Made by a program: the position numbers and the translations under genes. From the IMG/VR virus record IMGVR_UViG_3300018412_000011: a stretch of 64,000 nt of DNA, one strand, 5' to 3'. This stretch comes from an uncultured virus (IMG/VR IMGVR_UViG_3300018412_000011). Taxonomy: Duplodnaviria > Heunggongvirae > Uroviricota > Caudoviricetes. The first letter of the stretch is position 1, and every line of letters begins with the position of its first letter. This document shows positions 1 to 64,000 of this stretch, piece after piece. The notes beneath the pieces are model-generated. The model was not told the DNA's origin. It made no database searches and saw nothing but the letters and a program-made list of their open reading frames with translations.

Positions 1-127
1 CATTTGCACAACCAAAATCAACAATGACATCCGCATTAACTTTATCAAGAAAGAATGCTTTATCAAGAATGCTCTGGGCCATCCTCTTATTGTATTTGTC
101 AAGGGATTCTATGTCTGCGTATTGCAT
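1..127 (-). CDS. Class I SAM-dependent methyltransferase, N-terminal part (runs off the window edge)
   Basis: Manual translation from ATG 127: MQYADIESLDKYNKRMAQSILDKAFFLDKVNADVIVDFGCAN. VDFGCA matches SAM-binding motif I. Not in the ORF track. Confidence 0.65.
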   Translation of the reverse strand, partial: MQYADIESLDKYNKRMAQSILDKAFFLDKVNADVIVDFGCAN

Positions 128-177
128 GTTCTCTCTTATAGCCACTTTTGTGAAATAGTCAAGAATTTTCTTATTTT

Positions 178-462
178 TTAAACAAACATGCAAAGACCAT
201 CGCCATCACAGAAAACTCCACATCTTATCAACTCTAATATCTGTTCATCTGTCATCGTATTAGCTTCATCCTCGCCTACTGCCAACCAAATTTTATCATG
301 TTCGGCAGCAACTATGATGTCAGATTTCCTAGGAAATATTTTATCTAATAAAACAAAAGCATTTAAATCTTTTCTTTGACTGTATTCTCTCTTTGCCTCT
401 TTGTGATTTAAAAACTCTTTTCCGTCTTCAGATAATTTTTCCCATCTTTCTTTAGCATACAT
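178..462 (-). CDS. Hypothetical protein
   Basis: 94-aa ORF, tightly packed with its neighbour. Confidence 0.55.
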   Translation of the reverse strand: MYAKERWEKLSEDGKEFLNHKEAKREYSQRKDLNAFVLLDKIFPRKSDIIVAAEHDKIWLAVGEDEANTMTDEQILELIRCGVFCDGDGLCMFV

Positions 463-463
463 A

Positions 464-772
464 TTAATCTTCCTTGATTTCTTCTAGTTGGTAAATAGAA
501 TTCGAGGTTTCAAAGGTGTTCCCCTCAACTTTAGCAATTGGACTTGTTTGAAAAAGACCAGAACAACTAACCCCATTTCTTTCTGTTCGCAACATTTGAA
601 AGGTTTTTCCCACTTCAGGCATAGATTCGACCCATCCAACAGCTTCATAATCTACAAACAAAGAAACATCCTCTTGGGGAATTGAACCACAAACATAACT
701 TTCTTGATCCGCAGTAGGGAACTCTGGATTTTCACAAGCAGACAACTTTTTGATTTTGATTTTGGTTTTCAT
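464..772 (-). CDS. Hypothetical protein
   Basis: 102-aa ORF. Confidence 0.55.
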   Translation of the reverse strand: MKTKIKIKKLSACENPEFPTADQESYVCGSIPQEDVSLFVDYEAVGWVESMPEVGKTFQMLRTERNGVSCSGLFQTSPIAKVEGNTFETSNSIYQLEEIKED

Positions 773-898
773 AATATTATTTTTTTTAAAAACTTGTGTT
801 GGTTGTTAGAACGAGTTATAACATATTCGAAATGATTCCACTGATGTTTCTAACATGTTATTTTCCTCAACATTCTCAACATTCTTCATAGTTTATTT

Positions 899-2734
899 TT
901 ATTTATAGTAATGTGGTTTTGTTATTGTTTCTCTTAGGTCAAAACCATAGGAACGACGACTAACCGAAACAATCATAGGGGCAAGTTCTCTTTTGACAAT
1001 CCCTAGGCCATCATAAAGATTCCACCATCTTTGTAAGTCTGCAACAAAATCTCTTCTATTGGCAAAAATTTCGTAAACATCAACTGGACATCCAAGATGT
1101 TCATTTAATTTGCCTTCGTCATAATAATAGAGAGTTGTTTCAAAAGAATCTCGATCCCATTTTTCAACCCAACTCATAAAAAGATAGTCGTGATAATCGT
1201 AAATTAAAGGATCGCCTTTCCCTTCAACAATATTTTGGTCCGCACTCAATTCAGCAGAAGGAATCATACTTAATGTTTCCTCTGGAATTACATTTTTAAT
1301 GTTCTCATTGTGCCATTTGCAAAGATCATAAATTTGATGTTTCCAAAGATCCATAACAGGAGCTAGAAATCCCATTAGATCGCCTCCAATGGTACAATAC
1401 CCTACAGTAGCTTCAGATTTGTTCCCGTTGCATGTGAATACCCCTCCGACCATTTGAGCAATACCCGCAAGAACACTATTAGAACGGTATCTAGCTTGGA
1501 TATTCTCAAAAGAAAGTTGATCGCATTTTTTCAACAAAGCATCTTCCAAACTATTCTTAATCGCATTTACTTCATTTTGAATTGGAATAGATAAATATTG
1601 ACATCCAATATTCATAGCTAATTTTTCAGCCGCGCTTATTGTTTGATTAGAATTAAAGTTTGTTGGCATATTGACAAGATATAAATTTTCTTTGTCAATG
1701 AATTGAGAAAAGATAGCTGCAACAAGAGAATTATCAACGCCTCCAGATGCCCCAATAACTACTTTCTTGATTCCAAACATTTCACAATATTTTTGACAAG
1801 CATATGTAATTGCCATATGAAGATATTGTTCATCAGAAATATTATCGCTTGTATAACATTCGCCCACCACCATAGTATTGTCATCCGTTATTACAACACT
1901 CTTAACCCCCTCTTCAAAAGGCTTGAAAAAGGAATATTTCATCTCGTTAGAATACACACAAGAATCTCCATCAAAAGTATACATTGTTTTTGCATTGTTT
2001 TGCGTCCCAACATTATTGACATAAAACAATTTCACATGAGTATTTGTTTTTTTGTCCAAAGATTTAGTATGCTTAGAGAAAACTCTATTTCTTTTATCAT
2101 TCTTTCCTTGAGTATAGGGAGAACAACTAAGATTTAAAATCACATTGACATCATCATCAATATGTTCGAGAGGCTTAATTACATAATCATCATCCCAACC
2201 GTCTTCGCAAATGATACATTGGATTCGATTTTTCCCAATATAAAGAGGCTTATGAAAAGGAATTTTAGGCTTTTCTGCTTTCCAATCTTCTTGGGTCATT
2301 TCTTGAAATATTTTGTCCGCCATAGATTTGCGAGCACTATAAAAATGACGATCATCATCAAACTCCCGATAATTAGGTTGCAAGAATTTTGTTTGAGTAT
2401 CCCAAATTCTTCTGTCTTTTGCGATGAAAACGCAATTTTCTAGTCTAGCTCTTCCATCTTCTCCTTTCTGGGAATAAGAAGCCTTAACGCTACCCCAAAT
2501 GATAATAATGTTTTCTGCTAATTTTGCTATTTTGAAATTTGCCTCTTCGCATTCTTGAATAAAAGATTTTCGTTCCCAATTGTCTCCTATGAGATATCCA
2601 GGCACGCACATTTCGGGGAACACAATTACATCAGACCTATCTTCTTTGGCTTTTTCAATGGCTTTGAGCATAGAAAGCCTATTCTCTTGGGGACTGCCAG
2701 AAACAACTTCAATTTGGGCAACAGTTATTTTCAT
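899..2734 (-). CDS. nadE: Glutamine-dependent NAD+ synthetase
   Basis: N-terminal nitrilase-type glutaminase (VFPE; K in QTKFLQPNYREFDDDRHF; ICEDGW) fused to a synthetase domain (GASGGVDN PP-loop variant, ENIQAR, GNKSE..GYCT, PSAEL). Confidence 0.95.
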   Translation of the reverse strand: MKITVAQIEVVSGSPQENRLSMLKAIEKAKEDRSDVIVFPEMCVPGYLIGDNWERKSFIQECEEANFKIAKLAENIIIIWGSVKASYSQKGEDGRARLENCVFIAKDRRIWDTQTKFLQPNYREFDDDRHFYSARKSMADKIFQEMTQEDWKAEKPKIPFHKPLYIGKNRIQCIICEDGWDDDYVIKPLEHIDDDVNVILNLSCSPYTQGKNDKRNRVFSKHTKSLDKKTNTHVKLFYVNNVGTQNNAKTMYTFDGDSCVYSNEMKYSFFKPFEEGVKSVVITDDNTMVVGECYTSDNISDEQYLHMAITYACQKYCEMFGIKKVVIGASGGVDNSLVAAIFSQFIDKENLYLVNMPTNFNSNQTISAAEKLAMNIGCQYLSIPIQNEVNAIKNSLEDALLKKCDQLSFENIQARYRSNSVLAGIAQMVGGVFTCNGNKSEATVGYCTIGGDLMGFLAPVMDLWKHQIYDLCKWHNENIKNVIPEETLSMIPSAELSADQNIVEGKGDPLIYDYHDYLFMSWVEKWDRDSFETTLYYYDEGKLNEHLGCPVDVYEIFANRRDFVADLQRWWNLYDGLGIVKRELAPMIVSVSRRSYGFDLRETITKPHYYK

Positions 2735-2740
2735 GGGGCA

Positions 2741-2768
2741 TTTATATCAACTTCTTCTGATATGTCAA
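2741..2768 (-). promoter_or_regulatory. Sigma70-type promoter TTGACA-N16-TATAAA, 6 nt before the nadE ATG (leaderless)
   Basis: Read directly from sequence; the same geometry recurs at several other genes. Confidence 0.7.
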
Positions 2769-2867
2769 TCCTTTTTTGACGAGAATCCATCATTTCACGA
2801 ATTTTCCCATAAAAAATCAAGAAAACCAAAATTAACCAAATAATTGTAACAATTATATCTTCCTTTT

Positions 2868-4568
2868 TCATTTCATTTTTGCTTTGTAAACTTGATTACC
2901 ATCAATGTAGTGAACTGTTCCCAATACATTATATAGCTTATTGACATTAGAGAAGGGAGGGTTGGAAATAACTTTCACTCCAGAATCCTTGAAAATTTCC
3001 AAAGTGCTTTCGGTTGCCAATGCAGTCACCCCATTAGGCAAAACAGTAAAGGAAATTGGACCCAAAGGAACATCATTTTCTACTCTTACAGTATATGTTT
3101 TGTAATCTTCCTCAAAAGAAAAAATAAATCTAGAATAAATGCCGTTATGTTCTGCATAAACAACACAAATATTCTCTTCCATTTTAGCATCAATAATTCT
3201 GTAGGAACCAAGTTCTGAAATTTTCAAAGTGTTTACACAATTCTGACGATTTCTTTCATAAGGAATAACGAAATGGGTTTCTCCGAAAATAGATTCGATA
3301 ACTAATCCTTCAAAAACATTTGTGGATAGCTTCATCACTCCAGCCACTACTTTTAAGCCTCCTACAATTTTGTTTCCAAATCTGTTGAAGGAAATTTCAA
3401 TCATTTTCCCTTGATTAACTGAGTAAACCTTATCACCTTTAACAAAAAAACCTTCAGAATGTACTTTTTGGAGTACATCTTGGGTTCTGAAATTATAACA
3501 AGATAAATCAGTGCCATTTAAGACAACTGCCACTGGCATATTGCCTCCAATATCAATGAGTTTAATCTTCTCATTGATTTTGGATTTTCTAATGGGAGTG
3601 TCCATTATTCCATCTTTATAAATTCCATCATTTTGAACCCAATAAGGGACTCCCATAAATGAATAGAAGTCGATAATATCTCCTTTGGTTTCAGCAACCA
3701 AATCAATATCAAAATGTCCATCAGATATATCAACATCAAATTCAAATTGAGATTCAATATTGGAACTGAAATCAGCCAATGTGGGGGGGGCAAGTCTTTT
3801 GTTTCCCAAAAACATCTTCTTAAACCACTCTAAATGAGAAGCTGGAATCATAGAAAAATCTCTAAAAGGTTTGGGTAATTTTGCTTTGGGATCAAAAACA
3901 GACACCCCATCTTTCATTTTTTTCACCCATTCTTTAGGCTTATAATCTGGATGCCCTCCTCGATAGGGATGGATGCCTACCCAAAGATAAAAACTTAAAA
4001 TCCCAAAAGAAAACCAATCACTATTTTCAGTCCATTTGTTGTCTTTAATTTCAGGGTCTCGAATAGACTCCATGATTGCATCTGCCTTATAAGAAGGGGT
4101 TTTATAAGAATCTGTGTCAATGAAAAACACTTCAGAAAAATTTTCATCAACAAGAATGTTCATTTCATTCAAATCAACAATGAGGAAACCAGCATCGTGA
4201 ATGTATTTTACAATATCTTGGATTTGTCCAATTAAATCATTAACTTGTTGGTCTGTAATGTTGTTGTTCTTTTTAAATGTCTTTGTGAACAACTGACACA
4301 AGGGAAGACAATTATCTTTGAAGTCGGTTAGATAACCAATTGCCTTAGATTTTTCATAAACAATTTCTTGAGGGGCTAAAACATTTGGATGCTTAATTCC
4401 TTGAAGTTCTTTAATCTTCTCTACAGGAATCATTTGTTTGGGGTTTTTGTATATTTTGATTGCTTTCCCATTAACACAAAAAATATCTGCTTGACCTCCA
4501 GAAGCTTTATAGTTCGAAGAATCAAGTTTGATTTCTCCCATTCCATTTATTTTAACTTTTTTTTCCAT
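2868..4568 (-). CDS. Ser/Thr protein kinase-like (YegI/TerY-P triad type) with a beta-rich C-terminal region
   Basis: Gly loop SGGQA, AIKIY lysine, catalytic loop DLNEMN, DTDS in place of DFG, SDWFSFG, HPYRG. Confidence 0.85.
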   Translation of the reverse strand: MEKKVKINGMGEIKLDSSNYKASGGQADIFCVNGKAIKIYKNPKQMIPVEKIKELQGIKHPNVLAPQEIVYEKSKAIGYLTDFKDNCLPLCQLFTKTFKKNNNITDQQVNDLIGQIQDIVKYIHDAGFLIVDLNEMNILVDENFSEVFFIDTDSYKTPSYKADAIMESIRDPEIKDNKWTENSDWFSFGILSFYLWVGIHPYRGGHPDYKPKEWVKKMKDGVSVFDPKAKLPKPFRDFSMIPASHLEWFKKMFLGNKRLAPPTLADFSSNIESQFEFDVDISDGHFDIDLVAETKGDIIDFYSFMGVPYWVQNDGIYKDGIMDTPIRKSKINEKIKLIDIGGNMPVAVVLNGTDLSCYNFRTQDVLQKVHSEGFFVKGDKVYSVNQGKMIEISFNRFGNKIVGGLKVVAGVMKLSTNVFEGLVIESIFGETHFVIPYERNRQNCVNTLKISELGSYRIIDAKMEENICVVYAEHNGIYSRFIFSFEEDYKTYTVRVENDVPLGPISFTVLPNGVTALATESTLEIFKDSGVKVISNPPFSNVNKLYNVLGTVHYIDGNQVYKAKMK

Positions 4569-5273
4569 TCAACTTCCAAAGTAAATATAAAATTTTCCGT
4601 CTCTTTTTTTGAATCCCTCTAAAAAAATATGATCCATATCGGGAACATGAGATTGCAATTCATTTGCTTTCTTCATAACATCATACCAAGTGGGGTTTAC
4701 AAGAGTAAATGAAGTCTGAAGATCTTTGTATTCAGGATCATAATCAACAATACCTAAAAGATTGTTCATAACGAAATGATATTCCTCTCCTTCACAATCA
4801 GGCTTAAAAGATTCATTCCAATTCTTTTTAGGAAAAGCACAAATATACAAGGGACTACTTTGATTATCTTTTTCAAGCAAAGTTTCTAATTCGTCACGTA
4901 ATTTTTTCTCCCTTTTTTCTTTTTCTTCGTATTCTCTTTCTATTTTTTCAGCTTCTTTTTTCCATTGTTCGGTTTTCTGAAAAAAGTTGTTATCATCTAA
5001 ATATTTATCAAATGATTCTTGAACATTGCAAGAGCAAAGTTTATCTATAAGCCTAATAAAAAGAGAACCATGATGAGGGTTAACACAAACATTGGCACCA
5101 ATAACTTCCACATTACGAAACCCTAATTTTTCAGCAAATTCTTTTGTTTCAAAAAACTTTTCAACATTTTTTTGAATATGCCAAGGGAAGCCTTCTTTCA
5201 CTCCCATTTGACTAGAAGAAATGATAATTTCACATACTTCTTGGGGAATGATCTTTCTTGTTGTCTTTTTCAC
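4569..5273 (-). CDS. Hypothetical protein between the PP2C and kinase genes
   Basis: 234-aa ORF, GTG start 6 nt after a predicted -10 box. Confidence 0.65.
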   Translation of the reverse strand: MKKTTRKIIPQEVCEIIISSSQMGVKEGFPWHIQKNVEKFFETKEFAEKLGFRNVEVIGANVCVNPHHGSLFIRLIDKLCSCNVQESFDKYLDDNNFFQKTEQWKKEAEKIEREYEEKEKREKKLRDELETLLEKDNQSSPLYICAFPKKNWNESFKPDCEGEEYHFVMNNLLGIVDYDPEYKDLQTSFTLVNPTWYDVMKKANELQSHVPDMDHIFLEGFKKRDGKFYIYFGS

Positions 5274-5279
5274 GGTTGA

Positions 5280-5307
5280 ACCTTAACATGTTCCAAGGAC
5301 AAGTCAA
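5280..5307 (-). promoter_or_regulatory. Promoter TTGACT-N16-TAAGGT, 6 nt before GTG 5273
   Basis: Read directly from sequence. Confidence 0.6.
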
Positions 5308-6305
5308 TCCAATTTTTTGTTTATTTTCAAGGAAGCAAAAGAAATATCGTCATGGTGTTTAATACCCTCCTTTACCCATTTGCGTTGGAAAAAATTCACT
5401 TTTCGTTTTACAAAATCTCCATTGAAATTTTTATAGTCGAAAAGATCTAGGGTCAACTGCAACTCATCAACAGGTTCATTGTTTGCTTTTATAAAAGAAC
5501 TTAATCCATCAGAAGCAATTGCTATTAAATCTAGATTTTTGAAAACATTTATTCGATCCGCCATAAAGTTAGCATACAAATCTATTTGAGGATTTTCATC
5601 AAACAAATCGTAATCATAATCATTCGGAAAGAATATCTTTTCCCGAATCGAATTGCATTCCACATAACACGATTTATCTCCAAAAAATTCCATGTAATTC
5701 CAAATTCTCTTTTTATTACAATTCTTTTCGTTAGGAACACCTGTTGGATTAAAAAGAGAATGTTGAGGTTCCAATACATATGAAAAATAGAAGGGAGCAT
5801 TGCTATTGAAAACTGTTTTTCGATATTTTTTTTTATTTTGATATTGAAAAAAGCAAACTCCATCTCCTAATGTAAATTGAAGAAAGTAATTTTGATATTG
5901 AACTACTACTAAGATAGTAGCGTCAAGAACTTCAGTGGGAAAATTGTAAGTAATCAAAAAATCACAACAACGATCATACAAATTATATATAAACTTGGAA
6001 GAAAAAGATTTTTTGTCAAATTTTTCTTCCCAAAAAGCCGCTCTATAACGGGTATCAACAATATAAGGAATTTCTTCCTTAAGTGTATTAACAACATTCC
6101 AAGCTAATGCCTTCGCCCCAAAATCAACTTTTTTAGTTATCTCATGTGAACTAGAACAGCCATCGCATAAAACCAAAGTGTTGAATTCATCTATCTCTTT
6201 GGTTTCGAGATTTCTAAATCTTACATTTTGGTGAATCGCATAATCTTGACAGACATCATGCGATTCACCAATTTTGTAAACAGAATCTAATCTTGTTCCA
6301 AACAT
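5304..6305 (-). CDS. PP2C-family protein phosphatase (YegK/TerY-P triad type)
   Basis: G.SH..CQD, LCDGCSS, LGDG, ASDG and HHDD motifs. Confidence 0.88.
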   Translation of the reverse strand: MFGTRLDSVYKIGESHDVCQDYAIHQNVRFRNLETKEIDEFNTLVLCDGCSSSHEITKKVDFGAKALAWNVVNTLKEEIPYIVDTRYRAAFWEEKFDKKSFSSKFIYNLYDRCCDFLITYNFPTEVLDATILVVVQYQNYFLQFTLGDGVCFFQYQNKKKYRKTVFNSNAPFYFSYVLEPQHSLFNPTGVPNEKNCNKKRIWNYMEFFGDKSCYVECNSIREKIFFPNDYDYDLFDENPQIDLYANFMADRINVFKNLDLIAIASDGLSSFIKANNEPVDELQLTLDLFDYKNFNGDFVKRKVNFFQRKWVKEGIKHHDDISFASLKINKKLD

Positions 6306-7054
6306 TAGATAATCAACAAGCTAGAGGATGCTCCACTTGTCCCTGCACTTCCATTTGCTAAAGACTGCGAGGAAGAAACAATGCTTTGGCTGACGTATCC
6401 CGCGAGTTTTGCTAATGCGTTTTCAGGATTGGATTCGTTGAACAACTCTGTCATGGAAACAAACTGATTCAATTCAGCTTCATCTTTAAGGTTGTCAAGA
6501 TAATCCGCAATATCTTCATATCCAACCCCAATCAAAATGACACTCAAAGATTCAAGATATTCGTCTCGAATACAACTTCCAATTCTACTTTTGATTTCTG
6601 TGGTTGTAAAAGAGGAAGTGTTATCCGCTCCATCTGTAAGAACATAAACCACTCCGTTCGCAAGGAACTCTTGATCTTGCAAGATTCTCGCATATTCATT
6701 CATGGCTTCAATGCCTTGAACAATAGCGTCATAACAACTAGTAGAACCTCCAGGATTCAAACTTCCAACATATTCATCAACATTGATGTCATCCAAAAGT
6801 TTAAACCCATGTATTTCATTAACACTTTGATTAAAAGTCAAAATGCGAACCATGAGGTTTTCACTTCTTGGACTTGCTTTGCACGACTCAATAATTGTTT
6901 GAATGCATTGTTCAAGTTCTAGGTGGAATCCATGAACGGAGGCAGAAACGTCAACTGCAATGGTTACAAGAGTGTATTCAGATGCCCCCAAGTCATCAAC
7001 ACTTGTAGCACTAAATTTAAAATTAGAGGGGGTTTGTACTGTTAGATCGGGCAT
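6305..7054 (-). CDS. vWA-domain protein (TerY/YegL-like)
   Basis: MIDAS motif DVSAS, GGST..YDAI, LTDGADN. Confidence 0.88.
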   Translation of the reverse strand: MPDLTVQTPSNFKFSATSVDDLGASEYTLVTIAVDVSASVHGFHLELEQCIQTIIESCKASPRSENLMVRILTFNQSVNEIHGFKLLDDINVDEYVGSLNPGGSTSCYDAIVQGIEAMNEYARILQDQEFLANGVVYVLTDGADNTSSFTTTEIKSRIGSCIRDEYLESLSVILIGVGYEDIADYLDNLKDEAELNQFVSMTELFNESNPENALAKLAGYVSQSIVSSSQSLANGSAGTSGASSSLLII

Positions 7055-7071
7055 TTTATCTTCCTTTTATT

Positions 7072-7392
7072 TTATGATGTTTTTTGTTTTTTAATTACTC
7101 TTACATGAAAGCAATTTGGAATTCGAAATATTTTTGAAATACGACCTTGAGCAGGATATTCTTTTCCTCCCATTCCCTTTCCATATAGATGATGTTTTAG
7201 AATAGTCCGGTCAGTATCTAAATTCAGAATATTAAATCCTTTGGAAGTTACTTTAATAAATTTACAATGTAAGGTTTTGTTTCCAATCGAAACTTCAAGC
7301 TCATCTCCTAAAGTTAACTGAACTTCATGTGTTTGAGAAAAATAATCTCTACGAAATCTAATTAATTTAGAAGATGGCTTTTTGTCAGTCAT
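7072..7392 (-). CDS. Hypothetical protein
   Basis: 106-aa basic ORF preceded by an AAGGA SD. Confidence 0.55.
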   Translation of the reverse strand: MTDKKPSSKLIRFRRDYFSQTHEVQLTLGDELEVSIGNKTLHCKFIKVTSKGFNILNLDTDRTILKHHLYGKGMGGKEYPAQGRISKIFRIPNCFHVRVIKKQKTS

Positions 7393-7441
7393 GAACTTTC
7401 CTTATAATTTTTATACATACCATTTTTTTTAATCTTTGGCA

Positions 7442-7467
7442 AGGACTTTTTGAACAAAAATTCGAAT
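7442..7467 (+). promoter_or_regulatory. SigH-like promoter AGGA-N18-GAAT upstream of the endonuclease gene
   Basis: The motif recurs upstream of several genes. Confidence 0.45.
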
Positions 7468-7500
7468 AAAGTCATAAATAGTATAAGCTAAAGAGGGAAA

Positions 7501-8607
7501 ATGAATCAAAATAAAAAAATAGATGAAATAAGAAAAATTTTTAAAAAAAATGGATATGTATTGATAACAAAAAAATATGAAGGATGCAAACAAAAATTCG
7601 AATGTATTTGTCCCAACGGGCATAAACAACATAGATCAAAACAAAGTATAAAGGAAGGTAGGGGATGCAAAGTGTGTATGGGTAAAGAAAGATATTCCTT
7701 TGAATATGTTAAAAGATTTTTCGAAAATAAAAATTGCAAATTGCTCTCTACTGAATATCGAAACAATAATCAATTACTAGAATATATTTGTGCTTGTGGA
7801 GAAAAAAGCGAGATAAGGTTCAGAAGCTTCCAAGGTGGGGGGCGATGCAAAAAATGTCAATCTGAAAGAGCAATAGAAACCAACAAAAACAATCACAATG
7901 GGAAACATCATTTTCAAACAGAATCTTTTAAAAAGAAAAGGGGTAAGAAAAACCTAGAGAAGTATGGGGTAGAACATGTCTTGCAAAATGAAGAAATTAA
8001 AGAAAAAATGAAGAAAACAAACTTAAAAAGATATGGAACAGAATTCGTTTTTCAAAATGAAAACGTTAAAGAGAAAATAAAGAAAACGAACTTAGAAAAA
8101 TATGGGGTAGAATACAATTTGCAAAACGACAAAATATATGAGAAATTCCAAAATACATTAATGGAAAGATACGGAGTACCTAGTTTAGCTTATTTATCTA
8201 CCCCTGCCTCAAAAGAAAGCCAAGTTTTATTCTTCGAAATACAAAATAAGATGATAGAAAGTAAGATTGACATAAGCAAAAATTATTTTGCTTCTTTAAA
8301 TCAAGAATTTGTAATAAAATATTTATCCAACTATTATAAATATGATTTTGTCAATACAAAATTAAAAAAATGTATAGAATACAACGGCAAGAATTTCCAT
8401 CCACACCCAAGCCAAAAAGAAGATGAAACAGGTTGGTGTGCCTTTCATCCACACAAAACAGTTAAAGAAGCTAGAAGGTATGAAGAAAAAAAACTAGAGG
8501 GGATAAGAAAAAGAGGCTTCGAAATCTTGGTGGTTTGGGATTATGAATTACACCAAGATTTCGAAGCATTAGTCGAGAAGTGTTTAACTTTTATAAAAGA
8601 AAAGTAG
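7501..8607 (+). CDS. Putative free-standing homing endonuclease (Zn-ribbon repeats, KTNLEKYGVE repeats, C-terminal Vsr/DUF559-like nuclease)
   Basis: CPNGH..CKVC and CACG..CKKC; repeated (K)TNLEKYGVE..LQN; YDF....K.CIEYNG..FH...GFEILVVW. Opposite strand to both neighbours. Confidence 0.75.
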   Translation: MNQNKKIDEIRKIFKKNGYVLITKKYEGCKQKFECICPNGHKQHRSKQSIKEGRGCKVCMGKERYSFEYVKRFFENKNCKLLSTEYRNNNQLLEYICACGEKSEIRFRSFQGGGRCKKCQSERAIETNKNNHNGKHHFQTESFKKKRGKKNLEKYGVEHVLQNEEIKEKMKKTNLKRYGTEFVFQNENVKEKIKKTNLEKYGVEYNLQNDKIYEKFQNTLMERYGVPSLAYLSTPASKESQVLFFEIQNKMIESKIDISKNYFASLNQEFVIKYLSNYYKYDFVNTKLKKCIEYNGKNFHPHPSQKEDETGWCAFHPHKTVKEARRYEEKKLEGIRKRGFEILVVWDYELHQDFEALVEKCLTFIKEK

Positions 8608-9451
8608 AACTATTTTCTATTCTAACCCCAATGCTTTTCATGTCATTAAAGAAAGCATGACCTAAGTTCTCAAAACCAGGAACGTCACTCATACAGTCTT
8701 CTAATAGAATAAACTTTTTGGCTTGTTCTCTGCCAAAATTTTCAATCACATCTCTTATGGTGTCAGCTACACAAAAATTTCTTGCTTGACCAGAAATAAT
8801 AATCATATCGGCTTCTGCCATGTTGTTGAGAATTTCAGTATTAAGCCCCGTAGAAGGATCAGCGGGATCAACTACGTCTGCTTTAATCGCACTGTAATGT
8901 TCTGTCCAAGGGTTCGACCCCTTGACTTGATAGTCAACGGTTTTATGTCGATTTTTAGCCCAATTGGAAAGGGCGGTGGAAATGGGTTCATAAACGGCAT
9001 GACCACTATATTCGAAAGTAAGAGGATTTCCATCATGAACAATCGAATCTCCATTTTCATCCAAAAGGGGTTTGAGTTCAGTTTTTCCGATAATACAGTG
9101 AGGAGGCCAAATGCAAAGAGGTTTCTTACTGTTTCGAGTAAGTTCTTTTACATACTCAACTCCCTTTTGAGGAATGATGGCTTTCCAAACCCCATTGACA
9201 ACATCTTGTTCAGAAATAATAGTGAAAGGAGCGGGATGTTCTCCATTCGAGTTTGTCCACATAATAGGGTGGGCAATATCAACTTCATTATGACTGTCCA
9301 AAGTAATGTGGATGTCATCAATTTTGCGTTCATTGCGGGCGATAAATTCCGCAAATCGTACACTGTCTTCTACTGCACCTGGAACAGAAAGATTTCCTTG
9401 TGGGTGGCAGAAGTCATTTTGAACATCAATTCCTAAAATATGAATTTTCAT
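8591..9451 (-). CDS. pncA: Nicotinamidase / isochorismatase-family cysteine hydrolase
   Basis: IDVQNDF, metal ligands LDSH and WPPHC, catalytic Lys in VKG, G.A.NFCV nucleophile. Confidence 0.8.
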   Translation of the reverse strand: MKIHILGIDVQNDFCHPQGNLSVPGAVEDSVRFAEFIARNERKIDDIHITLDSHNEVDIAHPIMWTNSNGEHPAPFTIISEQDVVNGVWKAIIPQKGVEYVKELTRNSKKPLCIWPPHCIIGKTELKPLLDENGDSIVHDGNPLTFEYSGHAVYEPISTALSNWAKNRHKTVDYQVKGSNPWTEHYSAIKADVVDPADPSTGLNTEILNNMAEADMIIISGQARNFCVADTIRDVIENFGREQAKKFILLEDCMSDVPGFENLGHAFFNDMKSIGVRIENSSTFLL

Positions 9452-9469
9452 AATTAATTTCCTTTGTTT

Positions 9470-9505
9470 TTTGTTTGTACGTCATACTTTGTTTGTACGT
9501 CATAC
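9470..9505. repeat. Perfect 18-bp tandem duplication (tttgtttgtacgtcatac x2) in the pncA leader
   Basis: Read directly from sequence. Confidence 0.9.
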
Positions 9506-9531
9506 TTTACTGTTTTCTTTATCAATGTCAA
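9504..9531 (-). promoter_or_regulatory. Promoter TTGACA-N16-TAAAGT upstream of pncA
   Basis: Read directly from sequence; an AAAGGA SD precedes ATG 9451. Confidence 0.6.
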
Positions 9532-9539
9532 TACTTTTT

Positions 9540-9860
9540 TTATTTTAAATTGCTTCTTTTATAGAGTCGATAAAAAGAGAAGGGTTTGGGCCATTCTGAT
9601 CGAGGTTTGAAAACAATACACATTTCTTCATTATCCAAACTCGATTCGGTTATGACAATGTTATCTTCAAAAGCTTTGGCTTTATCAAATTCCTTGTCAT
9701 TAACCATGCAAACAACTTTTTTGAAAGAATTTTGAAGCCAATCCATATATTCTTCATTTCCTTGAAACTTCAAATGACAAGCCAAAGAAGCATGAGCAAC
9801 AGACACAATTGCTTTGTCTTGCTCAACATTTTCTCTAACTAGAATATACATTTTGCTCAT
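9540..9860 (-). CDS. Peptidyl-tRNA hydrolase, Pth2-like
   Basis: KMYILVR, VAHASLA, W....FKKVV and C-terminal F.P pattern of the PTH2 fold. Confidence 0.75.
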   Translation of the reverse strand: MSKMYILVRENVEQDKAIVSVAHASLACHLKFQGNEEYMDWLQNSFKKVVCMVNDKEFDKAKAFEDNIVITESSLDNEEMCIVFKPRSEWPKPFSFYRLYKRSNLK

Positions 9861-9885
9861 TTTTAATTTCCCTTCTTAGTGGTAT

Positions 9886-10077
9886 TCATGGATAATCAAC
9901 CCTCAATCTATTGGTAAGAATCAGTCCGAGTCCAATTGCGATTCCATGCCAAGCATTTCCCAAGTAATAATACGAAAGTGCTCCAAGACAAACACTTATT
10001 AAGTACAATTGCTTTTGAAGCTTTTTGGGAGAGAACCATTCCTTTCCCTTTTTGGATAATTTGTTTTTATGATTCAT
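9886..10077 (-). CDS. Small membrane protein
   Basis: Two hydrophobic segments. Confidence 0.5.
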   Translation of the reverse strand: MNHKNKLSKKGKEWFSPKKLQKQLYLISVCLGALSYYYLGNAWHGIAIGLGLILTNRLRVDYP

Positions 10078-10079
10078 AA

Positions 10080-10838
10080 TTAAATGTTCAACGCCTTATT
10101 AAGTTGTTCTCTCAACCATTTTTCTTCTTCTTCCCATTTCATTTTAAATAAATCTATTACATTTGAAGTGCCATACTTTTCCATATCTTCTTTATAATAA
10201 GTAGTTTCTTTTTGAATTTCTTGTAATAATTTTTTAGTTGGATAGCCATGATGCATTTCAACATGATTGTCTAGAAAATTTAAATAGGCTTTTGCCACTT
10301 CCTTCATGCCTTCTATCCAATCATTAGGAATTTTATTAATATCAATGATTCTTCCTCCTAATGGTTCTTGCCCATTTACAATTGAACACAAAATTGAATA
10401 TTCACATAATGGGTATGGCCTATAATAACAATTTTCATATTCATAAGCCTCCCATTCTAAAGGAAGGGGTTTTAACATAGAATAATTGTTGATATATAAT
10501 TTTTTAGCAGTTTCGATATTACACTGTAAAATGAATCCTTTTATCCCATTAAACCAATTTTCAACTAACTCTCCTTTAAATCCATTATCCTTTAGTTCTT
10601 TCCAAACTTTTTTGTCAAACTCATTTTCTTCGAATTTCCAAATTGGAACATTAAAATAATTACTAGGAACTTCATACTCTTCATCTGGTTCATTTATGAC
10701 ATCCATTAAGGCAATAGCATTTCCATTTGTTATAAAAATATGATCAAGAACAAGTAATCTAGATTTGTTATAATCTTTTGCCTTATATAGAGAAGGATGT
10801 TTTAGAATATGTTTATTAATATAATTCTTTAATTTCAT
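10080..10838 (-). CDS. Hypothetical protein
   Basis: 252-aa ORF. Confidence 0.65.
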   Translation of the reverse strand: MKLKNYINKHILKHPSLYKAKDYNKSRLLVLDHIFITNGNAIALMDVINEPDEEYEVPSNYFNVPIWKFEENEFDKKVWKELKDNGFKGELVENWFNGIKGFILQCNIETAKKLYINNYSMLKPLPLEWEAYEYENCYYRPYPLCEYSILCSIVNGQEPLGGRIIDINKIPNDWIEGMKEVAKAYLNFLDNHVEMHHGYPTKKLLQEIQKETTYYKEDMEKYGTSNVIDLFKMKWEEEEKWLREQLNKALNI

Positions 10839-10874
10839 TTAATTTGATAATGTTTGGTGGTGATATATAAAAGT

Positions 10875-11138
10875 TTAATCATTATTCTCTTCCGAATTTC
10901 TCTCATTTGAATAATTATTTTGTTCGTCTTTATTTTTTATTTCATTTGCGACAGAAATTAATTTTTCAGCAAATTCAATTGCATCATCGGGGGTAAGACG
11001 AACGCGACAAAAATTCCCTTTGTCACTTAAGAAACCGATATCAGATTCAAGTCCTACTAATACTTGGTCATGATTGTAGGCATATGTGGAAACACCCCAA
11101 CGGTATCTTTTATCAATTGAACTATAATGTTGTATCAT
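10875..11138 (-). CDS. Hypothetical protein
   Basis: 87-aa ORF, translationally coupled to the upstream gene. Confidence 0.5.
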   Translation of the reverse strand: MIQHYSSIDKRYRWGVSTYAYNHDQVLVGLESDIGFLSDKGNFCRVRLTPDDAIEFAEKLISVANEIKNKDEQNNYSNERNSEENND

Positions 11139-11464
11139 TAATATAAATCCTCACTATAAAGTTTTTTTCCGACATTAGGATTTCTAAGTTTTTGTCCACT
11201 AGCCAAAGCAACAACCTTTCCTTCTTCCCGATCCATGAATTGTCCATATTGATCTATAAAGCCTTGACCTTTATCAGAAGATCCAGGTTTGAGACCCATT
11301 GCTTTTGCTTGTCCTCTCATAATATTATCCCAATGTCTTGCCCCACACAGAATAACTCCATCAACAATGCAAGCAGCACAAACAACAGTTCTTTGCACAC
11401 TTATATTGTTATTTATATAAACTTTGGTTATATCATCAGGATCTGTTTTAAAAGGTGTTTTCAT
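11138..11464 (-). CDS. Conserved phage-type hypothetical protein
   Basis: VVCAA...GARH, QGFIDQ.G.F..REE and LYSEDLY pattern recalled from phage hypothetical proteins. Confidence 0.6.
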   Translation of the reverse strand: MKTPFKTDPDDITKVYINNNISVQRTVVCAACIVDGVILCGARHWDNIMRGQAKAMGLKPGSSDKGQGFIDQYGQFMDREEGKVVALASGQKLRNPNVGKKLYSEDLY

Positions 11465-11685
11465 TCTATTTCACTTTTTACTTTAGCATATTCCCAACAA
11501 TGAAAAATAACCTTATATTTCTTTAAAGCTATTTTTTGTTTAGGAGTAATATCGCCATATCCTTTCAATGCAAAATGCATATCTAAATTAGAATTAAAGT
11601 GGCGAGATAATTCATATTTAGCTTCCCCTAATATTTTTATGTCAGGCTTAATATAACCATTTAACAAACCAACGACTGTTTTCAT
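11461..11685 (-). CDS. Hypothetical protein
   Basis: 74-aa ORF with an ATGA overlap. Confidence 0.5.
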   Translation of the reverse strand: MKTVVGLLNGYIKPDIKILGEAKYELSRHFNSNLDMHFALKGYGDITPKQKIALKKYKVIFHCWEYAKVKSEIE

Positions 11686-11688
11686 AAT

Positions 11689-12915
11689 TTAATCCTCAAA
11701 TTCAACTCCAAATTGATCTTTGAATTTCTTTTTAAGGTCTAAGGTTTTAACAAGATTTTTTGGATTGTCAAGTTGTTTTTTAATAATTTCATCCATAGTT
11801 GACCCTTTTCGTAATTGAAACATTAACGCAGGATGAATTTCTTTATTAGCTTGAACCTTTAGTGCGAAGTCCTTCTGTTCTTCTGTGTCTTTAATGGTTT
11901 CATAGAATTTTAGGTTTTTATCTTTGTACTCTTTTAAAGCTTTTTCAACTAAATCGAAGAATGGCTTATCCTCACTAAAATAATTAAGATACTCAAATTG
12001 TTCATTTTGTCCAACAAGAATTAAAACTTGTTTTGGAGAAATTTGTCCATTGGCTCGCATATTATGAATCGCACAATATTTGGTGTTTTTGAGTTTGAGT
12101 CGCTTAACAATACCTTTATCGAACCAAGATAAAACAACTCCCTCTTGTAAAGAAGGAAATTTTTCCACCAAATTCAACAAATCTTCATGAGAATTGGCTT
12201 TATACACAATTGGGGTTTTTAAACCAATTTTTCTACCAACATCATGAATGTATTCGGGATGCAACTCTACCCCACTATCTTTCAATTTAGCAGACAACCA
12301 AGTTAATTCAATTTTATCGTAAGGTGTCACTATCCGGTTATATGGAGAGGTCAATTCAAACATAAAAGTATAGTCTTGAGAATTTTTAAAATCATTTAAG
12401 TAATTAACAACGGTTGTGTAATTTTCTGCTTTTTCAACTAAATCGGAAAAAGAAATATCAAAACCAGTATCACCCTCTGCAAATGCAGCCCCTCTTGTTG
12501 CCGATTGCCATTTATTGTTAAAATAATCCCAGTAAAAATTAATTAATGTACCATCCATTTTGTGAAGAATAGTAGACTCTTTTAAATTCCTTGCTTGGAT
12601 TGATTCCTCTTTAAAGGATGGGGAACGGACATACAAACCATTATTACTTGTCCCTTCACCAAGATTATAGAACCGTTGAAAAGACCGACACATAACATTA
12701 AAATCTTTGTCTACAATCAATCCTCGACATTCATCCACAATAGGATGAAAACGAGGAGAATCAATTTGATTATAATTAATTATATATCGATCATTATATT
12801 TGCGGACTTTAATGGCAAATTCTTCTTGAAGCTTTGCAATTCCATTCTTTTTCAAATAATCTGTTACGAACATTTTAGGTTGCCTTTGATAAACTTCTTT
12901 TATCTTTGTTTCCAT
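11689..12915 (-). CDS. T4 Rnl1-like RNA ligase
   Basis: ECRGL, F..FYN, motif I KMDGT, FELTSP.NRIV, EGVV, RLKLK. Confidence 0.88.
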   Translation of the reverse strand: METKIKEVYQRQPKMFVTDYLKKNGIAKLQEEFAIKVRKYNDRYIINYNQIDSPRFHPIVDECRGLIVDKDFNVMCRSFQRFYNLGEGTSNNGLYVRSPSFKEESIQARNLKESTILHKMDGTLINFYWDYFNNKWQSATRGAAFAEGDTGFDISFSDLVEKAENYTTVVNYLNDFKNSQDYTFMFELTSPYNRIVTPYDKIELTWLSAKLKDSGVELHPEYIHDVGRKIGLKTPIVYKANSHEDLLNLVEKFPSLQEGVVLSWFDKGIVKRLKLKNTKYCAIHNMRANGQISPKQVLILVGQNEQFEYLNYFSEDKPFFDLVEKALKEYKDKNLKFYETIKDTEEQKDFALKVQANKEIHPALMFQLRKGSTMDEIIKKQLDNPKNLVKTLDLKKKFKDQFGVEFED

Positions 12916-13198
12916 ACTTGTTTTTTAATGTTGAAGGGACTGAAGAACGTTCAACATGCTCTCTTTTATCCAATATGAGTTTTATTTCTCCAATATAATG
13001 AATTCCCTCTCTATGCAATTTCTCATCTATTATGCAACCACATGGCAATCCACATAAACCAAGTCGATTGCAAAAGACTCGTTTTGACTTATAATATCTA
13101 AGTAAACTTTTTGTACTTAAATTTTCACATTCTTCTAGTGTCAAAAGGTTTTTGCCAAGTTTTTTAGATAATTTTTTAGCATCTTCGTTTGTTATCAT
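12875..13198 (-). CDS. Hypothetical protein
   Basis: 107-aa ORF, ATG 6 nt after a predicted -10 box. Confidence 0.55.
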   Translation of the reverse strand: MITNEDAKKLSKKLGKNLLTLEECENLSTKSLLRYYKSKRVFCNRLGLCGLPCGCIIDEKLHREGIHYIGEIKLILDKREHVERSSVPSTLKNKYGNKDKRSLSKAT

Positions 13199-13204
13199 GC
13201 AAGC

Positions 13205-13232
13205 ATATTACTTTTTTAAAAACAAATGTCAA
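13205..13232 (-). promoter_or_regulatory. Promoter TTGACA-N16-TAATAT, 6 nt before ATG 13198
   Basis: Read directly from sequence. Confidence 0.7.
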
Positions 13233-13237
13233 GCAAA

Positions 13238-13270
13238 AAGTCCCTTGCTTTAGCTATGGGGAGTATATCA
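13238..13270 (+). mobile_element. Solitary IS200/IS605-family right-end-like hairpin remnant
   Basis: aagtcccttgctttagctatggggagtatatca resembles the ccc..gctttagc..ggggag.atgtca end motif of tnpB-carrying elements. No tnpA or tnpB nearby. Confidence 0.4.
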
Positions 13271-13403
13271 GCGTTTTTAAAAGGTTGCTTCCCCTAAAAA
13301 TTTAAATAATTTTTCCCTATCTATTTCATCAAGGGAAAATGCTCCTAAAAATATTCGAATATAATTTCTGTATTCTCCATCAAAATCTTTAACAATTTGA
13401 AGA

Positions 13404-14396
13404 TTAATATTTTTGTTCCTCGAAATTTTTGAGATATGTATGGCCTGTTTCTGACAGAATACGCCCTCTAGTAGTGCTTTCAATCAAACCAAGTTCTCTG
13501 AGACGAATTTCTAATTCATTGCGAATGTTATTCTCATTTACCATCATTTGAAGAGCCAAGTTGGAAGCTGAAATGGGTTGGTTTTCTGCAATTTTGACTA
13601 ACAAATCTTTTTCTTGATTGTTTAAGCCCAAAGGATAAATCTCAAAAAGATCCTTAAATTGGTCCCAATCTTTTGGGGTTAACACATTTTTGTTGTCAGA
13701 TTTGATTTTGAGAAATCTTTTCAAGTTGCTTGCCAACAAAAATGTATCCCGACCTCTATTTCGGCAAGCATGAGCTAAATCTGTAAGGTCGCATTTAAGC
13801 ATATCCACTTTAAGACCAAGATACATCACAAGCATGGAAACAATATCTTCTTGTTCATATCTTTTGAAATAAATATTCACGGTTCTATTTTTCAAAGGAG
13901 CAAACATCATATATGCATCTGTGGTAGCGAAAATAAAATTGATTAAAGATAAATCAAATTCATAATTGATACCATCATAAAAAACAGTGTTTTTATGATT
14001 CTTGTTTGGATTTAAAATGCTCAATAGAATGTTTGAAACTTCACTCGTAAGGTCATGACTTTCATCCAATAAAATTGTCACAGGTTTAGTTCCCATAACT
14101 TGACCAACAAAGATGTTTTCAAACAACTCTTTGCCTGTTTTGATATTGGAACAATTAACCTCGACATATTTCCTTCCAAGACTTTTAGCAACCCTTTGAG
14201 CAATATAGGTTTTTCCCAATCCATGACTTCCAGAGAACAAAAACGTAGGACAGGGAGTTTCATTACTATGAGATTCAATATAAAACCTAAGTTTTTCAAT
14301 AACCTTTTCTTGCCCAATGACATCGGAAAAACCGTTGGAAAATTTAGGTTCCTCTTTCGATTCAATCAATTTGATTGTTACTTCTTTTGTCATCAT
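13404..14396 (-). CDS. ruvB: RuvB-like AAA+ ATPase (Holliday junction branch migration)
   Basis: VIGQ, GSHGLGKT, LLDESH, FATT...APLKNR; C-terminal winged helix with LGL..., E..L...GLI..T.RGR. Confidence 0.8.
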   Translation of the reverse strand: MMTKEVTIKLIESKEEPKFSNGFSDVIGQEKVIEKLRFYIESHSNETPCPTFLFSGSHGLGKTYIAQRVAKSLGRKYVEVNCSNIKTGKELFENIFVGQVMGTKPVTILLDESHDLTSEVSNILLSILNPNKNHKNTVFYDGINYEFDLSLINFIFATTDAYMMFAPLKNRTVNIYFKRYEQEDIVSMLVMYLGLKVDMLKCDLTDLAHACRNRGRDTFLLASNLKRFLKIKSDNKNVLTPKDWDQFKDLFEIYPLGLNNQEKDLLVKIAENQPISASNLALQMMVNENNIRNELEIRLRELGLIESTTRGRILSETGHTYLKNFEEQKY

Positions 14397-14402
14397 ATTT
14401 GT

Positions 14403-14430
14403 ATATTATCATGTTTTTGTAATTATGCAA
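14403..14430 (-). promoter_or_regulatory. Promoter TTGCAT-N16-TAATAT, 6 nt before the ruvB ATG
   Basis: Read directly from sequence. Confidence 0.65.
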
Positions 14431-14431
14431 G

Positions 14432-14461
14432 AAAAAATCCCCCTAAATTTAGGGGGATTTT
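14432..14461 (-). terminator. Intrinsic terminator after the sigma gene
   Basis: Palindrome aaaatcccccta-aatt-tagggggatttt with A/T tails. Confidence 0.8.
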
Positions 14462-14464
14462 CAA

Positions 14465-15262
14465 TCATTCGACAGTAAGTTGATCCTTCAAATCATTCAA
14501 CGTTTGTTTTTCAATTTGACGAATTCTTTCTCTAGTAAGATTGTGTTTTACCCCCAAATCTTCAAGTCTCACTTTTTCATCTTGCAAGTAACGAGATACA
14601 ATAATGTCTTTTTGAAGATCATCAAGTCCTTCGACAATAGCCAAAAGTTCTTTTTTATCCTCATTTTTTTCAATTACTGTGAAAGGCGACAAAACATTTT
14701 CGTCTTCTAAAGTTTGTCCATAGGTTGATCCATCTTCTGCAATTTCTAAATCCATTGATGTAGATCTTACATTAGACATTTTAACTTTCCACAATTTACT
14801 TTTGGTCCATCCCATTTTATCACGAATTTCTTCATCACCTAATCCATCTTTTTTAAAGTTCAAATATTTAGCACGAAGATCAACGATATTGGAATCAATT
14901 GTAACATCATGGGAACTTGCGTAAAGATATTTTTTAATACCTTGCTTAATCCACCAAGATGCATACGTAGAAAATTTACTCTTGGTAAGTTTATTTGGGT
15001 CAACCCGACGAACTGCTTCCATCAAACCTTCATTTCCTGCTGAAATTAAGTCTTCAGCAGGTGTCCCAGTAGAACGTGCAAATTTGAAAGCAATAGTAAC
15101 TACTAATTTAAGATTACTTTCCACTAAAACTTCTGTAGCTTTTTGTTTTTCCTTATCTGAGTAATTCCCTTGGATAATAGAAGCTAAATTCCTCTCTTCA
15201 TCTCTAGAAAGTAATTCATGTTTCCCGATTGTATCTAAATATGAATCTATTGCTGTTTTCAT
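14465..15262 (-). CDS. Sigma-70 family factor (RpoD/RpoS/RpoH-like, regions 1.2-4)
   Basis: YL..IG..ELLS.DEE, SNLKLVV.IA, DLISAGNEGLM.AV, KFSTYASWWIKQ, LTRERIRQIE. Confidence 0.93.
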   Translation of the reverse strand: MKTAIDSYLDTIGKHELLSRDEERNLASIIQGNYSDKEKQKATEVLVESNLKLVVTIAFKFARSTGTPAEDLISAGNEGLMEAVRRVDPNKLTKSKFSTYASWWIKQGIKKYLYASSHDVTIDSNIVDLRAKYLNFKKDGLGDEEIRDKMGWTKSKLWKVKMSNVRSTSMDLEIAEDGSTYGQTLEDENVLSPFTVIEKNEDKKELLAIVEGLDDLQKDIIVSRYLQDEKVRLEDLGVKHNLTRERIRQIEKQTLNDLKDQLTVE

Positions 15263-15323
15263 TGTTTTCCTTTTATATGGGTTCTATTTGGTTTTTGCAA
15301 GTACTTTTTAATATTTTTTACAT

Positions 15324-15354
15324 AAAAAAAGCGGGCTGAAATTCAGCCCGCTTT
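15324..15354 (-). terminator. Intrinsic terminator after the metacaspase gene
   Basis: gcgggctgaa-a-ttcagcccgc stem followed by a U-tract on the minus strand. Confidence 0.85.
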
Positions 15355-15374
15355 GCGATTTGCTTTTTTGCTTT

Positions 15375-16196
15375 TTAGAAGAACAGTTTTTCTTTGTTTT
15401 TTCTCTTTCCTTCTAATTGCGGACTTTGAGGGTGTATGTTTGATGGAAGTTCTTTTCTTAATAGATGATAAAGTTTCTCAAATGAAATATTCCCTTTTGC
15501 TTTTAATATATTTGTCGCATTATATGTCATCGCTCCCATGTATTTTCCACCAAGATACGCATCATAACTATATTGAGAAGCATTACAACCTGTTAATAGC
15601 ACTTCATTTTGTCGTCCTTTAGGGGATAATAATTGGTTGCGAGTCGTAACCTCCATTGCTGCTTCTAATTCATCTTCGGGGGGCAAATATCTTGGTTTCA
15701 CATATCCCTCTTCTGAGAAAAGACCCAATACAGAACGAGTCATTGTTCCAGAATGGCAACTATCAGAAATAATTGTCAATGATGCTGAAGGATGCATAGA
15801 ATCAATAAACCTTCTAATATGGTCATCGACCAGCAATCCGTCCCAAAGAACCCACGCTTCATCTCTACCATCAGACTCATCTTTATTTTTGTCTGCGGTA
15901 TGAGTTCCATGTCCAGAAAAAGTCAAAGCTCCTTTGAAATTTTCTCCATATTTGTTAGATAACTTTTCTAGTTCTCTAAAAATACTTCTAACTTCGCTTT
16001 GAACAACTTCCGAGTCTTTTAAGAAAGTAGTTGTGTAACCATATTGGCTATAAAGTTTTTGCCACGCAGATGCATCATTAACGCATCCTCGAAGGTCATT
16101 TTGAGTTCCTCTATAGTCATTGATTCCTAAGTTAAAAGCAACTTTGCTTCCACTTATATTAGATCTTTGAGGCTTATTATGTTTTTTCGACAACAT
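15375..16196 (-). CDS. Metacaspase / caspase-like C14 peptidase
   Basis: GINDY....LRGCVNDA, FSGHG (His), DGRDE, SDSCHSG (Cys), Q.PQL. Start reassigned to ATG 16196 after an AGGAG SD. Confidence 0.9.
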   Translation of the reverse strand: MLSKKHNKPQRSNISGSKVAFNLGINDYRGTQNDLRGCVNDASAWQKLYSQYGYTTTFLKDSEVVQSEVRSIFRELEKLSNKYGENFKGALTFSGHGTHTADKNKDESDGRDEAWVLWDGLLVDDHIRRFIDSMHPSASLTIISDSCHSGTMTRSVLGLFSEEGYVKPRYLPPEDELEAAMEVTTRNQLLSPKGRQNEVLLTGCNASQYSYDAYLGGKYMGAMTYNATNILKAKGNISFEKLYHLLRKELPSNIHPQSPQLEGKRKNKEKLFF

Positions 16197-16197
16197 C

Positions 16198-16650
16198 TTA
16201 AAAACTCCTATTATCATTGTTAGAATTGTTATTGATAGAATCTGTATCAGTAGAAGTAGTTGTGGAACTAACAGTGACAGAGTTAGAATCTCCATTAATT
16301 TCCAAAGCTAAATCTTGGTTACTTTCATTTGAAGCTCTTTGGGTGTCCGAACTTCCTTCCGAATCATCTCTAACGTTATCATAAATAAGATATCCAGCGA
16401 GCAAATCAACTGCAACTGCAATTGCATGGCCTACTGGATCATTCGATATCCCTTCTGCAATAGAAGGTTCTTCAATGTTTCTTGCTTCAGGAGGAACTCC
16501 TTCTTCTAGATTTCGAACTGCTGTTGCCCGTCTTTCTTCTGCGATCTCGCCTCTGCTTTTGCTATTTACATAGGCACTTGCACAACTAGTAGATAGTATA
16601 AATGCAATCATCAAAAAAAATAATGATGCCATCTTAGTTAATGTTTTCAT
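16198..16650 (-). CDS. Predicted lipoprotein / exported protein
   Basis: Signal peptide ending in lipobox-like LSTSC; a second hydrophobic stretch; Ser/Thr/Asn-rich tail. Confidence 0.6.
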   Translation of the reverse strand: MKTLTKMASLFFLMIAFILSTSCASAYVNSKSRGEIAEERRATAVRNLEEGVPPEARNIEEPSIAEGISNDPVGHAIAVAVDLLAGYLIYDNVRDDSEGSSDTQRASNESNQDLALEINGDSNSVTVSSTTTSTDTDSINNNSNNDNRSF

Positions 16651-16685
16651 AATTTATTTTCCTTTTTTCATAATTTATTTTCCTT
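16644..16685. repeat. 21-bp tandem duplication of the SD-plus-start region
   Basis: ttttcataatttattttcctt x2. Confidence 0.85.
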
Positions 16686-16720
16686 CATGGAATATTGCAA
16701 TTATACAATATTTTTCTAAT

Positions 16721-16746
16721 ATTCTTTATTTCATGTTTAAAACCCT
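16721..16746 (-). promoter_or_regulatory. SigH-like promoter AGGG-N18-GAAT upstream of the lipoprotein-metacaspase pair
   Basis: Recurrent motif. Confidence 0.45.
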
Positions 16747-16750
16747 TTAC

Positions 16751-17410
16751 TCAATCAATATTGTGATTAATATTATCAGTTTCTTCAATAATTATTAGTT
16801 CTTTATCAGTTTTACTTATTTCATTAGCTTTTTGCCCCAAATACCCTGAATGATGCCTTAAATAGTAATCTTCAGGGGTTAACCCTATTAATTCCGACAA
16901 TAAAATAGCGATGGTGTCGGTTATAGCAAGCATCATAAGTATAGAAGAAGTGGGAGCTAACCCAAGATCCCCTATTTCTTGAAAATGCCCCATGTCAATA
17001 ATAACATTAGCCTTATCTCTTAACTTACTATCTTTGTGGGATGTGATGCCAATTATTTGAATTTTTGGAAATATTTTTTTACTCAAATCTGATATTTCCA
17101 AAATTTCTCTTGTTTTTCCAGAAGTTGACGCAACAAATAACACATCATTCTTGGAAATTAAGCCCAAATCTCCATGCATAGCCTCTCCTGCGTGTAAGAA
17201 AACCGAGGGAATTCCTAAAGAAGAAAGTGTCGCAGAAAATTTTTGCATTGCAATTCCTGCCTTACCCATGCCAGTTGTAATGATTTTTGAATCTTTTTTA
17301 TAGCAATCTAATATAGTGTCGATGACAATATCAATACTTTCATCAACATAAAGTTTAGATACTTGTTCTCCTAATTGACTTAGGTAATCATTAATTTTCT
17401 TTTGGTGCAT
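16751..17410 (-). CDS. SIS-domain sugar-phosphate isomerase (KpsF/GutQ/KdsD-like, no CBS domains)
   Basis: TGMGKAG, FLHAGEAMHGDLG, STSGKT.E, LAPTSS, HHSG.LG. Confidence 0.88.
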   Translation of the reverse strand: MHQKKINDYLSQLGEQVSKLYVDESIDIVIDTILDCYKKDSKIITTGMGKAGIAMQKFSATLSSLGIPSVFLHAGEAMHGDLGLISKNDVLFVASTSGKTREILEISDLSKKIFPKIQIIGITSHKDSKLRDKANVIIDMGHFQEIGDLGLAPTSSILMMLAITDTIAILLSELIGLTPEDYYLRHHSGYLGQKANEISKTDKELIIIEETDNINHNID

Positions 17411-18185
17411 TACCTAATTTACTTAGGATTTTATCCAAAATTAAATGAATAATCAATCCAAATTTTTCTTTTGCAGATTTTTTAGATAAATTAGTTTTTT
17501 TTTGAAACTTTTGTTCTTGGGCTTCTTGAACTTCTTGGGCTTCTTGAACTTCTTGGGCTTCTTGAACTTCTTGGGCTTCTTGGGCTTCTTGGGCTTCTTG
17601 GGCTTCTTGGGGTTGAATAACTTTTTTTTGAGAATCATCAATTTCTTCTGAAAACTGTTTTTCATTTAAGGATAAGGAAGGGGGCAAAAACTGGTTATTC
17701 TCCTCTCTATCTTGCAAATCGTCTTTAGGACTTCCCAAATAATCTTTATCTAAATTTTTCTTGGGGGGAGAAGACGAAAGGGGAGGAGTCCCTAAGAATT
17801 GATTTAAGAGTTCTCCGAAGGTATTATCAAATTCATAAGAATTTTTATTTTTCTCTTTTTCTTCTACAAAATCCAAAAAATCGTTAATTTCTTTTTGCGA
17901 TGCATCTTGAATACTTTCTGAGGTCAAAATGTTTTCATTAGGAGTAAATGCTCCATATCGTTCTACTACTTGTTCTTCTAATTCATTAATAGTGAATTCT
18001 CCATTCCTAACAAGCTGTTTGTATTCTTTGAATTTTCTATCAATTTTTTTCTGAAAATTAATGATTTCTTCAATATCATTAAAATTCAAAACAGAAGAAG
18101 TCGCCCCTTTGGTGATTTCATATTCGACAACAGTTTTGATACGTCCATCTAGAATAAGCGCGTCTTGGATGTTCTTTCTTTTCAT
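17391..18185 (-). CDS. Hypothetical acidic protein with a QEA/QEV repeat
   Basis: ORF; likely start ATG 18185. Confidence 0.6.
   Translation of the reverse strand: MKRKNIQDALILDGRIKTVVEYEITKGATSSVLNFNDIEEIINFQKKIDRKFKEYKQLVRNGEFTINELEEQVVERYGAFTPNENILTSESIQDASQKEINDFLDFVEEKEKNKNSYEFDNTFGELLNQFLGTPPLSSSPPKKNLDKDYLGSPKDDLQDREENNQFLPPSLSLNEKQFSEEIDDSQKKVIQPQEAQEAQEAQEAQEVQEAQEVQEAQEVQEAQEQKFQKKTNLSKKSAKEKFGLIIHLILDKILSKLGNAPKEN
17514..17610. repeat. 9-bp tandem repeat (ttcttgggc/ttcttgaac, about 10.5 copies) encoding (QEA/QEV)n
   Basis: Read directly from sequence. Confidence 0.95.
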
Positions 18186-18186
18186 A

Positions 18187-19230
18187 TTAAAATAAAACCT
18201 CATAATCTAACGTTTTAATATCAAAAAACTTTAAATATTCTTCAAAATTATTTTTGTTTGTAGGTTGTGCCTCAATAGAAGGTACAGGAATATCCATGTC
18301 CATCTTTTTCAATGAATAAGCTAATTCAATTCTCTTTTCAAAAACCAAAATCATAATCTCTGCTTTTGAAGCCTTAATTAATTTTTGTTCTAATGCAGAA
18401 AGTAACCCTGAATGTGGCATATTCCACGATACTTCGGGATACTTATTTTTCCCCGATTTAGTTTTTACATTTAAAACGTTTTCAGTAAAGTCTTCTTTAC
18501 TAGTTTCTCCATATTTCTCAATATCATCTTTATATTTATTCTTATAAAAGGCAAGAGTTTCCTCCCAACTTCCATGTTTCTGAATTTCTTTAATAGCTCC
18601 TTTGATTCCACATCCAGGTACTCCAAAAATATTATCTCCAGTGTCTCCCATTAATGCACCAACATCAATCATTTGTTGAGGACTTAGGTTATATTCCTCT
18701 CTGAATGTTTCCAAATCAATTTTTTCATTTTTCATCCCATCCCAAATCCAGACATTTTCTTTAATGAGTTGAAGATAATCTTTATCAGAAGTAACAAGAA
18801 CAACTTCATTGTTAGAGTCTGCCGACAAAATTTCTACATATGATGCAATTACATCGTCTGCTTCAAAACCTTCAACTAAAATTTGCGGTATTCCAGTTTG
18901 ACCTATTGCTTGTTGCAACATATATCCATGATCAAAGAATTCTTGCAAAGCAATAGGCGTTTCATCTTTATCTTTCTTCCTGTTGTCCTTGTAAGCAGAT
19001 TTAATAAGTCCTGCCTCAACTGCCACTTTACTCTCAGTTTTTCTTCTCTTAGATGAACTGTCCCATGCAATCAACATTTGATGTTCATGAAAATCTTTTT
19101 TTAAAGAAATTAAAGACTGGAAAAATCCATAATGAAAACCAGAGGGCATACCTAATGTGTTTTGCATTCCTTGGTGAGTAAATGCATTGCGAATTGCCAA
19201 ATTGTTTCCGTCAATTAATAAATATTTCAT
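18187..19230 (-). CDS. 5'-3' exonuclease / flap endonuclease (PolA N-terminal or T4 RNase H type)
   Basis: LIDGNN, WD, YK.NR, EADDVIA, SDKDY.QL, LMGDTGDNI.GV.G.G.K.A. Confidence 0.93.
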   Translation of the reverse strand: MKYLLIDGNNLAIRNAFTHQGMQNTLGMPSGFHYGFFQSLISLKKDFHEHQMLIAWDSSSKRRKTESKVAVEAGLIKSAYKDNRKKDKDETPIALQEFFDHGYMLQQAIGQTGIPQILVEGFEADDVIASYVEILSADSNNEVVLVTSDKDYLQLIKENVWIWDGMKNEKIDLETFREEYNLSPQQMIDVGALMGDTGDNIFGVPGCGIKGAIKEIQKHGSWEETLAFYKNKYKDDIEKYGETSKEDFTENVLNVKTKSGKNKYPEVSWNMPHSGLLSALEQKLIKASKAEIMILVFEKRIELAYSLKKMDMDIPVPSIEAQPTNKNNFEEYLKFFDIKTLDYEVLF

Positions 19231-19248
19231 GAGAAAATCATACTTAAT

Positions 19249-20199
19249 TTATTTATAATTTTCAAGACTTTTTTGACCATAATTTTTAACCGCCTGAATA
19301 ACCTGTTGATTTAGATTGAATAGTTTGTTGTCAAATCTCATCTTTTCAATACGCTTTAAAGCCCCAACTTTTCTGCCCATCCAATATTCGTCTCCGTTTT
19401 CTTGCAAGTGTTTTTTGTGTCTATAAAAAATGGTCCTTCTAGAAGGTAAAAATGGAATGCCATCACTTATAAATGTATTGCTTACGTATGTCTTCCATAA
19501 AATTTTAGCATAAAGTTCTCCATTCAAAGGTTTCTTTATATTTTCCCATTGTTTGTTCTCGGGAGGCATATAATCTTTAAACAACATAGGCCAAATAGGA
19601 GATATTCCGTTGCCAACATCGCTCCTAGTTTTATGATCAATTGGAATCCCCAATGCTTTAATATGAGGTAACAAACGGGAACTAATTCTTGCATATGTTA
19701 TTCCCTTTTTATTTTCAATGCGTTGCAATCCTGCCATAAGACCCGCAACATATTCGATAGAATCCTCATTTCCTTTTAGGTAAAGGGCGGGAACAGATTT
19801 CCAATGGTGGGGTTCCATATTAGATTCTGCTGGATATTGTTTGCCTCCAAACGGAGAAGCGTTAATCATATCCCAAATATGAGGGCATGCATTCCAAGAA
19901 AAAGAAGGAAACGTTTGTTTTTTGTATTGAACCACTCCAACTTTTGTAAGTCCTTGAATGAAACTTCCACTCCAGATTGGATGTTCCCATTTTATTTTTT
20001 CTTTCAAGTACCATTTGATATTGCCAATAGTAATAGTATCAAAAGAAGGGAGCACTTCTTCTTTATCCCAATACTTATATATATCTTCTTCTGAGATGTT
20101 TTTTCGTCGTTTACCTAAATTTCCTTTTTCTAAGACTGTTCTTGATAAAACTTCGCACCTATAAAGTTTTTCTTCATATGGAATGGAAGGACGAGACAT
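19249..20199 (-). CDS. Hypothetical basic protein with a possible degenerate LAGLIDADG-like segment
   Basis: KSVP.LYL.....EYVAGLMAG....ISSRLL..IKALGI resembles intein endonuclease blocks D/E/H without the acidic residue. Confidence 0.5.
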   Translation of the reverse strand: MSRPSIPYEEKLYRCEVLSRTVLEKGNLGKRRKNISEEDIYKYWDKEEVLPSFDTITIGNIKWYLKEKIKWEHPIWSGSFIQGLTKVGVVQYKKQTFPSFSWNACPHIWDMINASPFGGKQYPAESNMEPHHWKSVPALYLKGNEDSIEYVAGLMAGLQRIENKKGITYARISSRLLPHIKALGIPIDHKTRSDVGNGISPIWPMLFKDYMPPENKQWENIKKPLNGELYAKILWKTYVSNTFISDGIPFLPSRRTIFYRHKKHLQENGDEYWMGRKVGALKRIEKMRFDNKLFNLNQQVIQAVKNYGQKSLENYK

Positions 20200-20205
20200 A
20201 CCATA

Positions 20206-20418
20206 TTATACCAATAATTTTAATGGATATACTTCTAAAAAGACATAGGGTTTGACATCTTGATCTTCCACATATCCTCTGTTAGAAAATCCAATGCCTA
20301 AATCAATGATTTTGTAAGCCTTGATATAAAATCCCATAAAATTGGGATTACTAGACCACCACTTCATCATAATAGATTTGGTTTCTTTATAAGATGGAAT
20401 ATTTTGAATTTTTGACAT
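20206..20418 (-). CDS. Hypothetical protein
   Basis: 70-aa ORF. Confidence 0.4.
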   Translation of the reverse strand: MSKIQNIPSYKETKSIMMKWWSSNPNFMGFYIKAYKIIDLGIGFSNRGYVEDQDVKPYVFLEVYPLKLLV

Positions 20419-20451
20419 TTCAATCTTTTGCGTTATATGCTTTCTTCACTT

Positions 20452-20757
20452 TTAAGTTTGAAAATTTGCAAATCCTTTAGGTGGATTAACTGTTAAAGAT
20501 CCATCACCCAAAAATGCAACTTTATCAACCCAAACCAAATCATCTTTCATTAAATCTTTGGGTTGCAACAATATTTCGACTCCATCCCGAATTGAAACAA
20601 AAGAATGATAATTTGTTGTGCCTAATGTTGCCCCTCCATCAAAATGTATAGTATATACATCTAAGCCGTGATGAGGCATTTGCCGAAGAATTACTCTCTT
20701 AACTGTAAGAAGAACGTTCGGTCCCTCTTTTGCTTCATGTTTCAATTTATTCATCAT
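20452..20757 (-). CDS. Stand-alone intein/Hint-like fragment
   Basis: VYTIHFDGGATLGTTNYHSF....G......KDL..DDLV (block B TxxH) followed by FLGDGS. No N-terminal Cys block A and no C-terminal HN. Confidence 0.55.
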   Translation of the reverse strand: MMNKLKHEAKEGPNVLLTVKRVILRQMPHHGLDVYTIHFDGGATLGTTNYHSFVSIRDGVEILLQPKDLMKDDLVWVDKVAFLGDGSLTVNPPKGFANFQT

Positions 20758-21920
20758 TTTACTCTATATGCTTTCTTTACTTTTTCAATCATACGGGGAT
20801 CTCCCATATTCTTGCCTTTATCATCAGAAAGTTTAATGCAACTTTGGTCATTGCATTCGAGTAATTTCATGACGATTGCAAGAGCTTTAACTCCATCAAA
20901 GTCATTGGTGATGTTGGTTCCAATACCGAAACTCACTCCAGTACGACCAATAAAACGCCTCCAAATATCAAGAGCAAGAGGAAAATTTAATCCATCCGAA
21001 AATACAACCGATTTTCTGCGAGGATCAATGCCAATAGATTCCCAATGTTTAATGGCTTTTTCTCCAAATTCAAAAGGACACCCACTATCATGTCGAATTC
21101 CATCATAACCTCTAGCAAGATTAAAGTCAAAATCTCTAAAGAATGCATCACTTGTAAAGGTGTCTGTTAATGCAATACCAAGTTTTTGTCCATATTCTTG
21201 TTGCCAAACATGCAAAGCTCTTTTTTGTGCTTGGCTAATGTTGTCAACAATACCTAAATGAGCCATTGTCCATTCATGAGCTACTGTACCAATGGGCTTG
21301 AGATTGTAATCCATTGCCAATTTGACATTGGATACTCCCACAAGATTGTTGGGAACCATTTCCATTTGAATTTGTAAAGCTTGTTCTTGCCAATATTTCG
21401 AAAAACGTCTGCGAGTCCCAAATTCCGCATATTTGAATGTGGGATAATCTTTAATCAAATGAAGTTTATTACGAAGAATTCTCTCCGCATTCATATATTT
21501 CAAATTATCATCAAAATTATCAAAATATAGTTCATTGACAGTTGCAAGTAAAGGAACCTCATACCAAATAGTATCAAGCCAAGTTCCCATCGCCTCAATA
21601 ACCAAATCTCCACCAACATTTTCAATATAAATTCGGTTAGAATCCAAACAAAAATCATTTTCTAAGAATTGAATAAAATCTTCTGTAAAAAAAGGAATTG
21701 TCCTAAGATAATTTGCTTCTTTTTTAGTTATTCTTAAATTATCCCAAGACTTAACTTGTTCGTTTAATTCATTTTTAATGAAACCAAGTTCAACCCCCTT
21801 GTTGCGACATTTGAATTCCCAACGAACTTTTGCATTGGGATATTGGTGAAATACCGCTTGCATCATAGAAAGTTTATAAAGATCTGTGTCGATAAAATTT
21901 GTGACAATTTGTTTGTTCAT
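20754..21920 (-). CDS. pncB: Nicotinate phosphoribosyltransferase
   Basis: DTDLYKLSMMQAV, EFGTRRRFS, GTVAHEW (phospho-His), ALTDTF, GIRHDSG, FSDGL, FGIGT..TND, KLSDD.GK. Confidence 0.93.
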   Translation of the reverse strand: MNKQIVTNFIDTDLYKLSMMQAVFHQYPNAKVRWEFKCRNKGVELGFIKNELNEQVKSWDNLRITKKEANYLRTIPFFTEDFIQFLENDFCLDSNRIYIENVGGDLVIEAMGTWLDTIWYEVPLLATVNELYFDNFDDNLKYMNAERILRNKLHLIKDYPTFKYAEFGTRRRFSKYWQEQALQIQMEMVPNNLVGVSNVKLAMDYNLKPIGTVAHEWTMAHLGIVDNISQAQKRALHVWQQEYGQKLGIALTDTFTSDAFFRDFDFNLARGYDGIRHDSGCPFEFGEKAIKHWESIGIDPRRKSVVFSDGLNFPLALDIWRRFIGRTGVSFGIGTNITNDFDGVKALAIVMKLLECNDQSCIKLSDDKGKNMGDPRMIEKVKKAYRVK

Positions 21921-21923
21921 TGG

Positions 21924-22256
21924 TTATCCTTCTTCAATTTCTTCAGTTTTTTCGGTTTCTTCGGAAGCTAAAATGTATTTTTTGCCATCTATGATAATAG
22001 ATTCTTTTTTGTCTTCCAAAAGAGGCATAAGTTCTTGTTTTAAATCCTCTTTTTCAATGTCAATATCTGCAAAATTTTTAATGAGAGCTTTAATGAGATT
22101 TAAGGAAAAATCAACTTCCGCAACAGATTCATCTAGTTTGACAATAAAATCAAGAATTTCTTGATTGTTCGAAAACTCTAAATCGTTCACATTAAGATTC
22201 ATAAGTTGATCTGCTTCAACTTTGACATTTATGGGTTCTGATAATCTGATTTTCAT
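21924..22256 (-). CDS. Hypothetical acidic protein
   Basis: Likely start ATG 22256, downstream of TTGACT-N16-TATTAT (22283-22310). Confidence 0.55.
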   Translation of the reverse strand: MKIRLSEPINVKVEADQLMNLNVNDLEFSNNQEILDFIVKLDESVAEVDFSLNLIKALIKNFADIDIEKEDLKQELMPLLEDKKESIIIDGKKYILASEETEKTEEIEEG

Positions 22257-22319
22257 AAAGGATTTCTCGCTTTGTTGACGGTATAATATATAAAACCTAC
22301 TTAAAGTCAAGGAGAATTT

Positions 22320-22487
22320 ATGAAGAATTTTAATTTAGATAAACAAAAGGAAATTTGGAAACAAGAATCAAAAGGACTAGGAGACACTGTTGCTAAAATC
22401 ACTAAAACCGTTGGGGTTGAACCTTGTGAAAAATGTGAGGAACGTAGGCAAAAATGGAATGAAAAATTTTCTTATAAGAAAAAATAA
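22320..22487 (+). CDS. Small phage-type protein with GLGDTVAK...PC..C..RR motif
   Basis: Manual translation: MKNFNLDKQKEIWKQESKGLGDTVAKITKTVGVEPCEKCEERRQKWNEKFSYKKK; AAGGAG SD. Below the ORF-track size cut-off. Confidence 0.7.
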   Translation: MKNFNLDKQKEIWKQESKGLGDTVAKITKTVGVEPCEKCEERRQKWNEKFSYKKK

Positions 22488-22514
22488 GCATAAATTTCAA
22501 TAACATTAATCGCA

Positions 22515-23036
22515 TTAATCGTGTTTCAATTCTAAAATCACTTCAGAATTCTCTTGGATTCCCCAATTTGCATCTTGTAAATCCTCTCTGAATTGTTCTA
22601 GTCCAAACATCATATAATTGCTTCGCAATTGCTCGATTAAATCAAGAAGAGTTTTTCGATCAATATTAATTGTTTGTTCAATTACCCTAGAATTTCTGCC
22701 TTCATTAAATAATTTTTTAGAAATCACTTTCGCAACCGATTCTTTCTCATATAAATCAAAAAGAATGAAATAGTTACTATTTATAGGAGCCGATTCAACT
22801 TTGAAAATAGAATTTGAATAAGATGGGAGTTGTTTGATGTCATCTTTCCATTTCTTGAAAAAGTTATCCATTTGAAAATAACTAATTTCATTTCTATTGC
22901 TGATAAAATATCCAACTTTTTGTTCCATTATCCTTTTAATTCTAGCTTTTTCTTCAGAACTTAGTTGTTTAACTTTATATTTAACTGCATAAATCTTCAG
23001 ACTTTTTAAAGTTATCAATCCAAGGTTCAATATCAT
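22515..23036 (-). CDS. Hypothetical protein (start uncertain)
   Basis: ORF track. Confidence 0.5.
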   Translation of the reverse strand: MILNLGLITLKSLKIYAVKYKVKQLSSEEKARIKRIMEQKVGYFISNRNEISYFQMDNFFKKWKDDIKQLPSYSNSIFKVESAPINSNYFILFDLYEKESVAKVISKKLFNEGRNSRVIEQTINIDRKTLLDLIEQLRSNYMMFGLEQFREDLQDANWGIQENSEVILELKHD

Positions 23037-23343
23037 CTTTGCTTTTTACTTTAACAGTACAATGTTCTCCCCAAGTGTTAACCTCAATTTCATTTCCCCC
23101 CAAACACCCAATTGAATCAATAATTCTACGTTGCTTAAAGGGATCTTTTTTTGACTCTACATATTTGCACTTAACTTTTGCTTGTAAAAAATCTTGATCA
23201 ATTTCTTCATAAATCAAAAAATGAACAATATAAGTTTTTTTTTGAAGTTTTCTAAGAAATCTTGGCAACCACGACAAACCAACTAAAAACTTGTGATCTT
23301 CTTCCCATTCAAAATGTAAACTTTCTCTTGCATATACTTTCAT
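22981..23343 (-). CDS. Hypothetical protein
   Basis: 120-aa ORF. Confidence 0.55.
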   Translation of the reverse strand: MKVYARESLHFEWEEDHKFLVGLSWLPRFLRKLQKKTYIVHFLIYEEIDQDFLQAKVKCKYVESKKDPFKQRRIIDSIGCLGGNEIEVNTWGEHCTVKVKSKDDIEPWIDNFKKSEDLCS

Positions 23344-23345
23344 AA

Positions 23346-25379
23346 TTACCCTGAAATTAATTCCATAAATTGATCAATATCTATAATCTCACAATTATTG
23401 CTTACTGCTTTGGCATGTTTTCCTTTTGTCGTCTCTCCATCCCAAACCAAAATTGTATCTTTCCCAACAGAAGAAGAAACTTTCCCTCCATTAGCAACAA
23501 CAAGATCTTGATAATATTTTCTTGGTTGTTCAAATGATCCAGTAAAACAGAATTTCTTACCCGATAAAGAATCACTAGATTTTTCTTCTTTCTTTATTTT
23601 AAAATATTTCATCAAAGTAGAAGTTTCTTTTCTAGCTTTTTTCCAACCATCAACAAATGAATTGGCTTTCTTTTCAGCAAATCCATCAATTTTAATAATA
23701 TCATCAACAGTCAATTTATCAATATCTTCGATAGTAGGAGCAATAGCGACCAAATCTTCTGCCATTCTACCGATTCTTCCAATCCCCAAACTTTGAATAA
23801 ACTGACTCAAAGTAATCTCTTTAACACTATGAATGCTGTCCACAATGTTTTGATAATTTTTCTCTCCGAGATTATCCTTTAAATAACTATATTTTCTGAA
23901 TGGATGCTCACTTCTACGATCATTATCCAACATATAATACATTTCAGCCAAAGATTGAATGATGGGTTTATCTTCCCATTCTAGTTCATTTATGTCAGTT
24001 AATCTTTTAATAATACCAGGACCAATTCCTTTTGTGCCAATCTTTTTAAACCAATGTTCGATACGTCCATTCAACTGACTGATACAAAGAGGATTAGTGC
24101 AAACAATATGTACGTTATTATCATCCCACTCCAAATTTTCTTTACATCCTGGACATTTTTTTGGAGGTTCAATTAATTGATCTCCATTTTCTTTTATTGA
24201 AATAATTTGAGGAATAATATCACCCTTTTTAGCAATGACAACTCTAGCTCCAATCTTAATCGCATCTTTACCAACTAAAGCACTCCAATTATGAAGTGTG
24301 GCTTTCGAAATCATTGCTCCTCCTAGTTCCACGGGCTTTAAATGAGCTATAGGAACAATAACTCCCGTTCTACCTACATTGGAAGAAACAGATTCAAGAA
24401 TAGTTTCTTTTTCTTCTGGAGGAAATTTAACAGCTCTTGCAGATTTGGGTTTCTTTCCCCCTAAAGTTGATCCCATTTTTTTCCCTTCAGCAACATCATT
24501 CATTTTTACAACAATTCCGTCAATATCATATTGAAGTTGAGAACGATCAATTGATTCCATGTATGTTTCAACTGCTTTTCTCACTTCAGAAGGATATAAA
24601 CCCCCTTTAATAAAACGAGAAACACCTTTTACCCAAAGATGATCAAACCCCATTTCTTTAATCCACTGATTTTTTTCTACTTCAGTTGTAAAATCTTTTC
24701 TTTTAACTTCATAAGCAATAAAAGACAAACCTCGTTTTTTGGTTTCAGTTGCGTTTTTCTGATTGATACTGCCACTTGCAAAATTTCTAGGGTTTGCAAA
24801 ATTTCTAGGATTGGCATATTTCCCTCCAACTGATTTATGCCAATTTTTATAAAAATCATCACGTTTTTTATAACATTCCCCTCGAACTTCCACTTCTTCA
24901 TCACAATCAATCACAGAGGGCACTCCTTCAACGTATTGGGCATTAAGGGTAACATCCACCCCTTGTTGTCCGTCGCCTCTTGTGAGGGCTCTGATAAGCT
25001 TCCCATTCTTATATAACAAACTTAAGCTAAGTCCATCAATTTTATGTTGAAAAACAAACGATGGACAATCATTTCCAAAAGCATTTTTTACCCATTCCTC
25101 AAATGATTCTGAATCAGGACATTTACTGAGACTTCCCATTATAATATCATGCTTAACCAAAGTTCCATAAACATGTTCATCAATCTCTCCCCCTACTTCA
25201 GAGAAAAAGGGATTGTCAGGGGCAAGCTTTTCAAGTTGATACAATTCAATGTCATAATCTTTGTCCGAAATTGGAGAAGAACCATTATTTTCATATTGGC
25301 TTGCACAATATCTTAAAAACTCAATGCGTTCTTCGATGCTTAATGATGTGTCAATTTTAGTTTGCTTTGTAAAATCCAT
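23346..25379 (-). CDS. ligA: NAD+-dependent DNA ligase
   Basis: MGSL.K, KIDG, TRGDG..G, EVRGE, NPRN, DGIVVK, VGRTG, ATLHN, GDIIP, Cys4 zinc finger, HhH and BRCT. Start reassigned to ATG 25379 after an AAAGGA SD. Confidence 0.95.
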   Translation of the reverse strand: MDFTKQTKIDTSLSIEERIEFLRYCASQYENNGSSPISDKDYDIELYQLEKLAPDNPFFSEVGGEIDEHVYGTLVKHDIIMGSLSKCPDSESFEEWVKNAFGNDCPSFVFQHKIDGLSLSLLYKNGKLIRALTRGDGQQGVDVTLNAQYVEGVPSVIDCDEEVEVRGECYKKRDDFYKNWHKSVGGKYANPRNFANPRNFASGSINQKNATETKKRGLSFIAYEVKRKDFTTEVEKNQWIKEMGFDHLWVKGVSRFIKGGLYPSEVRKAVETYMESIDRSQLQYDIDGIVVKMNDVAEGKKMGSTLGGKKPKSARAVKFPPEEKETILESVSSNVGRTGVIVPIAHLKPVELGGAMISKATLHNWSALVGKDAIKIGARVVIAKKGDIIPQIISIKENGDQLIEPPKKCPGCKENLEWDDNNVHIVCTNPLCISQLNGRIEHWFKKIGTKGIGPGIIKRLTDINELEWEDKPIIQSLAEMYYMLDNDRRSEHPFRKYSYLKDNLGEKNYQNIVDSIHSVKEITLSQFIQSLGIGRIGRMAEDLVAIAPTIEDIDKLTVDDIIKIDGFAEKKANSFVDGWKKARKETSTLMKYFKIKKEEKSSDSLSGKKFCFTGSFEQPRKYYQDLVVANGGKVSSSVGKDTILVWDGETTKGKHAKAVSNNCEIIDIDQFMELISG
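24778..24813. repeat. Near-perfect in-frame 18-bp duplication giving NPRNFA-NPRNFA in LigA
   Basis: gcaaaatttctagggttt / gcaaaatttctaggattg. Confidence 0.85.
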
Positions 25380-25480
25380 AATGTTCCTTTGATTTACGCA
25401 ATATATAGAATTCAAAATGAATGTCAATTAAAAAATGATGCTATTCTCAACATCCAATTCTCATGAATTATTTATGTTGT

Positions 25481-26080
25481 TTAAAATTTTCCTAGAGTCC
25501 AACATTTTCTACAAACTGATACATAATTGATATTGTTATTGTTATCAATTTCAACTTGTTCCCCTTCTTCTACTTTCTTTCCATTATTAACTCTCATATT
25601 ACAAGTTGCTTTTTCTCCACAATGACAAAGATTCTCAATTTCATACAAAGAGTCGGCAAGTTCAATTAATCGTTTTGATCCTGGAAATAAATGAGTCTGA
25701 AAATCATCTTTTAATCCATAACAATAAACGCTTATATTTAAATTATCAACAATGTATGCTAATTGATCAATTTGGGCTGAAGTGAAAAATTGAACTTCTT
25801 CAACAAATATGATTTTTATTTTTCGTTTCATCAATAGTTCATTATCTTGAACAATCTTTTCTACTTTATTGAGAAGAGATTCTTCCTCTTTGATGACGAT
25901 ATCAGCTTCCGCTTCAATTCCCACTCTTGATTTTACCTTTCCTATTCCAAATCGATTGTCTCTGTGAGGAGTAATAAGAATATTACCAATATTTTTTTCT
26001 GTATAGTTATGTCGTTGAATTAACAAGGAAGCTGATTTTGCAGCCCCCATTGTGCCATGATAAAATCGTAAAGAACTCAT
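25481..26080 (-). CDS. tdk: Thymidine kinase
   Basis: GTMGAAKS, SRVG, VEEVQF, YGLK.DF...LF.GS, C.CG..A, YVSVCRKC. Confidence 0.93.
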   Translation of the reverse strand: MSSLRFYHGTMGAAKSASLLIQRHNYTEKNIGNILITPHRDNRFGIGKVKSRVGIEAEADIVIKEEESLLNKVEKIVQDNELLMKRKIKIIFVEEVQFFTSAQIDQLAYIVDNLNISVYCYGLKDDFQTHLFPGSKRLIELADSLYEIENLCHCGEKATCNMRVNNGKKVEEGEQVEIDNNNNINYVSVCRKCWTLGKF

Positions 26081-26096
26081 TTTTTATTATACATTG

Positions 26097-26993
26097 CTAC
26101 ATAATAAAAGGTAAAATAGCAAGTTCCTTTTTTTTCGCTTCAACCATAATATCATATTCTCCATCAAAGATAGGCAATGGACCTTGGATGAAATCAGAAT
26201 GAGCTTGAGGACGTTTACCTTTAGTCGATTCTGAATAATGTATTTTAGGAAATCTAGAACCCCATGTAGATAAAGCAATCTTTGCTGCATCTTCTAATGT
26301 TTCTTCATTACAAAATTGCCAATGATGAGTGTCCAAAATAATTGGAACATTAAGCTTGGGGAAAATCAAGTTATAAAGTTTTGTAACACTCCACATAGAA
26401 GATTTATCATCATTTTCAATAGTTAACCATTTTTGAACATTGGAATCTAGTTTTCGAAAATTATCACAAAATCTTTTAGCAGTATTGCTAAAATCTCCCC
26501 CATAACTTCCACCAACATGAATATTAATAACAAAATCTTGAGCGTCAAGCAATTCTCCAAGCAAGGCATGTGCATTGAGACAAAGAATTGTTTTATGGAC
26601 TGTTAAATCATTAGGAGATGCAAGACAATTATAGGGGCCAGGATGGGATGTAATACGGATATCATTGTCTTTTGCTATTTGTCCCACATCAGACATGTAA
26701 TTGATAATTTGGTTGTAATTTTTGAGATCAGACAATGCATATTGCAAATCTGGATGGTCAATAAACGGGAACATATCAGAACTAATGCGGAATAAGTGAA
26801 TATTATGTTCTGCATTCCATAACATAATTGTTTTGAGATCTTTGACGTTTTGCAAGATAAGATCTGAGACCCGTTCTAAATCAAAAGATGATTTACGTAA
26901 AGTTCGATTGGTAAAGATTTTGTCATTTTTTTTCTTGCCATCAGATAGAGTTGTGTTGATGCAAGCATAACCAAGATGTCGTATATTATTCAT
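26097..26993 (-). CDS. uvsE: UV DNA damage endonuclease
   Basis: LGYAC, FRISS..FP, SHPG, IHVGG, IENDD, LDTHH, IHYS, AHSD, MVEAK.KE. Confidence 0.93.
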   Translation of the reverse strand: MNNIRHLGYACINTTLSDGKKKNDKIFTNRTLRKSSFDLERVSDLILQNVKDLKTIMLWNAEHNIHLFRISSDMFPFIDHPDLQYALSDLKNYNQIINYMSDVGQIAKDNDIRITSHPGPYNCLASPNDLTVHKTILCLNAHALLGELLDAQDFVINIHVGGSYGGDFSNTAKRFCDNFRKLDSNVQKWLTIENDDKSSMWSVTKLYNLIFPKLNVPIILDTHHWQFCNEETLEDAAKIALSTWGSRFPKIHYSESTKGKRPQAHSDFIQGPLPIFDGEYDIMVEAKKKELAILPFIM

Positions 26994-26999
26994 GCGAAC

Positions 27000-27027
27000 A
27001 ACATAACATCTATTCTAAATATGTCAA
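27000..27027 (-). promoter_or_regulatory. Promoter TTGACA-N16-TATGTT, 6 nt before the uvsE ATG
   Basis: Read directly from sequence. Confidence 0.7.
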
Positions 27028-27032
27028 CATTA

Positions 27033-27284
27033 TTATAACGACAATATAAATGGTCTGTTAACACAATCATAATGACTATTTAAAGAAGAAGCATTTATTA
27101 CTCGACAAGATAAATTAGAATCAGTATAAATTCCATAACATTCATGTATATGCCCACATATATGATATTTTAAATTCTTTAAGCTTGCCAACCTATTATA
27201 AAGTTCAAAATCTCCAACCTCATTAACAGGAAATTCTGTTTCACGATGCTTAGAATGAGTATCTGATACTGCTATTATCCTCAT
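27033..27284 (-). pseudogene. Internally deleted calcineurin-like metallophosphoesterase
   Basis: Has SDTH (motif I) and GHIHE..INAS (motif V) but lacks the xGD, GNHD and central H motifs; only 83 aa. Confidence 0.7.
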
Positions 27285-27286
27285 AA

Positions 27287-28969
27287 TTAATCAATCATTT
27301 CAAAATCTAAAGCATCCATTTCATATACTCCTCCCCATCCAAGAGATTGAGGGAATGAACAATAAATATTACATGTTTGCCCTTCTAAATTCGGAGAAAA
27401 TTTTTCATTAAATGTTTTGAATTTTAATGGACAATTCATTCCATTTTGAGACAATTCAAATTTTAACAAAGACCAACCGTTCCCTTCAATAAGATCACAA
27501 TTATGTACCGTAACATTTTTTAGACAAAATATGGGAGCAGGATTGTTATCTTGACAAAATGGGTAAAGATATTCATTAATAATTTCACAATTCTTGTCTG
27601 TTACTGCTTTTAATTTCAAAGTTGTGTCGTAATGTTTTACTTCTTCAACTTGTATGTTGTTTTCCTCATAATATTCTTTGCAAGCCTTATTGAATTCTTT
27701 GTTTGCTTTAGTTAGCCATTGAGGATCTAAAGCAACCCCAACCGCAGCACTATGCCCTCCATAATTTGTAAAAATATGAGAACACTTATCCAATATTTTT
27801 TTAATATCAACCCCTGGGATTGATCTGCCCGACCCTTTGAATAAATCTTTATTCTTGCCAATAACCAAAACTGGTTTGTGATATTTTTCCACAACTCTAG
27901 AAGCAACAATTCCAACAACTCCGATATGCCAAGAATCATCAACAGCTAAAATGCCATATGGATAATTTCCGTGTTGAATGTACCCATCAATTTCTTTTTC
28001 AATTTTTCTTTGGATATGTTTTCTTTCATTATTAAAATTCATCGCATATTTAATAATTTGTTGAGATTGAACAATGTCTTTTTCAATCATCATTCCATAA
28101 GCGATGTTGGCTTCCCCAATTCTTCCAATGGCATTAATACGAGGGGCAATTTTAAAAGAGATATCATTTTGGGTAAGTTTATTAGGATCAATTTTCAACT
28201 CTTTTAACAATTGGCTAAAGCCAGCGGAAACAATATGATCAATGGAGAATTTTTTTAATCCGTTGGAAACAATAATTCTGTTGTTTTCAATAACAGGGGA
28301 GCAGTCAGCAATAATGCCCAATGCAGCATAAGTTAAAAATTCAATAGGGGCTATTTGACTGTTCTTTTTAAACAAGCCTCTTACAAAGTGGTAAATTTGA
28401 ACGGTGGTACACATTTCATGACAGTTAGATAAATGCCATGAAATAACAACATCCGCATTAGAGGAAAATAATTCTTGATCAATTAAATGATGATCTATGA
28501 TAATAACTTTTTGAACCCCATAATCTTTTAATTCTTGAACTTCCTTTTTATTATTTGATCCACAATCAACAACAAATAATAATTCTGGAGGTTCATTACC
28601 GAACTTATCTTTAAAAGCTTGAACAGTATTTGAGTTTAAACCATAACCGTGTTCCAACCGCGAAGGGACAATTGACTTACAATTTAATCCAAATACAAGA
28701 CAAATTTCATTAATCATGGTATTACTTATGACTCCATCGACATCATAATCTGAAATAACTCCAATATTGCCCTTATTTTTAGCAACTTCTAAAAATAAAC
28801 TCGTGCCTTCATCAACCCCATGTAAATCAAACGGACTCATTAAATGTTCATAATCCGCATCAAGGGACTCAATAGATCTAGAAGCTAAAAGTCTAGCAAT
28901 AATTCTATTGTGTCCATTTTTTAATTCCAATTTTTCTTTTTCTTTATCAATTTCTTTTGGTTTCCACAT
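27287..28969 (-). CDS. recJ: Single-stranded DNA exonuclease RecJ
   Basis: DYDVDG, R..HGYGL, VDCG, IDHH, APRINA.GR, GVVGIVASR, GSGRS, YGGH.AA.G. Confidence 0.95.
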   Translation of the reverse strand: MWKPKEIDKEKEKLELKNGHNRIIARLLASRSIESLDADYEHLMSPFDLHGVDEGTSLFLEVAKNKGNIGVISDYDVDGVISNTMINEICLVFGLNCKSIVPSRLEHGYGLNSNTVQAFKDKFGNEPPELLFVVDCGSNNKKEVQELKDYGVQKVIIIDHHLIDQELFSSNADVVISWHLSNCHEMCTTVQIYHFVRGLFKKNSQIAPIEFLTYAALGIIADCSPVIENNRIIVSNGLKKFSIDHIVSAGFSQLLKELKIDPNKLTQNDISFKIAPRINAIGRIGEANIAYGMMIEKDIVQSQQIIKYAMNFNNERKHIQRKIEKEIDGYIQHGNYPYGILAVDDSWHIGVVGIVASRVVEKYHKPVLVIGKNKDLFKGSGRSIPGVDIKKILDKCSHIFTNYGGHSAAVGVALDPQWLTKANKEFNKACKEYYEENNIQVEEVKHYDTTLKLKAVTDKNCEIINEYLYPFCQDNNPAPIFCLKNVTVHNCDLIEGNGWSLLKFELSQNGMNCPLKFKTFNEKFSPNLEGQTCNIYCSFPQSLGWGGVYEMDALDFEMID

Positions 28970-29208
28970 AATATTTAAAAATTATAAGATGTTATCTATT
29001 CTTTTCCCATTTTTTCATATACAACTTTTCGGCAACTACAAATTTCCTTTTTCCTAGTTCCTCTACGGGTTCGGGATGCAACAATTCATTCATTTATTCT
29101 AAAGTTGGATCATAAAGATCATAAAGAATATAATCGCCTTCCTCTGATTCTCTGAATGAGATTTCCAATTTTAATTTTATTTTTTCTTTCATAATGTATA
29201 ATACATAC

Positions 29209-29505
29209 ATGAAATATCGTTCGAAATTAAGGAAGAACAAAAACAAATCAGGAAAGATACCTTGCGAGATTTGTGGAGAATGCACTTATCTTCAGTCCCA
29301 TCACATTGAAGGCAGAGATATTCATAAAGCAAATGATGGACATAATATAGCTGACATTTGTTCCAATTGTCATGAGAAAATTCATAGGGGAGACATCATT
29401 GTTGAAGGTCGATTCATGACTACCCAAGGAAATGAACTTTTTTGGCACTATAAAAATGAAAAATCTTTTACTGGACAAAAGAAAAAAACATACCTTAAAC
29501 AATAG
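29209..29505 (+). CDS. Small HNH endonuclease
   Basis: CEICG...HHI...N...C.NCH..IH. Start reassigned to ATG 29209, 6 nt after TGTATAAT. Confidence 0.8.
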   Translation: MKYRSKLRKNKNKSGKIPCEICGECTYLQSHHIEGRDIHKANDGHNIADICSNCHEKIHRGDIIVEGRFMTTQGNELFWHYKNEKSFTGQKKKTYLKQ

Positions 29506-29746
29506 TGTAGGGAACGTTCGCGAAATGCAAAATTTCTAAAAAAAATTTCATCCTTCTTTTGGGGGCAGAATAAAAACGATAACCGTTTTTTTCTTCTATT
29601 GTTATCCCATATTGTTTAGAAAGAGTACTCAAATTTCCTAGAGTACTTCCATATTTTTTGAACCTGCGATCCAATAAAGTATTATCAATTGGATAGTTAC
29701 AACATAACGTTATTATTTCAGAGCTCATGCTATTGTTTTTCAACAA
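29495..29746 (-). CDS. Hypothetical protein
   Basis: ORF track. Confidence 0.45.
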   Translation of the reverse strand: MLKNNSMSSEIITLCCNYPIDNTLLDRRFKKYGSTLGNLSTLSKQYGITIEEKNGYRFYSAPKRRMKFFLEILHFANVPYTIV

Positions 29747-29750
29747 AAAA

Positions 29751-29776
29751 AGGAGGATTTCCTCTATTTTTTGAAT
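29751..29776 (+). promoter_or_regulatory. SigH-like promoter AGGA-N18-GAAT upstream of clpP
   Basis: Recurrent motif; ATG 8 nt after GAAT. Confidence 0.45.
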
Positions 29777-29784
29777 TATGAAGT

Positions 29785-30405
29785 ATGAACGCTTCAGGTA
29801 ACGAGTTAAATTATTCTCAAGAAGACTTGCATCGTCTTTATGAATGGGGGTTAGATACTTTTACTAGAACTCTTTATATTAACAGTTCAGTATCTTATCC
29901 TGAAGAATCGGGAGTGGATTCCTCAATGGCTACTAATGTATCAAAAGGGCTAAGGGTTTTAGAGAATATTGATAAAAAATCTATGGAGGGGAATAACCCC
30001 ATTAACATCATATTAAATACGGATGGGGGCTCTGTTACTCATGGTATGGCTATTTATGATTCTATTAAATCTTGTAAAAACTTCGTTAGCATTCAAGTAA
30101 TAGGAAATGCAATGTCAATGGGAAGTATTATTTTACAAGCCGCTGATTGTAGAAAAATGAGTGAAAACGCAAAATTTATGATGCACTATGGAAGTTTTTA
30201 TTATGCGGGGAATTCAATTGCAGCTTCTAGTTGGACAGAAACAAACCAAAAAGATAATATTTGGATGGAGAACTTATTTTTAAACATCATAAAAGAAAAA
30301 AACTCGAAATTTACAAGAAAAAAACTCAAAGAATATTTGAATTCAGATAAAATATTCACCGCAGAAGAAGCACTAGAATTTAATTTAATTGACGAAATTA
30401 TTTAA
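29785..30405 (+). CDS. clpP: ClpP-like serine protease
   Basis: LNTDGGSV..G.AIYD, AMSMG (Ser), MMH (His), D..FTAEEALE..LID. Confidence 0.9.
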   Translation: MNASGNELNYSQEDLHRLYEWGLDTFTRTLYINSSVSYPEESGVDSSMATNVSKGLRVLENIDKKSMEGNNPINIILNTDGGSVTHGMAIYDSIKSCKNFVSIQVIGNAMSMGSIILQAADCRKMSENAKFMMHYGSFYYAGNSIAASSWTETNQKDNIWMENLFLNIIKEKNSKFTRKKLKEYLNSDKIFTAEEALEFNLIDEII

Positions 30406-31085
30406 ATTTTATACTCCCCCAATTCTTTACATGGTTTACTTAACCCTTGGGCATTAATATCAAAATTAATTTTTATAAGTTTTGCATCTTCCCACTTAAA
30501 TTCTTCTATTTTTTTTGTGATTATAGGGTTTGCTTCTTCTTTTAATTTCTTTTTAATGTTAGATAAAAAATAAGAAGAATTATTAACAACGTTTATAATA
30601 TCATTTATGTTTATTTTCAATTCTTCGGGATAACCAATCTGTTGCAATAAATCTTTAGACAAAGACATCACCTTAAATTGCTTCGTTGTTTTTACAATAG
30701 TTGTTTCCCCTAAACTTTTCTTTTCTCGAAAACAAAATAATCTACAAGTAATAGTTAAATCACTTTCTTTTGGAGCTTTAAATTTAGGTATGTTTAGTTT
30801 TTTAGCAACAATATCATAAATATCATGGGACAAATGCCATCTGTTATGATAATCTAATGGTAAACACGTTATTATATCTTCGTTACTAGAATCTTGAATA
30901 ATAACAAATAATTCTTTATCTAATTCGCTATAGATAATTTTATGGGTATGATTTAATTGATTATCCTCTCCAATAGGATAATATTTATCTTTTAATAATT
31001 TTTCTACAACTTCTTCAACAAATAAAGAAGTTCGTTCCTCTATTCGTTCTTTAGCATGATCTGTGATTTCCATTTCAATTAACAA
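30402..31085 (-). CDS. Hypothetical protein
   Basis: ORF with an N-terminal TDHAKERI.ER motif. Confidence 0.55.
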   Translation of the reverse strand: MLIEMEITDHAKERIEERTSLFVEEVVEKLLKDKYYPIGEDNQLNHTHKIIYSELDKELFVIIQDSSNEDIITCLPLDYHNRWHLSHDIYDIVAKKLNIPKFKAPKESDLTITCRLFCFREKKSLGETTIVKTTKQFKVMSLSKDLLQQIGYPEELKININDIINVVNNSSYFLSNIKKKLKEEANPIITKKIEEFKWEDAKLIKINFDINAQGLSKPCKELGEYKI

Positions 31086-32040
31086 AATCGTATAAGGTTT
31101 TGTGCTCAGGTTGAAAAATATTTTTTAAAATAGCTTGAACCACATTAACTGTAATACTATTTCCAAGCATAAATCCTATTTGGTTTGTAGAAAAACCATT
31201 TTCCTTCAAAAGAGGTCCATATTCTCTTTTAAATCCTTGTAAAGCAAAATATTCGCTATCTGTTAGTATTCTATATCCTTTTGCATCCTTAATAAAATTT
31301 TGGGGATTTGTTCTAGTCCCTTGCTTAGTAGTCATGCAAACAAGAACATCTGCATTTACACTACTGTATTTTTTTTGAAGACGAAATTCATTGAAATAAA
31401 CATATTGTTTTTCCTTAACATAAAACTCATCAGGAATTTCTCCTTTTTGATAAAAATCAGAAGCGAAATTTTCAAGAGGAACGGGCTCAGGGAATTGAAA
31501 TTCCGAATCGACATCTTTTCTAATGGATACTATAAAAACTCTATTGCGACTTTGAGGGATGCCATAATCTTTGGAATTTAATACTTGCACATAAGAGTTA
31601 TATCCGATTTCTTCTAAAAGTTCAATCATTTTGCTAAAATTAGATGCCATTTTTTTAGAAACCAAAGCTTTAACATTTTCAGCAATCATATATTTTGGTT
31701 TTTTATATTTGGCAATGCGCATAGCATCAAAAAATAATCCACTTCTTGTAAGATTCCCATTTTCATCAAAAAAACCTTTTTGGTCTCCTAACACAGAAAT
31801 GTCTTGGCAAGGAAAACCATACGTCATCAAATTGAAATCGGAAATTTTCGTTTCATCAACTTTAGTAATATCTCCAAGATTTTTACTAATAGGTTCGTTA
31901 TGAATGAGAGAATAAGCTTTAGCTATACTGTCTTTATATTCAGAATAATTAACTAATTCATATTCATACCCAAGATTATCTAGGGCTTCTTCAAAAGCCC
32001 CAACTCCGCTGAAAAGACTAAGTAGTTTGATTTTTTCCAT
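31075..32040 (-). CDS. DNA (cytosine-5) methyltransferase
   Basis: LFSGVG, GDI, GFPCQ, ENV, PQSR.R, GNS. Confidence 0.95.
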   Translation of the reverse strand: MEKIKLLSLFSGVGAFEEALDNLGYEYELVNYSEYKDSIAKAYSLIHNEPISKNLGDITKVDETKISDFNLMTYGFPCQDISVLGDQKGFFDENGNLTRSGLFFDAMRIAKYKKPKYMIAENVKALVSKKMASNFSKMIELLEEIGYNSYVQVLNSKDYGIPQSRNRVFIVSIRKDVDSEFQFPEPVPLENFASDFYQKGEIPDEFYVKEKQYVYFNEFRLQKKYSSVNADVLVCMTTKQGTRTNPQNFIKDAKGYRILTDSEYFALQGFKREYGPLLKENGFSTNQIGFMLGNSITVNVVQAILKNIFQPEHKTLYDFVN

Positions 32041-32046
32041 TTTGCG

Positions 32047-32074
32047 AAGATACCATGCAATTAAGGAAAGTCAA
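32047..32074 (-). promoter_or_regulatory. Promoter TTGACT-N16-TATCTT, 6 nt before the methylase ATG
   Basis: Read directly from sequence. Confidence 0.7.
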
Positions 32075-32075
32075 T

Positions 32076-33128
32076 TTAAATTTTACTTTCTTTCATTCCA
32101 CCATAGGAAAGGATAATGAATCGCGCTTTTTGTTTAAACTCTTCCATATTGCTTGCTCCAGAATAAGAAAAAGAAGATTGCAAATTTTCGTGTATTTTTC
32201 TGAAAATATATTTAACATGCCCTCTGAATGGGATCGTTGTTGTCATACCTTCGACAAATTTCTTTTCATTGCCATTTGCTGTTTTCTCTTCGGCAGATGC
32301 AGAACCCGCCATAACCTTGTAATATTGACCATCTTTATTTTCAAAAACATGACCAGGAGTTTCACTAGTTCCTGCCAACATGGTTCCCAACATAACCGCA
32401 TCAGCATAAACCAAAGATTTTGCGATATGTCCTGTTGTTTTCATACCTCCATCAGCAATTATTCCTACATCTGACCTGATTCCGCATTCTTCAAAAGCAT
32501 AATGGATTTCTTCCAGTATTGACAATTGAGGTACTCCTGCGCCCGTATTCTCCCTTGTTTGACACATCGCGCCTGGACCAATTCCACACTTTACGATGCT
32601 TGCCCCCCATTCAACTAAATCTCTTGCAGCTTCCACACTTGCAATATTCCCTGCAATAATGATAGTTGCATCTTTTTTGTTTTCTTTCATAAATTGAAGC
32701 ATTTCTTTCATTTTTCTGCAATGTCCATGAGCGATATCAATACAAAAAAGTCTTGCCCCTTTATCTTGCAATCTTAAAAAGCGTTCTCTGTCTTCTTTAT
32801 TTACTCCAACAGAAACCCCCACTTTATGCGTTTCATCACAATTTTCTGTTTTTTCAAGAATTTTTCTAATGCCACAAAATTCTTCTTCAGCATCAACAAT
32901 GGATTTAAAACGATGAAGAATTCCAATCCCCCCATGTCTAGCCAATTCAAGAGCCATATTTTCTCCCGTAACATGCTTCATATTAGCCGAAAAAACAGGC
33001 AATTCCATTTTTAATCCAGCAAATTCACTTGCAATTGATATTTGACTTCGACTATCTCCCTCAAAATAATTGGGTTGAAACATTACATCGTCAAAAGTCA
33101 AATATTCTTTAGCGTTTTCTAGTCTCAT
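32076..33128 (-). CDS. IMP dehydrogenase / GMP reductase family (no CBS domains)
   Basis: LTFDDV, SANM, GGIGILHR, DIAHGH, IAGN, GIGPGAMCQTR, IADGG, LAG..E.PG, VEG. Confidence 0.92.
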   Translation of the reverse strand: MRLENAKEYLTFDDVMFQPNYFEGDSRSQISIASEFAGLKMELPVFSANMKHVTGENMALELARHGGIGILHRFKSIVDAEEEFCGIRKILEKTENCDETHKVGVSVGVNKEDRERFLRLQDKGARLFCIDIAHGHCRKMKEMLQFMKENKKDATIIIAGNIASVEAARDLVEWGASIVKCGIGPGAMCQTRENTGAGVPQLSILEEIHYAFEECGIRSDVGIIADGGMKTTGHIAKSLVYADAVMLGTMLAGTSETPGHVFENKDGQYYKVMAGSASAEEKTANGNEKKFVEGMTTTIPFRGHVKYIFRKIHENLQSSFSYSGASNMEEFKQKARFIILSYGGMKESKI

Positions 33129-33206
33129 TTTTTTCCTTTTATTTGCGTTGGTTTAGAACAAGTATTATTCCGTGAATGCTAAATAATACATTCCGTGCAT
33201 GGAATG

Positions 33207-33977
33207 TTAATTAGATTTTCCAATATTTTGCAAATCACCCAATAAGTTCTTAATAGCTTCTTGGACTTCAGGCTTCCCTTGATTATCTACAATAGCCCTA
33301 TTAAAAATCTTAACAAACTCTTCTGTTGGCAAATAAATCAAATCCCCCTCTCCTAACATTTCCCCTAAAATACTTGCCCTCAATTTACAAAGACTTTCTA
33401 GTCTAGCAACCAACTTCGTAGTTTCAGCGCTTTTAAGCTTCGCAATATCTGCTTTTGTTTCATTTCCAGAAGGAGTAATGCTGTTGACATTTAAAATATT
33501 TTCTGTTATCATAGAACTCATCATTGCGATTTGATCCAAGGTAGAGAGCCCATCTTTTTTAATAGATTTAATTCTTGTAGTATACTCTCTTCTTTGAATT
33601 TCGGCAATACTAGAGTGACCCAAATGATTAACCATATGATTTTCAATAACAAAAGTAGAAGGAACTTTCTTAGTCCCCTTTTCTTCGAAAACTTTAACCA
33701 CAGCAGAAACCATTCTAGTAGACAACCAAGCCTCTTCTAATTCTTCTCTATAGGGAGATTTGCAGATTGAACAACTTGGTTCGACAAAAACTCCGTCTTC
33801 TCCAATATTGACTCCACTTTCTAATACCTCATCTATTTCTGAGGCACCATTAGAAATTACCACATCATTGGCTTCTACTTCTTGTATTTCAGAAGCATTT
33901 TCTTGGGGGTTTTCCAAAGGTGTTGTGTTGTCCTCAAAATCATCTTCAAAATCAGAAGGATCTTCAAAACCTGGCAT
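33207..33977 (-). CDS. Hypothetical protein with acidic N-terminus and a CxxC...HxxxH zinc-finger-like motif
   Basis: CSIC...NHMVNH. Start ATG 33977 is coupled (TAATG) to an upstream mini-ORF. Confidence 0.6.
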   Translation of the reverse strand: MPGFEDPSDFEDDFEDNTTPLENPQENASEIQEVEANDVVISNGASEIDEVLESGVNIGEDGVFVEPSCSICKSPYREELEEAWLSTRMVSAVVKVFEEKGTKKVPSTFVIENHMVNHLGHSSIAEIQRREYTTRIKSIKKDGLSTLDQIAMMSSMITENILNVNSITPSGNETKADIAKLKSAETTKLVARLESLCKLRASILGEMLGEGDLIYLPTEEFVKIFNRAIVDNQGKPEVQEAIKNLLGDLQNIGKSN

Positions 33978-34081
33978 TAAAACATCTCCCAAACGATTGC
34001 CCAAACAATATAACAAATGCTTTCTTGTATTGGATACAACATCAAATAAACTTCTAGAGTTTTCTGCTTTATTTTATTCAT
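33977..34081 (-). CDS. 34-aa hydrophobic mini-protein
   Basis: MNKIKQKTLEVYLMLYPIQESICYIVWAIVWEMF. ATG lies 6 nt after GTATAAT; the stop overlaps the next ATG. Confidence 0.45.
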   Translation of the reverse strand: MNKIKQKTLEVYLMLYPIQESICYIVWAIVWEMF

Positions 34082-34111
34082 AAAACTATTATACCAAATA
34101 ACAACCAAATA

Positions 34112-34378
34112 TTAAGATCTTTTCATTTTATCTTGAACAACTAAATCATGAGCAATGTTTTTTAAAAGTCCTGATAAAGTATTAGGTCTGCTATCATATA
34201 ATAGGTCGTAAAAATCTTCTATTTGATCTTCTGGTAATTGGATATGATGGGACTTAGCAAAAATTTGAATAGCATCCATTACATCTTTAGCTTCGGATCT
34301 TTTACTAGACATCACAATCAAATCATCCACATTATTAAGTAGAGTTATAATAGATTGTATGTCTTCTGATAGTTCCAT
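34112..34378 (-). CDS. Hypothetical protein
   Basis: 88-aa ORF with SD. Confidence 0.55.
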   Translation of the reverse strand: MELSEDIQSIITLLNNVDDLIVMSSKRSEAKDVMDAIQIFAKSHHIQLPEDQIEDFYDLLYDSRPNTLSGLLKNIAHDLVVQDKMKRS

Positions 34379-34383
34379 AAAAT

Positions 34384-34824
34384 TTACTCCTCAAGATCTA
34401 GACGATCAACTGAAATAATATGGTCGAAATCTACAAATAAGTCAGCTTCATCTAATGTTTCTGAAACTTTGGTCCAAGCTTCTTCTTCAGATGAAGCATA
34501 TATATTTCTTTCGATATCAAATGAACTCCAAACTCTTCCGTTTACATCTTCAAATGAATAACTATATTCGTAGAGTCCATCCTTAGATTGGCTTTTGGCT
34601 TTTTGAATAAAGCATAAGGCAGCTTCTCTATTTATTCCTTCTTCAATTATCAAAAGCTCAGAACATTCTTCTTCACTTAATCCATCCCACAAGTATTCTG
34701 ATGTTTTTGTTAAAATATCTTTTTGTTCTTGCAATAAATTTTCAGCTTGCTTACGTAAAGATTGATGTAAAGATTTAGCAAAGTCTGAACTTTGCATTTC
34801 CCTTTTTGATAATTGTTTTTTCAT
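34384..34824 (-). CDS. Hypothetical protein
   Basis: 146-aa ORF. Confidence 0.6.
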   Translation of the reverse strand: MKKQLSKREMQSSDFAKSLHQSLRKQAENLLQEQKDILTKTSEYLWDGLSEEECSELLIIEEGINREAALCFIQKAKSQSKDGLYEYSYSFEDVNGRVWSSFDIERNIYASSEEEAWTKVSETLDEADLFVDFDHIISVDRLDLEE

Positions 34825-34837
34825 AATCTAAATAAAA

Positions 34838-35812
34838 TTAATTTTCTAATATTGGAAAGTCATCGTTGATATCTTGTTCTAGATCATCATCTTCATTTCC
34901 TTTATTATTTATAATTTTATTCGATATTTCATCTTCAAGAACCTTTTCTTTTTCTTCTTCTTCTTCTTCTTTTTCTTTTTCTTCTTTTTCACTGCTTTCT
35001 TCATTATTAAAAAAAGAATTTTTAGGTTGCCCTCCAAGAGTTTCTTCTAAATCCCAAGAAATTTGATAACTATCTTCTAAAGATTTATCAATCCACCTGC
35101 CTCTTTCATATTTTTTGACAGATAGTTTTCCCCCATTTGGAGTGTAAATATAATCTAAAGCCTCGTTGCCTTCCCAATTTTCAGAAAATACTTCACCCTC
35201 TACTTTGTATTGAATTTGAGCTCCTTTATCATAACCTTCAAAAACAACTAAAATACCAAAATCATTTCCCTCTTCAAGAAGATTAATCTCAAGAATACTT
35301 CCAGCTTTATAACACCTTTTTGTAGTCTCAATTACCTTGTCTATATTTTCAAATATATCAGGATTTGCAAGTCCCGACACATGATCAATAGGATCAAACT
35401 CTTCTACAACCCCTCCAATTGTTTTTATGGTATTCCCAAGCCTATTAATATTTTCAATTGTAGTATTTGCTAATGATGAATTAAAATCTAAAGATTCAAA
35501 TGTATCAATTAAACTTTCATGAATAGAATAGAGCTCCATTAAAACATTTTCAACTGAAACATCTTCAGGAAGTTTAACTCTTTTTGATGAACGATTGCTA
35601 GTTGAAGAGGGAACATAGGATGACTCTCTTTCAATAGTATCACCATGATTGTCAATTTCACTTTCAATTTCTCTAACTTTATTAGGATCAACTTGTATTT
35701 TGCCCTTTAATCCTTCCCAAATCATATCAGCTCCATTTTGAACTTGATCAAAGCCCTCTTCTTTTCCTCCTATCAAATCCGCAAGCCTTTCTTGTTCACT
35801 TTTGTATGCCAT
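34838..35812 (-). CDS. Hypothetical highly acidic protein
   Basis: 324-aa ORF with GGAG SD. Confidence 0.65.
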   Translation of the reverse strand: MAYKSEQERLADLIGGKEEGFDQVQNGADMIWEGLKGKIQVDPNKVREIESEIDNHGDTIERESSYVPSSTSNRSSKRVKLPEDVSVENVLMELYSIHESLIDTFESLDFNSSLANTTIENINRLGNTIKTIGGVVEEFDPIDHVSGLANPDIFENIDKVIETTKRCYKAGSILEINLLEEGNDFGILVVFEGYDKGAQIQYKVEGEVFSENWEGNEALDYIYTPNGGKLSVKKYERGRWIDKSLEDSYQISWDLEETLGGQPKNSFFNNEESSEKEEKEKEEEEEEKEKVLEDEISNKIINNKGNEDDDLEQDINDDFPILEN

Positions 35813-35850
35813 AGTAATTCTCCAATTAATTATTTTGTATTATACAACAA

Positions 35851-36108
35851 TTAATCTATTTTTAAGTCAAGAGAACCACAATTTGGGCATCCATCTCTAT
35901 TGACTTGAGAATCATATATTAAAAGGGACGACCAAATCATACCACAATTTTTACATGTGACACAAGAAGATTCATAATTTTTTTTATCTTCGATTGTGGC
36001 TTGAATGAATGCTGTTGCATCATCTGTAATGGGTCTTCCCTTGGGGGTCATCCCCAAAGCAATTTGTTTGTTTAATTCTTCTATACAGTGCTTTATTTTC
36101 ATAAACAT
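35851..36108 (-). CDS. Zn-ribbon protein
   Basis: CKNCG...CPNCGS. Confidence 0.6.
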   Translation of the reverse strand: MFMKIKHCIEELNKQIALGMTPKGRPITDDATAFIQATIEDKKNYESSCVTCKNCGMIWSSLLIYDSQVNRDGCPNCGSLDLKID

Positions 36109-36110
36109 TA

Positions 36111-36165
36111 ATTCAACAAATAAAGCTTAAACCCTTTAAAGGAATATCTATATTTTTTGAAGAAT
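36111..36165. promoter_or_regulatory. Back-to-back SigH-like promoters (minus: AGGG-N17-GAAT; plus: AGGA-N18-GAAT)
   Basis: Read directly in the divergent intergenic region. Confidence 0.5.
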
Positions 36166-36202
36166 AATCAAAAATGTTAGGAATCAGAAAACCGTTACTA
36201 AG

Positions 36203-36664
36203 ATGTCTGAAAAAAATAAAACAGAATTAAAAGAAATATTTCGAAAAAGAAAGTTTTTGTTAGAATCAAGTTGTCATCATTTAATAGATTCGTTTGCAAA
36301 CAAAAAAACATTAGGGGTGGCTGACCCTAGTGCAAGTGGCGTGGAAGCAGACATTTTAACAATTGGAATTGATACTAGTAATAATGTGTGGATTAAAATA
36401 GGAGAAAATGACACTAATTGGGTAAAATTATCTGTAGGGGACAATTCTTTTTATTCTAATTCCTTTGATGAATTAGATTTGAGTTCAGGGTTAATTACGT
36501 TTACTCATAATTTTGGGAATCAATTTAACATTGTACAAGTTTATGATGAAAACAACCAACTCATCATCCCTGATGAAATAACTTCGACAGATGAAAACAA
36601 CACTCAAATAGATTTAAGCAGTTTTTCTCCGCTCTCAGGAACATGGAATATAATAATTAAATAA
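36203..36664 (+). CDS. Putative virion structural / tail-fibre-associated protein
   Basis: THNFG....VQVYD beta-rich motif and IK.G....W motif, as seen in phage tail proteins. Confidence 0.45.
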   Translation: MSEKNKTELKEIFRKRKFLLESSCHHLIDSFANKKTLGVADPSASGVEADILTIGIDTSNNVWIKIGENDTNWVKLSVGDNSFYSNSFDELDLSSGLITFTHNFGNQFNIVQVYDENNQLIIPDEITSTDENNTQIDLSSFSPLSGTWNIIIK

Positions 36665-36668
36665 CATT

Positions 36669-37622
36669 ATGAAATTTGGAAAACTTATAATAAAAAATTT
36701 AGTTGGTTCTGAAAAAGTAACCGAAGTAAATGAAAACGGGGAATTAAATGCAAGTGGAAATGCTATATCTGCATTTGCCAATACAACTAAAGAATCTGTA
36801 TTTACAGATGTAGTTTATGCCTCAGGGCTAAAAGTTTTGACAGGATATGATGAGAATACAATCCCCTTTTCTGAACTAGACGACATTGATGATTGGAGGA
36901 GAGGATATATCACAAACGATTATTCTCTTCTTGAAAGTGGAACTGCATATAATGATGAAGCAAGATCGGTTTTCCAATGGCCAGGAACTGGTGATGTAAG
37001 CAGTAATTCTAATCTCAATGCCACATATCAATTAGGAGAGTATAGTCGAGTTCGTATTCCTTCGGGCTTTTCTTTTGATACTATCTTATTTAAATATGAA
37101 GCTGATTTGGTTAACAGCGTACATTTTTATGGGACAAATACTTATACTGAAAGCGACATTCGAGTTTGGGATAATTTTTGCACTTTAGAAAACGAATCAT
37201 TGCCTTTTTCAAATACAACAATACAAATTGATTTAGAAGAAGTTACTTATACCAATATATTAGTGAATGTAAGAGGCACAGATTCTTCAACCCACCTAGG
37301 ATGTAAATTTTTTAAAGCTAATGCCGCCCAAGGAATTAATGTTTCTAATCTGAAATATAAAAATGATAGTTCTACTATTTTGTATGAACAAAATAGTGTT
37401 TTTTTTGATTATGCAACTCCTGGGACTGGCAACATCAGTCAAAGTTTAACGAATGCAAATGAAGGAGTTGTTGCAAAAATATATCACAACGATTCATCTG
37501 AACCAAGTTATCCTGCGAATTGGGTTTTAATAGGCGGAGGAACTTATCAAACAAACACTTTAAATATTATAACAGCAGAATATGTTGATGACTCTAGAAT
37601 TGAATATAGAATAGAACAATAA
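36669..37622 (+). CDS. Putative virion structural protein
   Basis: Ser/Thr/Asn-rich and beta-rich; C-terminal .YPANW..IGG...N.I motif like tail-fibre C-terminal domains. Confidence 0.45.
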   Translation: MKFGKLIIKNLVGSEKVTEVNENGELNASGNAISAFANTTKESVFTDVVYASGLKVLTGYDENTIPFSELDDIDDWRRGYITNDYSLLESGTAYNDEARSVFQWPGTGDVSSNSNLNATYQLGEYSRVRIPSGFSFDTILFKYEADLVNSVHFYGTNTYTESDIRVWDNFCTLENESLPFSNTTIQIDLEEVTYTNILVNVRGTDSSTHLGCKFFKANAAQGINVSNLKYKNDSSTILYEQNSVFFDYATPGTGNISQSLTNANEGVVAKIYHNDSSEPSYPANWVLIGGGTYQTNTLNIITAEYVDDSRIEYRIEQ

Positions 37623-37646
37623 ATAAAAATTATTGTATAATAAAAA

Positions 37647-38240
37647 ATGAGTGCAAAAAAGAAAAAACCGAAAAAAAAGAAAAAAAAGTTAGATTCTATA
37701 CCAAAAATAAATAGAAAACTTTTTTCTCTATGGAGTTTGGCAGTACGAGAAAGAGCTGATCATAAATGCGAATATTGTGGAATAAAAAAGGGAGAGTTAA
37801 ATGAAAATGGAAAATCCACCAAAATAGACGCTCATCACTTAATGAATAGAGATGTTCGCAACTCCCCTTTAAAATTTGACATTCGAAATGGGATAGCTTT
37901 ATGTCCTAGATGTCACAAATGGTCTCCCAACAATGCTTTCCATTCTAATCCAATTACTACTGTAGCTTGGCTCATCAAAAATGACGACTATCGTTATCAT
38001 TTTGTGTTACAAAATTATGAAAAACAAATAGACCTTACATCTAGAGAGATTCTTGAAAAAATAAAAGAACATTTGGATAATAAAGAACCCCTTGATATTG
38101 ACGCATTGCAAAAAAAATCAGAAGAAATTGCGGCTGAAAAAGAAAAAAAAGCTCAAGCAAAAAAGGAAAAACAGTTATCCGAAGAACAATCTATTTTTGA
38201 TAATATTCCAGATGTAAATTCAAAAGTGGAAGAAAAATAA
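37647..38240 (+). CDS. HNH endonuclease (NinG-like)
   Basis: WS..VRER...CEYCG...DAHH...FD..NGIALC..CH. Confidence 0.8.
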   Translation: MSAKKKKPKKKKKKLDSIPKINRKLFSLWSLAVRERADHKCEYCGIKKGELNENGKSTKIDAHHLMNRDVRNSPLKFDIRNGIALCPRCHKWSPNNAFHSNPITTVAWLIKNDDYRYHFVLQNYEKQIDLTSREILEKIKEHLDNKEPLDIDALQKKSEEIAAEKEKKAQAKKEKQLSEEQSIFDNIPDVNSKVEEK

Positions 38241-38241
38241 G

Positions 38242-39480
38242 TTAATTATCCATAAGGTAACGAATCATTTCATAAAGTTTGGTTTTAGCATCATCTCCGT
38301 ACCTAATACATTTTAAACACTCTGAAATAGCTAAATATTGTTTTATCCCTTTTTGCAGGGCTACGCTTTTAAACTCTTCTAAACCATTCTTTTGTACATT
38401 CGGGAACACAATGATGTCTTTTACATAGTTAACTACTTGAGTGGCAACAAAAGGAAGAGGCAATCTTTCTGATTTTTTAAGTTTTACTCCTTTGCCTTCT
38501 AACCTTTCGAAATAATATTCGGGCATGCCCCTCCGATTTACCATATATTCCTTTGCTTTGTCGGGACTACTCAATTCTTTCTTTATTTTTTTTTGTTCAC
38601 TTAAAATTACCCTATCTCTGAATTGCAAAGTAGAAGGAAATTTACCCATAGCAAGCAACTCTCTTTCTATTTGAGACCAAGCCACCCCCTTAGCCCATTT
38701 GTCTAAAACAATCAGTTGCCATCTTGCTCGTTTCATAAGAATTTCAGACAAAACATTAGGATGAACTTTTTTATTTAAGAAATCTTCCAACGTAGATATC
38801 ACATTAGAATAATTATTAGAATCCAGTGCATTTCCTAACTTGTAAATAATAGCATCTTGAGTAATAGGATAAGCATAATTCAATATATCTTCTTCTTCTA
38901 CTTTACCATTTACAACAAGAGCTAATTTATTCACTTCAGAATTAATGATTCCTCTGTTACTCCCAATTATTTGGTAAAATAATCTTGCAACATCATTATT
39001 GCAAGATATTTTCTTTTTACTAAATAGTTGAATAATATATGGGATTACATCTTTTTCTTGATTAGTTTCAAAACCATTATTTATAAATTTACTATTTTTT
39101 ATTCCTTTGATCTCATTGATCCACGTTGACCAAGTTTTATTAAAAATGCCTTTTTTAGAATCAGGTTTAATGTTGTTTAAGGAATCCCAAATAACAAATT
39201 TTGTATTCGGTTGAGTGTTAATCAAGCTTACAATAAATTCTCGTATTGCTTTTTGATTAGGGATATCTTTTAAAACAATAGCTTTTGATTGCATAAAAAG
39301 ATTTTGGGAAGAAGCTTCTCCTCGTATCTCATCTACAGAATAATCGGAAAAAGACATTTCAATCCATTGAATAGTATTATATCGTTTTTTACCTGCTACG
39401 ATATTTTTCTTCGACAAAGAAGCATCTCCTATTATTAAAATAGGAGATGGCATATCATTTTTATTTTTCTCAATAGACAT
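38242..39480 (-). CDS. DNA polymerase III delta (HolA)-like clamp-loader subunit
   Basis: ILIIGD, LF...KAIV, SEVNKL, IYKL.NAL pattern; adjacent to dnaN-like and dnaX genes. Confidence 0.65.
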   Translation of the reverse strand: MSIEKNKNDMPSPILIIGDASLSKKNIVAGKKRYNTIQWIEMSFSDYSVDEIRGEASSQNLFMQSKAIVLKDIPNQKAIREFIVSLINTQPNTKFVIWDSLNNIKPDSKKGIFNKTWSTWINEIKGIKNSKFINNGFETNQEKDVIPYIIQLFSKKKISCNNDVARLFYQIIGSNRGIINSEVNKLALVVNGKVEEEDILNYAYPITQDAIIYKLGNALDSNNYSNVISTLEDFLNKKVHPNVLSEILMKRARWQLIVLDKWAKGVAWSQIERELLAMGKFPSTLQFRDRVILSEQKKIKKELSSPDKAKEYMVNRRGMPEYYFERLEGKGVKLKKSERLPLPFVATQVVNYVKDIIVFPNVQKNGLEEFKSVALQKGIKQYLAISECLKCIRYGDDAKTKLYEMIRYLMDN

Positions 39481-39485
39481 AAATA

Positions 39486-40748
39486 TTAAGCATAAATAGA
39501 ACTGTTTTTCTTCATTGTGTACATTCTAGAATTTTCTTGAGCTTCATCTTCGAATACAAAAATATCTTTCGAATCCATGGTTTTAATAGTAAGTTTATCA
39601 GATCCTAAATTTTTCATAAATTCATTTAAATGTTTAACGGAAAATACAGCTTTAAATGAAGAGGCACAATCTTCAATAACGGTTAACCCTGATGTTGGAG
39701 CTTTTCCTGCCTCTGAAATAGCAACAATTTTAACTTTGTTGTTATTTTCTTCAAATATAAATTGGATTGAATCTGAATTTACAATAGAAGCGGCATTAAT
39801 TCTTTTTTGCAAGGAATCTTTATCTAAAGCCCCAACTTTATAATATTTAGTTTTAACAAGACTTTTGATTTGAGGGAATTTGTTTCTTTGTTGATCATCA
39901 GGACTAGAGATGCGAACAAAGAAATTATTAAAATACACATAACTTTTGTTGTTGTCTATATCAAAATAGATATTCACTAGATCCGTTGAAGAGGCAAATT
40001 TCAAAATCGAAATAAAATAAGCTCCATTCAAAAATACCCTAGAGTTTTCAAAAAATTTGTCATCAACTCTATCTGTTGATTGAAGGGCATAAGTAGAACA
40101 CCTTGTGAAATCAGTAGCAGCTAACAAAATATCATCATCAACTTTTTCCATCACAAAACTATCGTAGATATGATTCCAATCTTTAGGGAGAAGAGATATT
40201 TTAGTTAATTTAGTTGCAGCTTCCATTTCACTCACAGGAACTGAAACGTGAACGTCATCTTGTCCATCAAAATCAACCATTGTTACTTGGCTTTCATCGT
40301 AACAATCGAGTTTCCATTTGTCTCCATTGCCCTTATCATCTTTTGAAACAAGATTTAAAGACCCAATCATTTGAATAGAATTCCCATCTTGTTCCACGTC
40401 ATCTGATATCCCAATCATTTTAGGAGTATCCAAAGTTTTCAAAGAAAGGCCGATAGTAGATTTCTTTTGAGTCTTAAGCCATTGATTTAAAGGCTTGGCT
40501 TTTACTAAAACCGTACCAGGTTCTTTAACATCTACTCCATTATTAGAGTCTACTTCTAATACATATTTTGAAGATAAAACATTTGTGGTTGACTCAAAAA
40601 CAATGTTTTTTTCTGTTGCACTAATTTTTACAGACTGAATAAGGGGAGCAACGTTACTATTGTCGGAAAAAGCTTCGTCAGACAATGCCGCCATCCCCCC
40701 TCTTTCAATTGCATATACTAATAATTCTTGACTTATTGCTATCTTCAT
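39486..40748 (-). CDS. dnaN: DNA polymerase III beta sliding clamp-like
   Basis: MKI.I....L...I start, P.I..VKI.A, G.VLV.AK, ATD..R, FP; three-domain length. Confidence 0.75.
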   Translation of the reverse strand: MKIAISQELLVYAIERGGMAALSDEAFSDNSNVAPLIQSVKISATEKNIVFESTTNVLSSKYVLEVDSNNGVDVKEPGTVLVKAKPLNQWLKTQKKSTIGLSLKTLDTPKMIGISDDVEQDGNSIQMIGSLNLVSKDDKGNGDKWKLDCYDESQVTMVDFDGQDDVHVSVPVSEMEAATKLTKISLLPKDWNHIYDSFVMEKVDDDILLAATDFTRCSTYALQSTDRVDDKFFENSRVFLNGAYFISILKFASSTDLVNIYFDIDNNKSYVYFNNFFVRISSPDDQQRNKFPQIKSLVKTKYYKVGALDKDSLQKRINAASIVNSDSIQFIFEENNNKVKIVAISEAGKAPTSGLTVIEDCASSFKAVFSVKHLNEFMKNLGSDKLTIKTMDSKDIFVFEDEAQENSRMYTMKKNSSIYA

Positions 40749-40815
40749 ATTCTTCCTTGTTTTTAAATGATAGGAAAGAATACCTCAAGAGAAAAAGAAG
40801 TTAAATATTTATTCC

Positions 40816-41712
40816 TCATTTCCTCATAAATAATGGCAAATCTTCCTCTCTACAATGTTCCATCAAATAAGCCGCTTTTCTTCTTATTCTTAGTAATGCA
40901 TTATCAACAGCTTTAGGGCCACATTTTTTACCCCCCTTTTTGCTTAATATTTCCGCTATTTCATTGTAAGAATGACTCAATAGCCAAGTTTGCAAAACTT
41001 CTTGTTCAAATTCAGACAATTCAGATTTTAATGTTTTTAGAGTTATATCAAAAGATTCATTTTTAGCTGCTTTTTCATCTGCTGAATCTGAAGGGTCTGG
41101 CAAAATATTAGAATAATTACTTGCATTTTCTTCATGTAATGGAGAGCTATCCATTGAAACTGCTCGATTCATAGATTGGTCTTTCAATCTATTTTGAGAA
41201 GCATTCAGAATTGTAATCAAATGTCTTTTAATGCACATTTTGGCAAAATTTAAAAAACTCATTCCCTTCCCTTCTTTAAAGCCTGGAATAGCTTTAAATC
41301 TCATAGCAATCAAAGCTTCTTGATAAATATCAACTGTTTCATAACCTTTAATGAAGGGGAATTGCTTGAGCACAACGTGCAAAAGATATCCGTGCATATA
41401 AAGATGAACTTTGTCAAACAATCTTTGGCTTTTTACAGAAGCAGGATCTTTTTGAATTTCTTTTGCTATTCTATCTAATTCTTCTTGAACTTCTTTGGGG
41501 GTGCCATCAATAGGAATATCAACAACAGGTAATTTAAATAATAAATCTTCAACAGCCTTTTTTTGCTTAATTTGAGTTTTTTCTATTTCTTTATTTTTTT
41601 TCTCTGAAACTTTTTTTCTTTTTACATCTTTTCTCTCAGAAGAAGTCTCCCTTTTAGTTTTTGTTTCGTTTTTAGATTTTGTTTTCTTTTGGATTTTTAA
41701 CTGATCCACCAT
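40816..41712 (-). CDS. SigH-like alternative sigma factor
   Basis: F.IKGYE..DIYQEA.I, SF.NFAKMCIKR.LIT, LSEFE.EVL...SY.EIAE.L....KAVDNALLRIRRK, closely paralleling Firmicute SigH motifs. Confidence 0.85.
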   Translation of the reverse strand: MVDQLKIQKKTKSKNETKTKRETSSERKDVKRKKVSEKKNKEIEKTQIKQKKAVEDLLFKLPVVDIPIDGTPKEVQEELDRIAKEIQKDPASVKSQRLFDKVHLYMHGYLLHVVLKQFPFIKGYETVDIYQEALIAMRFKAIPGFKEGKGMSFLNFAKMCIKRHLITILNASQNRLKDQSMNRAVSMDSSPLHEENASNYSNILPDPSDSADEKAAKNESFDITLKTLKSELSEFEQEVLQTWLLSHSYNEIAEILSKKGGKKCGPKAVDNALLRIRRKAAYLMEHCREEDLPLFMRK

Positions 41713-41775
41713 ATCTTATCTCCCTTTTATTAAAGGGGTAAGGAGGACTTTTCGTTGTTATACTCTTTTTAATTT

Positions 41776-42867
41776 TCATAGTTTTGCCATGCATTTAATT
41801 AACGTCGATTCCATAACCCATCGTTCATTAATACTATATTCTAGTTCTTTTTTAATTGTGGAAAATTCTTGACTTAATGAATCAAGTTGATTAAAAGTCA
41901 AGTTTTCTCCTATTTTTTGCAATCTTTCTATTTCATATTCTGGCAAATCAACCCATTTTGAATTACCTTTTTGTGCTTTTAAAATCATAATGTTTCTAAA
42001 AATTTCTGAAATTTCATATAAAATCCCTTGAGCATCCGCACAACTTACAAACAAATCATTAATTTCGTCAATAACTTCTGATAAATTTTTTTGAACCATA
42101 TTTTTTACAATATTAAAAGCAGCATTCCTGTCCGTAACTCCAAAATATTTTTGGACACTTTTAGATTCAATTCTTTTCCCCCCTGCAATGGTTTCAATTT
42201 GTTGTAAAAAACCGATTGCGTCTCTCATACTTCCCCTGCCAAGTTTTGCAATATCAAACAAAGCATCTTCTGATATATTGATATTTTCTTGTTCTGAAAT
42301 ATATTGCAGTCTAGAAGCAATATGCTTAAAGTTTATTTTTTTGAAGTTAAAAAGCTGCGATCTTGAGAGAATTGTATTGGGAATTTTATTTACTTCTGTT
42401 GTACAAAAAACAAATGTTAAATACTCAGGAGGTTCTTCTACTATTTTCAAAAGTGCAGAAATTGCAGTTGAAGAAAGTTGATGTGCTTCATCTATAATGA
42501 GCACTTTTCTTTTTAAAACCGCAGGAGACCATTGAGCTCCTTCAATCAAAGAGTTAATGTCTTCAACCTTTCTGTTTTTTGCTCCGTCAAGTTCAATAAT
42601 ATCTGTTGCTTTTCCATGAGGAATGGTTTTGCAAGCTTCGCATTCTCTACACAAGACCCCATCTTGGGGGTTGTCGCATGTTAAAAGGTTAGCAAGAATT
42701 CGGGAGGACGTGGTTTTGCCACAACCCTTAGTGCCTCCAAACAAATACGAATGCACAAACTTGTTTTGAATTGAAGCTTGTTTTAGAGTCTTGGTTACAT
42801 GTTGTTGACCCACAACATCTTGCAACTGAAAGGGGCGATATTTTAAATATAACACATTTGTAGACAT
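41776..42867 (-). CDS. dnaX: DNA polymerase III gamma/tau clamp-loader ATPase
   Basis: LYLKYRP...DVVGQ, G.KGCGKTT, Cys4 zinc module, DEAH, LLK.VEEPP, TILSR, GSMRDA. Confidence 0.95.
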   Translation of the reverse strand: MSTNVLYLKYRPFQLQDVVGQQHVTKTLKQASIQNKFVHSYLFGGTKGCGKTTSSRILANLLTCDNPQDGVLCRECEACKTIPHGKATDIIELDGAKNRKVEDINSLIEGAQWSPAVLKRKVLIIDEAHQLSSTAISALLKIVEEPPEYLTFVFCTTEVNKIPNTILSRSQLFNFKKINFKHIASRLQYISEQENINISEDALFDIAKLGRGSMRDAIGFLQQIETIAGGKRIESKSVQKYFGVTDRNAAFNIVKNMVQKNLSEVIDEINDLFVSCADAQGILYEISEIFRNIMILKAQKGNSKWVDLPEYEIERLQKIGENLTFNQLDSLSQEFSTIKKELEYSINERWVMESTLIKCMAKL

Positions 42868-42907
42868 CTTAATTTCCTTCTTTTATTATACATTGTTTTT
42901 TAAAATA

Positions 42908-43345
42908 TTACAAAGATAAAATCTCTTGCAATATTTCATCGTTATTTTTGCTTTGAATATTGACTACAGGCATTTCAATTTCTTTTTTAAGTTCATCGAT
43001 AGCTATAACATGTAAATCATTATATTCATCTGTTATATATACGGGCTTAATCGCATCTGTTAAATCATTTAATGCCAAATCTGTTAACACAAAACGTGTT
43101 TTGTTTTTATCTAAAGATGATAAAAGCATATGAATCCATATGAGTTCCGAAGCGTAATATCCTCTTTCTCTTACTTGATCAATTGTATATTCGTTATTTT
43201 CTCTATTGTTTAAAGATTTGCGAAATTTTTCAATTGGTTCTAATATAGAATGAATTTGATACCCCTTTGATTTTAACAAATCAATTGCTAATTGATCTTG
43301 ATTGCCAAAAAAAGAATAAATTTTTTTATTAATTAAAGTAGTCAT
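42908..43345 (-). CDS. Degenerate dNMP-kinase-like protein lacking the P-loop
   Basis: IYSFFG, SI.EPI, R..G.....IW and FVLTD pattern, but no GxxxxGK. Confidence 0.4.
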   Translation of the reverse strand: MTTLINKKIYSFFGNQDQLAIDLLKSKGYQIHSILEPIEKFRKSLNNRENNEYTIDQVRERGYYASELIWIHMLLSSLDKNKTRFVLTDLALNDLTDAIKPVYITDEYNDLHVIAIDELKKEIEMPVVNIQSKNNDEILQEILSL

Positions 43346-44114
43346 CGGCTCCCTCAAAATCCAACACTCCTGAAATAGGTCCAATATTACTAGCCAATTG
43401 ATAAGGAGTATAAATTACATTTGCGGTTATGTTTCCTGCTGGGCTTTCCATTGAAAAATTTGTTCCTGAAGTAACACTATCAATAAATTCTAAATTTTGA
43501 GGAGAACTTGTGTAGTAATTTATGTTACCCTTTATCGTTTGAATTCCAACTCTCAATTCTCTAGGCCATAAATTCAAACTGTTATTTGTTCCAGCTGTGT
43601 ATATAGGCATAATAGGATTTGTGATATTAAATTGAAACGAAGATGCATCTGGAATATTTACATTGACTGTATCCCATGTAATAAGTTTTTCAGCTTGAGT
43701 GTAACTAACTTGACCTCCCGCATCTGTAGCTCTAATCCCAACAAAAGACACTTGAACTTTTAAAACATCACCAGCAGAACAAGATATGGAAAATGATTCA
43801 ACCTTACATCCAAAAGCTTGCATGGAAATTCCACATGTAAAAGTCAAAGAAATTGAAAAATCACTTCCCGTCTTTGCTTCTTCTAATAAGGGAATGCCAG
43901 AACGATCTGTGCAAGGATAATTTAAACTGCCTTTTACAATTTTTACACTTGGACGATAAATTGGATTTTGAGGATAAAGACCTTCATCTCTCAAGCCATA
44001 TATAGTGTTATATCTCTCTAAATTTTGAGAGGGATTCATACTCATAGAATAACATCGGAAGGTGTCTCCTCCCGCATCTGCTATTCCCATAAATCCTGGA
44101 GTTAATTCAGCCAT
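43329..44114 (-). CDS. Putative tail tube / structural protein
   Basis: V.GS..., GCKVESFSISCSAGD.LKV.VSFVG, F.F.ITN resemble phage tail-tube proteins. Confidence 0.55.
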   Translation of the reverse strand: MAELTPGFMGIADAGGDTFRCYSMSMNPSQNLERYNTIYGLRDEGLYPQNPIYRPSVKIVKGSLNYPCTDRSGIPLLEEAKTGSDFSISLTFTCGISMQAFGCKVESFSISCSAGDVLKVQVSFVGIRATDAGGQVSYTQAEKLITWDTVNVNIPDASSFQFNITNPIMPIYTAGTNNSLNLWPRELRVGIQTIKGNINYYTSSPQNLEFIDSVTSGTNFSMESPAGNITANVIYTPYQLASNIGPISGVLDFEGADDYFN

Positions 44115-47100
44115 TTTTTAGTTCTTTATAATCTTTTTCACTTAACGTTTTCTTGCATTTTGGAAATTTATTGCACCCAAAAAATTTAGTACCATCTTTC
44201 CGATTCTTTCTTTCAACTAATTTCCCATTTTTGCAATCTGGACATTGGACACCAGTTGTTTTATTAATACTTTTTTCTTTGATTTTATATTTATCTCCTT
44301 CAAAAACATATATGGTTTTACACTTGGGATATCTGTCACAAGAAAAGAATTTGCCAAATTTCCCGTTTCTCTCAACAATAGTTCCATCTTTACATTTTTG
44401 ACAAGGTTCATCTGTAGAAACTGAACCAAAACCTTCTTGTCCAGTAATTTCTTTAACTTTAGCCATCATCGATTGATAAGTTTTTTGAACAGTTTCAATA
44501 AAAGTATTTTCTCCATTAGCAATTAAATCTAAATCATCTTCCAACTCAGAAGTGAATTTAATATCCATGAAAAAATCTTTGTCAAAGTTATCATTAAGAA
44601 ATTTCTCAACTTCCAATCCTAGATCTGTAACTTCCAACTGTCCTTTTTTCCCTTTAACTTTTTTTACATACAATCGCTTCTGAATTGATTCCATAATAGA
44701 AGGATAAGTGGAAGGTCGTCCAACTCCTTCTTTTTCCATTTTTTTAATTAAGGAACCTTCATTATAACGTGGAGGAGGTTGAGTTGAATGTTTACTCCGG
44801 TCAACATCTTTTAATACTAAACTTTCTCCTTTTGTCATATCTGGAAGAATTTCTTCTTTTGTTTTTGAATAATCATATACTTTTCTCCAACCATCAAACT
44901 TAATTGATTGTCCTTTTGCAATTAGTTTGTGTTTACTTGTCGAATCTACTTCATATGTAACAGTATTCATTACGCAATTTGACATTTGACATGCTATAAA
45001 CCTTTTGCGAATTAATTGATACAATTTGTGTTCATCCGAGTTGCCAATTAAATTCCCTTCATCTAAGATATTTGTAGGCCGAATGCATTCGTGAGCTTCT
45101 TGAGCGGAAGATTTTCCCCCTTTTGAATATTTAATGGCCTTTTTAGTCGAATATGCTGATTCATATTTTTCATTAATAAATTCTCTGACACTTTCCAATG
45201 CTTCTTCTGATATATTGAATGAATCAGTCCGAATATATGTGCAATTATGGGTCCAAATTCCATTTGCTACTTGAAAATACCCGCTATCTGTTTGAAAGCA
45301 GCAAACATCCCCAGAATATGGAATCTTATTTACACTAATGACTTCTTCATAAACAAAGCCCAATAACGACTCTATTTCTTCTCTTTGTACTATTTCAACA
45401 AATAAGTCCAAAAAGGCTTTAGGGATTTTGTTCTTGTACAATCCGTTATTAGACTTCCTAGAGTAGTTCCAAACATCATATTTCGTTGACTTACTAACAA
45501 TATTCTTATTTAATTTCGAACTCTCTATAGCGTCGAATAAATTTTTATTAAGAGGAAGATTTGTTTTACTTCTAGGCTTTTCTTTCCTTAAGTTCGAACC
45601 GATATCTTTTTCAAGAGATTCATAGACTTTAGACTTCAACACAGAGCGTTCTTTTATAAGAGAATAAAAAAGAGGAATATCATAAATGGATATTTTTAAG
45701 GTTTCGGTATTGCTTCTAGAATCCTTGTGAATAACTGAATGAATATTTATATCATAAAGCAATATTTGCAATTGGCTTATAATTTTCTTGCTTTTTGACG
45801 TGTAACCTCCTTGAATGGAACAATCGTTACCTCTAATTTTATTTATAGCAAAATATCCATCTCCATCCCACAAGCCAGCTAAATAACTTTTAAAATAAGA
45901 AGATTTATTATGGATTAATTTTGGCACATCAATTATCTCCGACTTAGGGCTATATGGAATTCCTAAATCAAAAATAATTTCGTTCAGCAATCTAGATTTG
46001 AAACACAAACCATTTTTAGAACTATTTTGAACACCCCAACCGCGAAACAAGGATTCTACTTCTTTTTTTATGTCACAATATTTTTCCACATCCACTTTTA
46101 ACGGATTCTTAAGAAGCAATGCACTTAAATCTATTTTGTCTTTATAAAAGCATCCATCACTAGCTACCAACCCTGCTAAATAAAGTAGATTTTCTGGTAA
46201 TTCATATGGCATATACAAAGGTTTTGCAGTTCCATATTGATAAGTCAAATGAGAATATTTATTTCCCAATTGTTCTTCAACCAAAACTTTATCATTTAAC
46301 AATTTCTCAATTATGTTAAACGGCAAGATGTCATTTCTAATTAACTTATAAACTGTTGACTCTGCTTTTTCATTAAATAAATAATCTTTTATTTTTGGGA
46401 TTTGTTTGACAAAGTCCTTTTTAAAAACAAATCTGATCTTTTTCTTTTCAACATCAGTGGAATAACTTAAAACTTGCGATAAAGTTAATTTTGAATCATC
46501 ATTTTTTATGTCGTGCTTTTTCCTCAACAAAAAATCGGTGTGAGGACAGATTTCTGAAGCTTTTTTGTCAGTTATTTTCCCTGAAACTCTATCATAAATT
46601 GGAAATAGGTGGTCGGGAGTTACCCTCAAGGTGTTTCCCCCTAAATCAATATTAATGATCTCTCCCTCGTAGTGAAAATCTGTTTTTTTACCAATAGCTT
46701 TGCACGAATGATAATTACTTCGATTTATATCATTTAATTCTTTAATCCCATTTAAATCGCCAATTCTTTCTATGATTCCATTCGAATCCCGAATATATGT
46801 GTCAGGCGTGAAGCACAAACCAGCTTCATAAAGCTTCTGGGCATGTGAAGCTGTTTTCTTGGCTCCCCACCCCCATAATGATGAGCATGTAGTTTGCAAA
46901 GAGGATGTATCAAAGGGAGGGTAAGGTTTGCTTTTCTTTTCTTTTTTTTCTACGTTTGTTAATGAAAAATCTGATTGCTTTAATTTTTGTTCATCTTCCT
47001 TAGATAATTTTTCGTCCACATAACGATTTTCTTTATTCTTAGTCTGGACCCTTGCCCAAAATTGACCTTTTTTGCCTTTTAGCAAAGCATCAATATACCA

Positions 47101-47682
47101 GAAATCTTCTGGTTTGAAATTTTTGATTTCAATTTCTCTTTCTGATAAAATCTTTAATGCTATGGATTGAACTCTTCCAGCTGATGTTTTAGAAGCCACT
47201 GCTTTCCATAAAAGAGGAGATATTTTATACCCAATTAAACGATCCAAGACTTGTCTAGCTTTTTGAGCATGAACTTTATCCATATCAATATCTTTTTTAT
47301 TTTCTAGAGCTTTTAAAACATCTTTTTGAGTGATCGAATTAAAAGTAATTCTTTTACATTTTTTTTGATCTTCTTTCCGCAATAAATCATATAAATGCCA
47401 TGAAATAGCTTCTCCTTCCATATCATTATCGGTTGCAAGAATAATTTCAGATGCTTTTTTAGCTTCTTCTTTGATTTCAGAAACCACTTGCGTTTTGTCA
47501 GAAGATATCTTGTAAATAGGTTCGAAACCTTCTTTGATTTTAATGTTCATTCCCTTACGAGGAATTTCTCTCACATGACCCACCGATGCTTTTACTACAA
47601 AATCAGACCCTAAGAATTTTTTTAATGTTTTAATTTTGTTAGGAGACTCTACGATAAATAATGTTTTCTTTGTTTTACTCAT
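44107..47682 (-). CDS. topA: Type IA DNA topoisomerase with intein
   Basis: IVESP.K, ATD.D.EGE, SAGRVQS, TYIRTDS (active Tyr), QEAHE.IRPT, GVGRPST, C-terminal zinc ribbons. Confidence 0.96.
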   Translation of the reverse strand: MSKTKKTLFIVESPNKIKTLKKFLGSDFVVKASVGHVREIPRKGMNIKIKEGFEPIYKISSDKTQVVSEIKEEAKKASEIILATDNDMEGEAISWHLYDLLRKEDQKKCKRITFNSITQKDVLKALENKKDIDMDKVHAQKARQVLDRLIGYKISPLLWKAVASKTSAGRVQSIALKILSEREIEIKNFKPEDFWYIDALLKGKKGQFWARVQTKNKENRYVDEKLSKEDEQKLKQSDFSLTNVEKKEKKSKPYPPFDTSSLQTTCSSLWGWGAKKTASHAQKLYEAGLCFTPDTYIRDSNGIIERIGDLNGIKELNDINRSNYHSCKAIGKKTDFHYEGEIINIDLGGNTLRVTPDHLFPIYDRVSGKITDKKASEICPHTDFLLRKKHDIKNDDSKLTLSQVLSYSTDVEKKKIRFVFKKDFVKQIPKIKDYLFNEKAESTVYKLIRNDILPFNIIEKLLNDKVLVEEQLGNKYSHLTYQYGTAKPLYMPYELPENLLYLAGLVASDGCFYKDKIDLSALLLKNPLKVDVEKYCDIKKEVESLFRGWGVQNSSKNGLCFKSRLLNEIIFDLGIPYSPKSEIIDVPKLIHNKSSYFKSYLAGLWDGDGYFAINKIRGNDCSIQGGYTSKSKKIISQLQILLYDINIHSVIHKDSRSNTETLKISIYDIPLFYSLIKERSVLKSKVYESLEKDIGSNLRKEKPRSKTNLPLNKNLFDAIESSKLNKNIVSKSTKYDVWNYSRKSNNGLYKNKIPKAFLDLFVEIVQREEIESLLGFVYEEVISVNKIPYSGDVCCFQTDSGYFQVANGIWTHNCTYIRTDSFNISEEALESVREFINEKYESAYSTKKAIKYSKGGKSSAQEAHECIRPTNILDEGNLIGNSDEHKLYQLIRKRFIACQMSNCVMNTVTYEVDSTSKHKLIAKGQSIKFDGWRKVYDYSKTKEEILPDMTKGESLVLKDVDRSKHSTQPPPRYNEGSLIKKMEKEGVGRPSTYPSIMESIQKRLYVKKVKGKKGQLEVTDLGLEVEKFLNDNFDKDFFMDIKFTSELEDDLDLIANGENTFIETVQKTYQSMMAKVKEITGQEGFGSVSTDEPCQKCKDGTIVERNGKFGKFFSCDRYPKCKTIYVFEGDKYKIKEKSINKTTGVQCPDCKNGKLVERKNRKDGTKFFGCNKFPKCKKTLSEKDYKELKNG
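45244..46815 (-). mobile_element. 524-aa LAGLIDADG intein in TopA
   Basis: Starts CFTPDT, block B VTPDH, LAGLVASDG and LAGLWDGDG, ends WTHN followed by +1 Cys. Confidence 0.95.
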
Positions 47683-47785
47683 TTATATAAATATATGATT
47701 GTTAATGAATTATTATACAAGAATATTCGACATTTGAAAACAAATTTATAGGGTTTTCATGTGAATATGAAGAAAAACATATGGT

Positions 47786-48475
47786 ATGAAACTAAAACAA
47801 ATCATTTTAATTTTCTTAAGCACAATATTCCTTTCCCCCATAGATAGTTCTATGATCTCTGATTTTGAAATCGACAGAATATTTGCTATTGACGATGACG
47901 CCAAAAATCCTGAAACAAATGAAATTTCTTCAAGAGAAGAAATTTTTCAACCCCTAAATGAATCCAAGTATGATTTTAAAGTCTTACTAAGTGAAAATAA
48001 TGAAAAATTAATTTTAGTCAGTCCTAAAGAAACTGAAACCAATCAAGATTCTTTAATAGGATGGCCCGCTTTTGCCTCTATTTTCACCGTAGTTGCAGCT
48101 CTTTTTGGAATTATATATAAAATGTTAAACAATTCAGTTGATGAAAAAAAACTAAGGAATAGCGAATACATAAAAGATCTTGCAAAAAAAATAGATGATT
48201 TCAAAAAAGTATTGCAAGAAGAAAATGAAAAAAATCAAACTCTTGATAAAGAATCAAGAGTTGAAATTATTAAAACAATAGATGAAAATATTCAAAAAAT
48301 TGAAGCATTAAAAAAGGAATATTACGAATGCAACAAATTACTAAGCGGATTGGAAGCGAACACTATTAACAACAAAGAGCACATTGCTTCTTTGCGTTCT
48401 GATTATAGAGAACTGGGAAAAAAAATTGATGAATTAATGCAAAGTATATTAAATATGAATATGCATATGCCTTAA
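47786..48475 (+). CDS. Membrane protein (signal peptide, TM helix, coiled coil)
   Basis: Hydrophobic N-terminus, TM WPAFASIFTVVAALFGIIY, long heptad region. Confidence 0.6.
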   Translation: MKLKQIILIFLSTIFLSPIDSSMISDFEIDRIFAIDDDAKNPETNEISSREEIFQPLNESKYDFKVLLSENNEKLILVSPKETETNQDSLIGWPAFASIFTVVAALFGIIYKMLNNSVDEKKLRNSEYIKDLAKKIDDFKKVLQEENEKNQTLDKESRVEIIKTIDENIQKIEALKKEYYECNKLLSGLEANTINNKEHIASLRSDYRELGKKIDELMQSILNMNMHMP

Positions 48476-49057
48476 TTATTTACCACAACATTTTTTATAT
48501 TTAATCGGCTTGCCTTGATCATTGGTGGCCCCACAAGGACAAGGCTCGTTTCTTCCAACCTTTTCTGCTTTCTTGATAGGCTTACGCATGTAGTCTAAAA
48601 TTAATTTACCATCAAAATGATCAATTTCATGTTGTACGGCAATAGCTTGTATTCCACTATGCCACTCTGACTGTTTAGGTTCAAGTTCGTAATAGAAATA
48701 TTGTTTTTCTGTTCTAAACTTATCTTCATCAACAACTTGACTATTAATTATAAAATGTTTGTAACGAGGTACAGAAGCGTATTTGCCTGGGAAAGAAAGA
48801 CAACCCTCTCCATGATGCATAAATGATCCTTCTTCTTCTAAGATTTCTGGATTAATAATGTGAATAAAAGGTTCATAATTTTGATCTTTAATAACCGCTA
48901 TTCTTTTAGGAATGCCTATCTGGATGGCGGACAACCCAACACCATTATCATGCTTAGAAAGTTCTTTTTCGAGCTTTTTGATAATCTCTTTAGCTTCTTC
49001 TACAGATTCAACGTTTGTAGATTTTACTTTTAATTTTTCTTCGTCTTTAACAATCAT
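48476..49057 (-). CDS. def: Peptide deformylase with C-terminal SEC-C motif
   Basis: GVGLSAIQIG, EGCLS, QHEIDHFDG; KVGRNEPCPCG...KYKKCCG. Confidence 0.95.
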   Translation of the reverse strand: MIVKDEEKLKVKSTNVESVEEAKEIIKKLEKELSKHDNGVGLSAIQIGIPKRIAVIKDQNYEPFIHIINPEILEEEGSFMHHGEGCLSFPGKYASVPRYKHFIINSQVVDEDKFRTEKQYFYYELEPKQSEWHSGIQAIAVQHEIDHFDGKLILDYMRKPIKKAEKVGRNEPCPCGATNDQGKPIKYKKCCGK

Positions 49058-49197
49058 AATTTCACTCTACTTTATTTTATTGAAAATTCGTTTTAGTTTT
49101 TCTCTTTTTGAACTTGATCAATAAAAAGTTATTCATAATAAAACTGAAAATTTTTCCGTGTTTATGCCCTTTAGCATATAGTTCATCTTCATTCATT

Positions 49198-49410
49198 TTA
49201 CTTCTTTTTGTATTTTTTATCTTTAATTATAAGCCTTCCTCCAAGGAATGGGCGATCAATATGATCTTCATCATTCGATCCATCAGGCCAAGGATAAATT
49301 TCATACCCCATTCGTTTGTCACACAACTTGCATGTGTAGACACAATCCTCTATATTCAATAAAGGGATAGGGTCGTTGCATTTACACTTAATAGAAATAT
49401 TAGTCGTCAT
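49198..49410 (-). CDS. Small Cys-rich (Zn-ribbon) protein
   Basis: CKC...CKLC. Confidence 0.45.
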   Translation of the reverse strand: MTTNISIKCKCNDPIPLLNIEDCVYTCKLCDKRMGYEIYPWPDGSNDEDHIDRPFLGGRLIIKDKKYKKK

Positions 49411-49584
49411 TGTCCATAGCCGTCCAAAATCTTTTTTTGGTAATTAACTTACTAAAATCTCTCCAAGTATCTCCAAAAAGACATCGCCAACCCCAAGTTT
49501 TAATAAGGAATTTATAATGACCATTCCAAAATGATTTTTTCCAATGATAAAATCTGAACAAACTTAATGTTTCTCTACAACCAC

Positions 49585-50346
49585 TCATACATACCTCAAG
49601 TAAGTTTGGCGACAAATCTTTTTAGCCTCCACAAGCATCTCTTCCATTTCATCCTTAGAATAAGGCTTCCAAGATTCTGCTTCTTCTTGATAAAGCATAT
49701 TTTTTGCATGTCTAAATTGTTGGAGAACCCAAATATCGTCTTTATCTACAAACTTTTTGAAATTAGGAATTCTATCTAAAGTGAAATATTCTGGATAAAT
49801 CGTTGTCCTGACCTCAAAATCAAAATCTTCTCTTTCTGCCTTGTTCTTCTTAAGCATAGCTTTGCTTTTCAAAACATAGTCAATGGTATGTTCTTTATGC
49901 TTCCTACGAACTTCAAGCCCCTTGTAAGCCTCCTCATCGTCTGTTTTCAGATCCATAGCCACATAATTAAGCTTTGGAAGTATAGTCTCTAAAACATCTG
50001 GAATGGTTCCATTTGAAGACATTCCAATCTTACAACCCCATGAACGAATTTCATCTAAAAGATTTTCGAGTTTAACTAAAGGGGTCAAAGTAGGTTCCCC
50101 TCCACTAATCATCATCCATTCTGCTCCATTTTCTTCTACATAGGCTTTGATTTTTTCAAGGGGTACGGTTTTTACAGGTCGATTCCAATCTTCAGGTTTT
50201 TCGACTACAATTCGTCCATTCATACAATATGGGCATCGGAGATTGCAACCAAAAAGGAAGATTGAAGGCGCGAATACATTAAATCCTGCTTCGCTTGTTT
50301 TATTGAAACCCATAATTTGGGGGAGTTTTTTATTTTGATTTTCCAT
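49585..50346 (-). CDS. Radical SAM protein, anaerobic ribonucleotide reductase activase-like
   Basis: GCNLRCPYCMN, SGGEPT, NG, AMDLK, EVRTT, LQQF. Confidence 0.85.
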   Translation of the reverse strand: MENQNKKLPQIMGFNKTSEAGFNVFAPSIFLFGCNLRCPYCMNGRIVVEKPEDWNRPVKTVPLEKIKAYVEENGAEWMMISGGEPTLTPLVKLENLLDEIRSWGCKIGMSSNGTIPDVLETILPKLNYVAMDLKTDDEEAYKGLEVRRKHKEHTIDYVLKSKAMLKKNKAEREDFDFEVRTTIYPEYFTLDRIPNFKKFVDKDDIWVLQQFRHAKNMLYQEEAESWKPYSKDEMEEMLVEAKKICRQTYLRYV

Positions 50347-50388
50347 AGTAGTCTTTTACAAGCATTCAAAACAAAAAGCAAGAAAAAA

Positions 50389-50673
50389 TTAAGGAATCCC
50401 ATTTTCTAATTTCCACTGTTGAATAGCAGTTTCTAAAAGATTTTTAGAAAAAACCTCTCCTTTGATAACTAAATCTCCGATAACACAACCAGGCAAATCA
50501 TCAATGCCATGTTTAACTCCTACTTCAACAGCTTTTTCTGTTTCAGAATCGTATGGTTGAAGTTTACAGTCATATTTTTCACACAAAGTTTCAAGATATG
50601 ACCCCATTCTTTCACATTCCGGACAATCTTGAACATAAATAAACGGGATAATAAAGTCACTTTCTAATTTCAT
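50389..50673 (-). CDS. Glutaredoxin/thioredoxin-like protein
   Basis: CPEC and GI..LP. Confidence 0.7.
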   Translation of the reverse strand: MKLESDFIIPFIYVQDCPECERMGSYLETLCEKYDCKLQPYDSETEKAVEVGVKHGIDDLPGCVIGDLVIKGEVFSKNLLETAIQQWKLENGIP

Positions 50674-50677
50674 TTTT

Positions 50678-50947
50678 TTAATAATTTAGGGGTCCATTAG
50701 TTTCAATTCTTTCATCCAAATCTGGATCAAAAACAATATTTATTCTTCTTCCAACCATCATCTCTGCGGTCTTCTTTAATTCTTTAATTATCTCAGATTC
50801 TGGCCTATCCCCATATGTAAAACAATTTCTATGAATTTGATTCCTGAACTTTCCTTCTTGACATTCTCCTAAAATAATAATACTTTTAGCTTCATCAGAA
50901 TATTCAGCCTCAAGGATAAAAACATTTCTTGTAACCGCTTCTGCCAT
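50678..50947 (-). CDS. Hypothetical protein
   Basis: 89-aa ORF with GAGG SD. Confidence 0.55.
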   Translation of the reverse strand: MAEAVTRNVFILEAEYSDEAKSIIILGECQEGKFRNQIHRNCFTYGDRPESEIIKELKKTAEMMVGRRINIVFDPDLDERIETNGPLNY

Positions 50948-51777
50948 TATAATCTATCCTCAATATTTGGCATTTGATCCTTACACATATCAATTATCGC
51001 ATCTTTAATAGCAGAAACTTGATCTTCTATCTGTTCTTTTGTAGCTGATTTCATAAAATTGCTTAAATCTATTAACCATTCTTCCCCAAAAATTTTAAGA
51101 AGCAACCAATCATGAAAAGTTCTATAATTTTCTTTGCCTTTGATTTGAGTGTCGGAAAAATCTCCAACTTTCTTATCCAAATCGTCAAGCTTGGAATATA
51201 ACGATTCTATCATTTCCATATCTAGTTCAACAGATTTATCAATTCGTTCTACTTTATCGCATTGTTTGTGCAAAGGAAGATCCTCTCTAGTCAAACCATA
51301 TTCTTTATATGCTTTTTCAAACTTATCAACTCTTTTTTCATATTCTTCTTTGGGCCATAATCCAAAAAGTCTACATGCAAGGGGACGACTTTCATATATT
51401 TTGCACAAATTGGTTTCTTGATCAAGAAACATACAGGGTTTGATGAAAATATCCTTGCCCCATTTTTCATATTCATTCCTGAAAAAATACTCAACACTTT
51501 TACAAATAATTTGCACTTTTTCTTCTTGAGAAAATTCTTGCCAAACTTCAGTTGCAATTTGAACAAATTCCGAATAATTAATTTGAGGCATTGCAACTTT
51601 GCAACAAGTGCAAGTACATGTCATTGTTGTTTCCAAACTAACATCATCATGATAGATGGATTGCAGTTTATCTTTCAAAGAAGCCTTTTGAACATTTTTC
51701 AGAAATTCTTTTTTATCAAAAGGCTTTCTTGTCTTTCTTGTTCCTTTACCCTTGTTTTTCTTTTTCTTTTTGCTCAT
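50947..51777 (-). CDS. YkgJ-family cysteine-cluster (Zn/Fe-S) protein
   Basis: CTCTCC...PCMFLD....CKIYESRPLACRLFG...C. Confidence 0.8.
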   Translation of the reverse strand: MSKKKKKNKGKGTRKTRKPFDKKEFLKNVQKASLKDKLQSIYHDDVSLETTMTCTCTCCKVAMPQINYSEFVQIATEVWQEFSQEEKVQIICKSVEYFFRNEYEKWGKDIFIKPCMFLDQETNLCKIYESRPLACRLFGLWPKEEYEKRVDKFEKAYKEYGLTREDLPLHKQCDKVERIDKSVELDMEMIESLYSKLDDLDKKVGDFSDTQIKGKENYRTFHDWLLLKIFGEEWLIDLSNFMKSATKEQIEDQVSAIKDAIIDMCKDQMPNIEDRL

Positions 51778-51796
51778 ATCTAATTATACCAGATTT

Positions 51797-52612
51797 TTAA
51801 TAATTTTTTAAATATTTTACATGTTTAGAATCTAAATATTTTAGTTCAAAATGTTCGAGAAGGTGATTAATCCAAATTCTTTCAAATTCTTTAACATCTT
51901 CTTGAGTTTTTAAAGTTCTAGCAACCGCTTCTGAGTAATCATAAGAACTTTCATTATGGAGCACTTTTTCGTTTCCTGTGAAATGTTCTCCTGTTAAATT
52001 AAAATATTTCTCTTTATATTTTTCTATTTTGTTTAAAATCGACTCTATAGCTGCAAGAGGGATTTCTTGCTTTTTGCTTAAATAAGTTTCTTCCATTTTA
52101 TGGATTTTATTAATTATTTTTTGTTTTTCACTTAACTTTATTGTCTTGTGCATTATGACATTATATCGAGTGCAAATTTCTTTTCTCAGCTTATTAGCTT
52201 TAGCTTCATAAGTGTCATGACAATTAAAACATAATGGGATTACTAAAATAGACTGCCTATCACTGTCCATATGTCTTCTAAATGAATAGGGAACGATATG
52301 ATGTTTGGATAAAACGTTAAGTTTTTTACATCCACATTCCGCACATTGGTTTTTCCTTTTAATTGCTAAAATTTCAGGAGGATCTCCTAAGCCTCCTGCT
52401 TCAAACTTAAGTTGAATAGCTTTCCGTTTAAATAATTTCTTTTGAGCAAGGTTTCTTTTTAAATACCAACGAGCTTTTTTTTCTCCACATCGAAACAAAA
52501 GTTTACCTTCTTGAGAATAAACTTTAATATCAGAATACAAAGGTGTTGTCCTTTCTGATCTGCCCCTACTTGTTTCGGAGGAATTTAGAAAATTTAATTT
52601 TTTACCTAACAT
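51797..52612 (-). CDS. HNH-like protein resembling the C-terminal domain of eukaryotic EXD2
   Basis: LY......G.LL..C..KKA.WYL.R.LA...QLKFE..G...NQC..CG...HHIVP..FR.H...LC..CH..YE. Start ATG 52612, 6 nt after a predicted -10 box. Confidence 0.65.
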   Translation of the reverse strand: MLGKKLNFLNSSETSRGRSERTTPLYSDIKVYSQEGKLLFRCGEKKARWYLKRNLAQKKLFKRKAIQLKFEAGGLGDPPEILAIKRKNQCAECGCKKLNVLSKHHIVPYSFRRHMDSDRQSILVIPLCFNCHDTYEAKANKLRKEICTRYNVIMHKTIKLSEKQKIINKIHKMEETYLSKKQEIPLAAIESILNKIEKYKEKYFNLTGEHFTGNEKVLHNESSYDYSEAVARTLKTQEDVKEFERIWINHLLEHFELKYLDSKHVKYLKNY

Positions 52613-52618
52613 AATACA

Positions 52619-52646
52619 AAAATAAACGAAAACCAAAAAATGTCAA
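52619..52646 (-). promoter_or_regulatory. Promoter TTGACA-N16-TATTTT, 6 nt before ATG 52612
   Basis: Read directly from sequence. Confidence 0.65.
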
Positions 52647-52649
52647 GCT

Positions 52650-55600
52650 TTAATAAGAAGATTCTATTGTTGCAATTCTGCTTAATCCATACATGCCAGA
52701 ATCTTTTTCAACGACAATGTTCTTGTCAACCATAGATTGAATTTCTTGGTCGTGAGAAATAAGAATCACTCTCTTGAATTTATCTTGTAACACTTTAAGC
52801 ATTTTAAAAACCGCTTGTGACTTTGATTTATCCAAAGGTCCAAAAATTTCATCTAAACACACCATCTCGGGGGTTTGAGAAGATCTAGAGAAAGATAAAA
52901 GAGATAAGCCAATATCAACAGCTAATCTTACAATCATTTTTTCCCCCCCACTCAACATTTGGAAAGAATTTGCGGTTCCACCTTTAATAATGCAATCAAT
53001 TTTTGATTTATCGCTAATGGTAAATTCAACTTCAATTTTTCCATTACTAAGAATGTCTAAAAATTCTTTAATATAGACGTTTAACAAGGGAAGATATTTT
53101 CTAACTATTCTAGTTTGAACCCCCTCAAGACCAAAATATTTTTCAAGTTTTGCATAACGATCTTTTTTAATTTGCAATTCCTCAAATTCTTTCACTTGAT
53201 CTTTAGAATATTCAATCAATTCTTTGAAACGTTTTTTCTTTTCTGTTAAAGATCCAATAGCACTATTGCTTTCTGACTTAAAATCTTCTTTCTCTTTTCT
53301 AGATTTTTCAAGCTTGTTGATCTCAGCTTGAATTTCTTTAGTTTCCACATCTAATTTCTGATATTTGGACTTAAGATCAACTAAATCTTTGTTAAATTGT
53401 TCTTCTTTGTCGGCATACTTCTTATCAATATTTGTAAGTTGTTTTTTTGCATTTTCATATTGTTCTTTGGAATTTTCCAAGCTTTGAATCAAGTTGTTTA
53501 AAGATGTTTTAGTGTCTTTCCCCATTTGTTTTTTGTCTTCTAAGGACTTTATATGAGCTTGGTAATCAGCTTTTGATTTGGTATATGTATCACAAACAAG
53601 AAGCTTGTCTGCAATCTCACTCTTTTCTTTATTCAGAACTTCTTCATTTTCTTCAACCACTTTCTTTTTAACATTAAGTTTGTCAATAACAGATTGCTTT
53701 GCTTTATACTCTTTTTTACGTTCTTCTAGTTTAGTCTCAAAATGTTCTTTGGGGACATCACTATCACATTCAGGACACTGGAATGTTCCTCCATCGGGAA
53801 CTTTTGACAAATTGTCTTTAATTTTTTTACCTTGAAGTTTAATATAGTTCAATTCTCCTTCTTGTTCTCCAACCTCTTTAATTAGCTTTTCTTTGTCTTC
53901 TCTTAACTTAGAACTCTTTTCTTTATTCTCCTTAAGATCTTTTTCAAGTTTCTTTTTGTTTTCTTCGTTTTTGCTGTCCTCTTCTTCTGAGTAGGTTGCA
54001 TCTCCAAAATTCACCTTTTTCATTGAAATAACTTCTCTTTTCAATGTTTCAAGTTTTTTAACAAGACGATCTTTTTCAGTTTCATTCTGTTCAATAGATT
54101 TAGCCAAAGAGTTTTCTAAATCTTTCCAACTGTTTGCTTCTTTGAATTTATCTTCCTTAAGAGATTCTAGTTGTGATTTTACTTTTTGGCCATCATTCTT
54201 GATGCGTTCTTTTTCTTTTATCTTATCAGAACTTTTGAGATCATTAATTTTTGACTCAAGGGATTGAATTTCTTTTTCAATGTGTTTGATGGAATCTTTT
54301 TCGATTTTAATTCCGTTGTCAAATAAATCAAGGGTTGTTTCTAAATTTTCAAAATCAAAATCTTCGTTTTCAAAAACAGATAAATGAGCTTTTTTTAATT
54401 CATTTTTTGTTGATTGAAATTTTATTTCGGATTTTTCAATTTCTTTTAGATTTTTATTCTTCTTGTCTCTTGCAAGTGATAGACATTTTTCTACCGCATG
54501 GTCCATTTTAAGGAGGTTTACAACCATTTCTTTTTGAACCTTGTCTGTGCCCGTAAGAAACTTTCCAGCATCATTCTGCCCCATCATTTGGCTATTTACG
54601 AAGATGTCATAATCATTGACGTTGATTTCTTCAATAGATTCTTTAGTATCTGTACTTCTATGTCCTTCTTTGCTTTTGTTGTCGGACAAACATTCAAACT
54701 CAATTATAGGAGAGTTAGATTTTTGAGATTTCGAAAAGCTTCTGCCTCTTTTGATCCTATAGATTTTTCCACTTTCCTCAAAAAACTCTTCTACATAGGA
54801 TTCTCTTAGCCCCTTGGGATATTCTCCATTAATTTTGGTTACTACAGATAATCCAGCAACTCCCGTTTTATCCGTGTTAGCAGTTTGTCGAACAATCTTC
54901 TCATAGTGGGCATAACAAATCCCCTCAAGAATCGTGGAGTTATGAACAATGGTAAAATCTTCTAATAGAAATAAATGATCTCCATTAGTTTGAAATCCAT
55001 AATATTCCCCTATACCAATCGGATTTACATTAATTTTAGTAATTAATGGATTTTTATTTATTTTTCTTAACGGGGCTTGCTTCCTCTTTAATTTATTAGG
55101 GATAATATGATTATTTCCAATAATCGAAATTCTCCAGTACTCCCCCGAAAAATTATTATTGCAACATCTTTTTGTTACCAACCTTCTATTTACAAAGAAT
55201 CCTAACGATCTGGCCAAAAACTCAACATCTTTCGCCAACTTCTCATTTTTTAGAGTTATCTCATGCATAGCTTTATCAAGATGTCCATCAGAATCTATTA
55301 GCCCTGCTAAAACTTTCATTCTGATTTCATGAGAATTATTTAAGTATTCTCTAGGGATATGCTTATTGTTAATTAACGAATAATGATTTAAATCGTCCCT
55401 CAATGAATTTCTACTCTTAATATCATCTTGTGATTCGTACAAAACGAATTCTTTTAGTTTTTTTGCCTTTTTAATCCACCTCCAAACCGAAACTTCACTA
55501 GGAATTTTACCATTTTCAAACTGAGGCATTTTCTTGGCTATTTCAATTTGTATCTCTTTATATTTTAAGCCTTTTTTTTGCAATTCAAAAGCCATGAGTT

Positions 55601-56414
55601 CATGACTCAATAAAACGTTATTCTTTCGACTAGAAAACCGATAGTGGATATCATTGGGATTAATTTTTAATCCTCTTTTTTTAGCTTCTGAATATAAAAC
55701 ATCAATGATTTCTTGATCTACCGAAGTAAAAGATGGAGAATCGCTATTCCCATCCCCTAACCAAACCCCCAATAAATAAGGATCTATTTTTACCTCTTGA
55801 AATGGAAAGTTAATTCCTTTGGATTGAATTCCCCCCATTAAAATTTTAAAGGTTTTAGATTGATCTAAATAATCTTCAACACTAATTTTAAATAAATTAT
55901 CTTTTAGGGTAAACTTAGAATTTTTATAGCGATTATATTTTTTATCTTTGGTTTCTAATATTAGTTCGTGTTTGCCATTAACAACATACGAACCTTTTCT
56001 ATGTTGTTTTACTTCATAGAGTTCTCCTGTACCATTATGGCAAGATATAACCTCCCTGAATTTAGAATCAGGACCCATAACCAAATCGCCCACTACAATG
56101 TCTTCGACAGGTTTTGTGGTTCCATCAAACATTAACACTCTAGTTCCTTTTGCAAAGCATTTTCCCACTCCGTTGCTAATATCTAAATCGCCATCAATTT
56201 TGCCGATAATACCAATTAAATTAGAAAGCCCTCTATTTTTTGACTCTTTAATTTTGGTCAATGGATCTGTTGCAAATTCATTATAAATTTCATCATAAGT
56301 AACAGTCCCCTCATTTAGTCGTTTTTCATCTTCTGGAGAGATATCGAAAACAATACTATTGTTTTTTTCTCCAAATCTCATAAAGTTATACAATCTTATC
56401 GCATATGTTTGCAT
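52650..56414 (-). CDS. sbcC: SbcC/Rad50/gp46-like SMC ATPase with intein
   Basis: NGVGK/ST Walker A split by the intein, Q-loop MGQ, zinc hook CPEC, LSGGE, LDEIFGPLD, ISH. Confidence 0.92.
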   Translation of the reverse strand: MQTYAIRLYNFMRFGEKNNSIVFDISPEDEKRLNEGTVTYDEIYNEFATDPLTKIKESKNRGLSNLIGIIGKIDGDLDISNGVGKCFAKGTRVLMFDGTTKPVEDIVVGDLVMGPDSKFREVISCHNGTGELYEVKQHRKGSYVVNGKHELILETKDKKYNRYKNSKFTLKDNLFKISVEDYLDQSKTFKILMGGIQSKGINFPFQEVKIDPYLLGVWLGDGNSDSPSFTSVDQEIIDVLYSEAKKRGLKINPNDIHYRFSSRKNNVLLSHELMAFELQKKGLKYKEIQIEIAKKMPQFENGKIPSEVSVWRWIKKAKKLKEFVLYESQDDIKSRNSLRDDLNHYSLINNKHIPREYLNNSHEIRMKVLAGLIDSDGHLDKAMHEITLKNEKLAKDVEFLARSLGFFVNRRLVTKRCCNNNFSGEYWRISIIGNNHIIPNKLKRKQAPLRKINKNPLITKINVNPIGIGEYYGFQTNGDHLFLLEDFTIVHNSTILEGICYAHYEKIVRQTANTDKTGVAGLSVVTKINGEYPKGLRESYVEEFFEESGKIYRIKRGRSFSKSQKSNSPIIEFECLSDNKSKEGHRSTDTKESIEEINVNDYDIFVNSQMMGQNDAGKFLTGTDKVQKEMVVNLLKMDHAVEKCLSLARDKKNKNLKEIEKSEIKFQSTKNELKKAHLSVFENEDFDFENLETTLDLFDNGIKIEKDSIKHIEKEIQSLESKINDLKSSDKIKEKERIKNDGQKVKSQLESLKEDKFKEANSWKDLENSLAKSIEQNETEKDRLVKKLETLKREVISMKKVNFGDATYSEEEDSKNEENKKKLEKDLKENKEKSSKLREDKEKLIKEVGEQEGELNYIKLQGKKIKDNLSKVPDGGTFQCPECDSDVPKEHFETKLEERKKEYKAKQSVIDKLNVKKKVVEENEEVLNKEKSEIADKLLVCDTYTKSKADYQAHIKSLEDKKQMGKDTKTSLNNLIQSLENSKEQYENAKKQLTNIDKKYADKEEQFNKDLVDLKSKYQKLDVETKEIQAEINKLEKSRKEKEDFKSESNSAIGSLTEKKKRFKELIEYSKDQVKEFEELQIKKDRYAKLEKYFGLEGVQTRIVRKYLPLLNVYIKEFLDILSNGKIEVEFTISDKSKIDCIIKGGTANSFQMLSGGEKMIVRLAVDIGLSLLSFSRSSQTPEMVCLDEIFGPLDKSKSQAVFKMLKVLQDKFKRVILISHDQEIQSMVDKNIVVEKDSGMYGLSRIATIESSY
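54939..56159 (-). mobile_element. 407-aa LAGLIDADG intein in the SbcC Walker A motif
   Basis: CFAKGT start, VNGKH block B, LGVWLGDG and LAGLIDSDG, IVHN followed by +1 Ser. Confidence 0.95.
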
Positions 56415-57634
56415 TATTCTAAAGCTTCCTTAAATATTTGCTTGGCTTCTTCTTTTAGAGTTTTGGTTTCTTCCTCCTCTAAACCTTCTTCATCAATCAT
56501 TCCGTGTATAATTTTTAAAACATCTGATTCATCAATTTGTCCTTTTTCTTCGATTTCAATTCGAATTTCTTGAGCCTCTTCTTCTTGTTTTTCATTTTTT
56601 ACATTTTGTTCATCAAAAATATAAACTGCTTCAAATTCATTATAAAGGGTTTCTTTGATCTCTGGATATGCAACAGAAAAATCCACTAATTGATTATTAT
56701 TACCTTCAAAAATTATTTTAAAAATACCAGTTTTTGACGAACCATCCAATTTATTAATTTGTTTTTTGATATCTTCTACTGTTCCTTTTAATTCCACAAT
56801 AGGTCTACAATTCGGATAAGGTCGAAATTCACAAAATCCTAATTTCCCTTGTTCTTCTTTAGAATCATCATAAACAATATATCCTTTTTTATCGTCTTTT
56901 TCAGAAGTATCTGATCTTTCGATACTTCCTGTATACATTGCCCTACATCTTTTCGTTTCTAAAATATGATGATGATGATAATCTCCCAAAAAAACATAAG
57001 ATGCCCCAATTGAATCTAAATCATCAAGATTAATGCTGCTAGAACTCGTGTTTTTAAAAGTCTTCTTTTTGCCATCATGTTCATAGACCTTTAAGGTTCC
57101 TGACTTAACCCCAAAATGTCCAAAAAAGATAGTCTTAGAAGGATCTTTGATTTTAGGTCTAGCCTCTTCTACGAATTTCAAAAATTCTTCTCTCATGCTT
57201 AGATTATTTTTTTCCACTTCTAACGAATGAGGAAACAACAATAAAGTGTGACCTTTAAATTCAATTGTGGTGGGTTCCTCTATTACCTTAAGACTTTTAA
57301 TTCCCAAAGATTTTAATGGTTGAAGAGCATGATGTTTTCTGCAAATATCATGATTCCCAACCAACATGATAACAGGAATTTTTGCCTCCTTTAACAAGCG
57401 CAATTGATCATTGAAGAAGCTACGAACATCATTGGCAGGGGAGAAATTATCATAGATATCTCCAACAATTACAAAAAGCTCTGGTTTAACATTTTCAATA
57501 GAATCATTTACGATATACCGAAAAGCTCTTAAATAATCAGCGGTTCTGAAAGAAATGTTTTCAAATTCATTATCCATTACCCCTTTGTATAGAATTCTAT
57601 TTAAATGACAATCTGCAACAACAGATATTTTCAT
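56414..57634 (-). CDS. sbcD: SbcD/Mre11/gp47-like nuclease
   Basis: ADCH, GDIYD, VGNHD, GH, LGDYH, YTGS..R. Start ATG 57634. Confidence 0.9.
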   Translation of the reverse strand: MKISVVADCHLNRILYKGVMDNEFENISFRTADYLRAFRYIVNDSIENVKPELFVIVGDIYDNFSPANDVRSFFNDQLRLLKEAKIPVIMLVGNHDICRKHHALQPLKSLGIKSLKVIEEPTTIEFKGHTLLLFPHSLEVEKNNLSMREEFLKFVEEARPKIKDPSKTIFFGHFGVKSGTLKVYEHDGKKKTFKNTSSSSINLDDLDSIGASYVFLGDYHHHHILETKRCRAMYTGSIERSDTSEKDDKKGYIVYDDSKEEQGKLGFCEFRPYPNCRPIVELKGTVEDIKKQINKLDGSSKTGIFKIIFEGNNNQLVDFSVAYPEIKETLYNEFEAVYIFDEQNVKNEKQEEEAQEIRIEIEEKGQIDESDVLKIIHGMIDEEGLEEEETKTLKEEAKQIFKEALE

Positions 57635-58011
57635 GGCAATGGCCTTTCTTGTCTGAAACATTCTAACATATACTCTATTAATGCCGAATATTCTTCGAAC
57701 ATTTCATCCGATAATGATCTACGGCTTATTCCCTCTACTATTTGATTAAGCGTGTGTTCAGAGATTATATTGTTTGCAAAAAGATTTCTGGAAAACCTTG
57801 TGCGTCTTTCTGCTTGTTTTTCAGTTATCGGAAAGTTAATTGTCGTTTTGTTGTTTGATTCAAGTCTATTATTGAAATCTTCAATGCGATCAATAAATGC
57901 ATTGAGGTCTTCAACTTCTTCGGCTCTTTCGGCTCTTTCGGCTCTTTCGGCTCTTTCGGCTCTTTCGAGACCGATACAAGCTACATGAATATTTTCATTT
58001 TTAGGTTTCAT
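57631..58011 (-). CDS. Hypothetical protein with an (ERA)5 repeat
   Basis: ORF track. Confidence 0.55.
   Translation of the reverse strand: MKPKNENIHVACIGLERAERAERAERAERAEEVEDLNAFIDRIEDFNNRLESNNKTTINFPITEKQAERRTRFSRNLFANNIISEHTLNQIVEGISRRSLSDEMFEEYSALIEYMLECFRQERPLP
57919..57967. repeat. Perfect 9-bp tandem repeat (ttcggctct x5 plus a partial copy)
   Basis: Read directly from sequence. Confidence 0.95.
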
Positions 58012-58050
58012 AATATTAATTATACTTGAAAAATCAACCGAGTTAATGAA

Positions 58051-58713
58051 TTAGCTACTGTAATTTGTAAATACTCTAAAAGCAATTCCCGTCTTTTCTG
58101 TTCCACCAATATCCGCAACAATAAACTCATTTGAACAATACATATCTGGACCTCGTTGAGCAATAAATCCCCTTGCCATTGCTAATGCTTTAGATGCCTT
58201 ACCTATTGAGGCATTTCCAACACATCTTACTACGCACTCATTATTTTCTTCAACACAATGGGTTATTGCGCCAGCTAACTTTTTCACATTATCATTTTTG
58301 ATGCGATAATCCAAATCTTTGGGATCTCCCTTTACTAAAAGAACATTTTCAATTTCATCAATTGGAACATCTTTTTCGTCTTCATCTTGAGGGGTTGCAA
58401 ACGCACAAAAAGAAATTCCAGTATATTTCCTTCCGTTTTCTTCTGTATTAATAAATGCAGGAGAGAAAGACAATTTAAGGTTATGTGTTTCTAAAATAAA
58501 AGATTGAGCAATAGCTAGGGCTTTGGCAGCTTTCCCAATGGAAGGATCACCAAAAGATCTGACATTAATTTCTCCATTTACTCTTAAGCCATGACTAATT
58601 GCCCCCGCTAAATTTTTTACATTTTTCTTTCTTTCTTCAGAACTAATTCCGTGCTTATCAGATGACACTTTTAGGTTTTCAATTTTTTCGTTTTTCGATA
58701 CAATTTCAGTCAT
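58051..58713 (-). CDS. Protein with two tandem SpoVS (Alba-like) domains
   Basis: Two copies of LAGAI......E..VR..G..SI.KA.KALA.A..F.......F......TGI.F. Confidence 0.85.
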   Translation of the reverse strand: MTEIVSKNEKIENLKVSSDKHGISSEERKKNVKNLAGAISHGLRVNGEINVRSFGDPSIGKAAKALAIAQSFILETHNLKLSFSPAFINTEENGRKYTGISFCAFATPQDEDEKDVPIDEIENVLLVKGDPKDLDYRIKNDNVKKLAGAITHCVEENNECVVRCVGNASIGKASKALAMARGFIAQRGPDMYCSNEFIVADIGGTEKTGIAFRVFTNYSS

Positions 58714-58782
58714 GTTTTCTCCTTTGAATATATGAAATGTTGGTTATTTCATTATACATCAAAAGAGAACAAAAGAGTGAAA

Positions 58783-59613
58783 TTATATATTGACATCTAA
58801 CATGTTACAATAAAATTCTTTATTTCTGCGTATATCCTTAATCTCTTTTTCTAAAATTTCAGATTCTTTTGTTTTCTTGAGTTGAACAGTATAATAAACT
58901 CTTTTATTTTTAACTTGAAAGTCAAGTAATTTAAAATCTTGGTCAATTTTTTGTGCAATAAGTTTTTTTAATTCATTGCTGTTTTGGTTTTTAAGTTTTG
59001 AACATTCTTGTTGAGATAAATTTAAGTATCCTTTTTTAGTTTTGCTACTTTTGATAACAGACGATACAGAATTACCTTTTCCAATTTCTAATAAATATTT
59101 CTCAATCTTAGGATTATTCTTGCTTAGTAAACCTATAGTTTCTTTTAGTTCAATGGGGTTATTATTATTTGATTTGGGATCTTCTAAAATTTCATGCAAT
59201 TCACTTTTATTGTCGGTATCATCGTACATGTAGTCTAAAGAAAGCACCATAGCATTTAATGGACCATCATAAGTATCAGAAGTTCTCTTTTTTGCATATC
59301 TGCTGTTTTTAATATTTTTTATTCTATTGAGAAGGCATGTGAATAACCAAGTATTAAATGATCCTTTTCCCTTTTTATAAGTACGAACAGCTTTAAGAAA
59401 AACAATTGTTAATTCAGAAAACAAATCATCTACATTACCCGCTATTAATTCTGGAAAATAATGTTTATTAGCCCAATTTTTAAGAGAAGGAACTCTATGA
59501 GTATAAATTTTATTTAAAATTTTTGAGTCATTCGTTTTTTGATATTCTATAACTGCTTTATCTTCTTCTTTGCGATCTACAAATATTTCTTCTTGGTTTC
59601 GATACATATGCAT
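58783..59613 (-). CDS. Sigma-70 region-2-like protein with divergent C-terminus
   Basis: DDLFSE....FLKAV..Y..GKGSFNTW....L.N.IKN...LSLD. Confidence 0.65.
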   Translation of the reverse strand: MHMYRNQEEIFVDRKEEDKAVIEYQKTNDSKILNKIYTHRVPSLKNWANKHYFPELIAGNVDDLFSELTIVFLKAVRTYKKGKGSFNTWLFTCLLNRIKNIKNSRYAKKRTSDTYDGPLNAMVLSLDYMYDDTDNKSELHEILEDPKSNNNNPIELKETIGLLSKNNPKIEKYLLEIGKGNSVSSVIKSSKTKKGYLNLSQQECSKLKNQNSNELKKLIAQKIDQDFKLLDFQVKNKRVYYTVQLKKTKESEILEKEIKDIRRNKEFYCNMLDVNI

Positions 59614-59620
59614 TCTCCTT

Positions 59621-60334
59621 TTATTTTCCCCAACATTTTTTCACAAAGAAACACGAATCACATTCTTTTGATTGTTTCTTATAAGGTTTAGGGGGTATTA
59701 TTTTATTTTTCACTAGTTTGTTGAGTTTATCCACTTCTTTAAATGCTGCTTTTAATAAAACCTCATCTGGTTTGATTTCAAATAATTCATTAGTTTGATC
59801 TTTGTTATTCTCATAAATAATTAAACCCCTATTTGTTTCAGAAAAACACATACATAGCAAAGTATAAATAATATCTTTTCGTCTAGCCATATTATTATTA
59901 TGAATGATAGAAAAATCTATATCATTAAGTGGATAAATATTGGTTGCAATAATAACTTCTCCAATTTTTATTGCACAATCCAAATATCCATGAAGATTAA
60001 TATTTTTATCTACTACTAAAACATTTTTATCAATTAATTTTGTTTTAGGGCTTTCTTTAAATATTGAAAACCATTTCTCTTTGACATATTCATTGTGTTT
60101 TTGTTCATAATAAAATGAACTCTCATTAAGCATGGAGGGGGAATGTTGACTACTAGTTCGTCTTAAAACTACTTTTCGTTCGCATGAAAATATATCACTT
60201 AAATTCCCAGTTGAATATAATTCTCTCTTCGAACTAAAATCCCTTCTAAAAAAGTCATTTTTTTTTAATTCTTCAAACTTTTCAACAATTTTTCCCTTAT
60301 AACAAATATCTGTGAATTTTTTATTTTCTTCCAT
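59621..60334 (-). CDS. Cas4-like / PD-(D/E)xK Fe-S protein, probably catalytically degenerate
   Basis: SCERK, GYLD, C-terminal CDSCFFVKKCW; the expected ExK and QxxxY are absent. Confidence 0.6.
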   Translation of the reverse strand: MEENKKFTDICYKGKIVEKFEELKKNDFFRRDFSSKRELYSTGNLSDIFSCERKVVLRRTSSQHSPSMLNESSFYYEQKHNEYVKEKWFSIFKESPKTKLIDKNVLVVDKNINLHGYLDCAIKIGEVIIATNIYPLNDIDFSIIHNNNMARRKDIIYTLLCMCFSETNRGLIIYENNKDQTNELFEIKPDEVLLKAAFKEVDKLNKLVKNKIIPPKPYKKQSKECDSCFFVKKCWGK

Positions 60335-61103
60335 TTCTTTTTCCTTTCTGAACCCTTTGTATGATTTCTGCAAGTTGTTTAGGTGGAATGCTTTCTTCTA
60401 GATCCAAAAATGATTTTTTACCAAATTTACTCACAAAAGAAGCTGGATCTTCTCCTTTTGGTATACTGTCTATTTTTGTCATTTTTTTACAAACTCCCAA
60501 TCTATTTGTTGCAACAATCGAGTTATCTCTTGCATTTTGTCCCGAACTGTTTTCGTCAACATCAAAGCAAAAACAAAAATTTTCACAGTATCTTGATAAT
60601 AAACCAATATGACGAAGGGTCAATTTAGTTCCCATAACTGCTACAACATTTTTTATACCAGCTTGATACAACGTAATAGCATCCATATAACCTTCCACAA
60701 TATATGCCTTATTTAAATTAAACATATATTTTCGGGCTTTATTAAGGTTAAATAAGTGTAATCCTTTTTGAAAGGGATAAGGAGAATTCCACCAAGAAGA
60801 CTTTTCAACAACAGGGCTTCTAGTTCCAATTCCAACGACATCTTTCCCAAATTCCTCATAAATAGGAACTATGATTTTATTTTTTAAAAAATAAGAATAA
60901 TCTTTGTCAATTGTACCCCCGTATTGACGAACCCCTTGTTCAACATATGCATCGGGAAAACAATAGCCAATTTGGAAACGTTTAATAGTATATTCATCTA
61001 ACAATCTTGCTTGAATCAAATAAGCAAGGGCATCTTTAGAACATTCTTCATTTAAAAAAATATTCTTCCTGCACTTGTTAGTGAATTCATTAAGTATTGT
61101 CAT
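60321..61103 (-). CDS. dnaG: DnaG-type primase catalytic core (no zinc-binding domain)
   Basis: YL..R, F.IGY, IIVPI, NSP..F.K...LFN, VEGYMD, VA.MGT, FDVD, KGEDP. Confidence 0.88.
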   Translation of the reverse strand: MTILNEFTNKCRKNIFLNEECSKDALAYLIQARLLDEYTIKRFQIGYCFPDAYVEQGVRQYGGTIDKDYSYFLKNKIIVPIYEEFGKDVVGIGTRSPVVEKSSWWNSPYPFQKGLHLFNLNKARKYMFNLNKAYIVEGYMDAITLYQAGIKNVVAVMGTKLTLRHIGLLSRYCENFCFCFDVDENSSGQNARDNSIVATNRLGVCKKMTKIDSIPKGEDPASFVSKFGKKSFLDLEESIPPKQLAEIIQRVQKGKRNGRK

Positions 61104-61141
61104 TAACTAATATACCTTAAAGATACAAAAAAATTAAGTCC

Positions 61142-61188
61142 CAAAAATAGCGAAAAGGGGCAATTTAAGCCCCTTTTCGCTATTTTTG
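61142..61188 (-). terminator. Strong hairpin terminator after recA (20-bp stem)
   Basis: caaaaatagcgaaaaggggc-aatttaa-gccccttttcgctatttttg. Confidence 0.85.
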
Positions 61189-61202
61189 ACTATTCTGTTT
61201 TT

Positions 61203-62381
61203 TTATCCTAAATCTTCTACCTCTTCCACAACTGAGGTGTCTTCTAAGTTCTCAGAAGGAGAAATGATCTTTTTAGGATCATCTAACATCTCAAGAATAT
61301 CGGGAGATATTTCTGCGAGATTATTTTCTTGTTGATACTCAATAGCCTTTTCCAAAAACTTAATCACTAAATTATTTTCTATTAAGTAATCTGCTAAAGC
61401 TACTATTTCATAAGTTCCAGTTTCAACATTTTTAGTGGTGCCCATTATGCTTTTGTTTAGCCTAAGTTCTCCTTTATAAAGAGAAACCATCTTATACTCT
61501 TTAAGTAACTCGCATAATTTGCAAACAGGATTCATCGCATCAGCAAAGAAAATAATTTCAAATGTTGTTTCTCCAAAAGGAGGGGCTATTTTGTTTTTCT
61601 CAAATTTGACTTTTGAAAGTCTTCCGATGATCCTATTATCACTACCTACTCCTGTTATTTTTGAAGAAGGCCAAACAGAAATTCTAACATCAGAATAGAA
61701 TTTGAGGGCTTTCCCTCCAGGAGTTTCGAAAGGGTTGCCAAATGTAACTCCCATCTTCATCCTTAATTGATTAATAAAAACGCAAGTAGTATTAGTATCT
61801 CCACATGCAGGTTTAATTTTTTTACATGCTTTACTCATCATGCGAGCTAACAACGCATAATCTTGATCTCCTATCTCTCCATCTAATTCTTTTTGAGGAA
61901 TTAGAGCAGCAGTAGAGTCAACAACTACTAAACCAAATTCTCCTGAATTGACAACTTCTGTTACAATTTCAAGAAGAATTTCTCCAGATAAAGCTTTATC
62001 AACTCTGAATAATGAATCTACATCGACTCCTTGCATTTCAGCCCATTCTTCTTGGAAGGATTGTTCGGCATCAATCAAACAACAATTAATGCCTTGTTTT
62101 TGAGCGCTTGCAATCAACTTCAAAGTTAAAAACGATTTTCCACTAGATTCAGGACCGAAAAGTTCAACGAGCTTCCCTCTAGGAATACCACCACAATTAC
62201 TTACTGCATCAATGGATGGAGTGCCAAATGAAATTGGGGGCAACTTGGAATCAACAGATTTTTTCCCTTTAAAAATAATGGGATCGGGTCCCAATTTGCT
62301 AGATAATTTTTTTGATAAAGATGTCTCTATGTTACCAATCGCAACATCTACTGCACTTCTTCCACTTTTTTTTGAAGCCAT
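61203..62381 (-). CDS. recA: RecA recombinase
   Basis: GGIPRG..VE.FGPESSGKS, IDAE, VVDS.AAL.P..E, ARMMS, FINQLR, TPGGKALKFYSDVR, KNK.APPF. Confidence 0.96.
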   Translation of the reverse strand: MASKKSGRSAVDVAIGNIETSLSKKLSSKLGPDPIIFKGKKSVDSKLPPISFGTPSIDAVSNCGGIPRGKLVELFGPESSGKSFLTLKLIASAQKQGINCCLIDAEQSFQEEWAEMQGVDVDSLFRVDKALSGEILLEIVTEVVNSGEFGLVVVDSTAALIPQKELDGEIGDQDYALLARMMSKACKKIKPACGDTNTTCVFINQLRMKMGVTFGNPFETPGGKALKFYSDVRISVWPSSKITGVGSDNRIIGRLSKVKFEKNKIAPPFGETTFEIIFFADAMNPVCKLCELLKEYKMVSLYKGELRLNKSIMGTTKNVETGTYEIVALADYLIENNLVIKFLEKAIEYQQENNLAEISPDILEMLDDPKKIISPSENLEDTSVVEEVEDLG

Positions 62382-62410
62382 AATTTTTCTCCTATATTTT
62401 TTTAAAAAAT

Positions 62411-62445
62411 GGAGGTTGGGGTTTTATAGTAAAACCCCAACCTCC
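62411..62445 (-). terminator. Hairpin terminator after the ssb-like gene
   Basis: ggaggttggggtttta-tag-taaaaccccaacctcc. Confidence 0.75.
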
Positions 62446-62463
62446 TAGTATTAATAACGACTA

Positions 62464-63177
62464 TTAAAATACATCGTCTTCGTCTGCAACCTCTTCTATA
62501 GCAGCGCTTTCTTCGGCTGCTGAAGTTGTTTCTGTGGAGATGCGTTCATTGGGAGAATTCTTCTCTTTGACTTTCTTCTCGTCAGGAAGGGAATTCCACA
62601 ATTCTTCAATCTCATCAGCCGTCTTAGCTTTTTTCAGAACTTCAAGGGATGGCCAATTATCCTTAACCTCTCTAACCTTTTTAATTTCTTCCTTAGTTAA
62701 AGGAGCAGGTTTTACGATAGGAGACACAGAATAATCTGCATTCAATGTTCCAGCATTTTTAACATTAATAACAAAATCAGGACCATCTTTTCCAGCAGGA
62801 TTAATTTCGTTATTTACATAGTATTCGTGGAAACTCTTAAAAACAGAAGGACCTTTATCCAAAATCTTAGGTTTTGCCACTCCATTTTCATCAAGATCAT
62901 TCTTGTCAAGAATAAGAATTGCGAAACGCGAGGAAGGATAAAAACCAGCTTTTGTAGGTGAAACTTTATTTCTATCCTCATCTGACACAATAACTCCTTG
63001 ACCGAAAGGTTCCCAAAATTGATGATATTTGACGTAATTGCCAACTAATCTAACTTTATATTTAGCAGACTTTTTGAACTTCATCCATTCTACTGGATTA
63101 TCGTTATTATTTGAATTTGTTTTTTTATCTTCGTCAAATTCATCGAAGTCTTTTACCCAATCATTCATCTCGCTCAT
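62464..63177 (-). CDS. T4 gp32-like single-stranded DNA-binding protein
   Basis: W.K.......VRL, KIL..G.SVF, P....G.DF.I, Y.V, acidic tail ending DDVF; adjacent to recA. Confidence 0.65.
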   Translation of the reverse strand: MSEMNDWVKDFDEFDEDKKTNSNNNDNPVEWMKFKKSAKYKVRLVGNYVKYHQFWEPFGQGVIVSDEDRNKVSPTKAGFYPSSRFAILILDKNDLDENGVAKPKILDKGPSVFKSFHEYYVNNEINPAGKDGPDFVINVKNAGTLNADYSVSPIVKPAPLTKEEIKKVREVKDNWPSLEVLKKAKTADEIEELWNSLPDEKKVKEKNSPNERISTETTSAAEESAAIEEVADEDDVF

Positions 63178-63312
63178 AGTATTTTCTCCTATTTTTGTAT
63201 TTACTTTATTTGCTCAGTCTAATTGATAGAATAATTATACAAAATTTTATCAATATTTTCACTTTTTTTGTCTTTTTTATTTTTGTCAAAAAGGTTCTTG
63301 ATCTTCTGTTAA

Positions 63313-64000
63313 TTATTCATAATCTTCTGACGTTTCTTTTTCAAGGGATGCAAAAATATCTGGATCATCTTCATCATTTGTGGAAAGATCGATGTCCCTT
63401 TCTTGGTTAAGACTACTTCCTAATTCTTCGTCGGTTAACGTTCTTTGGAAATTAATTTCGGGGATGTTGCTTCTTCCCCCAAAATCTCCTTGTTTAGACT
63501 GAATTTGGAATACTGTAATTCTTCTTGAATAAGAATGAAGAATGCTTTCTGCATTTTTTATGATTTGCAATAAAGCATTTTTTAAAGAATCACTTTCCGC
63601 ATAATCAACTTCGTACTCAACCAAAATTGAAGAAGCTTCTCCTTCCCGTTTATCTTTACTGCCTCCTGATGCATAATTCATCCAAGCAAGCCTTAATAAT
63701 TCGAGATACCGCTTTTTAACCCCACAGATAGGGACTAATTGAATATAAATTTCAGTTAACCTATCTTGTATTGCTTGAATTTTAGCTATCTCTTCGCTTA
63801 TTATATCTAAAGTTGGAGTCTTAGAAGAGCGAACTGCAAGAGTTTCTAATTCCTCATAAATTTCATCATAATCAACTTTAGGAAACTTTTTTAAACTCTC
63901 GTTGCATTTTTTAACAATTTGCTTAAATTCAGAAGGATAATTCCTTCCTGCAAGCAATTGAGGAACACTAGAAGAAGATTCATTTAAAGGGGTCTCTTCT
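63313..64000 (-). CDS. Helical hypothetical protein, 5'-truncated (possibly a UvsY-like recombination mediator)
   Basis: The frame stays open to the window end; coiled-coil character; upstream of ssb and recA. Confidence 0.5.
   Translation of the reverse strand, partial: EETPLNESSSSVPQLLAGRNYPSEFKQIVKKCNESLKKFPKVDYDEIYEELETLAVRSSKTPTLDIISEEIAKIQAIQDRLTEIYIQLVPICGVKKRYLELLRLAWMNYASGGSKDKREGEASSILVEYEVDYAESDSLKNALLQIIKNAESILHSYSRRITVFQIQSKQGDFGGRSNIPEINFQRTLTDEELGSSLNQERDIDLSTNDEDDPDIFASLEKETSEDYE

Follow-up and report, generated by a model that had tools for sequence, protein, structure and literature searches.

A predicted nicotinamide-to-NAD+ recycling gene set, with a kinase module beside its nicotinamidase, in DNA of a very large uncultured phage

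Could a phage rebuild NAD+ from nicotinamide by way of nicotinic acid, and what might it gain by doing so? The question is raised by a stretch of 64,000 nt (hereafter the window) from a 101,740-bp contig of an uncultured virus, about 38 kb of which lies outside the stretch searched. A preliminary description had recognized three NAD+ salvage genes here and proposed that they could form a different route of NAD+ reconstitution. All three ORFs are present, stop-free and on the minus strand, exactly at 8591..9451 (pncA, 286 aa), 20754..21920 (pncB, 388 aa) and 899..2734 (nadE, 611 aa) and, to judge from their sequences, they encode three of the four enzymes of the route. They are scattered over 21 kb among replication genes rather than forming a single operon and, because the genes here are all on one strand, their co-direction is uninformative. 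The nicotinamidase is of a long form (~264-290 aa, compared with ~180-216 aa in the solved PncA enzymes). From 8.6 to 64 kb (~55 kb), the window is collinear with two huge-phage records in IMG/VR, G001 (476 kb) and G002 (161 kb), at 30-59% amino-acid identity.

The assignment of a bacterial-type nicotinate phosphoribosyltransferase, rather than a Nampt or Namat, was borne out. The PncB protein has the Pfam domains NAPRTase_N and NAPRTase and scored 478.8 bits against NCBIfam NF003704 (cut-off 379) and 419.7 bits against TIGR01514 (cut-off 269.55); all six of its sequence matches in the PDB are nicotinate phosphoribosyltransferases (best 3os4, 3.5e-92), its GTVAHEW motif (H215) aligns with GTQAHEW of 3os4, and it shares 52.5% identity with its syntenic counterpart in G001. 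The two-domain, glutamine-dependent nature of the NAD+ synthetase was likewise upheld, with CN_hydrolase (29.1 bits) and NAD_synthase (130.6 bits) both above their cut-offs. Its best PDB match is the glutamine-dependent NadE 5kha (1.9e-48), with which the glutaminase triad aligns at FPE (E41), K116-x3-PNY and C176-ED, and its SGGVD loop begins at residue 330. The score against the NCBIfam equivalog (306 bits) is under the cut-off of 479, and the protein is 44% identical to the PncA-adjoining NadE of G002.

The fourth enzyme, an adenylyltransferase, is absent from the window, as had been stated: Pfam scans of the 67 window ORFs found none of the NadD/NadM/NadR, PnuC, Nudix or Prs families, and none of the 103 stop-to-stop frames that reach 90 aa or more contains the nucleotidyltransferase-type HxGH motif. 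Bare H/TxGH strings occur three times, in two of these frames, and are not of that type. Among related viral records, the CTP_transf_like genes of G001, G003 and G004 each have NCBIfam NadD as their best match; against TIGR00482 (cut-off 112.45), the G001 protein scored above the cut-off (121.7 bits) and those of G003 and G004 below it (83.8 and 80 bits). In both G003 and G004 an NrtR-like Nudix protein lies beside NadD. The record G023, which has direct terminal repeats and is rated 100% complete, carries PncA, PncB and NadE without a CTP_transf_like gene, which makes the borrowing of a host NadD plausible.

The grouping of pncA, pncB and nadE is not due to chance, and viral records with a long PncA repeatedly contain the set as a unit. 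We studied 36 such records of at least 100 kb, 14 of them at least 90% complete. PncB was present in 24 (11 of the 14 near-complete ones), NadE in 19 and a CTP_transf_like (NadD-type) gene in 19, while PncB, NadE and CTP_transf_like occurred together in 13 (8 of the 14); Prs-like genes were found in only three. The gene order in G003 is PncA-vWA-PP2C-STK-PncB-NadE-NadD, and within 10 kb of the long PncA at 80 viral loci, PncB was found at 21 and NadE at 12. GenBank phage records (n = 50,697) held long PncA in four, all from uncultured phages, PncB in 13 and NadE in 18, with all three together in two of the four.

The findings established here, on enzyme identities, catalytic residues, folds, phage origin and the recurrence of both gene set and neighbouring cassette, suggest the following scheme. 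The long-form nicotinamidase would convert nicotinamide to nicotinate; PncB would join this to PRPP, supplied by the host, in an ATP-coupled reaction giving NaMN; a NadD supplied by the host, or by a phage gene lying outside the window, would form NaAD; and the glutamine-dependent NadE would amidate NaAD to NAD+. This is the logic put forward in the preliminary description, and it is supported. The infected cell's NAD+ pool would thereby be upheld whenever nicotinamide is released from NAD+, be it by SIR2/TIR-type defences or otherwise, and the entry step is probably controlled by the adjoining vWA/PP2C/kinase-propeller module, acting as a TerY-P-like phospho-switch. The substrate flux, the use of host NadD, the phospho-regulation and the effect on defence systems are what we infer. 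We consider that a huge phage carrying these genes as an auxiliary set for NAD+ recycling, with this benefit and control, is on balance the probable reading, if only slightly so; it is plausible that the set acts against bacterial defences that destroy NAD+.

The four reactions are those of bacterial pncA-pncB-nadD-nadE salvage, which is often under the ADP-ribose-sensing regulator NrtR; the window differs in its long-form nicotinamidase, and no regulator was seen in it. The NadV-NatV route of Vibrio phage KVP40 differs in being, reportedly, amidated and made up of two enzymes. KVP40, cited in PMC11662467, is otherwise similar, in that this large phage brings its own path from nicotinamide to NAD+. 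The claim that the present route is different and undescribed did not hold, as 'NAD-jumbo phages' with Preiss-Handler clusters are reported in PMC11662467 (Microbiome 2024), where Fig. S7 labels 'nadD nadE pncB pncA' together on phage Kuafu_71 and pncA, pncB and nadE on Zhurong_5; phage gene sets for the path from nicotinamide through nicotinate to NAD+ are already catalogued, and the route is not new. Counter-defence against NAD+ depletion was proposed in that paper, not tested there. As far as its main text and the labels in Fig. S7 (for pncA) indicate, these are also huge uncultured phages with pncB and nadE, but there the genes adjoin one another, with nadD or nadM among them, whereas those of the window are dispersed with no adenylyltransferase in view, and the window pncA has a vWA/PP2C/kinase module attached to it, on which that main text is silent. 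NARP1 (Adps+Namat), NARP2 (Nampt+Nmnat) and NARP3 (PnuC+NadR) are experimentally demonstrated phage pathways of NAD+ reconstitution, and they show that rebuilding NAD+ defeats NADase defences. The window set resembles them as a phage-borne means of rebuilding NAD+ from breakdown products or precursors, with a nicotinamide start as in NARP1 and NARP2, but it has no gene in common with them (PncB takes the place of Nampt or Namat as phosphoribosyltransferase), and its route has deamidated intermediates and four steps, for one of which the window encodes no enzyme. PncA, PncB and NadE go unmentioned in both the NARP preprint and the NARP3 paper.

Several points count against the recycling reading. 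Its four steps, with three reactions that consume ATP and a demand for PRPP and glutamine, would probably make the route slow and costly, compared with NARP1 and NARP2, in a cell with collapsing NAD+; in addition, NadD and Prs are not in the window, the genes are dispersed, and the PncA of the closest relatives is not accompanied by the kinase module. Removal of nicotinamide could also relieve product inhibition of NADases. It is possible, although rather unlikely, that this is a plain metabolic set without specific relation to NADase defences, which merely boosts NAD+ for the phage replication and repair enzymes and for the metabolism of NAD-poor or vitamin-limited hosts. The genes sit in a replication and repair block, a placement conserved in G001 and G002, and the NAD-dependent DNA ligase described previously is indeed encoded there (23346..25427, minus strand; Pfam DNA_ligase_aden, OB and BRCT), 1.4 kb from pncB, as a phage consumer of NAD+ that is syntenic in both relatives (53-58% identity). 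However, a nicotinamidase is of use only where nicotinamide arises; the ligase releases NMN instead and occurs in just 10 of the 36 PncA-bearing viral records, so that the implied link between ligase and salvage is weak. The metabolic alternative also draws on the complementarity of phage and host NAD pathways (PMC11662467, in part), on a jumbo-phage review that explains NAD+ synthesis by phages as a supply of resources (PMC13282480), and on the occurrence of long PncA, and of its cassette, in ordinary bacterial chromosomes (at least 574 relatives), PncB lying within 10 kb at 16 of 80 cellular loci. Against this, NARP1-3 show a like capacity selected as counter-defence.

The preliminary description overlooked the vWA, PP2C and kinase genes between pncA and nadE. 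All are on the minus strand. The TerY-like vWA protein (6305..7054, 249 aa) retains a complete MIDAS motif and has a C-terminal tail rich in Ser; it scored 18.6 bits against VWA_2, below the cut-off, although among 59 homologues there are 17 with a Pfam VWA match and 13 with a VWA_2 match, and D35, S39, T105, D141 and the tail residues S222, S224 and S229 are invariant in the homologue alignment. The PP2C-type phosphatase (5304..6305, 333 aa) is assigned at the family level: it scored 20.7 bits against PP2C_2 (cut-off 24), but 44 of 46 homologues match this family (best 1.9e-17), and DG48-49, DG148-149, DG266-267 and DD319-320 are invariant. The Ser/Thr kinase (2868..4568, 566 aa; Pfam Pkinase 45.1 bits, cut-off 31.7) has G24, G25, K38, D132, N137 and D151 invariant in 53 homologues, and its AF2 model (pLDDT 90.2) has a kinase domain (1-267) and an all-beta domain (286-565), the top 16 Foldseek matches listed being the kinase-WD40 half of LRRK2. 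Two further ORFs belong to no known family: one of 234 aa between the phosphatase and kinase genes (4569..5273, minus strand), with no Pfam, NCBIfam, PHROG or PADLOC match, and one of 106 aa (7072..7392, minus strand) with no family match; tblastn matches to either were found at none of the 80 viral loci.

A tblastn survey of 10 kb on either side of the 80 viral long-PncA loci found vWA at 73, kinase at 71 (mostly downstream of PncA) and PP2C at 63, all three at 62, and the order PncA-vWA-PP2C-kinase on one strand at 58; a vWA gene also starts 19-449 bp after PncA at 41 of 80 cellular loci. On this sequence evidence, the kinase module is tied to the long nicotinamidase. Within its own lineage, however, only the window has the triad, as the PncA of G001 and G002 lacks it. 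No alignment column separates the triad-linked (111) from the triad-less (38) PncA copies, so that nothing marks PncA itself as the kinase substrate. As far as it is described in PMC11090510 and bioRxiv 10.1101/819920, the TerY-P triad, or YegL-PphC-YegI of E. coli, has the same three protein types, tightly packed in the same vWA-PP2C-kinase order, and E. coli K strains have an unknown ORF between the phosphatase and kinase genes, as in the window. The window-type triad differs in being fixed to a nicotinamidase and in the predicted C-terminal beta-propeller of its kinase, in place of the zinc ribbon or OB fold; the kinase sequence has no CxxC pair. A full-text literature search for TerY-P with nicotinamidase found no paper.

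These features could instead mean that the nicotinamidase and triad form a conflict or signalling module of the TerY-P type (such as one for superinfection exclusion or sensing), with the amidase as effector or sensor and the pncB/nadE neighbourhood secondary. TerY-P triads go with restriction-type systems, TerY-P-like modules act as stand-alone defence (PMC11090510, in part), and vWA is far more frequent near long PncA than PncB or NadE. We nevertheless regard this as distinctly unlikely: the amidase retains all the nicotinamidase catalytic and metal-binding residues, PncB accompanies it in most whole records, PADLOC found no match for the vWA, PP2C or amidase proteins and only weak, generic ones for the kinase, and the propeller is not the domain of described TerY-P kinases.

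Less probable still is that the 286-aa enzyme hydrolyses another amide (for example, one derived from nicotinamide, or some small amide unrelated to it), which would leave a two-enzyme nicotinate route of PncB and NadE. Its scores are indeed below the cut-offs for Pfam Isochorismatase (22.3 bits, cut-off 27) and NCBIfam PRK11609 (26.5 bits, cut-off 174), two insertions add ~80 residues that the solved PncAs lack, with query-normalized TM-scores of 0.53-0.61, and isochorismatase-fold amidases of other kinds appear lower in the Foldseek list. The best 14 structural matches of its AlphaFold model (pLDDT 96.8) are, however, all nicotinamidases; the D9/K177/C227 triad and the metal ligands D52, H54, H61 and H118, a set typical of nicotinamidases, are invariant in 46 homologues, as is the WPPHC motif; and long PncA co-occurs with PncB. 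The JGI name of the 1252 long PncA homologues is nicotinamidase/pyrazinamidase, and in the family tree the window PncA is sister to that of G002 (SH-like support 99). Sequence and model thus point to a long-form nicotinamidase, in keeping with the earlier assignment.

That the contig is cellular DNA, from a small-genome bacterium or a mis-binned fragment, is highly improbable, even though the window has numerous bacterial-type replication genes and lacks genes for capsid, portal and terminase (its virion matches are limited to weak ones for tail-tube and virion proteins), and IMG/VR marks the ends of G001 as 'provirus', for no tRNA or Rfam family was found in the window, ribosomal-protein families are absent from the Pfam matches of its 67 ORFs, and the collinear G001, 98% complete by CheckV, encodes a portal (1.7e-47), large terminase (5.3e-28), head protease and NadD. 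This collinearity gives good support to an origin of the DNA as a piece of the genome of a very large uncultured phage, and bears out the phage-like character first ascribed to it. The window also has inteins, many family-less ORFs and several homing endonucleases, among them a free-standing homing-endonuclease-like gene between pncA and the vWA gene (7501..8607, plus strand; Pfam DUF7487, 1e-27; PHROG homing/HNH endonuclease families), the end of which overlaps the pncA stop by 17 nt on the opposite strand.

From 8.6 to 64 kb the window matches two IMG/VR huge-phage records, G001 (476 kb, CheckV 98%) and G002 (161 kb), gene for gene at 30–59% identity, the collinear spans lying at 130–183 kb and 89–147 kb, respectively. 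Among the genes of G001 are those for a portal, a head protease and a large terminase, the last having been found with PHROGs after Pfam Terminase_6N gave no match in either record; no capsid, portal or terminase family was detected among 27 scanned large ORFs of G002 (29 listed). On comparative sequence grounds we regard the collinearity as decisive evidence for a phage origin of the window, and the assumption of the preliminary description, that the contig belongs to a phage rather than to a cell, stands. The IMG/VR label on the ends of G001 is ‘provirus’, which we treat as a caveat and not as evidence for a cellular origin. Within the window itself, matches to virion genes were weak only and no tRNA or Rfam family was found; inteins and homing endonucleases occur in it alongside numerous genes for replication and repair. 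A megablast search of positions 1–24000 against the GenBank phages returned no match. A 101,740-bp JGI contig, about 38 kb of which lie beyond the window, carries a PncA identical to that of the window, and exact matches to a 41-base stretch of the window were obtained from only two small metagenome contigs (2217 and 1510 bp). Three transposase genes (phrog_506) lie inside G002 (L190, L193).

The pncA gene (8591–9451, minus strand) is an intact ORF of 286 aa. Its product scores below the cut-offs of both Pfam PF00857 (22.3 bits against 27) and NCBIfam PRK11609 (26.5 bits against 174), because two insertions interrupt the match. The AlphaFold model, built from a 46-sequence alignment, has a pLDDT of 96.8, and its best 14 Foldseek matches in the PDB are all nicotinamidases (2wta, E 7.1e-15). 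Residues D9, K177, C227, D52, H54, H61 and H118 are invariant across the 46 family sequences and, from known PncA structures, presumably supply the Asp–Lys–Cys catalytic triad and the Asp/His/His metal site. We accept the protein, from its sequence and predicted fold, as a putative long-form nicotinamidase, one of a family of 1252 homologues of approximately 264–290 aa. Near pncA lie a small PTH2-like peptidyl-tRNA hydrolase fragment (9540–9860) and an Rnl1-type RNA ligase gene (11689–12915), the latter directly adjoining PncA in G002.

The pncB gene (20754–21920, minus strand) is likewise intact, and the identification of its product as PncB rather than Nampt or Namat was borne out by the profile searches. 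The protein exceeds the NCBI curated cut-offs of NF003704 (478.8 bits; cut-off 379) and TIGR01514 (419.7 bits; cut-off 269.55) and possesses both the NAPRTase_N and NAPRTase domains, and its six PDB matches are all nicotinate phosphoribosyltransferases, the best being 3os4 at 3.5e-92; it is therefore PncB. Its GTVAHEW sequence aligns with GTQAHEW of 3os4, the conserved His motif, and its score against the PHROG Nampt family is only 54.7 bits. A scan of IMG/VR with PncB as a single protein found no relative. Upstream of pncB, the block at 16751–20199, comprising a KdsD/GutQ-like SIS sugar-phosphate isomerase, a 270-aa ORF, a flap endonuclease and a 316-aa ORF, is conserved and syntenic in G001 and G002; an ESM Atlas search with the 316-aa ORF, which adjoins pncB, gave no usable match. 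The nadE gene (899–2734, minus strand), also an intact ORF, encodes a CN_hydrolase domain joined to an NAD_synthase domain. Alignment with the glutamine-dependent enzyme 5kha (1.9e-48) places E41, K116 and C176 in register as the Glu–Lys–Cys triad of the N-terminal, nitrilase-type glutaminase, and the SGGxD loop of the synthetase is present as SGGVD at residue 330. The score against the equivalog PRK13981 is below the cut-off (306.3 bits against 479), and NadE is therefore a divergent member.

The combination of pncA, pncB and nadE recurs, as a co-occurrence survey showed. A profile of the long PncA retrieved 129 relatives from IMG/VR, from which 80 loci were kept, and at least 574 from one-genome-per-species bacteria and archaea, of which 80 were also kept. 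Whole-record counts were made on the 36 of the 80 viral records that reach 100 kb, the 44 shorter ones being dropped; 14 of the 36 are at least 90% complete and are here called near-complete. PncB was present in 24 of the 36 (11 of the 14 near-complete), NadE in 19 (10 of 14) and a CTP_transf_like gene, which sets an upper bound for NadD, also in 19 (11 of 14). By hand tally, 17 of the 36 records combine PncB with NadE, 13 (8 of the 14 near-complete) have CTP_transf_like as well, and four carry the pair without it. Among 50,697 GenBank phage records, long PncA was found in four, PncB in 13 and NadE in 18, and all three are present in LR756511 and LR756500. Agrobacterium phage Atu_ph07, which is in culture, has both PncB and NadE.

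In the route that these genes would serve, PncA would convert nicotinamide to nicotinate, PncB would convert nicotinate to NaMN with PRPP supplied by the host, a NadD belonging to the host or encoded elsewhere in the phage genome would form NaAD, and NadE would complete NAD+. Pfam detected no NadD, NadM, NadR, PnuC, Nudix or Prs family among 67 scanned ORFs of the window, and a nucleotidyltransferase-type HxGH motif was absent from all 103 frames that reach 90 aa, in two of which three bare H/TxGH strings were rejected as not being that motif. Nor were the pairs of the described phage NAD+ reconstitution pathways – Adps and Namat, Nampt and Nmnat, PnuC and NadR – found in the window ORFs with Pfam, NCBIfam or PHROG. 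G001 possesses a NadD (TIGR00482, 121.7 bits; cut-off 112.45) some 175 kb from its PncA, and none was found in G002, which is rated 87% complete. In two other PncA-bearing viral records, G003 and G004, a NadD-like gene directly adjoins the cluster, its best NCBIfam match being NadD at a score below the cut-off, and an NrtR-like Nudix protein is encoded beside it. A Prs-like gene occurs in three of the 36 related viral records and is absent from G001 and G002. One of the four records with PncB and NadE and no CTP_transf_like gene, G023 (the record of locus L054; 349,793 bp, with direct terminal repeats and rated 100% complete), encodes long PncA, PncB and NadE, and is a natural case of a phage route comprising three of the four steps.

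RNA 2′-phosphotransferase uses up NAD+ and releases nicotinamide, and depleting NAD+ is a widespread means of bacterial defence. A nicotinamidase is useful only where NAD+ is split to nicotinamide, which points to NADases, ADP-ribosyltransferases or a 2′-phosphotransferase as the source of demand and not to the NAD-dependent ligase; the ligase is encoded in only 10 of the 36 long-PncA viral records, and G002 carries a Tpt1-like (RNA 2′-phosphotransferase) gene. The benefit to the phage may lie in counter-defence or in general upkeep of NAD+, an anti-defence role being plausible.

The gene set given in the preliminary description is confirmed. Its interpretation is supported in part; the novelty that it claimed for the route is not supported, as the gene set is already catalogued. 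PMC11662467 defines 174 ‘NAD-jumbo phages’, describes a pncB-nadD-nadE cluster in the huge phage Kuafu_71 and puts forward, without a test, the idea that NAD+ made by the phage offsets the depletion of NAD+. In its Fig. S7, the labels run ‘nadDnadEpncBpncA’ for Kuafu_71 and ‘pncApncB na nd aEdM’ for another such phage, Zhurong_5; the latter string is garbled, and we take it to be pncA, pncB, nadE and either nadD or nadM printed over one another. PncA, PncB, NadE and Preiss appear nowhere in the text of the NARP1/2 preprint, the deamidating route is not covered in the available part of the NARP3 paper, and no paper on a phage nicotinamidase or a ‘NARP4’ was found in the open-access and bioRxiv literature. 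The NAD route is thus a known theme, of which the window is a further instance. NAD+-rebuilding phage pathways proven so far number three (NARP1–3); if the proposal is true, the deamidating route would be a fourth, using host NadD and PRPP, and would explain the presence of PncA, PncB and NadE in many huge phages.

The genes between pncA and nadE were omitted from the preliminary description, and it is here that vWA, PP2C and kinase genes were found. From pncA towards nadE, the order is a homing-endonuclease gene (7501–8607, plus strand), a 106-aa ORF, a vWA protein (6305–7054), a PP2C phosphatase (5304–6305), a 234-aa ORF and a Ser/Thr kinase (2868–4568). Searching the 80 viral loci by tblastn with the window proteins recovered vWA in 73 loci, the kinase in 71, PP2C in 63 and the full set in 62, and 58 loci have the order PncA, vWA, PP2C, kinase on one strand; in the 80 cellular loci, vWA was found in 41, the kinase in 27 and PP2C in 16, with PncB in 16 and NadE in three. 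Among homologues, the MIDAS residues and Ser-rich tail of the vWA protein, the metal-binding motifs of PP2C, and the Gly-loop, Lys, catalytic Asp/Asn and DFG-equivalent Asp of the kinase are invariant. Pfam PP2C_2 is recognized in 44 of 46 PP2C homologues; of 59 vWA homologues, 17 match VWA and 13 match VWA_2; the window's own vWA and PP2C proteins score under the Pfam cut-offs, and their families match. Judged by these conserved sites, the triad looks functional.

In the kinase model (pLDDT 90.2), a disordered linker joins the kinase domain to a C-terminal domain that is all-beta (residues 286–565). The best matches of the model are to the kinase–WD40 half of LRRK2, a likeness of architecture only. 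The TerY-P triad is defined, in PMC11090510, as a TerY-like vWA protein with a MIDAS, a PP2C and a Ser/Thr kinase encoded by neighbouring genes. The window resembles it in having a vWA protein with a MIDAS, a PP2C and a Ser/Thr kinase as neighbours, but differs in the C-terminus of the kinase, which is propeller-like rather than a zinc ribbon or, as in the defence variant, an OB fold; the kinase has only six Cys residues and no CxxC pair. PADLOC gave only weak generic kinase and caspase matches in the window, and its library may not hold the TerY-P models. A vWA profile had no match among PDB sequences, and NCBIfam returned nothing specific for the kinase, PP2C, vWA or two ORFs of no family.

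The gene order in G002 is Rnl1-PncA-NadE, without the triad, and G001 likewise lacks it. In a tree of 158 PncAs (FastTree only, with SH-like support and no bootstrap), the window PncA is sister to that of G002 with a support of 99, and the triad was therefore either gained in the line of the window or lost in its relatives. Repeats, direct or inverted, flanking the vWA-to-kinase insertion were limited to short, low-identity matches, which do not separate gain from loss. On the same tree, adjacency to the triad changes at least 16 times. No alignment column of PncA is specific to the triad-linked copies (111 versus 38 sequences), and a scan of positions 1–12000 for promoter and terminator consensus sequences gave the same counts as shuffled sequence.

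The linkage of the genes and the intactness of their catalytic sites lead us to suggest that a phospho-switch may control the entry step of the route, with the Ser-rich tail of the vWA protein (S222–S229) as a conjectural substrate. The fuller reading, to which we give little credence, is that the long nicotinamidase and the vWA/PP2C/kinase-propeller proteins would form a phosphorylation-gated entry valve for NAD+ recycling, detecting the breakdown of NAD+ (by way of the propeller or the MIDAS, for instance) and switching on a fourth, deamidating pathway of reconstitution as a counter to SIR2/TIR-type defences. What we did not find in print in the open-access and bioRxiv literature is the kinase-wired long nicotinamidase; no paper treating TerY-P together with a nicotinamidase was found there. 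The link between the first enzyme of the route and a kinase/phosphatase/vWA module, in phages and bacteria, suggests an unstudied point of control over NAD+ recovery.

Elsewhere in the window, the topoisomerase I and SbcC-like genes (44107–47682 and 52650–56414) each contain an intein with a LAGLIDADG homing endonuclease, recognized by Pfam Intein_splicing, Hom_end_hint and LAGLIDADG_3. A caspase-like Peptidase_C14 gene (15375–16295; 69.5 bits, with a weak PADLOC caspase match) holds its place in the collinear spans of G001 and G002, with 46–48% identity. Three sigma-70-like factors (14465–15262, 40816–41712 and 58783–59613), one with regions 1.2, 2, 3 and 4 and two matching region 2 only, are all conserved in G001 and G002, and a protein with two SpoVS domains (58051–58713) is 55–56% identical to its counterparts there. 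Host-like metabolic genes encode a GMP reductase/IMPDH-family protein (32076–33128), a thymidine kinase (25481–26080), a peptide deformylase (48476–49057) and a radical-SAM protein (49585–50346).
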